Assembly (NCBI RefSeq): GCF_030028105.1 | Contig: NC_092381.1 | Location: forward strand, 46,291,474-46,355,473 | Origin: Mobula birostris | Taxonomy: Eukaryota | Reading direction: 5' to 3' | DNA length: 64,000 nucleotides | Part shown: positions 1 to 64,000 of the stretch, one piece after another | How the letters are laid out: each line of letters begins with the position of its first letter | How positions within the stretch are numbered: the first letter of the stretch is position 1 | Program-made: the position numbers and the translations under genes | Notes under the pieces: model-generated | Seen by the model: the letters and a program-made list of their open reading frames with translations, nothing else | Database searches by the model: none | What the model was told of the DNA's origin: nothing

Positions 1-599
1 CCCCATTGTAGTTGGACACAAAGAGTCGCCACTTATCAGAATGACTGAATAGCCTTGAATAAAAAGAGCAGCACAGCAGACAGCATTGCTGCTGCATCGT
101 TTCAGTGACTTGGATTTGATTCTAACCTCAAGTGGTTTTCTTGGTATCCTTGGAAGTGTTTCCCCCAGGTGCTCCAATTTCTTACTATATTCTAATGAAA
201 GATTAACTGACTAACTCGTATGGGTGGGTGACAGAAGACTTGTGTGATATTGGGTCAACAACACAGAGCCAAAATGTTGACTCTTTCCAAAGATGCTGCC
301 TGACCTGCTGAGTTTTTCCATAATTTTCTGTTTTTGTTACAGACTGAAGGTGACCAGCAAAAGGACAGATGTGACACGAGGAAAGGATATGAAATAGTAA
401 ATAATTTGGAAACGAAACGCACTGACAAAGGCTGCGACTCAGGCAGTTTAAGTGCAGCATTCAACATGAAAGGAAAAACTTGCAGAGGTAAACAAGAGGT
501 GAGGGCTTAGGACTTGCTGTATTCTTCTTACAAGGCACAAGAATGGACTCAATAAGTACAGCAACATTTAAATTATTTTAGGTTTCTGTGATCCATTTA

Positions 600-2390
600 A
601 TATTAGGCACATTGGCCTTCATAAATCAGGGCACGGAGTACATAAGTTGGGGTGTTATGTTGAAGTTGTATAACACAGCGGTCCCCAACATCCGGGCCGT
701 AAAGCATGTGCTACCGGGCTGCGAGGAAACCTTTCCTCATTCTCTGTCACGGCCACTGTTGAGCCATTACTCACGCGAGGTCATTACCCGCGCGTCATCT
801 ATGTCAGTACAGGAAGACGATCAACTCCTCGAGCTTGCAAATGACAGCGGGCTGAAAAGTATGTTTGACATAACACCTCTGCCGGCATTCTGGATCAAAG
901 TCAAGGCTAAATATCCTGAGAGAGCCACGAAAGCACTGAAAACGTTGATTCCATTTCCAACATATCTCTGCAATGAATGCAACGAAAACTAAATTGCAGA
1001 ATAGACTGGACATAAGGAACCCCCTTCGAGTATCGCTGTCTCCCATCACCCCTTGAAAGGACCATGTTGTTGCAGGGAAACAAGTATTCAGCCCAGGGCT
1101 CCCACTAATTCAGTGATTTTGGTGTGTTGCAATGATTTTATATGTTCATACGGGGAAAATATGTGCTGTGTGTTTAACATCCAAACGTTACTTAAAATGT
1201 AATGATGCTATTGACTTATAAGTGACTTATATAACCATATAACAATTACAGCATGGAAACAGGCCATCTCGACCCTTCTAGTCCGTGCCGAATGCTACTC
1301 TCACCTAGTCCCACCGACCTGCACTCAGCCCATAACCCTCCATTCCTTTCCTGTCCATACACCTATCCAATTTTTCTTTAAATGATAATATCGAACCTGC
1401 CTTTACCACTTCTACTGGAAGTTCGTTCAACACTTACTTCATGCTCCCGTCCTCCCCTGGTAATTGACTTATCACTATATTCATGTGAGGAATATATGCG
1501 CTGTGTATTTAATATTAAATTTGTTAGATAAACCCTTTTAGAAACAAAATTGAGTGTATTAGCCACTTATCACCTACATTACGGTCATGGTTAACAGCCC
1601 CCCCCCCCCGAACAGAAACGGCAAAAACGATTTGTAGAAAAAAATCGGCAGGTCACGAGCACATGCGCAAGTCACGCATGCGTACTAGTGACCGTGCAAG
1701 GCTTCATGGTCATTGTAGTCATCCTCGGGGTAAACACAACGTATTTGACTGCTACTCTTGTCCGTTGGCAACCCATCCGCGCCCCCCCCCCCCCCGGGGT
1801 CGGCCGGTCCGCCAGTATATTGTCAATATTAAACCGGTCTGCAGTGCAAAAAAGGTTGGGGACCCCTGGTATAAGACATTGGTACATTGGTGAGGCTGAA
1901 TTTGAAGTATTGTCTGGAGTTCTGGTCACCTACCTAAAGGAAATATATCAATAAGCTTGGAAGAATGCAGAGAAAATTTATTTAGATGTAGCCGGGATTT
2001 GAAGACCTGAGTTATAGGGAGGGAATGAATAGGTTAGGAATTCACTGGAGTGACGGGAGATTTGACAGAGGTATACAAACTTATGGGGGGTATAGATGGG
2101 TTAAGGAGATGCAGGCTTTTTCCCTGACACTGGTTGAGACTAGGTCATAGGTCGATGAAGAAAGGTGAATAATTTAAGGGGTACCTGAGAGGAACTTCTT
2201 CACTCTGAGGGTGGTGCGACTGTGAAATGAGCTGCCAGTGGAAGTGGTGAACGTGGGTTCAATTGAAACATTTGAGAAGTTTGATAAGAGGGATATGGAG
2301 GGCAATGATGTGACTGGACAGAAAGACAAGTTAATATGAACTAGACGGGTCAAGGGGCCTGTTTCTGTGCTGTCGTGCTCTATGACTCCA
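600..2390 (+). mobile_element. CR1 LINE 3' fragment, split by the hAT element
   Basis: ttggccttcataaatcagggc...gttgtataa|gacattggt...gagtattg continues across the hAT; CR1-type 3' end ggggcctgtttctgtgctgt. Confidence 0.7.
676..1868 (+). mobile_element. hAT (Charlie/Buster-like) internally deleted DNA transposon
   Basis: TIRs CAGCGGTCCCCAAC / GTTGGGGACCCCTG; 8-bp TSD GTATAACA/GTATAAGA; residual dimerization-domain peptide FWIKVKAKYPERATKALKTLIPFPTYLC; nested CR1 3' end at about 1235-1440 (minus). Confidence 0.88.
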
Positions 2391-2399
2391 TGTACATAC

Positions 2400-2507
2400 C
2401 TTGTCATCCTCATCCTCATCTTCACTTGTGTCTACATCATCCATATCTTCCTCCAGTGCACTGACTCGTGTATCCAGCATCTCTGCTTCTTCCAACACAT
2501 AACGTTT
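2400..2507 (-). CDS. PRPF38A: PRPF38A coding exon 5 (gene continues beyond the window; RS-domain exons not present)
   Basis: Acceptor tctag|AAA; KRYVLEEAEMLDTRVSALEEDMDDVDTSEDEDEDDK; donor AAG|GTATGT; 108 nt. Confidence 0.95.
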
Positions 2508-3962
2508 CTAGATGATCAGATTCACAGCAATCATTACAATTAATACACAATAATTTTTTTAGCTGTACAATTTGTAACACATACAACAGGTGAGTCAAAT
2601 GCATTTAAGATTTAATATAATTTGGTTAAGAGTTTCACTTATTAAAAGATTCATCATTCACAAAGAAATCAAAATTAAGTTGGATATTAATCTCACCTCA
2701 TTATCAAAAAGATGTAGAAGCTTTAAAGATGATGCAAAGGAGATTTCCTAAGATGCTGTCTAGGTTAGAGAAAGTGTCTTCTGAAGAAAAGCGGAGTGAG
2801 CCAAGTCTTTTCTGTTTGGGATAGAGGAGGATGAGAGGCAACTTGATAGAGGTGTATAAGATTGAGTGGACAGCCAGCACCTTTTTGCCAGGATGGCAAT
2901 GGCTAATACCAGAAGACATCTGTTTGAGGTGAGTGGAGGAGAGTTTGGGGAGATACAAGAGGAAGGTTTTTTAAAAAATATATACAGAGAGCGTGGTGAA
3001 TGTGTGGAGTGCACTGCTGGGGTTGGTAGTAGAGGAAGGCACAATAAGAACATTTAAAAGACTCATAGACAGGCACATGGTTGGAAAAAAAAGGAAGGTT
3101 ATCAGCTGTCTAGGAGGGAAGAGCCAGACTGATCATGAAATATGATTAGATAGATCAGCACAAAATTGTGCGATGGACTGCTCTACGTTCATTTCACACT
3201 GTTTAAAAACTGATCTGAAATAAAGACACGAGAATTGACCATATTTTGAACATTTACCAAAAACATCAAATTTCTCCTGTAATGTATTAGATACAGAAAG
3301 AAATCATATGTATTTTGTCACCAGCTTGATACCAGGATAGGGAGAGGATACAAGGTCAGAAACTCAGCTCAGCATGGAACAGGAGGCTTGGGTTTTAGAA
3401 TGGTTTCATCCATTCCAAGAGTGCGGAGTTTGTCATGGGGTCAAAAGCACAATGCAAGTGATTAAATCTGCAAATGAACCAGTTAAAAAGGCCAAGTTCA
3501 TCTTAGCAGAAATCAAAGATGGAATGTAAATTCTAACTGAATTTATCAGGCCAAGGAGAACCAGTTTTGGTTTTAAGGGAAAAAAATGGTTCACTACCCT
3601 CCAGTCCACACTACTGTAATAGGAGTCCCAATCTGTAAAATGATGTGACATCTAAGTGTTTTCTCCTTTGCTTGAAAGTACTGACTCTTAGGTGAGCTTG
3701 GTTCCATGTGTTTTACAGCCATAATAGCCGCACACACACCCCATCCCTTTATGTGGGAGTAGTGAGAGAAAATGGTGACATGCTATTGAATCAAAAATGG
3801 CTGCTGGGATCATTCCAAGCCCATTCCTCATCTCAGCTGATCCGTAGCTTTTCAGTAAGATTGTGAACTTGGATGGAAGGGCTTGTGGGTGAAGAGAACA
3901 GTAAAACTTTTCTTGTCTTCAGTTAAATACTGTTCAATGCAACAGAATAAAATCAGTTGTAC

Positions 3963-4048
3963 CTGAAGCCTGGGCAAAATGATATCACAAACTCGCTCTT
4001 CGTGGAGTAACTCGTCCATAAATTCATCAACGTGAATTAGTTCAAACT
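3963..4048 (-). CDS. PRPF38A: PRPF38A coding exon 4
   Basis: Acceptor ttgaag|AG; EFELIHVDEFMDELLHEERVCDIILPRLQ; donor CAG|GTACAA; 86 nt. Confidence 0.95.
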
Positions 4049-4979
4049 CTTCAAGAAGAAAACATGATAATGCAAGATTTAAAAAAATACAAAACCAATG
4101 ACAAGAAAACCTAGAAAATGCTGGAAAGACTCCGCGAATTACCAGCACTTGCCGATACCGTACATTTATGTAGCAAACCTGCATAAATTATATAGATTAA
4201 TCTTACACAAAGGTAAACACACTGATTGTTGCTACTATGCTCTAAATACTGATCAAATCATTTGGAAAAAAATTAATACACCAAAACTTATGTTTTGGTT
4301 ACTAAGTTAAACAAAGTTACAGCAATGAAGTTGTTTTCTTTAACTGCAAGGAGACAACTGATGAGTATGAAACAACCTATATCCTTTAACAAATTGTTCA
4401 AAAACCAGGGAGGTAGAATTAGATTAACAGGTAGCAAGATTAAATAGAAGGGAAGGAAAAGATTTTTCTCAGAAGGTGAGAAGGGAAGGGGATTCTTTAC
4501 CTGAAAGAGTAGAAAAAGCAAAAACTCTCATCATACTTAATGTGTATACTTGACAGTCACACCAAATCGCCTTCGACTTCATAATTTTTCTATTTTTTAA
4601 GATTTAGATTGTAATGTTTGAGGCAATTTCCTAACTGACATTCAACACCATGTTGATAAGAAAGCACTAAAGGTACAAACAATTTTATGGCGTGATCAAT
4701 CATAATTAAAGGCACACAATTTCTAGAATAGTTTCGCTGCTAGATTCAAGATGACCATTACAACTTACCTTGAATCGTCATTATTTAAGAATAAATACTT
4801 GAATACATAGTTAAAAGATAATGCTGTACAAAGTTACTGTAACTAAAACAGTATAATTTCAATGTAGAGAATTATCCTTACAGCTTAGTGATCAAAGAAT
4901 GATCGTCTAATATAGAAACATTCGTAAATTATTGTACAATGATTCAAAACATATTTACTCAGATTACTAGAATTATTAC

Positions 4980-5101
4980 CTCCATCCCTTTTTTGTCTCT
5001 TCACCTTCCGATAGTCATTATAAAGTGGTTCCAGGTATTTATAACAATCAATAGCAGAGCCTGTTAGCCGCATATACAGTGCACCCAGCAATCTGACGTA
5101 T
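4980..5101 (-). CDS. PRPF38A: PRPF38A coding exon 3
   Basis: Acceptor ttacag|A; YVRLLGALYMRLTGSAIDCYKYLEPLYNDYRKVKRQKRDG; donor G|GTAATA; 122 nt. Confidence 0.96.
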
Positions 5102-5623
5102 CTGTAATGAAAGCCAATCGTTGAATGCTTCAGCTACTGTTTCCCCTTAGCAAACCTTAGATACTAAAGAACTTCCTGTGCTAGAAGACAATGCACAAGA
5201 GAAACTTGATAAAATATTCAATACAATGTTAGAGGTTGATAGCAATAGATAACAATTTATAAACAAAATTTATCATTTTTAGTTAGCGCACGGTAATAAA
5301 TATTACATCATTTCCAGTTTCATCGTGCTTCTGAAAAAATGTGTGGTGAGGAAAAGCATGTGACATCTTTCACTCTTCCATTTTGAAGGAATCAGTTTAA
5401 ACTGAGAAAAATCCCACAGGCAGAGTTTTCCCATTCAAACTAATGCTCTCCATCTAAAAGCAGGCAATGTCACTAAGAATGGCATCTCTCACAAGCAGAT
5501 TTTCAAGCAAGTTTATTATGTTTACAGTATAATCGAAATTATGTGAAGTAGATTAAGTGTGATAAAGCAAAAACTGACTCAACAGATTTAAAAGCATTAC
5601 AGTTTAATTAAAATCATACATAC

Positions 5624-5783
5624 TTGAAATCTTCATTCTTTATAAATTCAACAATTATATCTTTTTCAGGCTGAATCTGGAGCATCTTGAGAGTCAGGCA
5701 AAGGAACGGGGAAGGCTTAATATTCCCACCATAAACCCCGCCAATATATTTCAGCTCCATCGCTTTGTCCACAACCAATTCCG
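5624..5783 (-). CDS. PRPF38A: PRPF38A coding exon 2
   Basis: Acceptor cttag|CG; AELVVDKAMELKYIGGVYGGNIKPSPFLCLTLKMLQIQPEKDIIVEFIKNEDFK; donor AA|GTATGT; 160 nt, phases consistent. Confidence 0.96.
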
Positions 5784-7308
5784 CTAAGTAGCAAAAAGAA
5801 ATTTGTTACAATGTCGTCACAGCACTGAACAACTCTGTAAAGTTGAACACAGAAGTTATTGAGAAACATTTTACACTGAACCTTTTTGCCTTATGGAAGC
5901 ACTAGACCTAATCCAGTAATTGCATATAACATGTAAAAAAAAAATCAAATATAGGAAATCTGAAACAAAAGCAGAAAATGTTAAAAATCTGTAACTTTTG
6001 ACCTGAGACATCACCTGTTTCTCTTTCCTTAATACAATTGTTACCTGATCTGCTGAATATTTTAAAGTAAGAAAAACTGAAGAATTGAATGTGCAGAAGA
6101 ACCTAACATTTGCAATTGATCTGAAAATCTATTTGGCTCTTTTGAGTTTCCCAAATATTCAGTCAATTTATTACAACACACAAATGAAACAATTTTGATA
6201 CAAAATGTAAGCTTCTAGAAACTACATGCACTAGTTACTGTACAAAATAGTGAACTTAAGAAACAGGTGTAAAATACATGGGATGAGCTGCAAGTTGCAA
6301 AGCAGTAATTCTGCAAGAACAGAAGTAGAGTAAGGCAGAGGAGGAGTACGAGATGACAACAATAAAGTAAAACACCTTTCCAAAAAGATCAGAAAGCAAG
6401 AACCAGAATATTACTACACAAAATTTGACACTTTGCTGAGTGGATATTTTAGGAGAATGACCAAAAACTTGGTAAAAACTTTTGAGGAAGGAGAGGTAGA
6501 AAATCAAGGGTATCGACGCAGGGACTTCCTTAACACAGGCCCTTGGTAGCTGAAGAGTCAATTGTCATTGGTGAATGGATTAAATTTAGAGCTGACCATA
6601 CTTTGGGGGGGGGGGGAATGCTTATAATAGAGATTATAAAATGGAGATTAGCAAGGAAGGAGAGCATGAAACCACAGAAGGATTTCAAATAATCAAGTGA
6701 TGTTCTACTAGCAGCTACAGGGTCGGATAGCAATGGAGTGATGGGTGAAGGAGACTTGGTGAATGTTAGGACAAAGGCAGCTGAGCTTTGGGTAATCTCA
6801 TATCTACAACTACAAGAACAAGTTTGTGAACCCTTTGCAATTATCTGCACAAGGGTTTTCTGCATTAATTACTCATAAAATGTGGTCTAATCTTCATCTA
6901 CATCACAATAATAGACAAACAAAATCAGCCTAAACTGATAAAACACAAACAATTGCATTTTTCATGATTTTATTGAACATATTGTTTAATTATTCACAGT
7001 CCAGGCTGGGAAGAGTATATGAACTCTTGTATTTAATAACTTGTAGAACCTCCTTTAGCAGCAATAACCTCCACCAAACGTTTCCTGTAGCTACTGATCA
7101 GACTAGCTCAATGGCAGGCAGGAATTTTAGACAATTCCTCCATGCAAAACTGTTTCAGTCTATCAATATTTCCAGGATACCTTGCAAGAACAGCCCTCTT
7201 CAGGTCATGCCACAGTATCTCAATTGGGTTAAGGTCTGGACTCTGACTTGGCCATTCCAAAACACGAATTTTCTTCTTCTTAAACTAACTGTTGCTGATT
7301 TACTCTTG

Positions 7309-7465
7309 AGGAAGAGGTGCAGCCGACGTTTCAGTCCTGACGAAGGGTCTCGGCCTGAAACGTCGACTGCACCTCTTCCTAGAGATGCTGCCTGGCTTGC
7401 TGCGTTCACCAGCAACTTTGATGTGTGTTGCTTGAATTTCCAGCATCTGCAGAATTCCTGTTGTT
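7309..7465 (+). mobile_element. Short Penelope-like (PLE) insertion with inverted 5' arm, nested in Tc1
   Basis: 13-bp TSD TGATTTACTCTTG (7296-7308, 7466-7478); 26-bp inverted arm 7309-7334 vs 7355-7380; same 3' sequence as the GIY-YIG-linked copies. Confidence 0.85.
7332..7369 (+). ncRNA. Minimal type I hammerhead ribozyme motif (Penelope-associated)
   Basis: Stem I CAGTC/GACTG; core CTGACGA; stem II within AGGGTCTCGGCCT; GAAA; palindromic ACGT in place of helix III; GUC cleavage triplet ending at 7364. Confidence 0.7.
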
Positions 7466-10400
7466 TGATTTACTCTTGGTGTTTCAGATCATTGTCTTGT
7501 TGCATCATCCAATTTCTATGAAGCTTTTGGTGACTGACCACTACCTTGACATTGTCCTGGGACTATGTTCTGTGGACAGTTGAGACAAAAGTTGAACAAT
7601 TTTTGAATTCATTGTTCCTTCAACGATTGCAAGCTGTCCAGGCCCTGAGGCAGGAAAGCATCCCGAACCATGATGCTCCTTCCACCATGCTTCACAATTG
7701 GGATGAGGTTTTGATGTTGGTGTGCACTGCCCTTTTTCCTCCAAATATAGCTTCTGTTGGAAAGTTCAACTTTTATCTCAACTGTCCACAAAGCATTGTC
7801 CCAGAAGCATTGTGGAACATCCAGATGATCTTTTCCCAACTTGAGACGTGCAGTAATGCTTTTTTTGGAGAGCAGTGGTTTGCTCTGTGGTGTCCTTCCA
7901 TGAACACCATTCTTATTCAGTGTTTTCCTTATAGTGGACACATGAACAGAGACTTTAGCAAGTTCTAGAGATTTCTGCAGGACTTTTGCTGTTACCCTTG
8001 GGTTCTTTTTCACCTCCTTCAGCATTGCACACTGTGCTGTTGGTGTGATCTTTGCAGGATGCCCACTCCCAGGGAGAGTAGCAACAGTACTGAATTTTCT
8101 CCATTTGTAAACAATTTCTCTTACTGTGGACTCATGAATACTTCGGTCTTTAGAAATGCTTTTGTACCCTATGCTTCATACAACTCTACTAAGGTCCTCT
8201 GAAAGTTGTTTTGAATGAGATATGGTGTACGTAAACAGATCTTTCTTGAGAAGAGCAAGCTGTGTCAGCAACCTGACTTTGTGTGCCATTTTTATAAGGC
8301 AGGGTACCTTTACAACCCACATCTCCATTCTCAACTGATTGACTGGAACGCCTGACTTGAAACAGCTTTTGTAGAAGGCATCAACCCAGAGGTTCACATA
8401 CCTTTTTTAACCTAGACCCTGAATGATTAAACAATGTGTTCAATAAAGACCTTAAAAGTACAATTGTTAGTGTGTTTTCAGATTAGGCAGATTGTGTTTA
8501 TCTATTATTGTGACTTAGCTAAAGATCAGACCACATTTTATGAGTAATTAATGCAGAAAACCAGGTAATTGCAAAGGGTGCACAAACTTCTTCTTGCAAC
8601 TGTATATAAGGCCAGTCTAATATTCACCAATTTGGAAATCATATTTCCAAAACGCATAAGGTCTAAAAGTAAGAAACCAAAAACAGGTGTGCGCAGGCAG
8701 AGGTAGACTAGGAGAAGGTTATGGAACTGGCAGTAACTAGTCTTATTAATCAGAATTTACTTCAGGAGCAAATACAACGGCAAAACAGCAAACAAGGTAA
8801 TTCAATTTCAGACAAACATCAGAGAGCAGAACAGAATCAGTGATTAGAGAATAAATTTCGTGAGAAGAAGCAAAAACAAGTTTTGGCCTTCCCAAAGCCA
8901 GAGGTAACCTCTGTTCACTGCATCATCTTAAGCAGTGTGAAAAAAAGATATAGAATGGACTAAGATTCAGTCAAAGGACCTGCGGAAAAGACCCAACATC
9001 TTTATTCATGTAGTGTGATTGAGCAAACTGAACTATAATAACAGATGTAATCATGACCCGCAATCCTTGCAATGGAAGGGCAAATGACAGTGACAAAGAT
9101 ATGAGGGAAAACAGTTAGCAGCATATATTGATGTACATACAAGAGATAAAATGAGAGCCTGAGAGATCAAGACCAAACAAGAACAAAAAAATTAACCACA
9201 TTAAAGTAATTTAAAACTCCCTAACACCAATAATGGTGCAAAGATCATGACAGAGACACTGTAGGTATGAATATGGAAAGCAATGGATTTGAGAGATTTG
9301 GAATGTCACGGCCTATTCCAACACTGGTGCAAAGCCACTAACATGCCTTACCCTTTCAAGACTCATTGCATTTCTGAGACCTAAATGAAAGATTGTTTAT
9401 GCAACTTTAGTAGTACGTCACCCTCAACTTGACTCCACTCTGTCAAATTCTCCCAATCTTCACCTTCACAAAGAGCATCTCACACAATTTTATTGAATAG
9501 CACAGTTGAAATGCTTGCTCTTTCCTAACTTTCTGACTGCGTCCGATATGAGTTTGTACCAAACAACTTCTATGCCGTTACTATTTCAAAACTATGTATA
9601 AAGGTGTGGAGTTATGCAGCAGAGATGCAGGCCCTCCAGCCCAATTTAACCATGCCAATCCAGATATCAACCTAACCTAGTCTCATCTTCCTGAATTTGG
9701 CCCACATTTATATAAACCTTCCCTATTGATGAAACTGCCCAATACGAAATAAATGTTGTAATTGGTCCTGTCTCTACCACTTCCTCTGGCCTTTTGCTCC
9801 AGAAAGCCACCACCCTCCATGTGGAAAAACTTCTCCTCAGGTCCCCTTTGAATATTTCACAATCAATGACTCTAGTTTAAGACTTGCCATTTCTGGAAGA
9901 AAGAAAAACACGACTATCCATCCATCTTATCTATGCTCCTCACTATTTCATAAAACTCAAAATGTCACCATTCAGTCTGGTTCAATCCCAAGAAACAAGT
10001 TCCAGCCTCTCCTTATAACTCAAGCACTCCAGTCCCACCAACATCTTTGTGAATCTGTTGCCCAATGTCCTGTGCAGCTATAACATGACACTCCAACCCT
10101 TGTACTCCAACGAAGACAAGCATACCAAACGCCTTCTTCACCACCCTTTCTTACCGTGTTACCATTTTCAATGAATTATATAATTACACCCCATAGGCCT
10201 CTCTGTACTACAACACGTTTCAGGGTCTTGTCAGTTACTGTTCAAGACCTTCATTGGTATAACTCCCCAAGATCCACCATTTCGCACTTATCTGAGTTAA
10301 ATCTCAATTGCATTCCCTGGCCCGTTTTCCCAATTGTTCTTTGCTGTACACATCGCCTGGTCAAGGATTCCCAATGCTCATAAACCGGACCAAACTTTTA

Positions 10401-10530
10401 CTAAGGTTATTTTAAAATTTCCCAATGTAAACAAGCAACGACTTTGCTACTCTGCTGACAGCAACCAACCGGTTCCCATCCGAATAAAACTGAAGAGGTC
10501 GCGGCCCAAATGCGCTTCAGCTGTAATCTT

Positions 10531-10705
10531 TCACAAAATGCCGGAGTAAGTCAGCAGGTCAGGAAGCATCTACGGAAACGAACAGAATAGATCTCGGCCC
10601 GAAATGGGATTAGGTGTTTATTTCCATAGCTGCTCTCTGACCTGCTAAGTTGCTCCAGCATTTTGAATGGATTTTCAGCATCTGCAGACTTTCTCGAATT
10701 TATGA
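10531..10705 (+). mobile_element. Short PLE-derived insertion with inverted arm
   Basis: TSD TCAGCTGTAATCTT/TCAACTGTAATCTT (10517-10530, 10706-10719); family motif ctgacctgctaagttgctccagcattttg...cagcatctgcag. Confidence 0.75.
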
Positions 10706-10746
10706 TCAACTGTAATCTTACGGATTGATCCTCCACCGTTCTATAC

Positions 10747-10876
10747 CTGTAAGCCCGAAACATTCTTCCTTCCAATACTTGGACTCGTAGATGCGAGTGC
10801 GAATTATTTTTTCAATCAGATATTGCGGATTGGTCCCATGGATGCTGTGCGCATCTTTCACCGTCCGGTTCGCCAT
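10747..10876 (-). CDS. PRPF38A: PRPF38A (pre-mRNA splicing factor 38A) coding exon 1
   Basis: Translates MANRTVKDAHSIHGTNPQYLIEKIIRTRIYESKYWKEECFGLT, the PRP38A N-terminus; donor ACAG|GTATAG; 130 nt, phase 1. Confidence 0.97.
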
Positions 10877-11200
10877 TGCAATCCCAGAAGCCCCCGCGAG
10901 GTGGTGACCTCCCAAACAGCGTTCACAGCGCCTCCCTCCGTCTAGGCGGTCTAATTTACGCGGACCCCTCTCCCGGCGAACAATGTGACTGCAGCGCCTC
11001 CCAGCGACCAGGCGGCCTCACGTACACGGAACGCCCCTCTCCCGGCGAACAATGTGACTGCAGCGCCTCCCAGCGACCAGGCGGTCCAAAGTACACAAAC
11101 TGGGAAAACGCAACGACTCCGATTCAGTGGGATCTCAGGATGAATGAAAACAGTGCGGGGATCGCAGACACTTTCATAGATAGGCAAGGCGCATACTGAT
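10877..11200. promoter_or_regulatory. PRPF38A CpG-rich promoter/5'UTR region
   Basis: High CpG density directly upstream of the ATG; ZNF143-like and CTCF-like motifs; 69-bp tandem duplication. Confidence 0.65.
10965..11084. repeat. Tandem duplication, 69-bp period, 51-bp identical core
   Basis: cccctctcccggcgaacaatgtgactgcagcgcctcccagcgaccaggcgg at 10965-11015 and 11034-11084; partial degenerate copy at 10926-10949. Confidence 0.95.
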
Positions 11201-11432
11201 GCACTAAAAGGTATGTATTTTCAGGTTGTTTAATGTCATTTCCTTTACACAAGAGTAAGGACAGCGAAATGATTGTTATTCCGGAACTGATGCAGCACAA
11301 AAAAACATAAAAGATAAAGAACACAATAATAATATTTTTTTAAAAACAGTAAAAGGAGGTGGAGCACTCCTTCAGCCTGATGCAACGCTTACACGTGCTC
11401 CCATTGGGTTGCCAGGAGTCTTGTTTCCTCTT

Positions 11433-13870
11433 AACCCAGCACCCAAGTGCCCTCATTACCATCTCGGGTGACTTCAACCATGTCACCATGGCTAGAACAC
11501 TGCCCAACTTCACGCAGTATGTGAGCTGTACAACCAGAGGGGAGAGGACTCTGGATTTGCTGTGCGCTAACGTTAAGGATGCATACAGCTCCTCTCCCCT
11601 CCGCCCTTTGGGAAGGTCAGACCACAACCTGGTGCATCTAAAACCCTGCTACGTGCCTCTGGTGAAGAGTAAACCTGCAACCTCGAGGACAGTGAGGAAA
11701 TGGTCGGAGGAGGCTTATGAGGTGCTCCAGGGTTGTTTTGAGGTGACAGACTGGCAGACACTCTGTGTGCCACATGGAGAGGATATTGATGGGCTCACAG
11801 AATGCATCACTGATTACATCAACTTCTGTGTGGACTGCAATGTTCTGACAAGAACTGCCCTTTGTTATTCAAATAATAAGCCATGGGTAAAAGAGGACAT
11901 TAAGGACATCCTGAATGCTAAAAAGAGGGCATTTAGAGATGGAAATAGGGAGGAGCTGAGGGCAATACAGAGGGACCTGAAAGCCAGGATCATGGAGGCT
12001 AAAGATAGGTACAGGAGGAAGCTTGAGTGGAAACTCCAGCAGAACAACATGAGAGAGGTCTGGAGGGGGATGAGGACCATCACTGGGTTCCAGCAAACTA
12101 GCAACAGAGGAGCTGAAGGCCGTGTGGACAGGGCCAATGAACTTAACCTGTTCTTTAACAGGTTTGACAGTGTGGCCCCAGCCCATCCCACACATGAGCC
12201 ATCTGTTGTCGGCCCCCAACCAAAACGTATTCCACTCTCCCCTTCTACTCCTCCTCACAGTCCCCTACCCTGCTTTCATGACTATACCCCTTGCCCACAC
12301 AAAACCACCACGGTGGGCTTCACAGCTGAACAGGTGAGAAGACAGCTGAAACGTCTCAACCCAAGCAAGGCTACAGGACCGGATAGTGTCAGTACCAGGG
12401 TGCTCAAAGCCTGTGCCCCTCAGCTATGTGGAGTACTTCGCCATGTATTCAACCTGAGCCTGAGGCTCCGGAGGGTTCCTGTACTGTGGAAGACGTCCTG
12501 CCTTGTCCCTGTGCCGAAGATGCCGCGCCCCAGCGGCCTCAATGACTACAGACCGGTGGCATTGACCTCCCACATCATGAAGACCCGGGAGAGACTTGTT
12601 CTGGAGCTGCTCTGGCCTATGGTCAGGCCACACTTAGATCCCCTTCAGTTCGCCTACCAGCCCCGACTAGGAGTTGAGGATGCCATTGTCTACCTGCTGA
12701 ACCGTGTCTACACCCACCTGGACAAGCCAGCGAGCACTGTGAGGGTCATGTTTTTTGACTTTTCCAGTGTGTTCAACACCATACGCCCTGCTCTGCTGGG
12801 GGAGAAGCTGACAGTGATGCAGGTGGATGCTTCCCTCGTCTCATGGATTCTTGATTACCTGACTGGCAGACCACAGTACGTGTGCTTGCAACACTGTGCG
12901 TCCGACAGAGTGATCAGCAGCACTGGGGCTCCACAGGGGACTGTCTTGTATCCCTTTCTCTTCACCATTTACAGCTCGGACTTCAACTACTGCACAGAGT
13001 CTTGTCATCTTCAGAAGTTTTCTGATGACTCTGCCATAGTTGGATGCATCAGCAAGGGAGACGAGGCTGAGTACAGGGCTACGGTAGGAAACTTTGTTAC
13101 ATAGTGTGAGCAGAATTATCTGCAGCTTAATGTGAAAAAGACTAAGGAGCTGGTGGTAGACCTGAGGAGGGCTAAGGCACTGGTGACCCCTGTTTCCATC
13201 CAGGGGGTAAGTGTGGACATGGTGGAGGATTACAAATACCTGGGGATACGAATTGACAATAAACTGGACTGGTCAAAGAATACTGAGGCTGTCTACAAGA
13301 AGGGTCAGAGCCGTCTCTATTTCCTGAGGAGACTGAGGTCCTTTAACATCTGCCAGACGACGCTGAGGATGTTCTACGAGTCTGTGGTGGCCAGTGCGAT
13401 CATGTTTGCTGTTGTGTGCTGGGGCAGCGGGCTGAGGGTAGCAGACACCAACAGAATCAACAAACTCATTCGTGAGGCCAGTGATGTTGTGGGGATGGAA
13501 CTGGACTCTCTGACGGTGGTGTTGTAAAGAGGATGCTGTCCAAGTTGCATGCCATCTTGGACAATGTCTCCCATCCACTACATAATGGACTGGTTGGGCA
13601 CAGGAGTACATTCAGCCAGAGACTCAGTCCACCAAGATGCAACACAGAGCATCATAGGAAGTCATTCCTGCCTGTGGCCATCAAACTTTACAACTCCTCC
13701 CTTGGAGGGTCAGACACCCTAAGCCAATAGGCTGGTCCTGGACTTATTTCCTGGCATAATTTATGTATTACTATTTAACTATTTATGGTTTTATTACTAT
13801 TTAATTATTTATGGTGCAACTGTAATGAAAACCAATTTCCCCCGGGATCAGTACAGTATGACTATGACTA
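11433..13870 (+). mobile_element. Rex1/Babar-type LINE, 5'-truncated in the APE domain, young
   Basis: ORF with SGDFNH and SDHNLV (APE), YRPVALTS, FDFSSVFNTI, GAPQGTVL, KFSDD (RT); only in-frame stops at 13102 and 13525; tail (ATGACT)n. Confidence 0.92.
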
Positions 13871-13974
13871 ATTCCTCATGATATTGAAGAAAGGCTTTCT
13901 GAGTGGATGCTAGCTCTTGGAGTAATCCTTTTTCCCCACTTCTCTGGCAAGACCTGTGGTAGAGGTGTATGTAG

Positions 13975-14580
13975 TCAAAGTCAAAGTGAAAATTTATTAT
14001 CGGAGTACATACATGTCACCACCAACAACCCTAAGATTCTTTTTCTGCGGGCATACTTAGTAAATCTATAGAACAGTAACTGTAAACAGGATCAATGGAC
14101 AACAAACTGCAAATGCAGATAAAAATAATCAGCAAGAAATACCGAGCATGAAATAACAAGATAAAAGTGGCCTTAAATGAGTGTAATTATATCCTTTGTT
14201 CAAGAACCTGATGGTTGGGGGGTAGTAACTGTTCTTGAATCTGGTGGTGTGAGTCCTGAGGCTGTGTACCTTCTCCCTGATGGCAGCAGTGAGAAGAGAG
14301 CATGGCCTGGGTGGTGGGGCTCTCTGATGATGGATGCTGCTTTCCTACAACAGCGTTTCATGTAGATGTGCTCAGTAGTTGGGAGGGGCTTACCTGCGAT
14401 GTACGGGGCCAAAACCACTACCTTTCATAGGAGTTTCTGCTCAAAGGCATTGGTGTTCCCATACCAGGCTGTAATGCAGCCAGTCAGCACACTTTCCACC
14501 ATAAATCTATGACGTTTGCCAAGGTTTTGATGACATGCTGAACCTCCGCAGACTCCTGAGGAAGGAGAGGTGCTTTTGTT
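13975..14580 (-). mobile_element. Rex1/Babar-type LINE 3' fragment
   Basis: RKAASIIREPHHPGHALFSLLPSGRRY motif on the minus strand. Confidence 0.8.
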
Positions 14581-16989
14581 ACATCAATAAGAACAGGTGT
14601 GTGAACGACTCACAGTTCACCTGTGACAGAGTTCTTAGTGGTGGAGGATGTGCACTCCCATTTACCGAGGGAGATTAGTACTATTGTGATTATGGCTGTA
14701 TACATTCTCCCCCCCCCCACCACCACCACCATGCTAATGCTGGCTGGGGAAGCACTGCCTGAGCTGTATAGCAATCCACACACACAGTAAAGTATGGTTT
14801 CTTTATTGTTGCTGGCAACTTCAGCCATGCGAACTTCCAAACAGTCCTCCCTACACTCTATCAGCATGTAGTCTTCGCCACCAGAGGTGAGAACACATTC
14901 GAATTGGTTTATACAAACATCCCTGGTGCATACGAAGCCGTTCACTGTCCTCACCATGAAGCGCCATTAGAGTTGTACTTACTCTTTACCTTTTAACTTG
15001 TGTCACAAAAGCACCTCATTATTTGTTAATTTACTAGCGGTAATATTACTGAATGTGTTTTGTGTACTGTGTTGTGCACCCTGGTCCAGGGGAACGCGGT
15101 TTCGTTTGGCGGTATACACGTGTACAGTTGAAGGATAGTAAACTTGAACTTGAAGCTGATCTCTAACAGAGAATCACTAATGCCCTTAGATTTTCCCACC
15201 AGTCGTCAATTCTAGATATAATTACCAAGATCACCAGAGCTATGAGGCAGTGGCAATACCTAGAGTGTCTTTGTGTTTTGTCTGGTGGCTCTGAGCACAG
15301 AATTGAATCTTTTCCTCTGTTTGCCTGGTAATCACTGTCCATGACAGGACTCAAAGAGAGTGACTGTTTTGGGAGTCTGGTATTGGACCTGCAGATAACT
15401 TGCCTTGCCACCCTGGCTGACTGAGGGAAACTATGGCCTTGATACCAGAAGTTGTTGGCCTGAGGGACAATACTTACACTGATTTGCTTGACCTTACGGT
15501 AACTTTGGAAGATTTTTCAGAGACTGCATTGATGATATTTTTCTAGTATCTTGAAAGCCACAAGAAGATCCTCCACTAATTTGCTCTCTGACAATTAAGG
15601 TCCACAGTGAAACCCTGAAAATAGGCATCATTTTGCAAATTTCGGTGATCATCTCTCGGTATAGGCAGGTATTGAGGATGAAACTTACCAACACCTTCAA
15701 TGCATTAGTGTAGCCTTTGGTCAATTCATTGAAGGCTATTTAATTAAATTCAAAATAAATGAGGAAATGTTGAAAGCATTCAGTAGGTCAGGCAGCATAT
15801 CTAGAAAGTGAAACAGTGTTTACAACTCAGGTTGGAATTGCAAACTTGAGAAAGATACTAATTCTTAGCTTTTAAGTTGTGGGAGGGATGGATACATCAT
15901 TTTGAAAGAAAACAAGAGTGCATCACGAAGCAGTTAACTGTTCAATCTCTGGAGATGTCATTGAGTTGCCTGCCAGTCTATTTTTCCATCCCACCTCCAT
16001 TCTGACCCTTCTGTGGCCATTTTCACTGTTTCCTCAAAACTCAATCTAAGTTTGAGAAGCAACAGCTTAACTTCCATCTGGGCACGCTGCAGCCTTTGAG
16101 CAACTTGCTTTTCTGCCTGAATCAGAACTGGCCAGTTCTGCTGCAATAGTAACTCATTTTCCCTCTCTTCCTAAATGCTGTCTGATCTAGGGCCAGTTCT
16201 TATCTCTCCACATGCACTAAGCTATTGGGCATTTCCAACAGTCTTTCGTTTTTAGTTTTCTGCAACGGCTGTTTTATCCCACAGTTTCTCTCTCTCTAAT
16301 TTCTTTCAGTAATACCAGATGGTTTCTCAAACAGCAAATCCCCTCTTTCTATCACTTTGGAACTGAATGAATGCAGACTGATTTGGATGCAATTAGTCAG
16401 ATTTGTTTTTGTTTACTCGGGAAAGGGACATGTCTGAGCTAATTTCCATATTGTTCAGCACATAGCATACAAACCTTCAGTTATACAGGATATTATCCAA
16501 TCCATTTCAAACCAGTGATAACAGGTGGACATAATTTAGATTGCAGTAACAGAGTTAACTATGTCCTCAAGTATATGTGGGAGAGGGGGCCTGAATGGAT
16601 AGATGGAGGGTGGTTGGATTGGATTGGCATAGTACAGGCTCAAGGAATGTGCAGGTCAGCTACACAACGACGTTAAAGTGTTGAAAATTGCGGGTTCTAG
16701 CAAGTCTGTGGGAACCTTATTCACGAGGTTCCAAAGTTTCAAAATGATGATCATAAACCACTGCAAATAACAAAAAAAAACATACTTGGTACTGAGTCAG
16801 AGATAAAAACAAACGCTGGAAACATTCAGCAGGCCAGGCAGTATAAAGTTAGTTTCTGATGGAAGACCTTGTCTTGTTTTAAGTATTGTTATTTTCTTAT
16901 CCTTGTTTAAAATCTAACAACCTGTTTTTCTTGAGGTGATCAGGGACTTCACCAGAATAGAGGATAATTATCCTCTATGTTAATTGGAG

Positions 16990-17160
16990 ACAGGTTTCCC
17001 CCGCCCCCAATGTACCCAGAATGCCTTGCTGCGCCCCAGCTGACCGGAATGGCGCGAGAATGTAGCGAAAAGTTGAGAGCTGTACGTTTGGAAAAGTTAA
17101 AATGAATCGGCAGCAGTTTTGAGCTTTAATTTAAGAATTTTAACTTTCTCCGCAGCCGAG
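16990..17160 (+). promoter_or_regulatory. Putative ORC1 proximal promoter
   Basis: GC box CCGCCCC (17001), CCAAT (17007), ZNF143/Staf-like TACCCAGAATGCCTTGC (17013), ETS-like CCGGAA, E2F-like GGCGCGAGAA (17051); CpG-rich. Confidence 0.6.
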
Positions 17161-17267
17161 CGAAAATCCAATTTCAAAGTCTGATTTGAGGTTATTTGCA
17201 ACTCTTACTGACGAACAGTGTCAATTTTGTGCTTTCAAAAATCTAAGTTTACCGCATTGCACCCGAA

Positions 17268-17371
17268 ATGAACAAATATACTACGAGGCACAGCGTGCGT
17301 GAAAAACGAATATACACTTGGCAAGGGAGGCCTGCTCGTGTAAACCGTAAATTGCAAGACTTGGTTTATGA
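17268..17371 (+). CDS. ORC1: ORC1 coding exon 1
   Basis: MNKYTTRHSVREKRIYTWQGRPARVNRKLQDLVYE resembles the vertebrate ORC1 N-terminus (YxWxGRP..RKL); donor GA|GTGAGT, phase 2, joins the next exon in frame. Confidence 0.88.
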
Positions 17372-18278
17372 GTGAGTAAGCGCTGCTGCGCACACTTCGC
17401 CCGGTGTTACTTGCTTGGGATCATCTGGTTCGTGGGGTAGAAAAGCATATGCATTTTTATAGAGTACCTACGATCGGGTTCGTTGGCCGTTTGTAGCTGC
17501 CGGTAGCTTGACGTGGTTAAAGGCAGTTTCGATCTCCTATAAGTCTAATACTGTTTTTATCGCTAGTCTAGTCAGTCATTTGCATTTTAACTCCATCTTC
17601 CATTCATCTTCATGTTTTCCACGTGTACTCAGTCAGTTTTTACTTCGGTGATTGTGGGTTTTATATTCGATCTCTTGTGTATAATTGCGCCTGTCAGATT
17701 GATTTGTTTGTAAACCAATGTGATCAGTAGCGAAAGTGGGGATGGGTACGTTTTCCTGGTCCCCTGATATTCCTTACATTGGGTTATATATACCATCTTG
17801 TGACCTGTTTTAACATCTAGACAGTCCCCACTAATCTCGCTCCTCTTTACCGGTCCCATTTGCGGAATTCTTATTGCGAACATTGATACGTAACCTGCAT
17901 AAACTTTGCAGTTAACAGTAAAGTCGACAGGGAAACAGAAACGATATCACAGCCCAGAATTTTGCAGTATGAAAGCACTTAGGTTTTCTTATCTAGTGCC
18001 GTAGGTGTTGATTGACGGAGTTGTGTTCCTCAGATATCTGCTATCTTACATCGTTATATGTGTGTAACCCTTCCAAACGAGCATTAACATTCACAGTGTG
18101 TTACAGTTGAGATTGGCCTAGGAGCTACATTTGATAAGTTAACAGAGCACATATTGAGAAGGAAATCAGCATTTCTGAATATTGACAAATAAAGACAAAA
18201 TTCACTGTCACGCTCAAGCTGAACATCCTGTTGCTGCATCTTTAAAATTGTTGATCTTCAAGCACACGAACTTTCAAG

Positions 18279-18489
18279 CCACACACACAAAATGCTGGAG
18301 GGACTCAGCAGGCCAGGCAGCGTCAATGGAAAAGAGTGCAGTCGACGTTTTGGGCCCAGATCCTTCAGCAGCCCGAAACTTTGACTGTACTCTTTTCCAT
18401 AGATGCTGCCTGTCCTGCTGAGTTCCTCCAGCATTTTGTGTGTGTTGCTTTGATTTCCAGCATCTGCAGATTTTCTTTTGATTGTGATT
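18279..18489 (+). mobile_element. Short PLE-derived palindromic insertion
   Basis: TSD GAACTTTCAAG/GAATTTTCAAG (18268-18278, 18490-18500); long inverted arms; degenerate hammerhead core on the minus arm. Confidence 0.8.
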
Positions 18490-18619
18490 GAATTTTCAAG
18501 TACCCACATGGAAGACTGAATATTGTGGCAATGGGTTCTAAAGACTTCTGAACAATAGAAATACCCTTTTTCCACATTGAGAGAGTTATAGAAATAAGTT
18601 TAATTGGTTTACTCACTTT

Positions 18620-19540
18620 ACACCTGTGACTGTGTGGCTAAGTACAACTCCAACACCATATACTGCTGCGGGCTGTATCAAAGGGAGTGATGAATCGGCA
18701 GACAGGAGGGAGACTGGAAACTTGCCTGGGTGGTGTAATAACAACCACCCCTAACCCAATATCTGTAAGACCAAGGAACTGATAGTAGACTTCAGGAGAG
18801 GGAAACCAGAGGTCCACGAGCCAGTAATCATCGGAGGATGAAAGGTGGAGAGGGCCAGTAACTTCAAGTTTCTGGGTGTCACTGCCTCAGAGGGCCTGTC
18901 CTGGACCCATCACATAAATAATATTGCCAAGAAAGCACAACAGCGCCTCTACTTCGTCAGGGATCTGTGGAGGTTTGGCATGTCATCAAAAACCTTGGCA
19001 AACTTCTATAGATGTGCTGTGGATAGTCTGCTGACTGGCTGCATTACGGCCTGGTATGGGAACACCAATGGCTTTAGGTGGAAAATCCTACAAGAGGTAG
19101 TGGATTTGGCTCAGTACATCACGGGTAAACCCCTCCCAACCATTGAGCACATCTAAATGAAACATTGCCGTAGAAAAGCAGCATCCATCATCAAAGATCC
19201 TCACCACCCAGGCCATGCTCTTTTCTCACTGCTGCCAACAAGTGGAAGGTACAAATGTCTCAGGAATCCCACCACCAGGTTCAAGAACAGTTACTACCCC
19301 TCAACCATCAGGCTCTCGAACAAAAGGGGAGAACTACACTCATTTAAAGATTCTGTTATATCATGTTCATTATTCATTGTGATTTATTTGTATCTGTATT
19401 TGCACAGTTTGTTTACAGTTCCTGATGTTTACAGTTTGCAGTTACTGTTTTATAGATTTGCTAAGTATGCCCATAGAAAAAGAATCCCAGGATTGTATGT
19501 GGTGACACGTATGTACTCTGATACTAAATTTTATTTTGAA
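18620..19540 (+). mobile_element. Rex1/Babar-type LINE 3' fragment
   Basis: FKFLGV...KKAQQRLYF...KAASIIKDPHHPGHALFSLLP; 3' tail taaattttattttgaactttg. Confidence 0.85.
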
Positions 19541-20109
19541 CTTTGGTCAACTTACAGTAAGATGGCAGTCTGCTCAGACACAGCGACTTCTACGGGACCA
19601 ACCAAAGGTGTCACTGCCTTTTGTAAACATACATCTTACAATCTCAAGACCTTGCTGGATATTAAGAACAAAGTACTGCAGGTCAATCCCATCAGCGAGT
19701 TGGTCGTTGGTGGAAATTTGATGAAGCTGGACTTGGTGCGGACCATGCTTCTGCCTGCTATAGAGAGGTGCTGGCACACAAACAGCGAGCAATTGTCTTC
19801 ATCGCTTTTCTTGTGACCCTGTAGGACATTCCCAATGTGGAGTACTGCTAGTCCCTGGATTGTTGGCAAGACAGGTGGTGGGGGATCTGCGTGGCGTTGG
19901 TTGTAGCAAGGACCAGGTCTCAGGCTGTGGCATCACCTGTCTGCAGCTGTCCAGGGGAGCCGGCAGTGTGGTGCGGGGGCCAGGCAGGCTTCGGAGGTCT
20001 CCTTGCCTGTTTGCTTGGCGGAAGAGGAGCTGTATTGTGTTCGCAGTCTGCTGCAACGTTCGTGAACTCAGGGACTTAGACTATACTTTTTTGTGTGACT
20101 GCATGTTTA

Positions 20110-21310
20110 CAGCAATCTTGTATGTGAGGCAATCTCAATGGCTCTTCACACAGATCACCTGGACAATACAATCACCTACGTCAGGATGCTGTTCACTGAC
20201 TATTGCTCAGCATTTAACCCCACCATTCCAACAGTCCTGATCAGTAAGTTACGGAACCTGATCCTCTGTATCTTCCTCTGCAACTGGATACTCACCTTCC
20301 TAACCGGAAGACCACAATCTGTGCAGATTGATATTAATAACTCCTCCTCGCCAATCAACACTGGCGCACCTGAAGGATATGTGTTTAGCCCACTGCTCTA
20401 CTGCCTGTACCCATGACCGTGTGGCTAGGCATAGCTCAAATGCAGTCTAAATTTGCTGATGATACAACCATCATTGGCAGAATCTCAGGCAGAGACGAGA
20501 GGGCGTACAGCAGTGAGATGTACCAGCTGGTTGAGTGGTGTTGCAGCCACAACAACCTTACACTCAACGTCAGTAAGACCAAAGAGCTTCAGAAAGGGTA
20601 GGACGTGGGATCACGAACAAATCCTCAGAGGGGTCAGATGTGGAGAGAGTGAGCAATTTCAAGTTCCTGGGTGTCAAGATCTCTGAGAATCTAACCCGGC
20701 CCTAACATATCGATGCAGCTATAAAGAAGGCAAGACTGTGATTATATTTCATTAGGAGTTTGAGATTTGGTTTGCCACATAAGACACCTGAAAACTTCTG
20801 TAGATGTTCTGTGGAGACCATTCTGACAGGCTGCATCACTGTCTGGTGTGTGGTGGGCTGGAGAAGCTACTGTTCAGGATCGAGAGAAACTGCAGGAAGT
20901 CGTAAAATTAGTCAGCTCCATCTTGGGTACTAGCCTCCATAGTATCCAAGGCACCTTCAAGGAGTGGTGTCTCAGGAAGGCGATGTCCATTATTAAGGAC
21001 CCCCATCACCCAGGACATGCCCTCTTATTGTTATCATCAGGGAGGGTACAGAGAAGTCTGAAGGCACACACACAGTGATTCAGGAACAGCTTCTTCCCCT
21101 CTGCCATCTGATCCCTAATTAGACATTGAACCCGTGAACACTGCCTCACTTTTATTATTTCTGTTTTTGCACTGTTTTTAATTTAACTATTTTATATATA
21201 TATTCACTGTAAGTGCTTTCCTTTTTCGTATATGTATCATGTAACGAATTGTCCTGCTGCCACTAAGTAAACAAATTTCATGACAAACGCCTGTGATATT
21301 GAACCTGATT
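20110..21310 (+). mobile_element. Rex1/Babar-type LINE RT and 3' fragment
   Basis: YVRMLFTDYCSAFN...GAPEG...KFADDTTIIG...IIKDPHHPGH, with frameshifts. Confidence 0.85.
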
Positions 21311-22202
21311 CCGCCTGTATTATTACACTGTGTTTTACACCTTGGGCCACAGAGTTTGGCTGTATTCACAGGTATTCATGTAAGGTTGAATGACAATTAA
21401 ACTTGAACTTGAGAAGCTAGAGTATGACGAGGATCTGGTATCTTAAGAAAACGGGTTGTGGACATTACAGGGTGTAAGTAACTAATAGCTGATTAGTTGA
21501 AGTCGTTCTTCATCCTCCATTGGGCAGGTCTACTACTGAAAGCTGAAAATGGGGGAAAAAATGTTGAGAACTCTTTGCCAGCAGGGAGCTGACCTGCAGA
21601 TAAACGTCTGTATCTTCTGAAGCCAGCTTCAGCATCTTTTATTGGGACCAGTCTCTGAATCTCTGTTAAAAGATCAACTCTGACCGGATGAATTGTCCGA
21701 GTGCTAATGTAGCTCTCCATTCTGATGTCCCAAAGGTGTAGATTTACACCAGCAATTTTATTTTCTGCCTGCTCCTGTCAAGGTGTATTTGACTATATAC
21801 TTCAGCTGTAATCTGATCTGCAGTTTGCAGTGTAATGAAAAATCAGCATTTCAGCAGATTGAATCAACTTAGCACAAAGGAACTTGCAAGCTTAAACTGA
21901 GGTAAGCATGTTGCTCAGGCTCTGAGATGACGTGTATACATAGCAGATTGAATAAAGTTGTTAGGCCGTCCTGATTCTGAGGAGGCTGAAGAGACCAAAG
22001 AGTGGACCCACAGACAGATACGCTGCTGGGACAAGAGATGCCTGGACTGGGGCTGAGGTGAGTAGTTAGTGATATGATCCGTACCAAAATCAGGCCTATT
22101 ATTACAGACCTCTGTGGTGAATTTTGTTGTTTTGTGGCAGCAGTACAGTCAAGAAATAAAAGTTTACTATAAATTATAATGAAAATAAATATATCGTGCA
22201 TT

Positions 22203-22472
22203 GGGCCGGCTGGTGGCGCAATGACATCGGCGCCAGACCCGGGAGCGGAGGTTCCCGGGTTCGAAACCAGTCGGGTCCACTCCCAAGTACGCTTTCCATC
22301 CGTGTCGGGTTGAACGTTGATCGCAACTCGACCTCATAAAATAAAGGGAAAAGTACTGCGAAAATGTCTGTGTGAGGAATGGTGCGCTACACAGTCTCTC
22401 TCTCTCTGGCTCCGCGCCTTGTAAAAAGCCATGAAAAAGACATCATCACGGATGCACGCATACCAAAAAAAA
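22203..22472 (+). mobile_element. tRNA-derived SINE with A-tail and 20-bp TSD
   Basis: A-box TGGCGCAATGA, B-box GGTTCGAAACC; A-tail; TSD GAAAATAAATATATCGTGCA/GAAAATAAATATATTGTGCA (22181-22200, 22473-22492). Confidence 0.88.
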
Positions 22473-23740
22473 GAAAATAAATATATTGTGCAAATGGCAC
22501 TGTTCACTCTGGTCATCTGCGCTGTCCTGACCCTTGGAAGTTCTGAATACTCACCCAAATGCTCCTCGATCTTGAGGGACTACCGAGGAATAGTGGTTGT
22601 TTGCTAATGTCTTTTAAGTGAAACTAATCCATTGTGGCCTGTATAACTTCTGAGCTTCAGCAATGTGGTCACCAGAATAGCAACCCGCTTGGTTCAAAGG
22701 GATGGCAAAAAAATCCCAGAAATGATTTTTAAAAGTTGCTGAAAGGAAAACCATAATATATTTCACATAAAGAATTCCTAGAATTTCAAGGAAGAGGAAC
22801 ACAAAAAGTAAAATCAGAAGTAATTTAAGTTCCATACCAGGTTTGGAACTTAAGTAAAATACAGGGAATAATTGGTATTTGTCCAAATAAGATATAGGTG
22901 CAGTTTTATTCCAGAAACTTTGAGGGTGTTTTTCTCTAACTCTGGTTCTAGGGTGACATTTGAAACCAATATGGAAACTGTGGGGTAGGAGATGTCTGAT
23001 GAGGGGCAAGTGGGTAGTTTCTGAGGTGATGCTCACCTGCTGTTTACAGTGGGCTTCTGTGTGCTCACAATGCATGGACATGGACAATGAAAGCTTTGTT
23101 GTCACTTTCAGAAATACCCTGGAGTCTTTGGAAACGTATTTTTTCCAGAGGCTTTTGGAACTGTCCCTCCTGAATCTGTTCCTCTCCCTAATGATCTCTT
23201 CTGGTGACAGAACTGGGATCAAAGTATGTGTTTAAGGAGTCTGTGGCCTGTCCATCGACTACTCAAGGCCTACTGGGCAGCTATAGTCTTTAACCTATAG
23301 GTTTCTGACTAGTTACTGCAGATACCTGAAGACTGGTGAGATACCACCAATGCTGTCCCTCAAAAGTCCTTCAGATTCTGACGGGTTAGTGAACTATTGT
23401 CAGTGTCCTCTCCTGGGCCAATGTCCTGGTAGCCTTATCATTAGTAAACAGTGGTGTGTTTTTACAACATTCTGGTAGTTTTATGGTCACTATTGGCGTT
23501 ACTGTTTTCATTTCAACATTCATTCGATTGTTGAAATAGTGGCACATTGTCTCAGAATGTAAGGTACAATTAAATGGATAATTCTAGAATCTTTATTTGT
23601 AAGTGGAAGTGAAGCATGATGTCCATTGGTATGCGGGAGAGATTTGCTATAGATATAGTTCCACACGTTAAATGTTGAGGGGAATGAAAACATTTTCCCG
23701 CATCCAAAATAGGTAAAATTGTAAACTCTTCTTTCTTTAG

Positions 23741-23868
23741 AGCCATTCAGGTAGAATATGAAGGAACTTCCAATATTCAGTGCATCAAAATTGAAGATTT
23801 TGTTTTAATCATGAGTGATGATGAGGATCGTCCATATGTGGCAAAGTTGCTAAAATTATTTGAGGAAG
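23741..23868 (+). CDS. ORC1: ORC1 coding exon 2 (BAH domain)
   Basis: ctttag|A; AIQVEYEGTSNIQCIKIEDFVLIMSDDEDRPYVAKLLKLFEE; G|GTAAGG; 128 nt. Confidence 0.93.
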
Positions 23869-24038
23869 GTAAGGACATGTTTCATTGATTTGCCTCTGAT
23901 AAGTTTTCACTGAATTGAAAGGCCATTTCAGTTTTAGATTTTAAAAAAGGCACTTGGGTATCAACTTTTGGTTTCATGGAATGCAGTATTTGACTTTTGA
24001 TCGTACAGAAAGTTATCCAGTACTGTTTAGAATGTGTA

Positions 24039-25593
24039 CAGGTTTCCCCCGCCATCCAAAGGTAGAGCGTTCCTATGAAACAGTTCGTAAGCCGGAATGT
24101 TGTAAAGTGAAAAAGCAATTACCATTTATTTATATGGGAAAAATTTGTGAGCGTTCGCAGACCCAAAAATAACCTACCAAATCATGCCAAATAACACATA
24201 GAACCTAAAATAACAGTAACGTACAGTAAAAGCAGGAATGATATGATAAATACACAGCCTATATAAAGTAGAAATACTTTTCCACAATCATTGCCTGCAC
24301 TGTTGTCCATAGCGAAAATCTCACACAAGTGCCATTGGCAAAAACATGGCGCAAGTGCTCTCAGCAGAAAATCTCACGCAAGTGCTGTTGGCAGAAACAG
24401 TCTCTCCAGTAACCTTTAAGCTATGAAGCTGCCAAATCATACCAAATAACACGTAAAAGTACACAGCCTATATAAAGTAGAAATAATGTGTGTACAGTGT
24501 AGTATCACTTACAGGAATCGGGAAGACAGCGCCGAGCACACTGATGATGGTGTGTTAGACTGAGTTGTCGGAGTTTGGGTGGTGCAGTGGCCCCCACCCT
24601 CCGGGCAGCGACCCGATACCGACCCACAAAGCATGCAGTAGTGCAGCGGTAGCTGGGAGGCACACAGCACATCTTTAAGAAAAAAGCCGAAATAAACATG
24701 CTAATTAATGCCAATTGCATCGCCTCTGATCTGAGCCGACAGTTACATGTCGGGCGGCACCTAATCAATTAGCATATTTATTTCTGCTATTTTCTTAAAG
24801 ATGTGCTGTGTGCCTCCTGGCTACTGCCGCATTCTCGGCGAATCGGTCTCTGTCCGCGGCCTGGGGGTTGGGGTGGTGGGACACTTGGGTGTCATCTCCT
24901 CGTCGTCTGTTTCCATTTGGGCAGGCAGCTCATCTCTATGACTGCCCGCCTCGATGTCGAAGGTTGAGGTTTGTCGTCTGATGTGGAAGGCTTGCTTGAC
25001 TGCTGAGCCTCGCTCATTTTTCTACAATACAGTTCTTTGTAAGCACTCAAACCATCCTGCAAATATCCTCTAAACCTACGTACCCTTTCAAAATTAAAGT
25101 ACTTTATCATTGCAGTGAAAATCTCACGCAGTTGTTTCACATTCAGTTCGCTACTGCATTCGGTTTCGATTGTTATCCTTTCCTCTTCCAATTGCATCAG
25201 CTCTTCATCTATGAGTTCTTGGTCATGGGATGCCAAAACCTCTTCGACATCATCTTCGTCAGCTTCCACAAGCCAAAGTCACGTTGTCCTTACTTCGTTC
25301 ACCATGATCAAAACGCTTAATTATGTCTAGCTTTACGCTAAGTGTAACATCCTTACGAGCTCTTTCAGGCTTTTCCGATACCTTAGAACTCATCTTGCTA
25401 ACGGCTGCTCACAGGCACATGTTTAAGCAATTCCGGCGAGAATGCCATTCCGAATCCGGGGGAGAGCGGCTGCTCGGGGCACGTGCTGCCTTTTATCGCG
25501 CGCTGATTTTTTTTTGTAAACAGGGAACTAATGTAGGTCTTTCGTAACAGTGAGGTTTTGTAAAGCGAATGTTCGAATAGCGGGGGACAGCTG
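24039..25593 (-). mobile_element. Tigger/pogo-like internally deleted transposon
   Basis: TA TSDs; TIRs CAGGTTTCCCCCGC / GCGGGGGACAGCTG; minus-strand HTH-psq start MSSKVSEKPERARKDVTLSVKLDIIKRF joined to C-terminal EDDVEEVLASHDQELIDEELMQL. Confidence 0.85.
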
Positions 25594-25785
25594 TATATGT
25601 TGTGTATATTTGCTTGTTATGTCCATACACTGTACCCACAAAGAGAACAATTATCAGCATGGAAACTAGGATTTTAATGCAAATCATTCAATTTAAAATC
25701 CCCTCCATGTTTTAATGTACAACTCGATGATGTTGAAGCTTTTGCATTCCATATATTTCAATTGACAAGTTATTCTCCTCATCAG

Positions 25786-25964
25786 GTGCACAGCAGCCTC
25801 CTGTGAAGCATGCTCTTGTCCAGTGGTTTGTTCGTATCGAGGAGATACCCAAACCAAAGCAGAAACTATTGGGGAGAGAAGCCCATCCCAATGAGATCTT
25901 CTTGTATGAAGTCGCTGACTGTGATAATCAGATCAGTGCTGAAACCCTCCTTAAGCAAGTAAAG
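25786..25964 (+). CDS. ORC1: ORC1 coding exon 3 (BAH domain)
   Basis: atcag|GT; HALVQWFVRIEEIPKPKQKLLGREAHPNEIFLYEVADCDNQISAETLLKQVK; AAG|GTAGGA; 179 nt. Confidence 0.94.
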
Positions 25965-26068
25965 GTAGGACTTGAGCTCAGAAGATAATCAGTGTGGTGT
26001 TGCATTGCCAGAAGTGCTTCATTCTCAGACCTGGTAGTAAACAACTTTAACCTGCCTTTGCACTAAGC

Positions 26069-26129
26069 CAGGGGTTCCAACATGCTTAATGGTGTTGGTC
26101 CCTGGCACAGAAAAGGTTGGGAACCCCTG
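26069..26129. mobile_element. 61-bp hAT MITE
   Basis: TIRs CAGGGGTTCCAAC / GTTGGGAACCCCTG; 8-bp TSD CACTAAGC/CACTGAGC. Confidence 0.85.
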
Positions 26130-27487
26130 CACTGAGCACTAGGTGATGAATGTAGGAGATAGCTAATTTCTTCAGTTAATCAAGTCAATTCATCCCATCC
26201 CTTTGTCCACTTTGGATTTTTTTTGTATATTTTTGCCTGATATTTGTGTCAAATAATAACTACGACACAAACTTTTTAATGGAATTACTATTTGGAATTT
26301 CCTGTTCAGACATTTTCACCTCGTAGAACTTTGATTCTGTTCAGTTGGTGGTATTGGAAAAGCTTAACTGGACAAGTCACGTTTGTTTTCATTTGTGGGA
26401 TGTCGAAATCATTTACAAAATCGGTAATTATTGCCCATTACTAATTACTCTGAACTGTGACTGCCTTTTTCATCTGTTGCCAGTCTTGTTACGAAGATTC
26501 TTCGTGTGCTGTCAGGGAGCAAGTTTCAGGATTTTGCCTAAGTGGTTTTAAGGGATCAGGGTGTATGCAAAACTCCAGAGGTTTTTGACTTGGAGGAAAA
26601 TGTGCAGGTGGTGACAGGCTGACCGTGTTCTTTTGTGGCTTCAGGAGGTGTTGGTACATTTGAGAGAGCCTTTGCGAGTTGAATGGTAGAAGGTTCAACA
26701 TAGTGTCTTGGTGATGTAGAGTGAGAACTTTTTGATGTTGGATGGGCTGGCAATCAAAGTAGCCTTTTTCTGGTTGGCATTGACCTTTCTCTATCATGAA
26801 TTGTGTTCATTCAAGGAAATGGAGAGTATTCCATTACATTCTTGCTTTCTGTCTTGCAATTGGCTAAGGTGCTGAGGGAGGCTGGGGTGGTGCAGAATGG
26901 GGAAGAGTTATTGCAAAATAACTGCCTTATATTTATGAGGCTGTTCCAATTAAATTTTCTGGTCAACCATGACCTGTAAGTGTTGATATAATGTTGGTAT
27001 TGGCAGTGCTTTTCAAAGAGAAGCATCTGTTTTCTAGTTTCAGCCCGAGTGATTATTATGCAGTTCTCTTTCTTCAGATGGGCACAGTCTGCTTTGTCAT
27101 TTGTATTGTGAGTAAAGATCAGTACTACGAACCCCGGCAAATATTACCACTTTTGATGTGGGCAAAAGGCCGCTGATGATTCAGGCAGAGGTGTTTATAA
27201 TCCATTATTGTTCATCTTTGGAGAAGCATAGGTGGGTCTTTCAAATAGGAATGGCTTTGATAATATTTTGCCTTTCACCCATGAGTGGTGGAAATCTGGA
27301 AAATCTTGGAAGTAGTCCACAAAATCTGAAGGGAGAAATATTGAGTAAATGAATGCCATTTTCAGAATGGTTGGAAGTATGCTGACATTAAACATTGGCT
27401 TTATTTCTCTTGCCAATGATGCTGCATAATCTGAAGATACTCATCATTTTCTAAATGACGGTAAAATTGTAAACTCTTTAATTTTAG

Positions 27488-27812
27488 GTATGCCAGATTG
27501 CTCCAGATGACCCATTTCCTCCATCCAATCCTGGTGAGGATATTTTCTTTGTTAAGCTGAAGTGGGATGGAAAGAATTTTGACGAGCTACCTAGAGGTGA
27601 ATTCCCGGCCACCTATTCTTTTGAGCCTATTCGTAATAATAAAAACCTGGATTCCTTGCCCGGCCGCACGCAGAAGTCTTTCCCGAGTCGCATGGATGGT
27701 AATAATGAGCCTAAAGGTGATATGGTGATGAAGACTGCTGAGTACACTTCACAAAGTAAGAAGAGTACAAAAAGCAGTAGCTCCACGGATATGAAGAATC
27801 TTTTGCAAAATG
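27488..27812 (+). CDS. ORC1: ORC1 coding exon 4 (BAH end and start of disordered linker)
   Basis: ttttag|GTA; VCQIAPDDPFPPSNPGEDIFFVKLKWDGKNF...DMKNLLQN; G|GTAGGT; 325 nt, open frame, phase 1. Confidence 0.9.
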
Positions 27813-27849
27813 GTAGGTAAGATTGCGGCTTAAGACTTGGGCCCCATAA

Positions 27850-28524
27850 TTAGATTATGAGAACATTCAGTCCTCTTTTATTGTCATTTAGAAATTCATA
27901 CATGCATTAAGAAATGATACAATGTTTTTCCAGAGTGATATCACAGAAAACAGGACAAACCAAAGACTAACACTGACAGGACCACATAATTATAACATAT
28001 AGTTCCAGCAGTGCAAAACAATACCATAATTTAATGAAGACAAACCATGGGCATGCTTAAAACAAAAGTCTCAAAAGTCCCCGAGTCGATCGACTCCCGA
28101 GTACCCGATAGCAGGCGGCAAAAGGGAGAAACTCCCTGCCATAAACCTCCAGGCACCGTCAACTTGCCGATACCTTGGAAGCAGCTGACACTGAGTCCAT
28201 CCGTCCGAAAACTTCGAGCCTCCGATCAGCCCTTCCGATGCAGCCTCCTGAGCGCCATCCTCTGCCGAGTGCCTTCCACCCTGTCCCGGCCGCTGAAACA
28301 AGCAAAGCCAAGGATTTTGGGGCCTTCTGCTCCGGAGATTCCGGTTACCACACAGTAGCAGCGGCAGCGAAGCGGGCATTTCGGAAGTTTTCCAGATGCT
28401 CCTCCATACTCTCACATCCGTCTCCATCAAATCAGGATTGTGCACGGTCCCCTACTTGACAAATAACAAATATTCATCACCGGAAAGGCCGTGCGCACTG
28501 CTGTCGCGCCACCATCTTCTCCTC
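27850..28524 (-). mobile_element. Non-autonomous retroelement, copy 1 (about 670 bp)
   Basis: Homologous to 29085-29736; 5' GAAGATGGTGGCG; 3' AATAAA plus stem-loop plus TAATCTA tail; no long ORF. Confidence 0.7.
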
Positions 28525-28653
28525 TTATGAATTTATTTGAGGAATTGGGTTCCTCTGATTCTAGTAATGAAGAATCCAAATTAATTTTTTTCTTAATTCA
28601 GCCATATCTTTTTTAACATGAAATTGATTAACAATATTTATTTTCAATTGTAG

Positions 28654-28990
28654 GTCTTAAAAATTTTTCAAAAAGAACAGAGAGAGATATTTTGTCTGAA
28701 CTCCTTGATGATGACGATGACAACGATGAAGATGATTGTCCGAGGAAATGTCATCGGGCGGAAATGAAGCCTCGAGTTGCAAAGCACAGAGTAGATTTCA
28801 GTTGCATTTCAGATAATCCTCAATCGCCTTCTAAAAGGTTACAGAGTCAGTCGAAAAATATTGTCCTTTCGCCTTTTGTAATGGTTGAAAAGGTAATGGA
28901 TAATCAATTGTCTCCTCTTCAAACTTCAAAAACGAAACAGCAGCATTCAAGTCCTCCCAGAATTAGTGGAGAAATCATTGATAGTTGCAG
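28654..28990 (+). CDS. ORC1: ORC1 coding exon 5 (disordered linker)
   Basis: tgtag|GT; contains RVDFSCISDNPQSPSKRL; AG|GTAAGT; 337 nt, phases 1 to 2 consistent. Confidence 0.88.
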
Positions 28991-29084
28991 GTAAGTTACA
29001 AAGTCGATCAATATTTATAGCACCTAATTATTTCTTGAGCAGATTGGAAAATATGCATTGATGTACATCATGCAATTATTTCAT

Positions 29085-29736
29085 TTAGATTACGAGGACA
29101 CTGAGTCCTCGTTTATTGTCATTTAGAAATGCATGCATTAAAAAAATGATACAACGTTCCTCCAGAATGATATCACAAGAAAACACAGGACAAACCAAGA
29201 CTAAAACTGACGAAACCACATAATTATAACATATAGTTACAACAGTGCAAAGCAATACCATAATTTGATAAAGAGCAGACCATGGGGACGGTAAAAAAAA
29301 GTCTCAAAGTCCTGATAGCCTCTCACACAGATGGCAGAAGGGAGAAACTCTCCCTGCCATGAACCTCCAAGCGCCGCAAACTTGCCGATGCAGCACCATT
29401 GGAAGCACCCGACCGCAGCGGACTCTGAGTCCGTCCAAAAACTTCGAGCCTCCGACACAGCCTCTCCGAGCACCATCCTCTGCTGAGTGCTTTGAGCCCG
29501 CCCCAGCCACCGAGCAACAAGCAAAGCTGAGGACTCAGGGCCTTCCCCTCTGGAGATTCTGGACCACACAGTAGCAGCAGCAGCGAAGCAGGCATTTCAG
29601 AAGTTTCACCAGATGTTTCTCCGTGCTCTTGCACTTGTCTCCATCAAGTCAGGATTGTGCACGGCACCCTACTTGACAAATAACAGACATCACCACCGAG
29701 TGGCCGCTGCGAGCTGTGTCGCGCTGCCATCTTCCC
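29085..29736 (-). mobile_element. Non-autonomous retroelement, copy 2
   Basis: 5' GAAGATGGCAGCG; 3' AATAAAC-GAGGACTCAGTGTCCTC-GTAATCTA. Confidence 0.7.
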
Positions 29737-31771
29737 TAGAAATGGCGAAGTGAAATTTTTGATGAAATTTTTTTTCATTAAATTTAAAAAAATACTGGAA
29801 GTATTCAGGTCAGGCATAAGCTGTGGCGAGAACAATAAAGTTAATGTTTTGGTTTCAGGGTTGTAGGGTAATACTGCGTGGATACAGGCCTTTCAGCCCA
29901 ACTTGTCTATTCTGATCCAGCTACCTACCTGAGGTAGGACAACTTGCCTGAAGTTGTTTCAGATCCCTCTAATCGTTCATATCCTAAACGTTATTGATCC
30001 ATAACAAAACATATTCAACCTGAAACATTTTTCTTTTCACTAATGCTGCCTGACCTGCAGAGTATTTACAACATACTGCTGCCATTAAAAATTAGTCCCC
30101 TTTGATCTTTAAACTGTTTACCTGAAGATTCTCCTGCTCCTTCAAGTTGATTTTCCCATTTCCATGATAGCAATCTTGGCAGAGAAGGAATTGGCTAAAT
30201 TACACTCACCATTTCATCTCTGAAATTTTGGACACATATTGATATATATTCATGTTTGTTTATGGAATGCATGGTGCATGATCAGTTGATAACTTCTCAA
30301 TTTATTAAGCTTCTGTTATAATTAATAAGCCTATTAAATTTGCCTTGTTTGTTTTCTCTGAAAGTTGCTGTGTGAAATTTCCGAGTCTTTGAGTAGCTGC
30401 AAGAGTGTACCAGCAACTAAGTTGCTTAGGATTTCAGCTGAAGGTTTATTGATAATATCAGCAGTGACAGCACCACCAGAAGTTTGTAGTGTCCAAATCC
30501 TCTGTTATGCTTGAATAATGCGCACACCATCTACTGATCATGTTGTGTCTGATCCTGAATTACCTTCTGAGATGCCAGTTGTGCCCGGTATTAATAGCGT
30601 GGCCCATCTATGAGAGAAGGCAGTCCTTCTGACACAAGCAGGCCTGAAGAATTTTCAACAACAGCAGCACCGTGGTGCGACTGTACCAACACATAGGTTG
30701 TTAATTTGGGTTATAAGATTAGCTTTATTTGTCACATGTACATCAAAACATACAATGAAATAAACCGCACCAGCGACCAACATAGTCCGAAATGTGCTGG
30801 AAGCAGCCTGCCAGTGTTGCCATGTTTCTGGCACCCACAAGTTACTAACCTAACCTGTAAGTCTTTGGAATTGGGAAGAAACTGACACGGTCATGAGGAG
30901 AATGTACAGATTTCTTATAGACGGCGGCAGAATTGAGTGCAGGTTGTTGGCCCTGTAATAGTGTGACACTAACTGCGGCATTACTGTGCTCCCGCTTTAG
31001 GAACACAAGAGCAAGTGATAGCTGTTTTTAGAGTCTGGGAGTTACAGTGCATTTAATGGCAGAGTCAAAGTCTAGTACAACTTGGAACTAAGCCCTTTTG
31101 CTGCACAGAATCCACAGTGACCATCAAGCAAAAATTTTCACATATCCTCCACTAATCCCATTTTATTCTCCGGGTGCCCCTTATTAATTTTCCACTGACC
31201 TACTGCACATTAGAGACATTTGAAGTGGCCAGATCCTCATATCTGTGGGGTGTGGAAGGAAACGGGAATGTATGGACAAAGCTTGTGTGGTCACAGGCAG
31301 AATACAGGGACTCCATAACAGCACAGGAACCCAGCTCAGAGACGTTTGTGAGGCAGCAGTTTTGCCGTGCTGCCCTATCCCCACCTAGCCTTACCTCGAC
31401 ATTTAGGATGACTTGCTTCCACTCCATTTGGCATTTCTGAAGAGACCGCGAAAGGAGGTGTAGGCTCTTCCACGGATTGGGTAGATGGCGGGGCTAAGTA
31501 GGTCGCTGGTGAAGGAGTCTGCCCTCTCTGCCCCTAATGTAGAGTCTCCATGTTTTCCCAGCATGGATTTGAGGTTCCCGATTCTCCTTTTCATCTCTGC
31601 AGTCATCGACAAGATTCTGAGTTCGGGGGGGGCGGGGGAGGGTTACTTTTTTCCCCCCAAGAAAAATCAGTCTTTCCTCCGACACTTGGCGATGGCTTCC
31701 TGTGGTGGAGCTTAGAATAAGCATACCTGTGTTAGGAATCTGACGTCAAGCCTGCAACAGATGTGGCCTCC

Positions 31772-32230
31772 TATCACAAACAAGAGAAAATCTGCAGATG
31801 CTAGAAATCCAAGCAGCACACACAAACAAAATGCTAGAGGAACTCAACAGGCCAGGCAGCCTCTATGGAAAAGAGTACAGTCGATGTTTCAGGCCAAAAC
31901 CCCTCAGCAGGACTGCAGAAAAATGCTGAGGTTTAGACTTTAAAGGTGAGGGAGGGGAGAGAGAAAAGCACCAGGTAATGGGTGAAGCTTAGAGGGATGA
32001 AATAAAGAGCTGGGAAGTTGATTGGTGAAAGAGACAGAAGGCCATGGAAGAAAGAAAAGGGGGGAGGAGCACCAGAGGGAGGTGATGGACGAGCAAGGAG
32101 ATAAGTTGAGAGAGAGAGAAGAGGATGGGAAATGGTGAGGGGGGTGGGTTGGAGGCATTACCGGAAGTCTGAGAGATCGATGTTCATGCCATCAGGTTGG
32201 AGGCTACCCAAACGGAATATAAGGTGTGGT
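31772..32230 (-). mobile_element. Penelope-like element 3' end (GIY-YIG C-terminus plus 3' repeat)
   Basis: Minus frame HLIFRLGSLQPDGMNIDLSDFR*; degenerate hammerhead near 31877-31915; TSD ACAGATGTGGCC/ACAGACGTGGCC (31757, 32231); sits within an old RTE fragment. Confidence 0.8.
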
Positions 32231-32424
32231 ACAGACGTGGCCGACCCAGTGGAGCTGATTATGTGTGATGTGGGCTGCAGTGAAGGGGATGTTGGTCTGA
32301 GGGAAGATGCAGAAGTTGTTTTACTTATCTTTCCAGTAGATTTTGATGGATTTGCAGACCTCATTCATGATGTTGATTTAGTGCTGCAATTCAAGATTGT
32401 TTCGTCTCATATCCAAATGAACGA

Positions 32425-34510
32425 GTGTAAAGTAGAATGAAATAATTGTAACTCCAAATCTAATGCAGCACATAAAAGAAACTCAGTAAGATAAGGAACA
32501 CAATAATTAAAAAAAAAATAAATATTATGTAATATAGCTTGTTTACATTGATTGTCCACCAGGTGGCGCTAGGTACAGGCGTGTCCATTCATAAGGCGAC
32601 TGACAGGAAATGATAAAATTAGTGGTGGTTGGGAGTGTGGAGGGGTGGGTTAGTGAGTAGAGGTGTTGATCAGCCTTACTGCTTGGGGAAGTAACTGATT
32701 AATGGATGCTATGTAGCCTCTTCCCTGTAGGGAGTGGGACAAACAGTCCATGAGCAGGGTGGACCCGTTCAAGATGGTACTGGCCCTTTTCCGACACCCT
32801 TCTGTCTTTGATAGCAGGTGCCAGTGATGCGTTGGCTGTTTTGACCACCCATTGTAGAGCTCTATAGTCCGCTGCAGTGCAGTTTCAGTGTCATGCAGTG
32901 GTGCAGCTTGTTAGGATGTTGTGTACTGGGCATCTGTAGAATGACGTGAGTACGGGTGTGAGTAGTTCAGTTCTCTTTCAGCCTTCTCAGAAAGTAAAGG
33001 CTTTGGTGAGCTTTCCTGATGGTGTTCTGGGGTCGTGAGACGTTGTGTGAGATGTGCGCTCCCAGGAATTGGAAATTGCTGGCAGTTTTCCCTCACTGTA
33101 TGTGCGGCTGATGACAAGAGGGGTGTGAGTACTGCGAGTTCTCCTGAAGTCGATAGCTATCTCCCTTGTTTTATTAACATTGAGGAAGAGGTGATCTGCC
33201 TGGCACCAGGCCTCGAGCTCTTCCATCTCGTCCCCTTAGGCCGTCTCATCGTTGTTGGTGATGAGCCTCATCATCGTGTTCTCGGTGAACTTGACAATGT
33301 GATTGCTGGGGTGTTTGGTTGTGCAGCCGAGTATGAGCAGAGTGTGCAGCAATAGGCTCAGCACAGCCCTGGGGGGCACCTGTGTGAGGATGATGGGGAG
33401 GGAGGAACGGTTGTGCACCCTGACTATCTGAAGTCCGTTGGTGAGGACGTTCCATATCTAGAAGCACATTAGACCAAGGAGTAGGAGTTCGTTCACCAAA
33501 GTCCGTGGACAATAGTGTTGAATGCTGAACTGAATCCATAAGCAGCATTCTGACTTAAAGTTAGTGTTTTCTTGGTGTGTCAGGGCCAGCTGCATGACAG
33601 ATACAATGACATCTGTCGTAGACCGGTTCTGTCGGTAAGCATCTCAGTGTGTGCCCAGTGTGGCAGGAATGGAGTTTTTGATGTGTTTCGTTACCAGCTA
33701 TTCAAAGCACTTCACGATGCATTCAGAGCTTGTCGGTGACTTTGGGCGGTAGTCGTATAGTTCTGAAAATGTGGAGTTTTTTGGTATGGGGATGACGGTG
33801 ACTGATTTGAAGGATGTGGGGACAGCAGCCTGGATGAGTGATATGTTGAAGATGTCAGTGAGTTGGTGTGCACACCCCTTGAGTTGTTGGTCTGGGATGT
33901 TGTCAGGCCCAGCCGTGTTATGGGGGTCGACTGTATGCGGAATCCTCCCCATGTATGCTGCTATTACAGACCGTGGCTACTCACCTGGGAGAGGGATAGC
34001 TTTCATGGCCGGCATTGCTTTGAAAGCCTTGAAGTGTGCATAAAAGATATTCAGAGCGTCAGGGAAGGAGGCTTCACTGGTACAGTCGCTGGTGTTCTTC
34101 CTTGTGTAGTCCGTAATGTCCTTGATGCCCAGCCACATAAGCTGGAGATCATTATCATACAGGTGATCATGAATTTTTTGTCTTAGCCCTCTTGATGCCC
34201 AAGTTGAGATTTCTCCTGACTGCTCTGAGAGCTGTTCTGTTAACAGATTTGAAGGCAGCATCCCAGGCTTTCAGTAGGGAGCACACCTCAGAATTCAGCC
34301 AGGGCTTTTGTTTTGATGTGAGGTGACCATTCCTGAGGTACCAACGTTATCTACACACTGACTCACGTAGCTGGTGACAGACAAAGCATGTTTCTTGATC
34401 TAGGTCTTCTCTGTTTGTGGTGGCCTTCTCCATCATCCAGTGGTTAGTTCAAAGCAGTCCTGAGACATAGGGATTACCTCATTAGTCCACACGATGACGG
34501 TTCTCTTGAC
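32425..34510 (-). mobile_element. Rex1/Babar-type LINE, degenerate
   Basis: Minus frames AGPDNIP...DIFNISL...DYRP...KCFE and KFTENT; 3' end shared with fragments at about 11225-11340 and 63030-63110. Confidence 0.8.
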
Positions 34511-36178
34511 TGGTTAGTCACTGCAAGTACTGGTTACAGCACAGCAATAGCTACAGCAAGCACTGGTTGTTGTGCTTTCTGTAGTTACTCCAGGTCTCCA
34601 AACGATATAGACAGCTGGGATTACTGCTACTCATGAGTTTTGTCCCGTGTTTGAAGTCTTGTTCCTCAAATACCCTTTTCAAATTGGCCATTGATTGTGG
34701 TGGTAGAGATCACCCTTGGTAGACCATATCTAGTTAAATGAGCCAGGGTTGGAGAGCGTGGCCAAGTACGGATCCAGGGTTGGGGATTAGGATCATGAGA
34801 ATGTGAAGGGACGATGGACCAGGTGTACAGAAGGTGCCCTGTACCTTCTGTGGTTGGCAGGATGCTTATCTACCCCTAAGCTTAACTCCCATGAACTGAG
34901 AAAACAAATGGCCATTCTGCCAAATACAAGTATAATTCTTACAGGTCCTTCACCACACCACATCCAGCCATAGCTTCTATTTATAATGATTCCATATTCC
35001 CCTTTATCTTGTTCATTCAGGAAACTGGCCAGGTGCTGCTTAAATATTTTTACTGTCCCTGCCTCCACTACCTCTGGCAGCTTATTCCAGATGAGCTGTG
35101 TGGAAGCAGATACTCTGTGGGGAAAAATACCCCTCAGATCCATTCTAACTCGTCTTCTCACCCTAAATCCATGTCTTCTGGTGTTAAGACACCCCTAGCA
35201 TATGAAACAGGCTCTTATTGTCTACCCTCTTATAAACCTCTATCATGTCACCTCTCGGCCTCCTTCGCTCCAGGGAAAACAGAGGTAGTATCTCCAATCT
35301 CTCCTGAAAACCCAAACCCTCCAGTCTTTTCTGCACCCTGTCTAGCCCAATCGTCGTGTAGCGACCAGAAATGAAGATAATCCTCAAAGTGCAGCCCAGC
35401 TAGTGTTTCATACAGCTGTAACAACCTTCATATTCCCATAAACATACAACGAGGACATTTGACCCATCGAGTCAGAGAGTGATATGTCGGCTCTTGGGGA
35501 AGTAAGCTGGGAGAATATCCTGCAATCTGTTGTCTCTTGTTTCTTTTTTTTCTCTCTCCGTCTGTCACCCAATTACACCAGTAGCCAATTAAGGTTTGGA
35601 TTATAGAAGGAAACTAGAGCATGCAGAGAAATTCGTGGAGTTAGAGGGGGAAGAAACAAACTCCATTTGGGTAAAAACTGGTGAGCAGAATTGAACCTGT
35701 GATGTGGTGGTTGTGAGATTGCTGCCCTACCAGCAGTGCTTCTGTGCCATCCAACGCTCGAAAAATTAGGAATTATCCTACATGCATGGGGAATCAAAGT
35801 GTGTATATGATTTAATTAACCAACAGAGAATGTAAAACACAGAAACAAGGCAAACTGGTCTATTCTAGTGTGTGCACTTCAATGGAGCCTCCTTCCATGT
35901 ATGTGTAACCTATTGTTTTCTTCAGATACACATTCGTTTTTCCTTTGTGCAGCGATACTATTTGCCCCAATTATTCTTTCTAGGCAATTCTATTATGATC
36001 AGTCTCATTAAAATACAGATGGAAATATACCCTCGGATAATTTTTATCGAATTATCACTGAGTAAAAAGCTCCTTTTTCCTCACAAAACTGTACTGTTAC
36101 CTTCTGTAGAGAGTGCCATGAAATGTTATTGAAGTCCCACCAACAGTTTAATTATATTGTTTTACTTCATTACTACAG

Positions 36179-36280
36179 GTCAAAGAGAATGAAAAGCCAG
36201 ATGGAAAATATTGGAGAGACTCCAAGGCTTCGTAGAAAGTCTGTAAGCCAGCGTACAGTTTTTCATGCGGATAACTTTGA
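36179..36280 (+). CDS. ORC1: ORC1 coding exon 6
   Basis: ctacag|G; SKRMKSQMENIGETPRLRRKSVSQRTVFHADNF (TPxRxRRKS-like basic patch); GA|GTAAGT; 102 nt. Confidence 0.85.
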
Positions 36281-37012
36281 GTAAGTTTTAGTTCGTGATT
36301 TTGTTTGAGATTCCCTTTCTCCATCAAAAAGGATTGTTGTGTGTGCTTTATAGCACTGATAGTAATCTTGATCTCTTGGTAAAGAGAAGATCATTATCAA
36401 AACCAAAACACTTGATCAATTAATCTAGTGCATTGTCTTTGCCTGTTGATAATTTTAAAACCTCCTATCAATTGTTGTAAAATATCTGATATTTAAATGT
36501 TGTGATAAGCTCCCATCATAAATTGAAAATATTGCTAAATGTGATCTATTAAAAGCATTAGATGTTTATAATGTGGAAAGCAAAAATACATGGAGAAGAG
36601 GAAGGTAATGGTAAAAGAGGAATTTCAGTGGCTTTAAACTTACTGTATTTTTTTTTACCTGTTTCCATGTATTTATTCATTTTCATTATGTTTTTGGATC
36701 AATTTCCTTGGATGCCAATTTATTATATCTGTGACTTGATGATAAGGAGTATATCCTTTTTTTATTTAGCTCTTCTGAAGATAATAACAAAAGCTGGTAT
36801 ATAGTTTTGTGTTACTCAAGTTCTCTGCCCATTCTGTAATCCTTGATTTAATTTAAAGTCTGTGCATCTTTCTTTTATCTTCCTTTAGGAGTTAATTTTT
36901 ATACCTTTAACCACTGAACACTAATAATATTGCAAAATAAGTTTCAGTTATAATAACGTTCAGTTTTGATGTAGTAAATTTATTTTAATCATATCTCTAC
37001 GTTTGGGTACAG

Positions 37013-37169
37013 GATTGATAAGGATGGTGAAGAGTCTTCTGAAGATGAATTTATTCCAGACAATGAGAAAGGCAGTGGAAGTAGCAGTGAGAATGAGCAG
37101 CAAGATGATGACGATTCTGTGTCCATTAGGAAGTCTGTAAGGAGAACACCAAAGTGGAGAACAAAAATG
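37013..37169 (+). CDS. ORC1: ORC1 coding exon 7 (acidic linker)
   Basis: tacag|G; IDKDGEESSEDEFIPDNEKGSGSSSENEQQDDDDSVSIRKSVRRTPKWRTKM; ATG|GTATGT; 157 nt. Confidence 0.85.
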
Positions 37170-37221
37170 GTATGTTAACAACACAAGCTGTTATCAGACC
37201 GGGGGTGCGGGGGGGGGGGGG

Positions 37222-37455
37222 GCGTTGGTGGTGCATGCTAGCATAACACTATTACAGCGCTAGTGATGTTGGTTCAGTTCCTCCGCGATCTGTAAGGAGT
37301 TTGTAAGTTTTCCCTATGACCGTATGAGCTTCCTCCCATATTCCAAAGATGTTTGACTTAGTAGAATGATTGGTTATATGGATGTAATTTGGCAGGAATG
37401 GCTCGTTGGGCTAAAAGAGTCTATGACCATACTATATCTCTAAATAAATAAAATC
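37222..37455 (+). mobile_element. V-SINE/HE1-like SINE
   Basis: Degenerate B-box ggttcagttcc; gtaaggagtttgta...cctcccatattccaaagatgt core; (TAAA)n tail; related minus copies near 30840-30995, 31140-31380 and 35560-35750. Confidence 0.6.
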
Positions 37456-37992
37456 TATGTTGACTTCATATTTATTTTGTGTTACATTATTTGTAAATAA
37501 AGGTAAGTGAATATGCTGGCACCTTTATAATGTGCATTGCAGTTAATTGTAATCAATTAAGTGTCCAAACAGATTAATCTCAACTGGATTCTCAGGGAAT
37601 GAATTTTCCAACAGGGTCACCTCGCGTAATTTAATTCATTTTTAATCTAAATGGCTATTAATATGACTTAATTTTGGATAACTGTTCCGAGAGATGTATT
37701 ATCCAAATATAATATATTCATTATTTATTATCTGCTTTTGGCATGTTTTGGAAAGCTTCACTGAAATCCAACTAAATCTAGATTGTTTTTAAACAAACAT
37801 TACTTAAGATGACTAGCTACTCTCCCCTGTGTAGCAAGTTATTAGGAATTAACATACTCTAGCCATTATAAATGGAAGAATGGGCAGATATTCAAGAGAG
37901 TGGCTGTGTATTAAAGTTATCCAGAATTGTATCTGCCGATGGTTTCATTCCAGAATGTTTTCTGTGTGTTTCCTTTCTAAAACAATTGCAAG

Positions 37993-38108
37993 CCTGGATC
38001 AAGAACACCGAGAACCCCAAGGACACCTAGGCAGCCTACTCCCCATATTCCTCGGAGAACCCAGCTGGCTAAGGAGCCTGTCAGTGTATTAGAAGAAGCC
38101 AGGGCGAG
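37993..38108 (+). CDS. ORC1: ORC1 coding exon 8
   Basis: gcaag|CCT; PGSRTPRTPRTPRQPTPHIPRRTQLAKEPVSVLEEARAR; AG|GTAGTG; the AAG acceptor is the least certain boundary. Confidence 0.88.
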
Positions 38109-38731
38109 GTAGTGAATATGTTCATTTTTGTTCATTTTCACAGGGAAATAAGGCCTTATAAAAACACAGGCTTCTCTGTTGCTGAAGGGTAGAATTTCTT
38201 AAAATTACCACATAGGCTTCTAATTGCAGTTAATCTCATTCGGACAAATGTACAGTCTTATTATGACAATTGGATAAGGTTACAGAACAAATACGTTTCA
38301 AAGTGTTGTTTAACCTAAGAATGACGTGGTCAGAGCAATGTATTGTATTGTTTAATGTTTTAAGATAACTGATGGTTCTTGTGAGTTACAGAATCTTGTA
38401 TTGCAATTATTTTTGTAAATAGGAATTAAAATGTGCTGTTAGAACAATATTTAAATTGCTAGTCTAAGTTTTTTATATTTTCTACAACATGGCTTACATA
38501 ACACTTTCAAAATATTTGTGATATAAGGCAGAATTTAAATTTATTTTCTATATTTTGGTCACCTTTAGAGTCTTCAATTAGCTCATCCAAAAAGCAAAAA
38601 TTAAGGAACTTTTAAAATACTGGGCCAAGGTTTTTTGATAAGTAGGCGTGATAAAATATTCCAAGCTGTGGGTGTCATTAGGAGAAAGTTGAGTAATTTC
38701 CAGTCCTTGGATCTGTTCCTTATGTAGATGA

Positions 38732-39031
<300 letters not shown>

Positions 39032-39295
39032 TAATCTGTGCTCCTGTCTCATTGTGGACAAACTCATCAATTGAGTGTGGGTGCTGAATGGTAAATGGCA
39101 GGAGGTTTGTTTACCACATTCAGCTTTCTACTGTGAGACTCTAGCTGACATTGAGTCCATGCCCTCCTGAATGTACACAGCTTCACTGTCATCTCTGGTG
39201 CACTGATGAAACAACATGTAATCAGGCATGGTGATGACGGAGACGTGGATGAATTTGAGCCATTGCGTTAGGTTATTGCTAAAACCACATTTCAG

Positions 39296-39680
39296 GAGGA
39301 GCTCAGTGGGTCAGGCAGCATCTGTAGAGGGAAATGGACAAACAACATTTCAGGTCAAAACTGTTCATCTGGACTAGGAGTGGAGGGGAGATGGCCATTA
39401 CAAAGAGGTGAAGGGAAAGGATGGAGCAAGAGCTGGCAAGTGACAGCTGTTTCCAGGTGAGGAGATAGGAACAGTGGGGGAAGGAGGACTCAACAGGAGG
39501 AGTGAATGGAAGATGGAATAGACGAGGAAGACAAGGAAACAGGATGATTGGGGGCTGTGGGAGTTGGTGGTTGAATGTGTGCATGAGGAACTAGGTAGAT
39601 CAGGAGGTGAGAGATGAGCAGTGGTGGAGGGGGGGAGCAGATTACCTGAAACTGGAGAAGAATGAGGTTGGAAAGTCAAG
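39296..39680 (-). mobile_element. Penelope-like 3' end, degenerate
   Basis: gagctcagtgggtcaggcagcatctgtag family motif plus purine-rich 3'UTR. Confidence 0.6.
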
Positions 39681-40254
39681 GGGTGGATATGGTGTTATTT
39701 ATGGAGAATATTTGTACCAGGAAGGCGGAAGTGATAGAAAAATCAGAGCTTGGGGCTGGAAGGGATTTATCTCAGGATGCTAAGGGAAGTAAGGGAGGAA
39801 ATTGCTGGGGTTTTGTATTTGTATCTTCATTAGCAATGGTTGAGATACCAGAAGAATGGAGGATAGCTAATGCAATGCCCTTGTTGAAAAGTGCCAGGAG
39901 GGAGAAGCCTGGAAATTATAGGCTGGTGAGCCTTACATCAATGGTAGGGAGATGTTGGAGAAGTTTCTGAAGGACAAGATTTGTGTTCACTCAGAAAGCC
40001 AGGGGCTGATTAGGGGGACCAAGCATGGTTGGTTCAGGGAGACTGAAGCTGGGGCAGTAGACACTGTCTTGGACTGTGTAAACTTTTTGAGCAAGTTTTT
40101 CACATAGGCTGTCCGGAAGGTTAATGTACAATGAGTGGAACCATGGCATTTTGATGAACCGTGTTCAAAATCATTTGGGTGATTGGAAACAGGGAGAGTA
40201 GTGGATGTGTGTTTTTTTTGGATTGAAAGTCTGTTATAAATGGCATACTGCTGA

Positions 40255-40880
40255 ATGGGGAATGGGGAATGGAGAAGGGAGAGGAGAAATTATTGGAAGT
40301 TAGATAAATCGATGATCATACCATCAGGTTGGGGGCTACGCAACTGGAACATGAGGCATTGCTGCGCCTCAGGCAGTATATGGGGCAATGCCCCTCTCGC
40401 CCTCTCCCTTCTGTCATTCCCAATTCTGGTTCCCCCCCCCCCCAATTCCTTTTCCTCACCTGCTCCACACTTTCCTCTGGTGCCCCTCCTCCTTCCATTT
40501 CTTCCATAGTCCACTGTCCTGTCCTATCCAGTTCCTCCTTCTCCTGCTCTTCACCTCTTTAACCTATCACCTCCCAGCTTCTTTCTTCATTCCCTCCATC
40601 ACCCAACCATCCATCTTCCTCCTCACCTGGTTTCACCCATCACCTGCCAGCTTGTACTCCTTTCCCTCCCCCCCGCCACCCTTCTTAGTCTGGTTTCTTC
40701 CCCCTTCTTTCCAGTCCTGATGAACAATCTCAGCCTGAAGTGTTGACTTTTTCAGTTAAACATTTCAGTGAAATGCTGACATGTTTCTTCCTGTCCGTTG
40801 ATGTTGTCTGACTTGCTGAGTTCCTCTGGCATTTTATGTGTGTTGCTCAAGATTTCCAGCATCTGCAGAATCTCTTGCGT
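40255..40880 (+). mobile_element. Penelope-like insertion: inverted GIY-YIG C-terminal piece (40255-40375, minus) plus 3' end (40385-40880, plus)
   Basis: Minus frame QQCLMFQLRSPQPDGMIIDLSNFQ*; plus strand has degenerate hammerhead cagtcCTGATGA...GAAG and the family 3' end. Confidence 0.7.
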
Positions 40881-41210
40881 TTATTATTCCTGTGAAGGCA
40901 AGTCGAAGTAAAATCCATATTGCTGTTGAAGGTCAGGGTATCCGTTATTAGTTGGTGGCAATAAACTGCTCTACTATTCCCTATGTCGGGAAAGGAAGAG
41001 AATCTAATTTATAAAACTTCAGTAAGGAATCCTGTGGAAAATGCAAAATAAAAGACAAGAAATGTGCATTAACCACAGATCTAGATTAGGAACTGAGATT
41101 TTCAATTCATGCTTAATTTTATTCAGTGTAGTCATTCTGTTTATGGATCAGGAAATAAGAATAATGAATTTTAAGCTTCTGTTAGTCAATTGACGTTTGA
41201 ACTTTCACAG

Positions 41211-41382
41211 ATGTATGTATATATCAGGAGTGCCAGGCACAGGAAAAACCGCAACAATACATGAAGTGATAAGGTGCCTACAGCAGGCAGTGAAGCAGGA
41301 AAACCTCCCATCCTTCCAGTTTATAGAAATCAATGGAATGAAGCTTACAGATCCTCACCAATGCTACGTTCAGATATTGAAG
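41211..41382 (+). CDS. ORC1: ORC1 coding exon 10 (AAA+ Walker A)
   Basis: cacag|A; [19 protein letters not shown]...[17 protein letters not shown]; AAG|GTAAGA; 172 nt. Confidence 0.97.
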
Positions 41383-41744
41383 GTAAGACATAATTTTTGT
41401 GCCAATTTATAATCATATTGTTAAATTTAAAAGCAAATGTATTAGAACAGAGAATCATACAGGTCCTTTGGCCCACAAGGACCTACTTTTAACCTACTCT
41501 CAGATCTAAATACTAGGCCTGAAGAGAGAACTATTAGTTATTATGTATAGTGTTCCTTATTCTTTGAATGTTCCATTATTTTGCAGGCAATTTTTAATAC
41601 GTTGGGGTAGATCGAATTTTCCTTTATTCCTTTCCTGTCATTCGGAATGACTATTGTGAATTCTTTATTTCTATGTTATCTTCCTGTTCTAGCCCCCCTT
41701 CCCTTAATCGCCTTAATACTCTAAACTCCATCAATATCTACCAA

Positions 41745-41894
41745 TCACAAGCAAGAGAAAATCTGAAGTGCTGGAAATCAGAGCAACACACACAAAATGC
41801 TGGGAACGCCGAAGGGCTGAAACGTCAACTGTACTTTTTTCCATAGATGCTACCGGGCCTGCTGAGTTCCTCCAGCATTTTTGTGTGTGTTGCC
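41745..41894 (-). mobile_element. Short PLE-derived palindromic insertion
   Basis: TSD TCAATATCTACCAA/TCATTATCTACCAA (41731-41744, 41895-41908); inverted arms gcaacacacacaaaatgctgg / ccagcatttttgtgtgtgttgc. Confidence 0.8.
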
Positions 41895-44703
41895 TCATTA
41901 TCTACCAAGATACATTACTGCATCTACACTTAACAATCGAACTGTGTCATGAAGACAACTGAACTTACAGCCGTTTTGAATTGTATCGAATTCCAATGAT
42001 TCTTACACTCGCGGTGAAGAAATCTCCTTGCCTCAGTGACGAATGCATTGTTTTGATTGTGACTCCTGACTTAAAATGCCCCATCCAGTGAAGCATCAAC
42101 TCTGCTCCTGTACTTAAATTTTCAGAAGGTAGTTGATGAGGTGTGTATGAACATTTATGGTGGAAGATAGAAGTTTATGGCCCAGAAGTTACATTGACAT
42201 GGATAAGGTACTGGCTTGCTAACAGGTAGCTGAGTTAGCATATGTGTGTCTTTAGTCCTCATGATTCCAGTGCCACAGAGATTAGTGCTGGTGCCTCAAC
42301 CTTTTTAAAATTTTTATGAATGATCTGGGTGAATGGAGCAAATGTATGAGTACTAAATTTGCCAGTGATATAAAGCTAGAGGACAGAAGGAGATTACAAA
42401 GGAAATTAACTAGGTTAAGTCAGTAGGCAAAGGTCTAACAAATAGAATATATGGTGGGAATGTATAGATGAAGAATTAAAGAAATTGCTTCAAAATAGTT
42501 CTCTGATCAGAAATACAAAGGAATCTTTTAAAATCTAAGAAACCTGGAAAGATCATTAAGGGCCAAAGGAATAGACTGTGATTTTTTTTTTAATGCAAAG
42601 TGTCCAGCTGGTTCAACTACTTTCTAACTTAGTGAAAAGATTTTTTTTTATTAATTGTTGTTGATAAAAATAAAGAAGTGTATACTCTTAAGTGCCGAGA
42701 GATTGAAGAATTCTGAAGTGCAGAGGATTCTGGGTATCCTAGTGCTTGATTTGCAAATGCCTGGTAAACGGGTACAGTAAGAAATTAGGAAAGCTAACAA
42801 TATTACTGTTTATTCCTAGGAGAATTGAACACAAAGGTAGAGAGGTTATGCTTTCTCTTTATGGGACTTTAGTGAGGGCATGTCTGCACAATATTGGTTT
42901 CCTTATTTAAGGAAACGTTAATGTATGGAGAATAGTTTAGATTTGAATATAAAAAGGTGGAACAAGCCAGTTAGCCCATTAGATTTACCCCACCTTTCAC
43001 CAAGACCCTGACCAATCCAGTTTTGGTCTCAGCACCACGTTCCTGCTGATTCCATATCCCTCAGAGTTTAAATATCTGTCAGTCTGCCTTGAATAATTTC
43101 AGTGAGTGCACCTCCCCAGCTCTCTGGGTACAGAAATCCAGAAATTCACAATCCTCTGAGAGAAGAAATTCTTTCTCATTTCCATTTTTGACAAGCAATC
43201 CTTTATTCTAAAACCTTGCTGCCTAGTTCTAAGTGCCACCCAATAGGGCATCATCCTCTCTGTGTGCAGCCTGTCAATTTTTCCTCATAATCATATTACA
43301 ATAAGGTCACCTCACCTTGTATTCTTATCATCACCATTGAGTTACAGGCCCAACCTGCTCACTTGTTCTTTATTTTCCTGTACTTTCGTCTGAGGACTCA
43401 ATGTAGTGCACCTTCTCTGGATTGTATTCTCTTTTTGAATATGGAGAACAAATCTGCACAGAGCTGTAGGTGCAGTCTTCAATGAAAAAATGTAGGCGCA
43501 TATCCGCAGATTAGACAAAAAGGGGCCATTTAGCTGATGTATAGAAGAATCCGGCTGAGGGGTTAAAGCAGGTTGAATTTGTTTTCCTCTTGTGGAAGAA
43601 GCTTGACCTGGGGAGATGGGGAGGTGTCACCCATCTGAAACAGATTATTTGTATTTTATTTTCTCTGAAGGTCAGTCTTTGAACCCGTCATTCAATTTCG
43701 GAGCAGATCTGAGGGGCCACGTTGCCAGCTCCTGCTCTTCATTCCTTTGAACCTTGTCAAGCCTCCTAACAATGTTGTACATTTCAAAGAAATCTCCTCT
43801 CATACTTCTAAACTCTGTGGTACACCTTAGTCTGTTTAATCTCATGTCCCACTGGGAACAATCTGGGGAAATTTTTTGTTGCATTTCTTCCATAAAATAA
43901 TAAATCCTTCAAATACATAAAGGGAGACCAGAGCCATACACAATATTCCAGAAATAGTTTCACCAAAGTTCTACACAATTAGACTGAGATGCCTTGAGGT
44001 TGTGCTCAAATTCTCCAGACTATTGATATACCTTGTGAATAGCTGGAGCCCCATGCCTGGCACTTGACACTTCACTGGTCACAGCCAATGTGAAAATGGA
44101 AAGAATACAGTAACTCCTTTTATCCCCTCCCACCATCCCTACATCCCACTTCCCTCCTCCTTCAGGAATTCCCAAAAATCTTCTGCATTAGTATTTAAAC
44201 AAGATAAGCCTAGATATGCTAAAAATGTTAAATACTAGGGGACATAGCTTTAAGGTGAGCGAGGAAATTAACAGTGCACGTGTTTTACGTAGAGAGCAGT
44301 AGTGCCTAGATGCACTGCTGGGTGGAACAGGTGCGATAGTGGCATTAAGAGCCGGATAGACAGGCACATGAACGTGCAGGGAGTGGAGGAATGTGGATCA
44401 TGTGCAGGCGGGTGGGTTAACTTAGCAAGGTCAGCACCAACATCGTGGGTCCTGGGTTCCATGTGATCATCTGACAGGTGGCACTTTTGACATTAAACAT
44501 CTCCTCACTATGAAATGAAAGTATTAGTTGAGATTACAGAACATCCGTAGTGGAGATTAAAACTAGTCTTCTGATTTGACCATGGTAACCAGGCGTTTCA
44601 GTTTACTATGGCGCACTGAACACACGGAATTCAAAGTGTACACTAGTCATTCTAAATTTTCTTTCATGTGTGACTCTTAAAGTATATGTCTTTTATTTCT
44701 ACA

Positions 44704-45442
44704 CAGTGGATTCTAGTTTGTTGGGACACACCGGGACCATATATTTTGGCTCAATTAAGCAGCTGCCCCAATTAGCCGAAGTTTCAAGGAGATAGTTAAA
44801 AAGGCAGAAAAAACCCTTTAACTAAGTAACACACTGTGTATTTAAGTCAAATACAGAACAAATTAGAACACTACTACAATACTATAGGACTGTGTATTAG
44901 TTCCTAATAGTTATCGATGGAGGAACTCATCCGGTGTATGCTGCTGTGTGGTTTTGATTAACTGTAAAATCAGCACAGGTATCCAGTACAGATAACGGAC
45001 TGCCTTCACACAATGCTTTCAACAACTGCATCCTCCAAATCCTCATTTTCATTGTGATGTTCAAGATTTTTGATACCTTTAAGTTCCTCATGGTTCCCAA
45101 CTTGCTGAAGTAGTTAGATTATTTCATTTTCACTCCCGGTTATTTCTCACCAACTACCAGTGACAAAAATCACTGCATTTTGAACGCAATTACTCACAAC
45201 TAACACTATTTAAAGGCTGTTTGCTCCATGCACAGTGTAGTGACTAAGAGCAACACAAGCACACATGAGTGACGCTAGATAGAAGCTGTTCAGCAACAGT
45301 CTCCTGTCCCAATTAAGCAGCATATTGTACAAATAACGAAGGGTATCTCGGCTATTTCCTTGATTAGTTTTTGTTCTTTAAGAATTATCCTAAATAAATG
45401 GCTGCCTCAATTAACCAATGGCCCCATTACCAGAATCCACTG
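44704..45442. mobile_element. Tigger/Tc1-mariner-type non-autonomous element
   Basis: TIRs CAGTGGATTCT / AGAATCCACTG followed by TA; subterminal caatta repeats. Confidence 0.7.
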
Positions 45443-45771
45443 TATTTTATATAAAGTAGGTTATGAAGATGTGTGCCAACTTGGCTCAGTTAGATGCCCT
45501 ATTGGGAAAAAAAACTGAGAAGCATTACTGAGGGAATGCTTTAGTGGTGCTGTTGAAATATCAATCCAAAACCATGTGCTTGTAAAAGATTCAGTATTAC
45601 AATTAAGAAAGCTCTTTTGCTGTCCAAGACAGCATTTTCCTTTAACCAAGACCATCAGAACAATTTTCCTGTGAAAATTTCCAGTGATATTTCTCAGCAA
45701 TTTAAGCATTTGTAAATGTAATTTATTATACCTTTGTATCAGCAAAGTTGTATTTTTATCGCTCTTGCTAG

Positions 45772-45879
45772 TTATTGACAGGACAGAAGGCCACTGCAGA
45801 CCATGCGGCTACGTTACTGGAGAAGCGATTTGGTACGCCAGCTCCGAAGAGGGAGTCCACGGTATTACTGGTTGACGAG
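45772..45879 (+). CDS. ORC1: ORC1 coding exon 11 (Walker B)
   Basis: gctag|TTA; [36 protein letters not shown]; GAG|GTGAGG; 108 nt. Confidence 0.96.
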
Positions 45880-46025
45880 GTGAGGATCTTCTGCAGTTGC
45901 ATTCAAAGATGCCAGTGTTGGAAGGGTGAACAGGAATCCTAACACGAATGGTTCTTTCTGTTTGCTGAAGAGGGAAAAGAATGGATGATGTGCCAGGTGG
46001 TGATGTCTTGTTGAAGGTGATAAAC

Positions 46026-47753
46026 GGTTCTGAAGGAGGTGGCTAAAGAGATTGTGGAGGCATTAGTAGTGATCTTTCAAGAATCACTAGATTCTGAAAT
46101 GGTTCTGGGGTACTGGAAAATTGCAAATGTCATTCCACTCTTTCAGAAGAAAGAGTGGCAAAAAAAACAGGAAAATTATTGGCTAGTTAGCCTGACTTCA
46201 GTGGTTGTGAAGATGTTGGAGTCCATTATTGAGGATGAGGTTTCGGGGTACTTGGAGGCACATAATTGAATAGGCCAAAGTCAGCGTGGTTTCCTCAGGG
46301 GAAATCTTGTCTGATAAATCTGATGGAATTCTTTGAGGAAATAACAGGCAGGATGGACAAAGGCAAGTCTGTGGATGTCGTTTGTTTTGATTTTCAAAAG
46401 ACCTTTGAAAAAGGGGCCACTCATGAGGCTGCGAAACAAAACTATTGCCCATGATATTACAGAAAATATACTAGCATGGATGGAAGATTGGCTGCTGCAG
46501 GAGGTGTTGGGAATAAAGGATGTTGGGACTGCTTCCTTTCACATTATTGGTCATTGAATTGGATGATGGAATTGATGGCTTTGAGGCCAAGTTTGCAGAC
46601 GATATAAAGATAGGTGGAGGGGCAGGTAATGTTGAGTAAGCATGGTATCTATAGCAAAACCTGAACAGTTTAGGAGAATGGGCAAAGAAGTAGTAGATGG
46701 ATTATAGTTTAGGGAAATGTATGACCATGCACTTGGTAGAAGGAACAAAAGCATAGACTATTTTCTAAATGGGGAGAAAATGCAAAAATCAGAGGCACAG
46801 AGAGACTTGGGAATCCTCATGCAGGATCCCTAAAGATTAACTTGCAGATTGAGATGGTAGTAAGCAAGGCAAATGCAATGTTAGCATTGATTTTGAGAGG
46901 ACTAGGATATAAGAACTGGGATGTGATGCTGAGGCTTTATAAAGCATTGGTCAGACTGCACTTGGAGTATTGTGAGCAGTTTTGGGCTCCTTATCAAAGA
47001 TCAGTGTTTGATATTGGAGAGGGTCCAGAGGAGGTTCACGAGAATGATTCCAGGAATGACACGATTAACATATGAGAACCATTTGATAGCTCTGGGCCTG
47101 TGCTCATGGAGTTTAGAAGGATGAGCAGCTATCTCATTGAAACCTATCAAATATTGAAAGTTTTTGATGGAGTGGACATGGAGAGGATGTTTCCTATAGT
47201 GGGAATGTCTAGAACCAGAGAGTACAGCCTCAGGATAGAAGGGAATCTCTTTAGAACAGAGATGAGGAGGAAGTTCTTTAGCAAGGGGTGGTGATTCTGG
47301 AATTTATTACCACAGAGCAAAGGTAGATAGGTTTTTATTTCCCACTCTGGCCTCTTACCTCTTCTCCTCACCTACCTATCACCTTCCCGGTGCCTGTCCT
47401 CCTTCCCCTTCTCCCATGGGGTCCTCTCCACTCCTATCAGATTCCTTCTTCTCCAGCCCCTTACCTTACCTATCACTTTCTAGCTAATCCTCCTTCTGTT
47501 CTCGCTCCCCCATCTTTTTATTCTGACGTCTTCCGCCTTTCTTCCCAGCCCTAAAGAGAAGTCTTGGCCTGAAATGCTGATTATTTATTCATTTCCGTAG
47601 ATACAACCTGACGTGCTGTGCTCCTCCAGCAGTTTGTGTGTGTTGCACTGGATTTCCAGCATCTGCAGAATCTCTTGTGTGTGATAGGTTCTTAATTGTT
47701 AAGGGTGTAATGAGCAGACTCAATGGGCTGAATAGCCTAATTCTGCTCTTGTC
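46026..47753 (+). mobile_element. CR1 LINE ORF2 fragment, degenerate
   Basis: WKIANVIPLFQK...NYWLVSLTS, DFQKTF, KFADD, LYKALVRLHLEYC. Confidence 0.85.
47340..47682 (+). mobile_element. Penelope-like 3' end nested in CR1
   Basis: TSD GATAGGTTTTTATT/GATAGGTTCTTAAT (47326, 47683); pyrimidine-rich 3'UTR and family terminus. Confidence 0.7.
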
Positions 47754-50615
47754 GTTGGTCAAAGGTGGTGGTGTTTTACTGAAGGTAGAAGGAATTATGG
47801 AGGATGATCTGGTGGACTCAAGGTATCGATGAAGGGAGAGGAGAGAGGGTGAGTGTGGAAGTGCTGGAATTGGAACATATGAGACAGAGCCCAGTGAACT
47901 GAAGGAGGAGCAACCATGGTTATGGCAAAAGGAAGACCACCGTAAGAGCTGGCTTGCTCAAGTGCTGTTTCTGTTTTAACCTAAGAGGCCGAAACAACAA
48001 AGCAACACAAAGGAGTAGTTGAAAACAAAGAAAAATCCTCAGTAAAAGGATTAGGTGTAGTAATGATCATTTGATAAGATGTTGCCATTAACTGGCTTAA
48101 ACAATATAATGTGCCCCTTCAGACAACTGTGGAGCCAGTAATTTTCCTTGGCAGAACCCAAGTTAAGTTATTAGTTCAATGTCAATGGTAGGTAGTTGGA
48201 CTGTTGGTACAACTGTTACTGTCTAAAGTTCACTCCTATGTTGTTCAGCTGTTGTTGCATGTAGACACATCCTGCTTCATTTTCTGAGGAGTTCCAGATC
48301 ATCAGTGGACATCTCTATTTTGGGGTCTTGAAGAATAGAAAGTCACTAATTGGGCTTGTGACACAGTCCTCGGCTTACCCTGGGGGTGAAATGATTTAAC
48401 TCTATCGGCCACATCTACGTACGGCTGTATCCAGTGGAGATTTTCAGGCTTCATTCCCATAATTTCAGTTTTACTTTCACTGACACCACATGATGCTAAC
48501 TGCTCCCTTGATGTTAAATTTATCTTGCCTTTTCTCCATCTGATCAGGTAATAAGCCTGTAAAGAGATCTGGAGTTAATTTGTTCTGAGTAGATTATTGG
48601 TAAGTGGCACTCCAAGCACTGCTGAACATATCTTCCATCGTTTTGGTGATTGATTAGCCGGGTAGACTTTGTTGTGCACTTTGAGGACAGGCTGAATTGG
48701 TGCATATTGTCACATCAGTGCCAGTTAGCTTTATTACAGTAGGTGGCTAAAGATGTACCTGGCTCTGGGACATGTGTATTTGTGTACAACCACAGTATTG
48801 TCCTGTCCTGTCCTGTCACCTTTGCAATATACAGCCGTTTCCCAAGGTCATGTGGCAGGCTTGGTGGGGAAACGTATGGAGGAGCTGAGGACGATTTCAT
48901 GGCTGGCACCCTGCGCTGCCATTATTGTTGCAGACATTGCTGGAGCTGTATCTTCCCGCAGGGTAACTAGTTGTGCACTACAGCTGGATGTGGCAGCGTT
49001 GCAAAGCTGTGATCAGATTTGTTGGTCACCGGATTGCTTAGCTCCGTCTGATGATGTCACCTCCAGTGTTTAGCCTAAAGGCCTTATTTTGCATCTTCAT
49101 CAGCTTGGCATCTCGTTTTTTTTTTGGTAGACTTGGTGTTGCTTCCAGAATGCACTTCTGCAATAACCATTAATGCAGGGTTCAACACTTGAGGTTAGTG
49201 CTGAGAATCCACTCTTTTGTGGATCTCCAGTTTTAAGCCACTTAGACTATTCTGAATATTTCCAATTTGACATATTTTCATACATTATAGAGGGTATCCT
49301 CATTAGGAAGATGGTTTCATTATTGTGAGGACTCTTAACCAATATTAACAAAAATAGATGTATTTTCTGAGGATGTGGTTAAATATAAATGACCTTCACG
49401 TAGATAATCTGGATGTTGCTACGTCCTTTAGAATGAAGCTGGCTTGAACACTGATGGTGCTGTTGAGTCATGTTTTTGTGATGAAGCCCCCTAATCAGCA
49501 TGGCAGCCCTTGCTATTCTCCATGTTCTTGCAGATCCTTTTCAGTGTTAAGGAGGACTGATTCATCATGTGAGATGAGAAGTAATCAGCAGGAAGGTTCT
49601 TCACTTGGGATTGTATCAAGGGTCTACTGATGTCCATGTGGGGACTTGCAGCAATACTCACTCCCGACTGTATATCACTGTTCTGTCACCTCTGGTGGGA
49701 CAGGATAACCAAAATTGTGGTGGAGGTTTGCTGTAATGTATGACCTTCAGAGTAGAATTCTGCTAGGCTTAACTAACGTATAGGACAAATGTCCCAGTGT
49801 AGACATGTCCTGAAATGTTTGTAAAGCGGATTTTATGGCATGGACCTTTTGTAACCTTAGTCCATTGCCCAAGTGAATGCCAGTTGTCTGGCCTTTCTCT
49901 TTTCTTATCATACTTTAATACTAGTACAACTGAGTGGCTTGAGTGAAGGTGATGTCCTCGTATCCTTACAGGAGCCTGGTGAATCAAATGAGTTTTAATG
50001 ACATTCTTGACGATTTTACTGTGTTTGCTTTTTATTCCATTTATTTACTTAACTAAGTTTACTTATCTCGCTTGATATGGTGGGACTGGCATTGCAGTTT
50101 CCTGATGCATGGTCCAAGGCTCTACATTGCTAGCCCAGTGACATAACCACAACACTACTGTCCTATCAGCAAAAAAAAAAGCACAGCGATATTCAGGAAA
50201 ACATAATTTCCAAGCTACACCACACATAATCCATATATATTACTGTTGATTTGCTGCTCAATCAATATCTTAGACTCTTTGCTTTCACACAATTGAGGAA
50301 TGATTTAACCACAGTTAAGAACAGGGTGCATCTGTAACTTGCCTATGGCATTCCCACTGAAGTACCATGAGATGTTAAGTACACTATGTAAATGCAAGTT
50401 CTTGACATACTCCAGATTCACACTGTCTCCAGGCACTCTGGGGTGGACCCACAACATTCTGTGTTTTGGGATATGTAGATAAAAGAAAATATCCAATTTT
50501 GGAATACATTCAATAACAATGTTGCTGATAAATATCTAGCAAGAAAATCAAAGATAGCCCGCTTGCTTTTTGACCTCACTCTGTAACCAATACCCAAGCT
50601 TTGTGTTTCTTTTAG

Positions 50616-50765
50616 CTTGATCTTTTATGGACCCGGAAGCAAAATGTTATGTACAATCTGTTTGACTGGCCCACACGAAAACAGGCAAAATTAGTTGTTT
50701 TGGCAATAGCTAATACGATGGATCTTCCAGAGAGGATCATGATGAACCGGGTGGCAAGCAGGCTG
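50616..50765 (+). CDS. ORC1: ORC1 coding exon 12 (sensor 1)
   Basis: tttag|CTT; [50 protein letters not shown]; CTG|GTGAGT; 150 nt. Confidence 0.97.
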
Positions 50766-50980
50766 GTGAGTACGTTAGCATTATTTACAACAAACTATTA
50801 AAGGTTTTCTTGGTATTCAGTGTAATGTTATAAGCCATTTTGAATTCAGTCTTCATCAACAAACAAAAATAGCCTCTTCCATGGTTTGCATTCTTTTCAG
50901 TGACAGATGAAACTTAATTAACTGCTGCACTGCATAATATATGTGGATTTAGTGAGATAATGACATTTTTTTTGATATAG

Positions 50981-51100
50981 GGGCTGACCAGAATGTCCTT
51001 CCAACCATACACCTACAAACAGTTGCAGCAAATCATTTCTTCCAGACTCAACCGATTAAAGGCTTTTGAGAACGATGCAATTCAGCTGGTAGCCAGAAAG
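50981..51100 (+). CDS. ORC1: ORC1 coding exon 13
   Basis: tatag|GGG; [40 protein letters not shown]; AAG|GTGAGT; 120 nt. Confidence 0.97.
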
Positions 51101-51262
51101 GTGAGTGGCATCTGGTTAAATAAAACTGGAAATTATGAAAGAAAGCAAATGCAAAGTAATTGCTGGAGATGATGGTGAAACAGTAAGAGTGACCGGTAAT
51201 GAGAGGAGTTGGTGGTTTATTTTTCAGCATTTCACTGGTAAAGTTTTTTTTTGGTCTTACAG

Positions 51263-51432
51263 GTAGCGGCTCTGTCTGGTGATGCAAGGCGTGCTCTGGA
51301 CATTTGCAGAAGAGCTGCTGAGATATGTGAATACTCACTGAGTCAGAAAGCTGCATCCGGCCTTGTAGGAATGCCTCATGTATTACAAGCCCTTGATGAA
51401 ATGTTTTCCTCTCCATATATAACTGCTATAAG
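51263..51432 (+). CDS. ORC1: ORC1 coding exon 14 (sensor 2)
   Basis: tacag|GTA; [23 protein letters not shown]...[13 protein letters not shown]; AG|GTAAGA; 170 nt. Confidence 0.97.
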
Positions 51433-52170
51433 GTAAGAAACTAAATTCCTTGTCTCTATCTTTGTTTACTGTAAGGGAGACAAAATCTTGTGTTTTTTTA
51501 AATAGTGACATTATAAGGTGGCCCGTATCCTAATGCTTTAAGTCCATTTCAGCTATCAGATTGTGTTATTCATGCTTTTTGAAGGAAAGGGCTGTGGGGA
51601 GAACCTCACCCTTCTTTCTATCTCTACAATATGAAATTGATTACATTTCAAAAATATTCACTGTTCTTGCAGCTTCTGACCTGGATGCAAAAGGAGCTAT
51701 ATTAATAAAACTTTTTTTTTCTCACTCTGTCTCCAATATTTAACAAACCTTTGGTCACTTAATCAAATATTTCTATATCTGAGTTGTACCAGAGTTTTTC
51801 TAATGGCACTTGTGAAGCATTTTTAGATGATAAAGGGACAATATAGATACAAGTTCTTATTGCAGTTCAGCCCGAAAATATAAAGGAATAATAGATAACT
51901 AGTATTCAATAACCTTTCAACCCCATATGAAAAAATATTGATATTTCAAACATGATGACTTCATTCAAAAATATGAACACAGCAGATTGTTATTAAGCGA
52001 TTGTTATTATAGTTAAGTGATCAAGATAATTATTTACAAATCTTTAAGTTAGAAGACAAATAGTGATTTACTTTCTAACCTTATTTAGTTAAGGGATTAG
52101 ATATTAATTTGAGGTTTAAATTCAAAGAAAAACATTTTCTTTTATTTAATATGCTGTGTCTACATCGCAG

Positions 52171-52258
52171 GAATGCATCTGTTCAGGAACAAATTTTTAT
52201 GAAGGCAGTGCTCGCTGAATTCCAAAGGCTCGGTCTGGAAGAAGCAACATTTCAGCAG
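52171..52258 (+). CDS. ORC1: ORC1 coding exon 15
   Basis: cgcag|G; [29 protein letters not shown]; CAG|GTTGTA (weak donor); 88 nt. Confidence 0.94.
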
Positions 52259-53312
52259 GTTGTATACAACACTTTGCTTAAAATTCTCACACAATAGTAG
52301 CTGAGAAATATTTAAGTTTAATTTAAAAATGCATGAACAGAAAGGAGCAAAAGTAACTGAGCACATGTGCAAAGATATCACAATCTTTTAACGTTGTGTA
52401 GACCACCTTAATTCTTGGCAATTCTATAGAATTCCTTGGAAATTTTTGGAAACTCATTTACATTTTGATGTGAGGGAGTGAACCCAGCAACACTTGGCAA
52501 TCTGTATACTATGACATGTAAGAAACTAGTTATCAAATCTTGAGCAAAATTGGTAATTAATTGGATTTGATAGTAAATCTCAGGAATTCCCCACTATCTG
52601 TTGGCAGTCTCAAAAAAATGTGCCATTAGGCTTTGAGATTCCTTTGTGAACAAAGATGCCCTGTTTTTGCCTGCGAGCCTTGCCAGCAATTTCCCCACTC
52701 TGCTTCCAAATGGTTCAATGGCAGAGAGAGCTTCCTAAGATTTCCCAGAATTTGTACAAAAGCATCTGTACTCTGATGCTATGCCAAGTTAAACCTGGCA
52801 ATGGATTCTCAGGCTATTCATTTAAATGGAGATTGTCGTACCATAGGCTAAAAGGGGGAGGAGGTTAATTGGAGTTTTTTTTAATATTTCTGTTTTAATA
52901 TTTCAAGCTTGAGATGGAACTTTGCTTTTGTCGAAGGCTTCCTTGGAGGTTGTGTGAATAAAAAAAACCCTTTGACTTCAAGTTTCTAAATTAATGCTTG
53001 GAGAGGTTGCTGGCCCGTCTGACAAAAGGGGGAATTGGTGGCGAGGGAAAGTATAACCAAGCTAATAATGATTGCAACGGCGATAGGAACTCGAAGTTCT
53101 ATTATAATTATCAGAAATTACAAACTGCTTTTCTTATTTTGTGTAGAAATCATATCAAGAATTTTGGTGGTCTCAGGTAGAACTAATTAATTCCTCATTT
53201 GACTGTTTCGTCCTTCTAACATCTCCCAATAAAACATCCTGTTTGTACAAATTGCCAACAGTGAACATGCAAAACATTTTATAACCTGTTCCCTTTACCA
53301 TTTTTTTTGCAG

Positions 53313-53507
53313 ATTTACCAGCAACACATTGGACTGTGTAGAATAGAAGGTCTGCAGCCGCCAACAGTTTCTGAAACAATGCTGGTTTGTACAAGACTTG
53401 GAGCTTGTCGGCTGCTTCTTGTTGAATCCAGTAAAAATGATCTTCACTTGCGAGTTCGATTGAATGTTAGTCATGATGATGTAATGTATGCTTTAAAAGA
53501 AGACTAA
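53313..53507 (+). CDS. ORC1: ORC1 coding exon 16 (winged helix, stop)
   Basis: tgcag|ATT; [13 protein letters not shown]...[22 protein letters not shown]; summed CDS 2553 nt = 850 aa plus stop. Confidence 0.97.
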
Positions 53508-53636
53508 TTTGTAAATATTATGCAATGTGGAAAATTCAGAATGCTGAAATGTATGTTACTATTTTAACTCTTAATATTAATTTTTTTAACAAAATTAGGT
53601 TTTCAAAGTTTTTAATTTATTTTGAGCAGTTCTTAT

Positions 53637-53670
53637 AATAAAGAAATAGCAACTATGATTATTCAATAAA
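53637..53670 (+). terminator. ORC1 polyadenylation signals
   Basis: AATAAA at 53637-53642 and 53665-53670 in AT-rich sequence 130-160 nt after the stop. Confidence 0.6.
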
Positions 53671-55074
53671 TAAGGCTGCAAATATTAAAGCTTTCAGACA
53701 AAAATGTAACTCAGTTCATCGTGTTTACTTATAATGTGCATTATTCTTTAACCAAGCAATTGTGACTTGTTCTTGAGTTAATACTGCATGAAAACAGTAT
53801 AGTCTTGTTGGTTATTTAATTTTTCCCCTAGCTATGCCAAAACTGAGTAATCAAAAATGAAAGCTTTCTTTCAGCTGTTCTGCTACCACATTATTGGTGT
53901 TTGGAGTCATTTGTTGACTGGAAGATTTAGGTTAATCCTACATGATATATTACTGGGAGGACGGAATCTTATCCATACAGAGGCTGTATTGTCAGTTCTT
54001 CAAACTAGCAAGTGGCTCGGGAAGCAGTGAGGGTTTTATCAACTACACAATCCAAATGAAACTTTTAAAGTTAAAGCTGCCAAGAAAAAAAATTCCATAA
54101 TGTCCACCCAACCTACTTTTCAGCCAAAAAAGGGTTCATAAGCATCTGTCTTAAGTTGCCATGAAATCTCAGTTGATGGCAAGTATACTTGTGTAACTGA
54201 TTCACAAGTTGCACACAAAACAAATGGAAAATCGTCAGTCTCATAAGGGAATGCCACTGAATAGTACAAATAGACAGGGTGGTGTCAACTGTAAATGAAT
54301 AGGTTCTAGTATTTACATCATCCCCTCGTCAATCACACATTTCCATTCATCCAACATGATTATAAGCTGTCCACACTACTAAGTTTTCCATTGATGTAAA
54401 TACAAGATAACTTTGAAGTAAGCAAAAAAAAGTGGGAAGTGGAATACAGAACAAAAACACAGAAGGAACTCTTCACTTTGTACTGCAAATTCTGGAAGTA
54501 AAAGTTACGCAAAATCCTGAAGTCTTAAATCAGGAGTGATCGCTATGTTGATTTCCTTGGAATTTATGAAGTTGATATCAGAGCTGGCCTTTGAAGAATA
54601 CATTTTAGAAATATTTTTGCACACATGGGATCACTGAAGTTTTGAAGGCTTTTTTTTACAAATAAAGAACTTTTAAATAATTTGAAATTATAATTTTAAA
54701 AAAAGCTTTGGAGTGGGCCATCCTGGATCAGACCTTTGCTCAGAGTGTCTGCTCATGGCCCCAGGACTAATCTGGGCTGGATGTTGATTGCAGATTTTTA
54801 CCTTCATTAGGTCATGTTATAACCATTACAGTGCATCATGGGTATAATTGTAAATTGGTTAAATTGTTGTAGGAATCAAGATGCCGAGACACAAGTTCAA
54901 ATGCCACCACAGAAAATGGAAAATATAAATTTTGTTAATGAAATAATCTGGAATAAATAAATAATCAGCAACTGTGACCTTGAAACTATTTGAAAGCCGT
55001 AAAAGCCAAAGTGTATCATCAATGTACTACCATGGGGAAGAAGATCCTGCCTACTCTCTATGCACTATAATACT

Positions 55075-57500
55075 TCATAATACTTTGGTTCAGTATTCAC
55101 TACGGAAATTGACAATTGTGAACTGAAAAGCTTGCGCATGTAGATATTAAGGAAAAGGATGTGCTGGAGCTTTTGGAAAGCATCAAGTTGGATAAGTCAC
55201 TGGGACCGGATGGGATGTACCCCAGGCTACTGTGGGAGGCGAGGAAGGAGATTGCTGAGCCTCTGGCAATAATCTTTGCATCATCAATGGGGATGGGAGA
55301 GGTTGCGGAGGATTGGAGGGTTGCAGATGTTGTTCCCTTATTAAAGAAAGGGAGTAGAGGTAGCCCAGGAAATTATAGGCCGGTGAGTCTTACTTCAGTG
55401 GTTGGTAAGTTGATGGAGAAGATCCTGAGAGGCAGGATTTATGAACATTTAGAGAGGCAAAGTATGATTAGGAATAGTCAGCATAGCTTTGTCAAAGGTG
55501 GGTTGTGCCTTACAAGCCTGATTGATTTTTTTGAGGATGTGACTAAACACATTGATGAAGGTAGAGCAGTAGATGTCATGTATATGGATTTCAGCAAGGC
55601 ATTTGATAAGGTACCCCATGCAAGGCTAATTGAGAAAGTAAAGAGGCATGGGATCCAAGGGGACATTGCTTTGTGGATCCTGAACTGGCTTGCCCACAGA
55701 AGGCAAAGAGTGGTTCTAGACGGGTCATATTCTGCGTGGAGGTCGGTGACCAGTGGTGTGCCTCAGGGATCTGTTCTGGGACCCCTTCTCTTTGTGATTT
55801 TTATAAATGACCTGGATGAGGAAGTGGAGGGATGGGTTAGTAAATTTGCTGATGACACAAAGGTTGGGGGTGTTGTGGATAGTGTGGAGGGCTGTCAGAG
55901 GTTACAGCGGGACATTGATAGGATGCAAAATTGGATTGAGAAGCGGCAGATGGAGTTCAACCCAGATAAGTGAGGTTTTTCATTTTGGTGGAATATAGTA
56001 TTATTGGTGAGACTCTTGGCAGTGTGGAGGATCAGGGGGATTTGGGGTTGAGTCCATAGGACACTCAAAGCTGCCGTGCAGGTTGACTCTGTGGTTAAGG
56101 CTCAAGGTGCATTGGCCTTCAAAAATCATCGGGTTGAGTTTAAGAGCCGAGAGGTAATGCTGCAGCTCTAGGACCCTAGGAGATTTACAAGGATGTTGCC
56201 TGAATTGGGGAGCATGCCTTATGAGAATAGGTTGAGTGAACGCGGCCTTTTCTCCTTAGAGTGACAGAGGATGAGAAGTGACCAGACAGAGGTGTGCAAG
56301 ATGATGAGAGGCATTGATCGTGTGGATAGTCACAGGCTTTTTCCCAGGGCTGGAATGGCTAGCATGAGAGGGCACAGTTTTAAGGTGCTTGAAAGTAGGT
56401 ACTTCCAAGAAGAGATGTCGGGGTTAAGTTTTTTATGCAGAGAATGGTAAGTGTATGGAATGGCCAGTGACGGTGGTGGAGACGAATATGAAAGGGTCTT
56501 CTAAGATACTCCTGGATCGTCGTGGTGGTGGCTATCATTTGAGGTCGAGGATGATGGTCTTCGTTCCGTTGATCTATTTATGGGCTCTCAAGTGGCTTAT
56601 GAGTCCAATCTTGGCTTTGAAAGTTCTTCCGCATTCAGGACAGGTAGTTCCTGATGGCAGATCGGGCTTTGGTTGTTGCTGCCTCTCTTTCCATTTTCTT
56701 CTAATTCTGCACATCTGTTGGCTTCGAAAGTTGCTGTTCCTTCTCGGATGATGGCTTGCCAGAGTTTCCTGTCCTTGGCATTGGCAACAATTTCCCAATT
56801 GTTGATGTCGATTTTGGCTTTTAAGACGTCTTTGAATCTCTTCTGTTGTCTGCCTCTTTTACGTTTGCCTTCTTTAAGCTGGGAGTAGAAGATCTGTTTT
56901 GGGAGACGTTCATCTTCCATCCGAACAACATGACTGCTCCATCTTAGTTGGTTCTTGATGACATAGGCTTCAATGCTCGTTGTTTTTGTTTCATTTAGCA
57001 CACTGACGTTGGTTCTTCTATCTTCCCAGCTGATATTTAAGATGTTTCGAAGGCAGTATTGATGGAACTTTTCAAGTGCCTTCAGATGTCGTCGGTATGT
57101 TGTCTGGGTTTCTGAAGCATACAGGAGCATTGGGATTACCACTGCTTTATACACTAACATTTTGGTGTTTGTTTGGATGTCACGATCATGAAAGACTCTT
57201 GTTCGGAGACATCCAAAAGCTGTTCCAGCACATTTAAGATGATGTTGGATCTCATCATTAAGGTCGACATTGGAGGAGAGGTGACTTTCAAGATATGGAG
57301 AGTGGTGGACGTTTTCCAGGGTTGTTTCGCCAAGCTGAATTGATGGTTCTATCCGATTTGTCTCAGTTGGTGACAAATGGCGCTTAGAAAATTAGAGGGC
57401 TATGGGTAACCCTAGGTAATTTCCAAGGTAAGGACATGTTGGGCACAGCTTTGTGGGCTGCAGGGCCGGTATTGTGCTGTAGGTTTTCTTTGTCTCTATA
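55075..57500 (+). mobile_element. CR1 (HER1-like) LINE 3' half, interrupted by RTE
   Basis: 270-aa ORF with NYRPVSLTS, DFSKAFDKV, GVPQGSVLGP, KFADD; CR1 3' end resumes at about 57377. Confidence 0.9.
56517..57376 (-). mobile_element. RTE-clade LINE 3' fragment
   Basis: YKAVVIPMLLYASET...ILNISWEDRRTN...QLRWSSHVVRM...LPKQIFY; frameshifted zinc finger CPECGRTFKAKIGLISHLRAH. Confidence 0.88.
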
Positions 57501-57760
57501 ACTTTATATACCTCTATTAAATTGTCTCTTAGCCTCCTTTACTCCAAGGTAAACAAATGTAGCCTCGCCAATGATCTCCTCATTAGGGCTCTAATTCAGG
57601 TAACATCCTGGTGAACCTGCTCGACTTTGTCCAGCTTTCCTATGATACAGTAATTGTACTGCACATATTAAACTAATGTTTTGGGAAGCTGCAACTCAAC
57701 ACTAACTTTTATAATCAATGCCCTGGGGTTTGAAGGAAAACACGCCTTATGTCTTCTCTA

Positions 57761-57899
57761 GCAACACACATTAAAGTTGCTGGTGAACGCAGCAGGCCAG
57801 GCAGCACCTCTTCCTAGAGATGCTGCCTGGCCTGCTGCGTTCACCAGCAACTTTAATGTGTGTTGCTTGAATTTCCAGCATCTGCAGAATTCCTGTTGT
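57761..57899 (+). mobile_element. Short PLE-derived insertion with a perfect 46-bp hairpin
   Basis: Perfect 14-bp TSD TTATGTCTTCTCTA (57747-57760, 57900-57913); arms 57761-57806 and 57821-57866. Confidence 0.88.
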
Positions 57900-58734
57900 T
57901 TATGTCTTCTCTACTTCCCTGTGAACTCGAACTACACGATTCCTCTTTACCCACATTCCTCAGCACCTTGCTTTTCACCGGAGAAGTCTTCGCACCACCA
58001 TTAGAGTTCCCAGAATGCAATACCTGGCGTTTGTGGGGATTAAATTCCATCCGCTAAATTTCCATCTAATCTATACAATAATGCAATTTCTGACAATCTC
58101 CCTCGCTATCCACCTCACCATGTAATTGGTAACGTACGAATGGCTTTCTGCATAGCCGGGGAGCTAATGCACCTTGTGTCAAACATCTCTTTCTTTATGC
58201 AGCCAACTGTTCAATGGACGTCATCTGTCCCTTTAAACCGCAGTTGTTCGAGATTTTATTTGAAAGCTCGATTTCCGTTTTCTTTTCAGCATAGCTACAA
58301 CTGCATTATGTTTTTTCTACGCATTTTTCTTTTATTCTGCTGTTTAGAGGGAGAAATAACAGCAAAGCAAGATTTTAAGATTGGCAAAATGTGGCTTACA
58401 CAATTCTTCACTTTTGACCTAACGTTGCTGCTGGTATTAGCGTTCTCTGTTGGCCTCAAGTTTTCTGGGATACTAAACAGACGCACTTCTCCGAAAAAGA
58501 ACGGAAGTTTATCTAAAACAGGGAACTCTTTTCCTAGCCGTATTACAATGTTCATTGCTGCCTCCGAATTTACCGCGAGAAATCGACATGTGCACTTGTT
58601 TCCAAAACAAATGTCTGTATTCACAGCTCTGGTTCTAAAACGCTTTGTGACGGTGGAGGATATTTTAAATCATGGGAGAATTATTATAGTCACAGTCACA
58701 GTTTCCCCTTGATCTGTCAACGAAAATAAATGCA

Positions 58735-59010
58735 AGGGACTTGCGGAGCTGCCGAGGCTGAGCGGTCGGACTCGGAGCCACGCCGCGAACTCTGCGAGCG
58801 ATCGAGCACTGGGAGTGAGTGGGCCGGAAAGCGGCAGCCGCGGCCGCTGTGAGTCTGCGTGAACGCGACAGACCGAGCTCGGGTGAAGGTGGCCTGAACT
58901 TCGCGCTGGCTCCTGACTGACCCACCTGCAGTGTTCGGTTCAGGAAGTGAATTAATTTACACCTGAAAGTAACACCTTGACGGCTGTGTCGGCCGCCTAT
59001 TGGATATACC
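58735..59010 (+). promoter_or_regulatory. CC2D1B CpG-rich promoter/5'UTR
   Basis: CpG-island-like segment with ETS-like CCGGAA and CAGGAAGTG upstream of the ATG. Confidence 0.6.
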
Positions 59011-59076
59011 ATGTTTACTGCAAAACCCAGAAAGAAACAAGCGACCAAAGGCCAGGGCGCAGCTGCAGCTAAACAG
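59011..59076 (+). CDS. CC2D1B: CC2D1B (Freud-2/Lgd-like) first coding exon
   Basis: accATG; MFTAKPRKKQATKGQGAAAAKQ resembles the CC2D1B N-terminus (..GQGVAAAKQ); strong donor CAG|GTAAGT; CpG-rich context; syntenic downstream of ORC1. Confidence 0.85.
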
Positions 59077-59384
59077 GTAAGTACTTGTTAGCACGGAGAG
59101 ACTGATGACTCTGCGTTTCAAACCGCGTCCCGAGACCGGGAGGGGTAGATCATGGTGACATGTCTACCACAGACTCCCAGTCCCACTCTTAAGTGGGTGG
59201 GTTCACTGCAGTGCAGTTTGTTTGTGAAGCACGTGGTGTTAGAAACTCGTGACGTTTTGCAATAACCTCGAACAAGTTCTACTAATTTTTCAACTAACTT
59301 TTAAAGATCTCTCCAGTAGATATTTATGATGTCACAATTAGATAAGCGGCGCCGCTGTTTGAAGACTCGAGATTGCTTCATGCC

Positions 59385-62300
59385 TAATATTCTTGCGGGC
59401 AGGTTTGTTAGAACCGTTGGGGAGGGTTTAAATTAATTTGGCAGAGGGGTGAGGACCGGAGTGAAGGGACTCAGGATAGGAAGGATGGTTAAAAAAAAAG
59501 AGTAAAGATCACGTGCAGTCAGACTGTCGGGAAGGGCAGGCAGCTGCTGGGACTTAGTTGCAGCCAACATGCTGAGTATCAAAACATCAGGAATGCAGAA
59601 TCAGAGAGGATAGCAAATGCGGTACTCAAGGTGTTGTATCTAAATGTGCGTAGTATAAGAAATAAGGTGGATGATCTTGTTTCACTATTACGGATTTGCC
59701 AGGTATGATGTTGTGGCCATCACTGAATCGTCGCTGAAGATTGGTTGTAGTTGGGAGCTGAATGTCCAAGGTAACACGTTATATCGGAGGGATAGGAAGG
59801 TAGGCAGAGGGGGTGGTGAGGCTCTACTGGTAAAGAATGGCATCAAATCAGTAGAAAGATGTGACTTAGGATCCGAAGATGTTGAATCCTTGTGGGTTGA
59901 GTTAAGAAACTGCAAGGGTAAAGGACATTGATGGCAGTTGTATACAGGCCTCCCAGTAGTGGTTGGGAAGTGGGCCACAGATTACAACAGGAAATAGAAA
60001 AGGCGTGTCAAAAGGGGACGGTCCTTGGAGATTTCAACATGCAGCTCAATTGGGAAAATCAGGTTGGAAATGGATCTCAAGAGAGTGAGTTTGTTGAATG
60101 CCTACAAGATGGCTTTTTAGAGCAGTTTGACATTGAGCCAACTAGGGGATCAGCTAGCTCAAGGTAAAAGAGCCCTTGGGAGCCTGTGATCACAATAAGA
60201 TTGAGTTCAACTTGAAATTTGATGGGGAGAAAGTAAAGTCTGATGTAGCAGTGTTTCAGTGTAGTAAGGGAAATTACAGTGGTACGAGACAGGAGTTGGT
60301 GGCCAAAGTAAATAAGAAGGAGCTGCTGGCAGGGATGTCAACAGAGCAGCAATGGCTTGCATTCTGGGAAAAATGAGGAAGATGCAGGACATATGTATTC
60401 CAAAAATGAAGAAATACTGAAATGGTAAAATGTACAACCATGGCTGACATGGGAAGTCAAAGCTATTTGACGTGGGTGCAGTTACTGTTACAAGAGAGAA
60501 GGTGCTGAGAAAACTAAAAGACCTGAAGTTACATAAGTCACCCGGACCAGATGAACTGCACCCTGAGGTTCTTAAAGAGGTAGCATTAGAGATTGTGGTG
60601 ACATTATAAATGATCTTTCAAAAATCATTGGACTGCCAGAGAATGGGAAAATTCCAAATGTTACTCCACTCTTTAAGAAAGGAAGGAGGCAGCAGAAAGG
60701 AAATTATAGACCAGTTAGCCTGATCTCAGTGGTTAGGAAGATGTTAGAGTCAGATGTTAAGGATGAGGTGATGGAGTACTTGGTGACACAGGACAAGATA
60801 GTACAAAGTCAGCATGGTTTCCTTCAGGGAAAATCCTGCCTGATGAACCTGCTGGAATTCTCTGAGGAGATTACAAGGAGGATAGATAAAGGGGATGCAG
60901 TGAACATTGTATATTTGGACTTTCAGAAGGCCTTTGACAAGGTGCCACACATGAGGCTGCTTACCAAGTTAAGAGCCCATGGTATTACAGGGAAGTTACT
61001 AACATGGTTAGAGCATTGGCTGGTTGGTAGGAGGCAGCAAGTGTGAATAAAAAGATCCTTTTCTGGTTGGCTGCCAGTGACTTAGTGGCATTCCGCAGGG
61101 GTCGGTGTTGGGACCACTTCTTTTTATGCTGTATATAAATGATTTAGATGATGGAATTGGTGGCTTTGTTGCCAAGTTTGCAGATGATATGAAGATTGGT
61201 GGGGGGCAGGTAGTTTTGAGGAAATAGGTAGGATACAGAATGACATAGTCTGATTAGGAGAATGGGCAAGAAAGTGGCAAATGAAATACAATGTTGGAAA
61301 ATGCATGGTCATTCACTTTGGTAGTAGAAATAAATATGCGGACTATATTCTAAACAGGGAGAAAATCCAGGAATCCCGAGGTGCAGAGGGACGTGGGAGT
61401 TCTTGTGCAGAACACCCTAAAGGTTAACTTGCAGGTAGAGTCAGTGGTGAAGAAGGCAAATGCCATGTTAGCATTAACTTCAAGATGTCTAGAATACAAG
61501 AGCAGGGATGTGATGCTGAGGATTTATAAGGCACTGGTGAGGCCTCACCTTGAGTATCTAGATTAAAAGTAACGTTAGCAAATTTGCAGATGACACAAAG
61601 CTGGGTGACAGTGTGAAATGTGAGGAGGATGTTATGAGAATGCAGGGTGACTTGGACGGGTTGGGTGAGTGGGGAGATGCATGGCAGATGCAGTTTAATG
61701 TGCATAAATGTGGGGTTAGCCACTTTGGTGGCAAGAACAGGAAGGGAGATTACTATTTGAATGGTGTCAAGTTAGGAAAAAGGGAAGTACAATGAGATCT
61801 GGGTGTCCTTGTTCATCAGTCACTGAAAGTAAGCATGCAGGTACAGTAGGCAGTGAAGAAAGCTAATGGCATGTTGGCCTTCATAACAAGGGGAGTTGAG
61901 TATAGGAGCAAAGAGGTCTTTCTGCAGTTGTACAGGCCCTGGTGAGACCACACCTGGAGTATTGTGTGCATTTTTGGTCTCCAAACTTGAGGAAGGACAT
62001 TCTTGCTATTGAGGGAGTGCAGCGTAGGTTCACAAGGTTAATTCCCGGGATGGTGGGACTGTCACATGTTGAAAGATTGGAGCGACTGGTCTTGTATACA
62101 CTGGAATTTAGAAGGATGGGAGGGGATCTGATTGAAACATATAAGATTATGAAGGGATTGGACATGCTGGAGGCAGGAAACATGTTCCCGATGTTGGGGG
62201 AGTCCAGAACCAGAGGCCACAGATTAAGAATAAGGGGTAGGCCATTTAGAACGGAGTTGAGGAAAAACGTTTTCACCCAGAGGGTTGTGGATCTGTGGAA

Positions 62301-63030
62301 TGCTCTGCCTCAGAAGGCAGTGGAGGCCAATTCTCTGGATGCTTTCAAGAAAAAGTTAGATGGAGCTCTTAAAGATAGTGGAGTCAAGGGATATGGGGAA
62401 AGGCAGAAACGGGGTACCGATTGTGGATGATCAGCCAAGATCACAGTGAATGGTGGTGCTGGCTCGAAGGGCTGAATGGCCTACTCCTACACCTATTGTC
62501 TATTGTGAACAGTTTTGGGCCCCTCATCTTAGAAAAGCTGTGCTGGCATTGGAGAGGGTCCAGAGGAGGTTCACAAGGAATGAAAGGGTTATCATATGAG
62601 GAACATTTAATGGCTCTGGGTCTGTACTCGCTGGAATTCAGAAGGATGGGAGGATCTCACTGAAACCTTTCGAATGTTGTAAGGCATAGACAGAGTAGAT
62701 GTGGAAAAGATGTTTCCCCTGGAGGGAGAGTCTAGGACAAGAGGGCACAGCCTCAGGATAGAGGGACACCCTTTCAAAACAGAGGTGCAGAGAAATTTCT
62801 TTAGCCAAAGGGTGGTGAATTTGTGGAATTTGTTGCCACATGCAGCTGTGGAGGCCAGGTCGTTGGGAATATTTAAGGCAGAGATTGAAAGGTTCTTGAT
62901 TGAACATGGCATCAAGGGTTACGGGGAGCTGGGTTTGAGGAGGAGGGTTAAAAAGGATCAGCTATGATTGGTGGAACAGACTCGATGGGCGGGTGGCCTA
63001 ATTCTGCTCCAATGTCTTCTTGTCTTATGA
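59385..63030 (+). mobile_element. CR1 LINE (ORF1 end and ORF2), degenerate, in CC2D1B intron
   Basis: APE (AITESS, VYRPP, GDFN, DHN), RT (DFQKAFDKV, KFADD) and CR1 3' end. Confidence 0.88.
61558..62500 (+). mobile_element. Second CR1 LINE 3' fragment nested in the previous CR1
   Basis: Host gagtat|tgtgaacag is split; insert runs from KFADD to its own 3' end ...ctattgtc. Confidence 0.8.
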
Positions 63031-63114
63031 TTTTATGTCACTTCCTGTACACAAGTGCAAAGGAGAGAACAATATAATTGTTACTCCATACCCAATGAAG
63101 CATAAAAAAATCTT

Positions 63115-64000
63115 GCAGATTAACCCTACTGTAAGAAGATAAAATTGATGCTTTTTATGGTTGGAAATGTTATTAACCCAATTAGAAAAAAAATGCAGGC
63201 TGGCTATAAATTGAACCTTAATAAGAGTGAACTCTTTTCTTTAAATATGCAGGTTCCAATTTATAGATGTTCACCATTCAGAATGGTTATTGATTACTTA
63301 TCTGGGTGTTAAAAATACTAAGAAACATAAGGATTTATTTAAGCATAATTTCTTTAATTGATCAGGTTGAACAATTGTTTATTAAATGGTCCCCATTGTT
63401 TCTATCAATGCTTGGTCGAATTAATGCTATTAAGATGATTGTCCTACCTAAATTTTTATACTTGTTTCAAGCATCACCAATTTTCATTTCTAAATTCTTT
63501 TTTGATACTTTAGGTTCTAAAATTTCTTCATATATATGGTAAAATAAAAATCCTAGATTAAGTGAAAAATATTTACAGAAGTCTAAAAAGGATGGTGGTT
63601 TAGCATTGCCAAATTTTAGACTTTACTATTGGGCAATTAATATTTGATATTTAATATTTTGGACACAAGATTTGGATATAACTTTAAGTCCACAATGGAT
63701 AAATCTGGAATGTGAATCCGTACAAGGGTTTTCTCTGACTTCCATTTTAGGGACTTTCTAAATTAAATAAACAAATAGTTAATCCAATAATCAAACATAC
63801 ACTACGAATATGGTAAATTTTTTGGTTTGAACGGATTTATTTTATCAAGCCCTATTTAACTTTTTCTTTCAACCACCTGTTATAGATCAAGCTTTGTTGG
63901 TATGGAAAATGAAAGGTATATTAAGCTTTTGTGATTTATTTTTGGATGGCTGTTTTATGCCTTTTGAACAGTTATCTAATAAATATTTGCCTAGATCTCA
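63115..64000 (+). mobile_element. L1-clade LINE ORF2 fragment (fish L1/Swimmer-like)
   Basis: LGRINAIKMIVLPKFLYLFQ...GGLALPNFRLYYWA. Confidence 0.8.

Follow-up and report, generated by a model that had tools for sequence, protein, structure and literature searches.

The anatomy considered here has already been described for Penelope-like elements (PLEs), and the family that carries it is itself ordinary. Pen2a and Pen3a of Adineta vaga (PMC3846280), like the elements treated in the excerpted text of PMC8557442 and PMC8969392, are 5′-truncated, adjoin an inverted 5′-truncated copy and have a tail of 30–40 bp at one end. For endonuclease-bearing members, the same excerpts describe a palindrome at the inverted junction and short target duplications, which some copies do not have. 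Craig et al. (2021) trace tandem and inverted structures to aspects of the PLE cycle that have yet to be defined and regard the tail as a likely product of endonuclease-mediated resolution. For Poseidon PAc of Anolis carolinensis, both target strands are nicked and extended in vitro, and two RT start sites bound the tail (PMC11167929). The excerpts of that report mention neither TSD, duplication, stagger, microhomology nor inverted arms and do not connect its pair of start sites with inverted arms or with how long duplications are; the value of the present locus lies in the mechanism.

Seven inserts, stubs of 139–462 bp, lie in the window (the whole 64,000-nucleotide stretch of Mobula birostris DNA analysed here) and probably represent the truncated ends of a retrotransposon of Penelope-like type. 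A sequence-only reading had placed them in a Penelope-like family, and a hammerhead motif, a 33–42 nt tail, truncation with an inverted copy and short duplications all fit that placement. PLEs with an endonuclease encode a telomerase-related RT within one ORF that closes with a GIY-YIG domain, and can carry direct pLTRs as a partial tandem; the Poseidon and Neptune clades are separated by RT phylogeny and a Zn-finger linker. A full-length copy is absent from the window, and all copies are too short for a second pLTR. On balance, we favour a reading in which these are 5′-truncated inserts within true target duplications, likely Penelope-like ends, whose hairpins arose by double priming and not by fold-back.

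Direct repeats of 11–14 bp with 0–2 mismatches flank all seven inserts, each designated below by its first coordinate. Insert 7296 sits on the plus strand inside a Tc1 transposase remnant, between repeat copies at 7296–7308 and 7466–7478 (13 bp, 13/13 identical). On the same strand lie the older insertion 10517 (10517–10719; repeats 10517–10530 and 10706–10719, 13/14), 18268 (18268–18500; 18268–18278 and 18490–18500, 10/11), 47326 (47326–47696, element 47340–47682; 12/14) and the youngest, 57747 (57747–57913; 57747–57760 and 57900–57913, 14/14). Inserts 31757 (31757–32242, element 31769–32230; 11/12) and 41731 (41731–41908; 41731–41744 and 41895–41908, 13/14) lie on the minus strand. In coordinate order the repeats score 13, 11, 8, 9, 11, 9 and 14. 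Among 1500 random position pairs, scores of at least 8, 9 and 11 arose 6, 3 and 0 times with ±5 nt of freedom, and 41, 11 and 2 times with ±15 nt; the seven direct repeats exceed chance expectation.

The earlier claim that each insertion has a direct target duplication is upheld by these pairs and by an empty site. In a close relative (organism B, ~2% diverged), the orthologous 57747 site holds a single 14-mer, not two target copies, with 57746 joined to 57900 (run X5, record 23, letters 316/317). Sequencing runs with small word shares (organisms C and D and a skin metagenome) were discounted, and run X11 covered repeats only. The presence or absence of this insertion also cleanly marks off two close lineages. 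In the Tc1 host of 7296, a single duplication copy restores Sleeping Beauty numbering (T140 plus eight codons gives L148). A paralogous empty site within the window was found for 47326 only, whose host is the 3′ end of a CR1-like LINE (LINE at 62887; one best match of 13/15, with indels around it). It is scarcely credible that the repeats are due to chance or pre-existed in the target, or that assembly errors produced the hairpins. Taken one by one, three pairs have modest scores (8, 9 and 9), but the random-pair control, the single-copy empty site and the Tc1 frame oppose a chance origin, which is refuted for 57747 and 7296. Substitutions or indels separate arm from partner in four of the five hairpins, unlike read-level fold-back.

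A fixed stagger of about 14 bp had also been proposed, and seven sites do not establish it. Four of the lengths are 14 bp within the range of 11–14, the duplications were chosen by a reader seeking long repeats, and a preprint, in its excerpted text, calls PLE duplications variable. The lengths are blurred by 1–6 nt of overlap between junction and element sequence; 47326 can be read as 12–15 bp, and the first 6 nt of its duplication match the element's continuation in copy 31757. At six of six sites the duplication opens with bases identical to the continuation of the element, 13 nt in total against 4–6.5 expected (P 0.002–0.04). Of the 92 duplicated bases 61 are A/T, slightly above the window's 58%, and no shared nick motif, ATT included, is evident at 14 inferred nicks. 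A duplication is present in seven of the eight tail-bearing copies in the window. The eighth copy, on the plus strand at ~40245–40885 with approximate inner bounds, was absent from the earlier list; no callable duplication was found around it, nor around older fragments near 280 and 39300. The excerpts of PMC9977147, PMC12910113 and 10.64898/2026.07.22.740005 add nothing on PLE duplication length.

The inserts were said to have one common 3′ terminus. The last element base scatters over ~10 nt among copies, 31757 and 41731 have the terminus on the minus strand, and the motif has diverged in 41731. The optional one-end tail of PLEs is present at 33 nt in 57747, 38 nt in 41731 and 42 (39) nt in 18268, with ~40 nt in a fourth hairpin. 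Using a descriptor of the type in PMC4209133 (excerpted), we located one minimal hammerhead ribozyme motif in the window, at 7332–7369 on the plus strand (helix I 7332–7336/7365–7369, core 7337–7364), with five pairs in each of helices I and II and a predicted cut after 7364; decayed versions align in other copies. As a sequence motif, then, the pLTR hammerhead typical of PLEs is intact in 7296. An Rfam search gave no hammerhead match, and its seven hits (six microRNA-hairpin models and one bacterial sRNA), all below gathering score, were rejected as generic hairpins. Minimum-energy folds recovered neither the hammerhead nor a stable tail hairpin, with z-scores of −1.1 to +1.0 in seven of eight stretches; for the hairpin of 7296 the folding energy is −21.9 kcal/mol (z −3.4).

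Copy 31757 contains 22 C-terminal codons (32226–32161), a pyrimidine-rich UTR, a decayed hammerhead and the tail. Its peptide HLIFRLGSLQPDGMNID (32226–32176, minus strand) is found in this insert alone of the seven; 47326 begins downstream of it, and a diverged version lies inverted in the eighth copy. We take the 22 terminal codons to resemble PLE GIY-YIG endonuclease ends, as a candidate label. The proposal that longer copies end in a GIY-YIG C-terminus stands as to the peptide in 31757 and fails for 47326, and no search supports the label. Pfam returned no family for three peptide pieces, a word-index search for homologs gave 102 candidates with none at E ≤ 10, and an ESM Atlas search for the partner protein gave nothing usable. 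Two full-library phmmer matches, to a HEAT/NACHT protein and a repeat-rich protein, were rejected as summed repeat matches. Neither a reverse transcriptase nor an endonuclease was recovered by these routes as the autonomous partner, and two DNA patterns went unmatched in collections of metagenomes and of viral and prokaryote genomes.

Five of the seven inserts contain an inverted copy of internal sequence at the 5′ junction, as previously noted; 31757 and 47326 are plain, armless truncations. The arms span 26–93 nt, and all five overlap the forward copy. In 7296, a 26-nt inverted arm (7309–7334) matches 7355–7380 at 25 of 26 positions and precedes a forward copy (7332–7465) that runs from hammerhead to tail end; the arm's outer end falls 85 nt short of the 3′ end, away from the tail start. 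The arm (~10531–10585) and forward copy (~10588–10705) of 10517 are only ~78% alike, and the arm's outer end is ~7–10 nt off the tail start. In 18268, the arm (18279–18371) runs from the tail start back across the whole hammerhead and matches the forward copy (18371–18489) at 68 of 77 positions. In 41731, the tail-bearing copy occupies 41745–~41806 on the minus strand, and the plus-strand arm (~41807–41894) ends at the tail start and reaches the hammerhead. The 57747 arm (57761–57806) is identical to its forward copy (57804–57899, tail 57867–57899) at 46 of 46 positions, and both contain a base found in ~0.3–2.6% of family depth; fold-back explains this identity equally well.

The breakpoint had been described as different each time, which holds for the five inner junctions and not for the outer end: in 18268, 41731 and 57747 the arms share an outer end at axis 7428–7431, the tail start. 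This leaves 33–42 nt, in agreement with the 30–40 bp PLE tail. Family-wide, no end at the tail start appears among the 24 loose ends listed, with 1157 more beyond these. The 5′-most point of all five hairpins lies at axis 7331–7369, at the hammerhead. Inner-junction overlaps are 3 nt at 7296 and 57747 and 1 nt at 18268. One inner-junction form reaches a depth of 191 against ~13 for single-copy flank (~15×), so some hairpins may be recopied and not built anew. That excess, in a very abundant family, would suit a pre-formed palindromic mini-element, MITE-like or non-autonomous, copied as a unit. We regard this as very improbable, since all five inner junctions differ, 7296 and 57747 combine a 98% identical core with different arms, the ends are asymmetric (only one bears the tail), and longer members extend as far as coding sequence. 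Variable arms and junctions, with two armless members, likewise led us to reject a MITE or DNA transposon with fixed TIR arms.

The position of the unpaired loop bears on how the arms formed. It lies in the forward copy in three hairpins (7296, 57747 and 10517) and in the arm in two (18268 and 41731), the pattern that a meeting of two separately primed cDNAs should give. The arm extends further upstream than the forward copy by 16 nt in 18268 and by at least 50 nt in 41731, and this sequence is missing from the partner. The eighth copy likewise has an inverted piece (~40245–40372), bearing C-terminal codons, that holds sequence upstream of its own forward part (~40385–40885). Under snap-back, a single nick would prime a cDNA whose 3′ end folds back and copies itself, a second nick serving only to resolve the hairpin, possibly at the tail boundary. 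The sequence-only reading had invoked template switching or fold-back of this kind, and 7296, 57747 and 10517, whose forward copies reach further upstream than their arms, do fit, as do the identical 57747 arm with its rare base and the stable 7296 fold. Snap-back cannot yield the arm-only sequence of 18268 and 41731 or the eighth copy's inverted stretch of coding sequence, however, and it requires an added rule to halt three of five arms at one point. As a general account it appears unlikely, and a subset of copies, 7296 for one, may still have formed in this way. We find improbable a further route, integration of a head-to-head hairpin formed by self-priming on an antisense RNA template (Arkhipova et al. 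2013, PMC3846280). This route has been published as an origin for the palindromes found where PLE copies are inverted, and by our reasoning it would place the loop on the arm side, the arrangement of 18268 and 41731, but it misfits the three hairpins with the loop in the forward copy, and the anole PLE in vitro primes from target DNA ends on an RNA template (PMC11167929, excerpted).

Double priming would proceed as follows. The element's endonuclease would nick both target strands ~11–14 nt apart, a stagger we infer from the duplications, leaving 3′ overhangs. From the first 3′ end, reverse transcription would begin at the tail end, in many cases helped by 1–6 nt of chance pairing; from the second it would begin at the tail start, 33–42 nt upstream, or, in fewer cases, at a different internal position. 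The two main start points would be those at which the anole PLE initiates in vitro. The resulting cDNAs would both be antisense and extend upstream, usually halting at or near the hammerhead, through stalling or at the RNA 5′ end. Hammerhead cleavage as a general stop was considered and rejected, as 7296 and 18268 run across the whole ribozyme. The two cDNAs would then presumably be joined head-to-head by 1–3 nt of microhomology and filled in, giving the order duplication, inverted arm, forward copy, tail, duplication; an unprimed second end would leave a plain truncated copy, as in 31757 and 47326. The two-site rule fits exactly in only three of the five hairpins, with 7296 and 10517 deviating. 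A more ambitious proposal, that the PLE inverted-repeat-plus-tail reflects programmed twin priming by a dimeric enzyme with a near-fixed ~14 nt stagger, one cDNA per tail boundary and a stop-and-join at the hammerhead, is possible but doubtful.

These stubs allow fold-back and double priming to be told apart by a simple logical test: which copy holds the loop, and at what point the arm stops. A narrow stagger, if true, would limit the geometries open to the predicted PLE dimer, and in a genome with very many young stubs the stagger, the choice of start sites and the rules of joining could be read off directly.

In LINE-1 twin priming, a second nick primes a second cDNA, producing a 5′ inversion that is enclosed by the target duplication and shows microhomology where the two parts meet. 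There the inverted segment is placed upstream of the forward one, the two scarcely overlap, and the inverted segment starts at varying sites. Here, by comparison, arm and forward copy overlap into a hairpin in all five cases and the putative second start falls repeatedly at the tail boundary; the non-overlapping L1 layout is approached by the eighth copy alone.

Among PLEs, PAc (PMC11167929, in excerpt) shares with this family a hammerhead in the pLTR, a tail that equals the interval between two RT start sites and an AT-rich preference; its start site is AC-rich, whereas the sense-strand tail start here is GU-rich, and its ATT motif has no evident counterpart at the nicks inferred here. As in the metazoan PLE hammerheads of the excerpted PMC4209133, the motif is type I and minimal, with a 5-bp helix I, an extra base before helix II and a palindromic pair in place of helix III; the 4–5 bp helix II of the putative hammerhead is unlike those motifs. 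The duplications, at 11–14 bp, compare with 8, 9 and 10 bp in rotifer PLEs (PMC3846280, excerpted). Finally, the published PLE accounts, as excerpted, invoke self-priming or endonuclease resolution, whereas the short stubs described here point to double priming.

Direct repeats flank all seven inserts (each named by the window position at which its left duplication begins) where the sequence-only reading had placed them, at 7296/7466, 10517/10706, 18268/18490, 31757/32231, 41731/41895, 47326/47683, and 57747/57900, with identities of 13/13, 13/14, 10/11, 11/12, 13/14, 12/14, and 14/14, respectively. The corresponding repeat scores are 13, 11, 8, 9, 11, 9, and 14; in a chance control (±5 nt searched), scores of at least 8 arose in 6/1500 random position pairs and scores of at least 11 in 0/1500. 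The inserts are 139–462 bp long and lie in N-free sequence of 41.8% GC, rich in LINE and Tc1 remnants, with a repeat content resembling that of a cartilaginous fish. Counts throughout refer to the window and to one mapping of sequencing-run contigs. The proposed common 3′ terminus stands only in part: the tail is shared, the final element base differs over ~10 nt among copies, and the termini of 31757 and 41731 are on the minus strand. Searching the window by BLAST with family copies added an eighth copy with the tail, near 40856, plus five fragments that are more distant and lack the family tail. A duplication was sought at the eighth copy and none was callable, giving duplications in 7/8 tail-bearing copies. 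This copy (40245–40885) has an inverted piece with C-terminal codons, mostly upstream of the forward part, a layout nearer to L1-type twin priming. Older relatives with the common core and different 3′ ends are found at 265–331, 15757–15808, 16072–16130, 16806–16844, 30015–30077, and 39295–39680, two of which retain a decayed C-terminal peptide (16072, plus strand; ~39650, minus strand).

The repeats at 57747 are a true target duplication. Sequencing runs from a close relative (X5 and X7, one sample) have 47% of sampled words in common with 57450–58700, and ~2% of letters differ. Letters 1–316 of a 1844-nt X5 contig match 57431–57746 and letters 317–1103 match 57900–58688, such that the contig lacks exactly the insert and one 14-mer. 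The empty-site comparison called for by the sequence-only reading has thus yielded a single target copy, in one sample of one relative. In X7, one contig's match ends at 57760 and another's begins at 57919, in agreement with the X5 empty site. Neither the arm (46/46) nor the duplication (14/14) has acquired mutations, and we infer on this ground that insertion followed the split. A GC-rich stretch at 58700–59000, resembling a promoter CpG island, lies ~0.8 kb from this young insertion.

The host of 7296 is a Tc1 transposase remnant. Its right flank aligns to Sleeping Beauty as far as T140, the first repeat codon (E 0.067), and the left flank alignment picks up at K149 (E 6e-17); the intervening 24 nt leave room for exactly one 13-mer copy. 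The surrounding Tc1-like transposon (6801–8608) has long inverted repeats (82–85%) and a broken transposase. Immediately before the duplication, six bases of the target (7289–7294) are identical to the element's own end, which would also allow a duplication of ~20 bp containing an indel. For the 47326 repeat, the single best match is 13/15 in a paralogous LINE end, a comparison weakened by indels.

Duplication lengths (11, 12, 13, 14, 14, 14, and 14) are narrow in a set picked by eye, and the empty-site-checked duplication of 14 corresponds to a true offset of 11–14, given junction overlap. The fixed cut of about 14 bp suggested earlier is unproven with seven such picks and this overlap, and a preprint (10.1101/2021.04.23.441226) describes duplication length in Penelope-like elements (PLEs) as variable. 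A stagger of about 11–14 is a fair estimate for the family.

Five inserts carry an inverted copy (arm) beside the tail-bearing forward copy. On an axis defined by 7296 (hammerhead 7332–7369, tail from ~7432, end 7465), the arm spans 7355–7380 and the forward copy starts at 7331 in 7296 itself, 7337–7428 and 7353 in 18268, 7386–7431 and 7369 in 57747, 7352 or earlier to 7431 and 7402 in 41731, and roughly 7365–7420 (aligner 7383–7414, remainder by eye) and ~7348 in 10517. Arm outer ends fall at the tail start in three of five, 7–10 nt off in one, and 85 nt from the element end in 7296. The 5′-most point of every hairpin lies inside the 40-nt hammerhead, which is suggestive only, short truncations being favoured anyway.

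In 3/5 hairpins the forward copy supplies the unpaired loop, as expected if the first cDNA snaps back and copies itself, the mechanism first proposed. In 18268 and 41731 the loop sits in the arm, and this arm-only sequence is absent from their own forward copies. Since fold-back places the loop in the forward copy only, and the tail cannot come from a cDNA initiated where the tail starts, these two inserts need two RNA-templated syntheses. For the anole Poseidon element, Frangieh et al. 2024 (PMC11167929) describe nicking and extension of both target strands, two internal RT start sites whose interval equals the tail, and a predicted protein dimer. By analogy, a top-strand nick would prime at the tail start to give the arm and a bottom-strand nick at the tail end to give the forward copy; both antisense cDNAs would be joined via a 1–3 nt overlap, with nick spacing becoming the target duplication. 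This double-priming model is weakened by small numbers, by the off-site 7296 arm, by one junction form recurring at depth 191, and by the 57747 arm, identical to its partner including a rare base, as fold-back would likewise predict.

The opening duplicated bases continue the element at 6/6 testable sites (2, 2, 6, 1, 1, and 1 nt; P 0.002–0.04, or 0.08–0.31 omitting the 6-nt case), making pairing-assisted priming possible but weakly supported. At the best-supported joint with letters between (57806–57837; depth 191 in run X1, a similar one in X5 at depth 46), the forward part begins no more than 2 nt from the cut site predicted for the hammerhead, a hint that the ribozyme may cleave some templates. 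Another joint, 57868/57901, links tail end to tail start on opposite strands (4 contigs in X1, 4 in X5, 1 in X7) and possibly reflects tandemly joined hairpin units.

The family is very abundant. In X1, 40,489 contigs map to 1.3 kb around 57747, a second repeat at 57400–57499 included, and summed depth over the element exceeds flank depth more than 10^5-fold, a ratio not readable as copy number. Past 57901, 514 contigs of X1 and 543 of X5 run out of the element into mixed flanking sequence. Elsewhere, an unrelated hairpin at 24642–24831 (68-nt arms, 88% complementary; 54-nt spacer) is possibly a small DNA-transposon derivative, and a 69-bp tandem repeat (10926–11096) precedes a long LINE ORF remnant (11353–13527; 583 and 140 aa; RVT_1 E 4e-16).

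In the sense of 31757, the element comprises, in order, 22 residues of coding sequence closed by a stop codon, pyrimidine-rich sequence, the hammerhead, a ~60-nt conserved core, and the terminal 33–42 nt. We take the peptide to resemble the terminal part of the GIY-YIG domain of PLEs, a label unconfirmed by Pfam, phmmer, ESM Atlas, and word-index homology searches. Just past the hammerhead (18385–18400 and equivalents), a pyrimidine run leads to AG and then ATG, with an open frame through the tail; the letters resemble a splice acceptor followed by what may be the start of an ORF, and PLE pLTRs can contain an intron. A descriptor scan found one intact minimal hammerhead motif in the window (7332–7369), which had no Rfam match.

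No paper connecting double priming with the inverted arm and with duplication length was found in literature mostly outside subscription titles (the 2005 and 2006 PLE reviews among the latter), and the available main text of PMC11167929 has no terms for the arm, duplication length, or such a link. The finding is real and mostly ordinary, and offers a testable point on mechanism. The hammerhead is of the type reported for PLE pLTRs (PMC4209133). Rotifer PLEs have an inverted 5′-truncated copy, a 30–40 bp tail at one end, a palindromic junction, and duplications of 8–10 bp or none (PMC3846280), and other sources give the same layout for PLEs in general (PMC8557442; PMC8969392; PMC2377424). The present layout matches that of rotifer and other PLEs so described; the structure is already known, and the family counts as a new PLE member, or at least one not yet placed.

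Follow-up and report, generated by a model that had tools for sequence, protein, structure and literature searches.

The 157-bp insertion at positions 7309-7465 of the window (the whole 64-kb stretch of DNA analysed) most likely represents a stub, dead on arrival, of an endonuclease-positive Penelope-like element (PLE), which probably belongs to the Neptune clade. It combines a 133-nt 3' end carrying a minimal hammerhead motif with a head-to-head 26-nt inverted copy and a 13-bp target site duplication (TSD), and the motif is predicted to be buried and to stay uncleaved at this locus. The insertion represents an ordinary example of a known PLE insertion form, while for the family itself we found no earlier description of a hammerhead in the literature; repeat libraries and further supplementary files could hold one.

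On the forward strand, a complete minimal type I hammerhead motif of the PLE pLTR type can be read from the sequence at 7332..7369, and we confirm the hammerhead observation at this position as real. The motif is laid out as follows:

7332-7336/7365-7369, + strand: stem I, 5 bp, 4 bp of which certainly derive from the forward arm
7337-7343, + strand: core CUGACGA
7344, + strand: unpaired extra A between core and stem II, i.e., between positions 9 and 10.1
7345-7348/7353-7356, + strand: stem II, 4 bp, with a G-U closing pair
7357-7360, + strand: GAAA
7360-7363, + strand: palindrome ACGU, standing in place of helix III
7364, + strand: C17 of the GUC triplet, with the predicted cut after C7364

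All core elements are present in the type I order CUGANGA, GAAA and UH. Helix III is absent and positions 15.2-16.2 are palindromic; stem II contains two G-U pairs among its 4 bp and closes with G7345-U7356 instead of the conserved G10.1-C11.1. The original prediction had parsed the same letters into stem I, a CUGANGA/GAAA core, stem II, a GUC triplet and ACGU for helix III, and this parse matches 7332-7369 throughout. It was also right in taking this for a minimal hammerhead of the PLE type that lacks helix III, a kind presumed to act as a dimer.

A relaxed minimal-hammerhead descriptor, applied to both strands of the 64-kb window, returned one match, namely 7332-7369. Among dinucleotide-shuffled windows, 6 of 300 gave any descriptor match and 0 of 300 gave the form without helix III. 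Rfam reported no match at gathering score over the window, and none of the seven matches obtained up to E 10 for 7200-7600 is a hammerhead family. The best Rfam match of 7200-7600 by E-value is a microRNA-precursor model, which at 43.7 bits reaches about half of its cut-off of 88 and was set aside as a generic hairpin match.

Within the window, CTGANGA, GAAA and ACGT(H) are kept together in only one of nine motif-spanning segments, some of which are truncated inside the motif; the majority line of six window copies keeps the motif. In the alignment of six decayed copies, 76% of the stem cells pair, compared to 14-42% in slid registers, and this pairing is equalled by 438 of 500 shuffles. Covariation of stems I and II, which had been proposed as a check, gave no signal: 0 of 9 pairs changed on both sides in this small, old sample, where the check has low power.

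A hammerhead look produced by chance, or as an artefact of the hairpin, would agree with the missing Rfam score, with the nil covariation and the shuffle result, and with a folding z-score of only -1.6 for the bare 38-mer (7332-7369). We nevertheless consider it hardly credible, and largely refuted already, given that the same form never occurred in the 300 shuffled windows, the motif sits where PLEs carry hammerheads, and the majority line of the six copies retains it; the extra base between 9 and 10.1 and the palindromic 15.2-16.2, moreover, are both listed among the emergent features in Cervera and De la Pena (2014, PMC4209133).

The insertion is located within the transposase frame of a decayed Tc1 element, between exact 13-bp repeats:

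6800..8607, - strand: decayed Tc1/mariner transposon (Pfam HTH_Tnp_Tc3_2, E 3.5e-17; translation; inverted repeats)
7296..7308, + strand: left TSD, 13 bp, exact repeat, with one target copy in insertion-free Tc1 contigs
7466..7478, + strand: right TSD, 13 bp, exact repeat, with a blurred left edge

The terminal inverted repeats of the Tc1 element, 6800-7023 and 8391-8607, measure about 220 bp (224 bp on the left) and are 80% identical. The left edge of the right TSD is blurred because the inserted element ends in bases similar to the target sequence that directly precedes the left TSD. When random window positions were sampled, 3 of 20,000 had a repeat of this kind at the same spacing. Other Tc1 copies are represented by contigs that lack the insertion and hold a single target copy, and hence serve as the empty site. 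The prediction of a short insertion with a TSD of its own therefore holds at 157 bp, with exact 13-bp repeats and empty-site contigs. Positions 7289-7295 resemble the last 7-8 bases of the element (7457-7465), such that the true duplication may reach about 20 bp, with microhomology-guided priming. The Tc1 element at 6800-8607 also holds an internal 41-bp inverted duplication (7557-7597/7764-7804).

The insertion is composed of two arms, one of which ends in a tail:

7309..7334, - strand: inverted arm, 26 nt, reverse complement of 7355-7380 (25 of 26 identical)
7333..7465, + strand: forward arm, 133 nt, consisting of pLTR and tail, the 5'-truncated 3' end of a PLE family with high copy number
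7432..7465, + strand: tail, about 33 bp, recognized by the paired arm ends in other copies

At their junction the arms overlap by 2-3 nt (7332/7333-7334). Position 7333 is the first of the forward arm, which leaves the outer C of stem I (C7332) to the inverted arm; the equivalent position in contigs of the family is T or C. The original prediction had noted neither the inverted arm, nor the place of C7332 in it, nor the G-U closure of stem II. Both arms run through the cleavage site 7364/7365. Relative to the usual short end, the start of the inverted arm is set back by about 50 nt into the element, which is not the case in four other two-armed copies and counts against the reading as a stub.

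Contigs from 4 of the 24 runs listed were aligned to 7130-7650; one of these runs was guessed to contain RNA, and the other three are DNA-type or unlabelled. Summed contig depth, which is a relative figure and not a copy number, amounts to 0.35-9.9 million over 7346-7453 in all four runs, does not exceed 136,000 on the Tc1 flanks, and lies at 77-3,298 on the inverted arm (7310-7327). This contrast marks the forward arm as a very abundant repeat and the arm junction of 7309-7465 as something other than the common form of the family; by contig depth, the inverted arm has no place in the common sequence. Beyond the upstream edge at 7332/7333, contigs of the family continue into pyrimidine-rich sequence; past 7466/7467, the 3' end of the family, they no longer agree. 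In the guessed-RNA run, no listed contig spans the 7130-7650 stretch, and one contig shows a strand-switch joint 7334/7376 at a depth of 1,673, perhaps from another fold-back copy.

BLAST with three family queries collected 12 merged loci of the PLE family in the 64-kb window, covering 2,182 bp, and none in the reversed-sequence control. Exact-pattern scans for loci of the family returned 0 in metagenome, viral and genome contig collections. The following window copies are referred to below:

57760..57899, + strand: sister insertion from the same subfamily, identical at 94 of 96 positions (98%), 13-bp TSD, inverted and forward arm
18279..18489, no strand assigned: older two-armed copy, 11-bp TSD with 1 mismatch
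41745..41894, no strand assigned: older two-armed copy, 14-bp TSD with 1 mismatch, tail on the inverted arm
10531..10705, no strand assigned: older two-armed copy, 14-bp TSD with 1 mismatch
31769..32230, - strand: longer, older copy, 12-bp TSD (1 mismatch), with ORF end, UTR, decayed hammerhead and tail
40262..40882, no strand assigned: old, long two-armed copy with a second ORF-end remnant in its inverted piece

The build of TSD, inverted arm and forward arm is shared with four of these copies (57.8, 18.3, 41.8 and 10.6 kb). TSDs of 11-14 bp were found at six of the seven PLE copies tested, and none at 40262..40882. In focal coordinates, the two arms of each of the four other copies with this build stop at different places, one at about 7425-7432 and its partner at about 7459-7464. 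These end points lie about 33 nt apart in every case, which equals the 30-40-bp tail described for PLEs (PMC8557442, PMC3846280, PMC11167929); the 157-bp insertion carries the long end, i.e., the tail end. The forward arm of the sister insertion begins at the equivalent of 7369 and lacks the hammerhead core. Altogether, the forward arms of the five short two-armed copies start at 7333, 7341, 7348, 7353 and 7369, none of them at the cut site. Arm starts within the hammerhead span may reflect RT stalling at a structure or a template start in this region.

Apart from this family and the Tc1 element, the window contains the following features:

11353-13104, + strand: LINE-type element with a 583-codon open frame, RVT_1 domain (E 4e-16)
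10926-11096: tandem repeat of 2.5 copies with a GC-rich unit of 69 bp, shortly before the LINE-type frame
55122-55973, 56597-57391, 60576-61046 and 61906-62430, strand not given: further RT-like open frames

Folding predictions bear on the state of the motif at its locus. A hairpin of -51.7 kcal/mol (z -10.1) is predicted between the two arms, and the predicted pair probabilities of stems I and II fall from 0.62-1.0 without the inverted arm to 0.0 with it. The hammerhead had been called intact, which is true of its letters but not of its predicted fold. The isolated 38-mer is able to form stems I and II (pair probabilities 0.87-1.0) and also prefers an off-pathway helix of 7339-7342 with 7361-7364 (probability 0.98). 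For two whole insertions, the double-hammerhead dimer reaches -97.5 versus -157.6 for the best fold, a gap of about 60 kcal/mol; for two forward arms, the figures are -66.3 and -85.3, leaving a gap of about 19 kcal/mol. These are equilibrium predictions, and tertiary contacts, protein and co-transcriptional folding lie outside the model. Since the motif is predicted to be covered by the folded inverted arm, no cleavage is expected at the 7309-7465 locus, and the hammerhead in its 157-bp insertion context is predicted not to self-cleave. The fold-back of 7309-7380 constitutes a 72-nt hairpin of pre-miRNA size; if transcribed, such stubs could yield double-stranded RNA.

It is very improbable that the motif is an active ribozyme at the locus, cutting a host or read-through transcript after exapted use or while being transcribed. 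All core letters are present, in the sole such copy among nine window segments, and family sequence occurs in contigs of the guessed-RNA run. However, any young copy is expected to keep its core intact, and transcription of the + strand reaches the inverted arm ahead of the motif, whose 3' half this arm sequesters (pair probabilities 0.0). Helix III is absent, the window offers no second intact motif as a partner, G-U is the closing pair of stem II, and the isolated 38-mer favours the off-pathway helix. Furthermore, a single minimal PLE hammerhead was inactive in vitro in the account of PMC4209133, and the host sequence is a dead Tc1.

Among the contig variants listed, and with a seeding that favours copies close to 7309-7465, CpG-type changes at 7352, 7361, 7362 and 7365 account for 6-11% of depth in the three DNA-type runs, and those at CpG 7403/7404 outside the motif for 9-25%; in the guessed-RNA run they reach 2-6% inside the motif and 5-8% at 7403/7404. 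Dispersed copies thus lose the motif at a rate close to, though somewhat below, that of the CpG outside it; the motif is dispensable in stubs, as the sister at 57.8 kb lacks it. The position equal to 7356 (11.1) is C in three of nine window segments. Among the variants of at least 5% listed for the four runs, none is T>C at 7356, with seed bias possible, which suggests that the G-U closing pair is a fixed state of the young subfamily. In run X11, 27% of depth reads A at 7368, a subfamily change that would break a stem I pair unless compensated.

The longer copy at 32230-31769 (- strand) connects the forward arm to a coding sequence. It is identical to the forward arm at 107 of 132 positions (~80%) and contains the last 23 codons and the stop of a GIY-YIG-like ORF at 32229-32158, followed by a pyrimidine-rich 3' UTR, the decayed hammerhead and the tail. 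The ORF end reads ..HLIFRLGSLQPDGMN.. and stops about 250 nt upstream of the hammerhead. In this copy, the hammerhead is thus met downstream of the ORF end in a terminal repeat. A second ORF-end remnant is located at 40355-40296, with 14 of 20 residues identical.

Aligned by eye with Fig. S2 of PMC8557442, the 23-residue ORF end matches the Neptune (and Naiad) endonuclease ends, and does not fit the Penelope/Poseidon rows of that figure. As Naiads have an N-terminal endonuclease and are described in the same source as devoid of canonical hammerheads, Neptune remains. Three database searches with the 23 residues returned no PLE protein, no Pfam family was assigned, none of three candidates scored and there was no Atlas match. 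Two matches from the representative search were dropped as unrelated repeat proteins. Since these searches produced no PLE protein, the clade call is tentative, and from its ORF end we would place the element in Neptune. Neither the window copies nor scans of contig collections revealed a full-length element. As the ORF link runs via a relative only ~80% identical, the young subfamily's own master could lack the ORF.

Two further readings concern the origin of the unit itself. The insertion had been suggested to be retrozyme-like, which is not supported: it is not tandem, neither of its ends lies at the cleavage site, and it shows the inverted-arm structure of PLEs; furthermore, its 98%-identical sister lacks the hammerhead core, and its longer relative leads into a putative PLE endonuclease C-terminus. 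None of the four TRF rows of the window is a tandem unit of the family, and the contigs hold only rare, low-depth back-joints near the motif. A unit or multimer of a hammerhead-processed circle was rejected as well, on account of the fold-back, the passage of both arms across the cut site and the sister without hammerhead.

Alternatively, the young subfamily might be a non-autonomous PLE derivative (SINE-like, or the offspring of a tandem-retrozyme monomer), mobilised in trans by a Neptune-like PLE, with a short master RNA that starts just upstream of the hammerhead; on this view, 7309-7465 would represent a nearly complete unit plus inverted arm instead of a random truncation. The forward arm does begin right at stem I (7333), and in five of five short two-armed copies it starts within the motif span. 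These copies were chosen for shortness, however, and the clustering of starts is therefore partly built in. Upstream of 7333, the contigs share their letters for about 13 nt, with a low overall agreement of 0.37-0.47, and a few contigs have head-to-tail joints near the motif at depths of 20-56. Further points in its favour are that no full-length master of the young subfamily was found in the window or the contig collections, and that the preprint 10.64898/2026.07.22.740005 derives animal retrozymes from pLTRs and reports tandem retrozymes in the sole chondrichthyan genome it sampled. On the other hand, a tandem array of the family is absent from the window, and none of the joints listed connects the 3' end to a common start. 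Arm ends are scattered with none at 7365, the sister copy carries no hammerhead, and four longer window copies match or extend 200-450 nt upstream, including UTR and ORF end. We therefore regard this derivation as unlikely. Its more specific form makes the youngest subfamily a SINE-like parasite of a Neptune PLE, with a template RNA starting at the upstream edge of the hammerhead, a fixed G-U pair and roughly 10^5 copies or more, and appears to us a minor possibility. If it were true, few ribozyme motifs in a vertebrate genome would exceed this one in abundance, and fold-back insertions would seed many pre-miRNA-sized hairpins.

For the preferred reading of a PLE fold-back stub, the course of events may be pictured as follows. 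A PLE GIY-YIG endonuclease would nick both target strands 13 nt apart, as PLE work implies, and RT would prime cDNA from each nick on the family RNA, one at the tail end and one internally. Both cDNAs would stop early, inside the hammerhead region, and be joined by microhomology. The RNA template was likely uncleaved at 7364/7365, given that both cDNAs pass this point. The hammerhead itself would work in the pLTRs of tandem master copies, processing precursor RNA, where two motifs may pair through ACGU or the element's protein may help folding. Dispersed stubs would carry the hammerhead passively and then decay.

If the stub reading is right, the insertion by itself is of small value, as one more PLE stub with the usual minimal hammerhead. 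Nonetheless, 7309-7465 provides a clean case of a fold-back PLE insertion copied from RNA uncut at the hammerhead, and the uncut template agrees with one biochemical study of a vertebrate PLE, the anole Poseidon. With 12 loci in 64 kb, the family is abundant enough to map priming and junction sites genome-wide.

With respect to known systems, animal non-LTR retrozymes are described as tandem repeats with a hammerhead per unit, mostly canonical motifs and circular RNA (Cervera and De la Pena 2020; Li et al. 2026; PMC7229834; 10.64898/2026.07.22.740005). The insertion shares with them its non-coding nature, a type I hammerhead, the relation to pLTRs and a length in their range. In contrast to them, it is a single fold-back insertion with a minimal motif, from a family that also occurs with an ORF end. 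The preprint reports PLEs across five vertebrate classes, and its supplements may include the 7309-7465 family.

The Poseidon of Anolis carolinensis is, like the present family, a vertebrate PLE with a pLTR hammerhead. Its protein nicks and extends both strands (Frangieh et al. 2024, PMC11167929), two internal RT start sites define its tail, and it mostly uses unprocessed RNA; these properties would explain both the two arms and the uncut template. According to the same source, cleavage by its hammerhead requires protein, and insertion does not depend on the hammerhead. Judging by the ORF end, the family would belong to a different clade. Furthermore, the ORF of Poseidon starts inside the hammerhead, whereas the window copies show the 3' end of an ORF only.

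5'-truncation with an adjacent inverted copy is given as typical of endonuclease-positive PLEs in PMC8557442 and PMC3846280. The insertion units of Arkhipova et al. (2013, PMC3846280) and Craig et al. (2021, PMC8557442) resemble the one studied here in TSD, 5' truncation and inverted copy, in the tail being present on one arm only, and in a longer copy having a putative C-terminal GIY-YIG end followed by 3' UTR and hammerhead. Differences are the extremely short length (157 bp), the inverted arm that begins about 50 nt inside the usual end, the TSDs of 11-14 bp in window copies as compared to 8-10 bp in the rotifer PLE examples, and a family known here from 3' parts and an ORF end, with RT not seen.

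The closest counterparts of the motif are the min-HHRs described in pLTRs of metazoan PLEs, including Xena, Poseidon and Neptune of fish (Cervera and De la Pena 2014, PMC4209133); the text covered here and two of the three supplementary files of that study name no cartilaginous fish (no shark or skate term in the files), the group to which the host probably belongs. According to its text, the single minimal motif is inactive and dimers are weakly active, and G10.1-C11.1 is highly conserved, i.e., typical but not absolute. The motif at 7332-7369 agrees with these min-HHRs in being type I with a full core, no helix III, a palindromic 15.2-16.2 and an unpaired base before stem II, as well as in a stem I of 4-5 bp, an open loop 1 and an occurrence mostly as single motifs in truncated copies. 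It departs from them in the G-U pair in place of G10.1-C11.1 and in a 4-bp stem II with two G-U pairs. By every tested feature except the G-C closing pair, 7332-7369 is a PLE minimal hammerhead.
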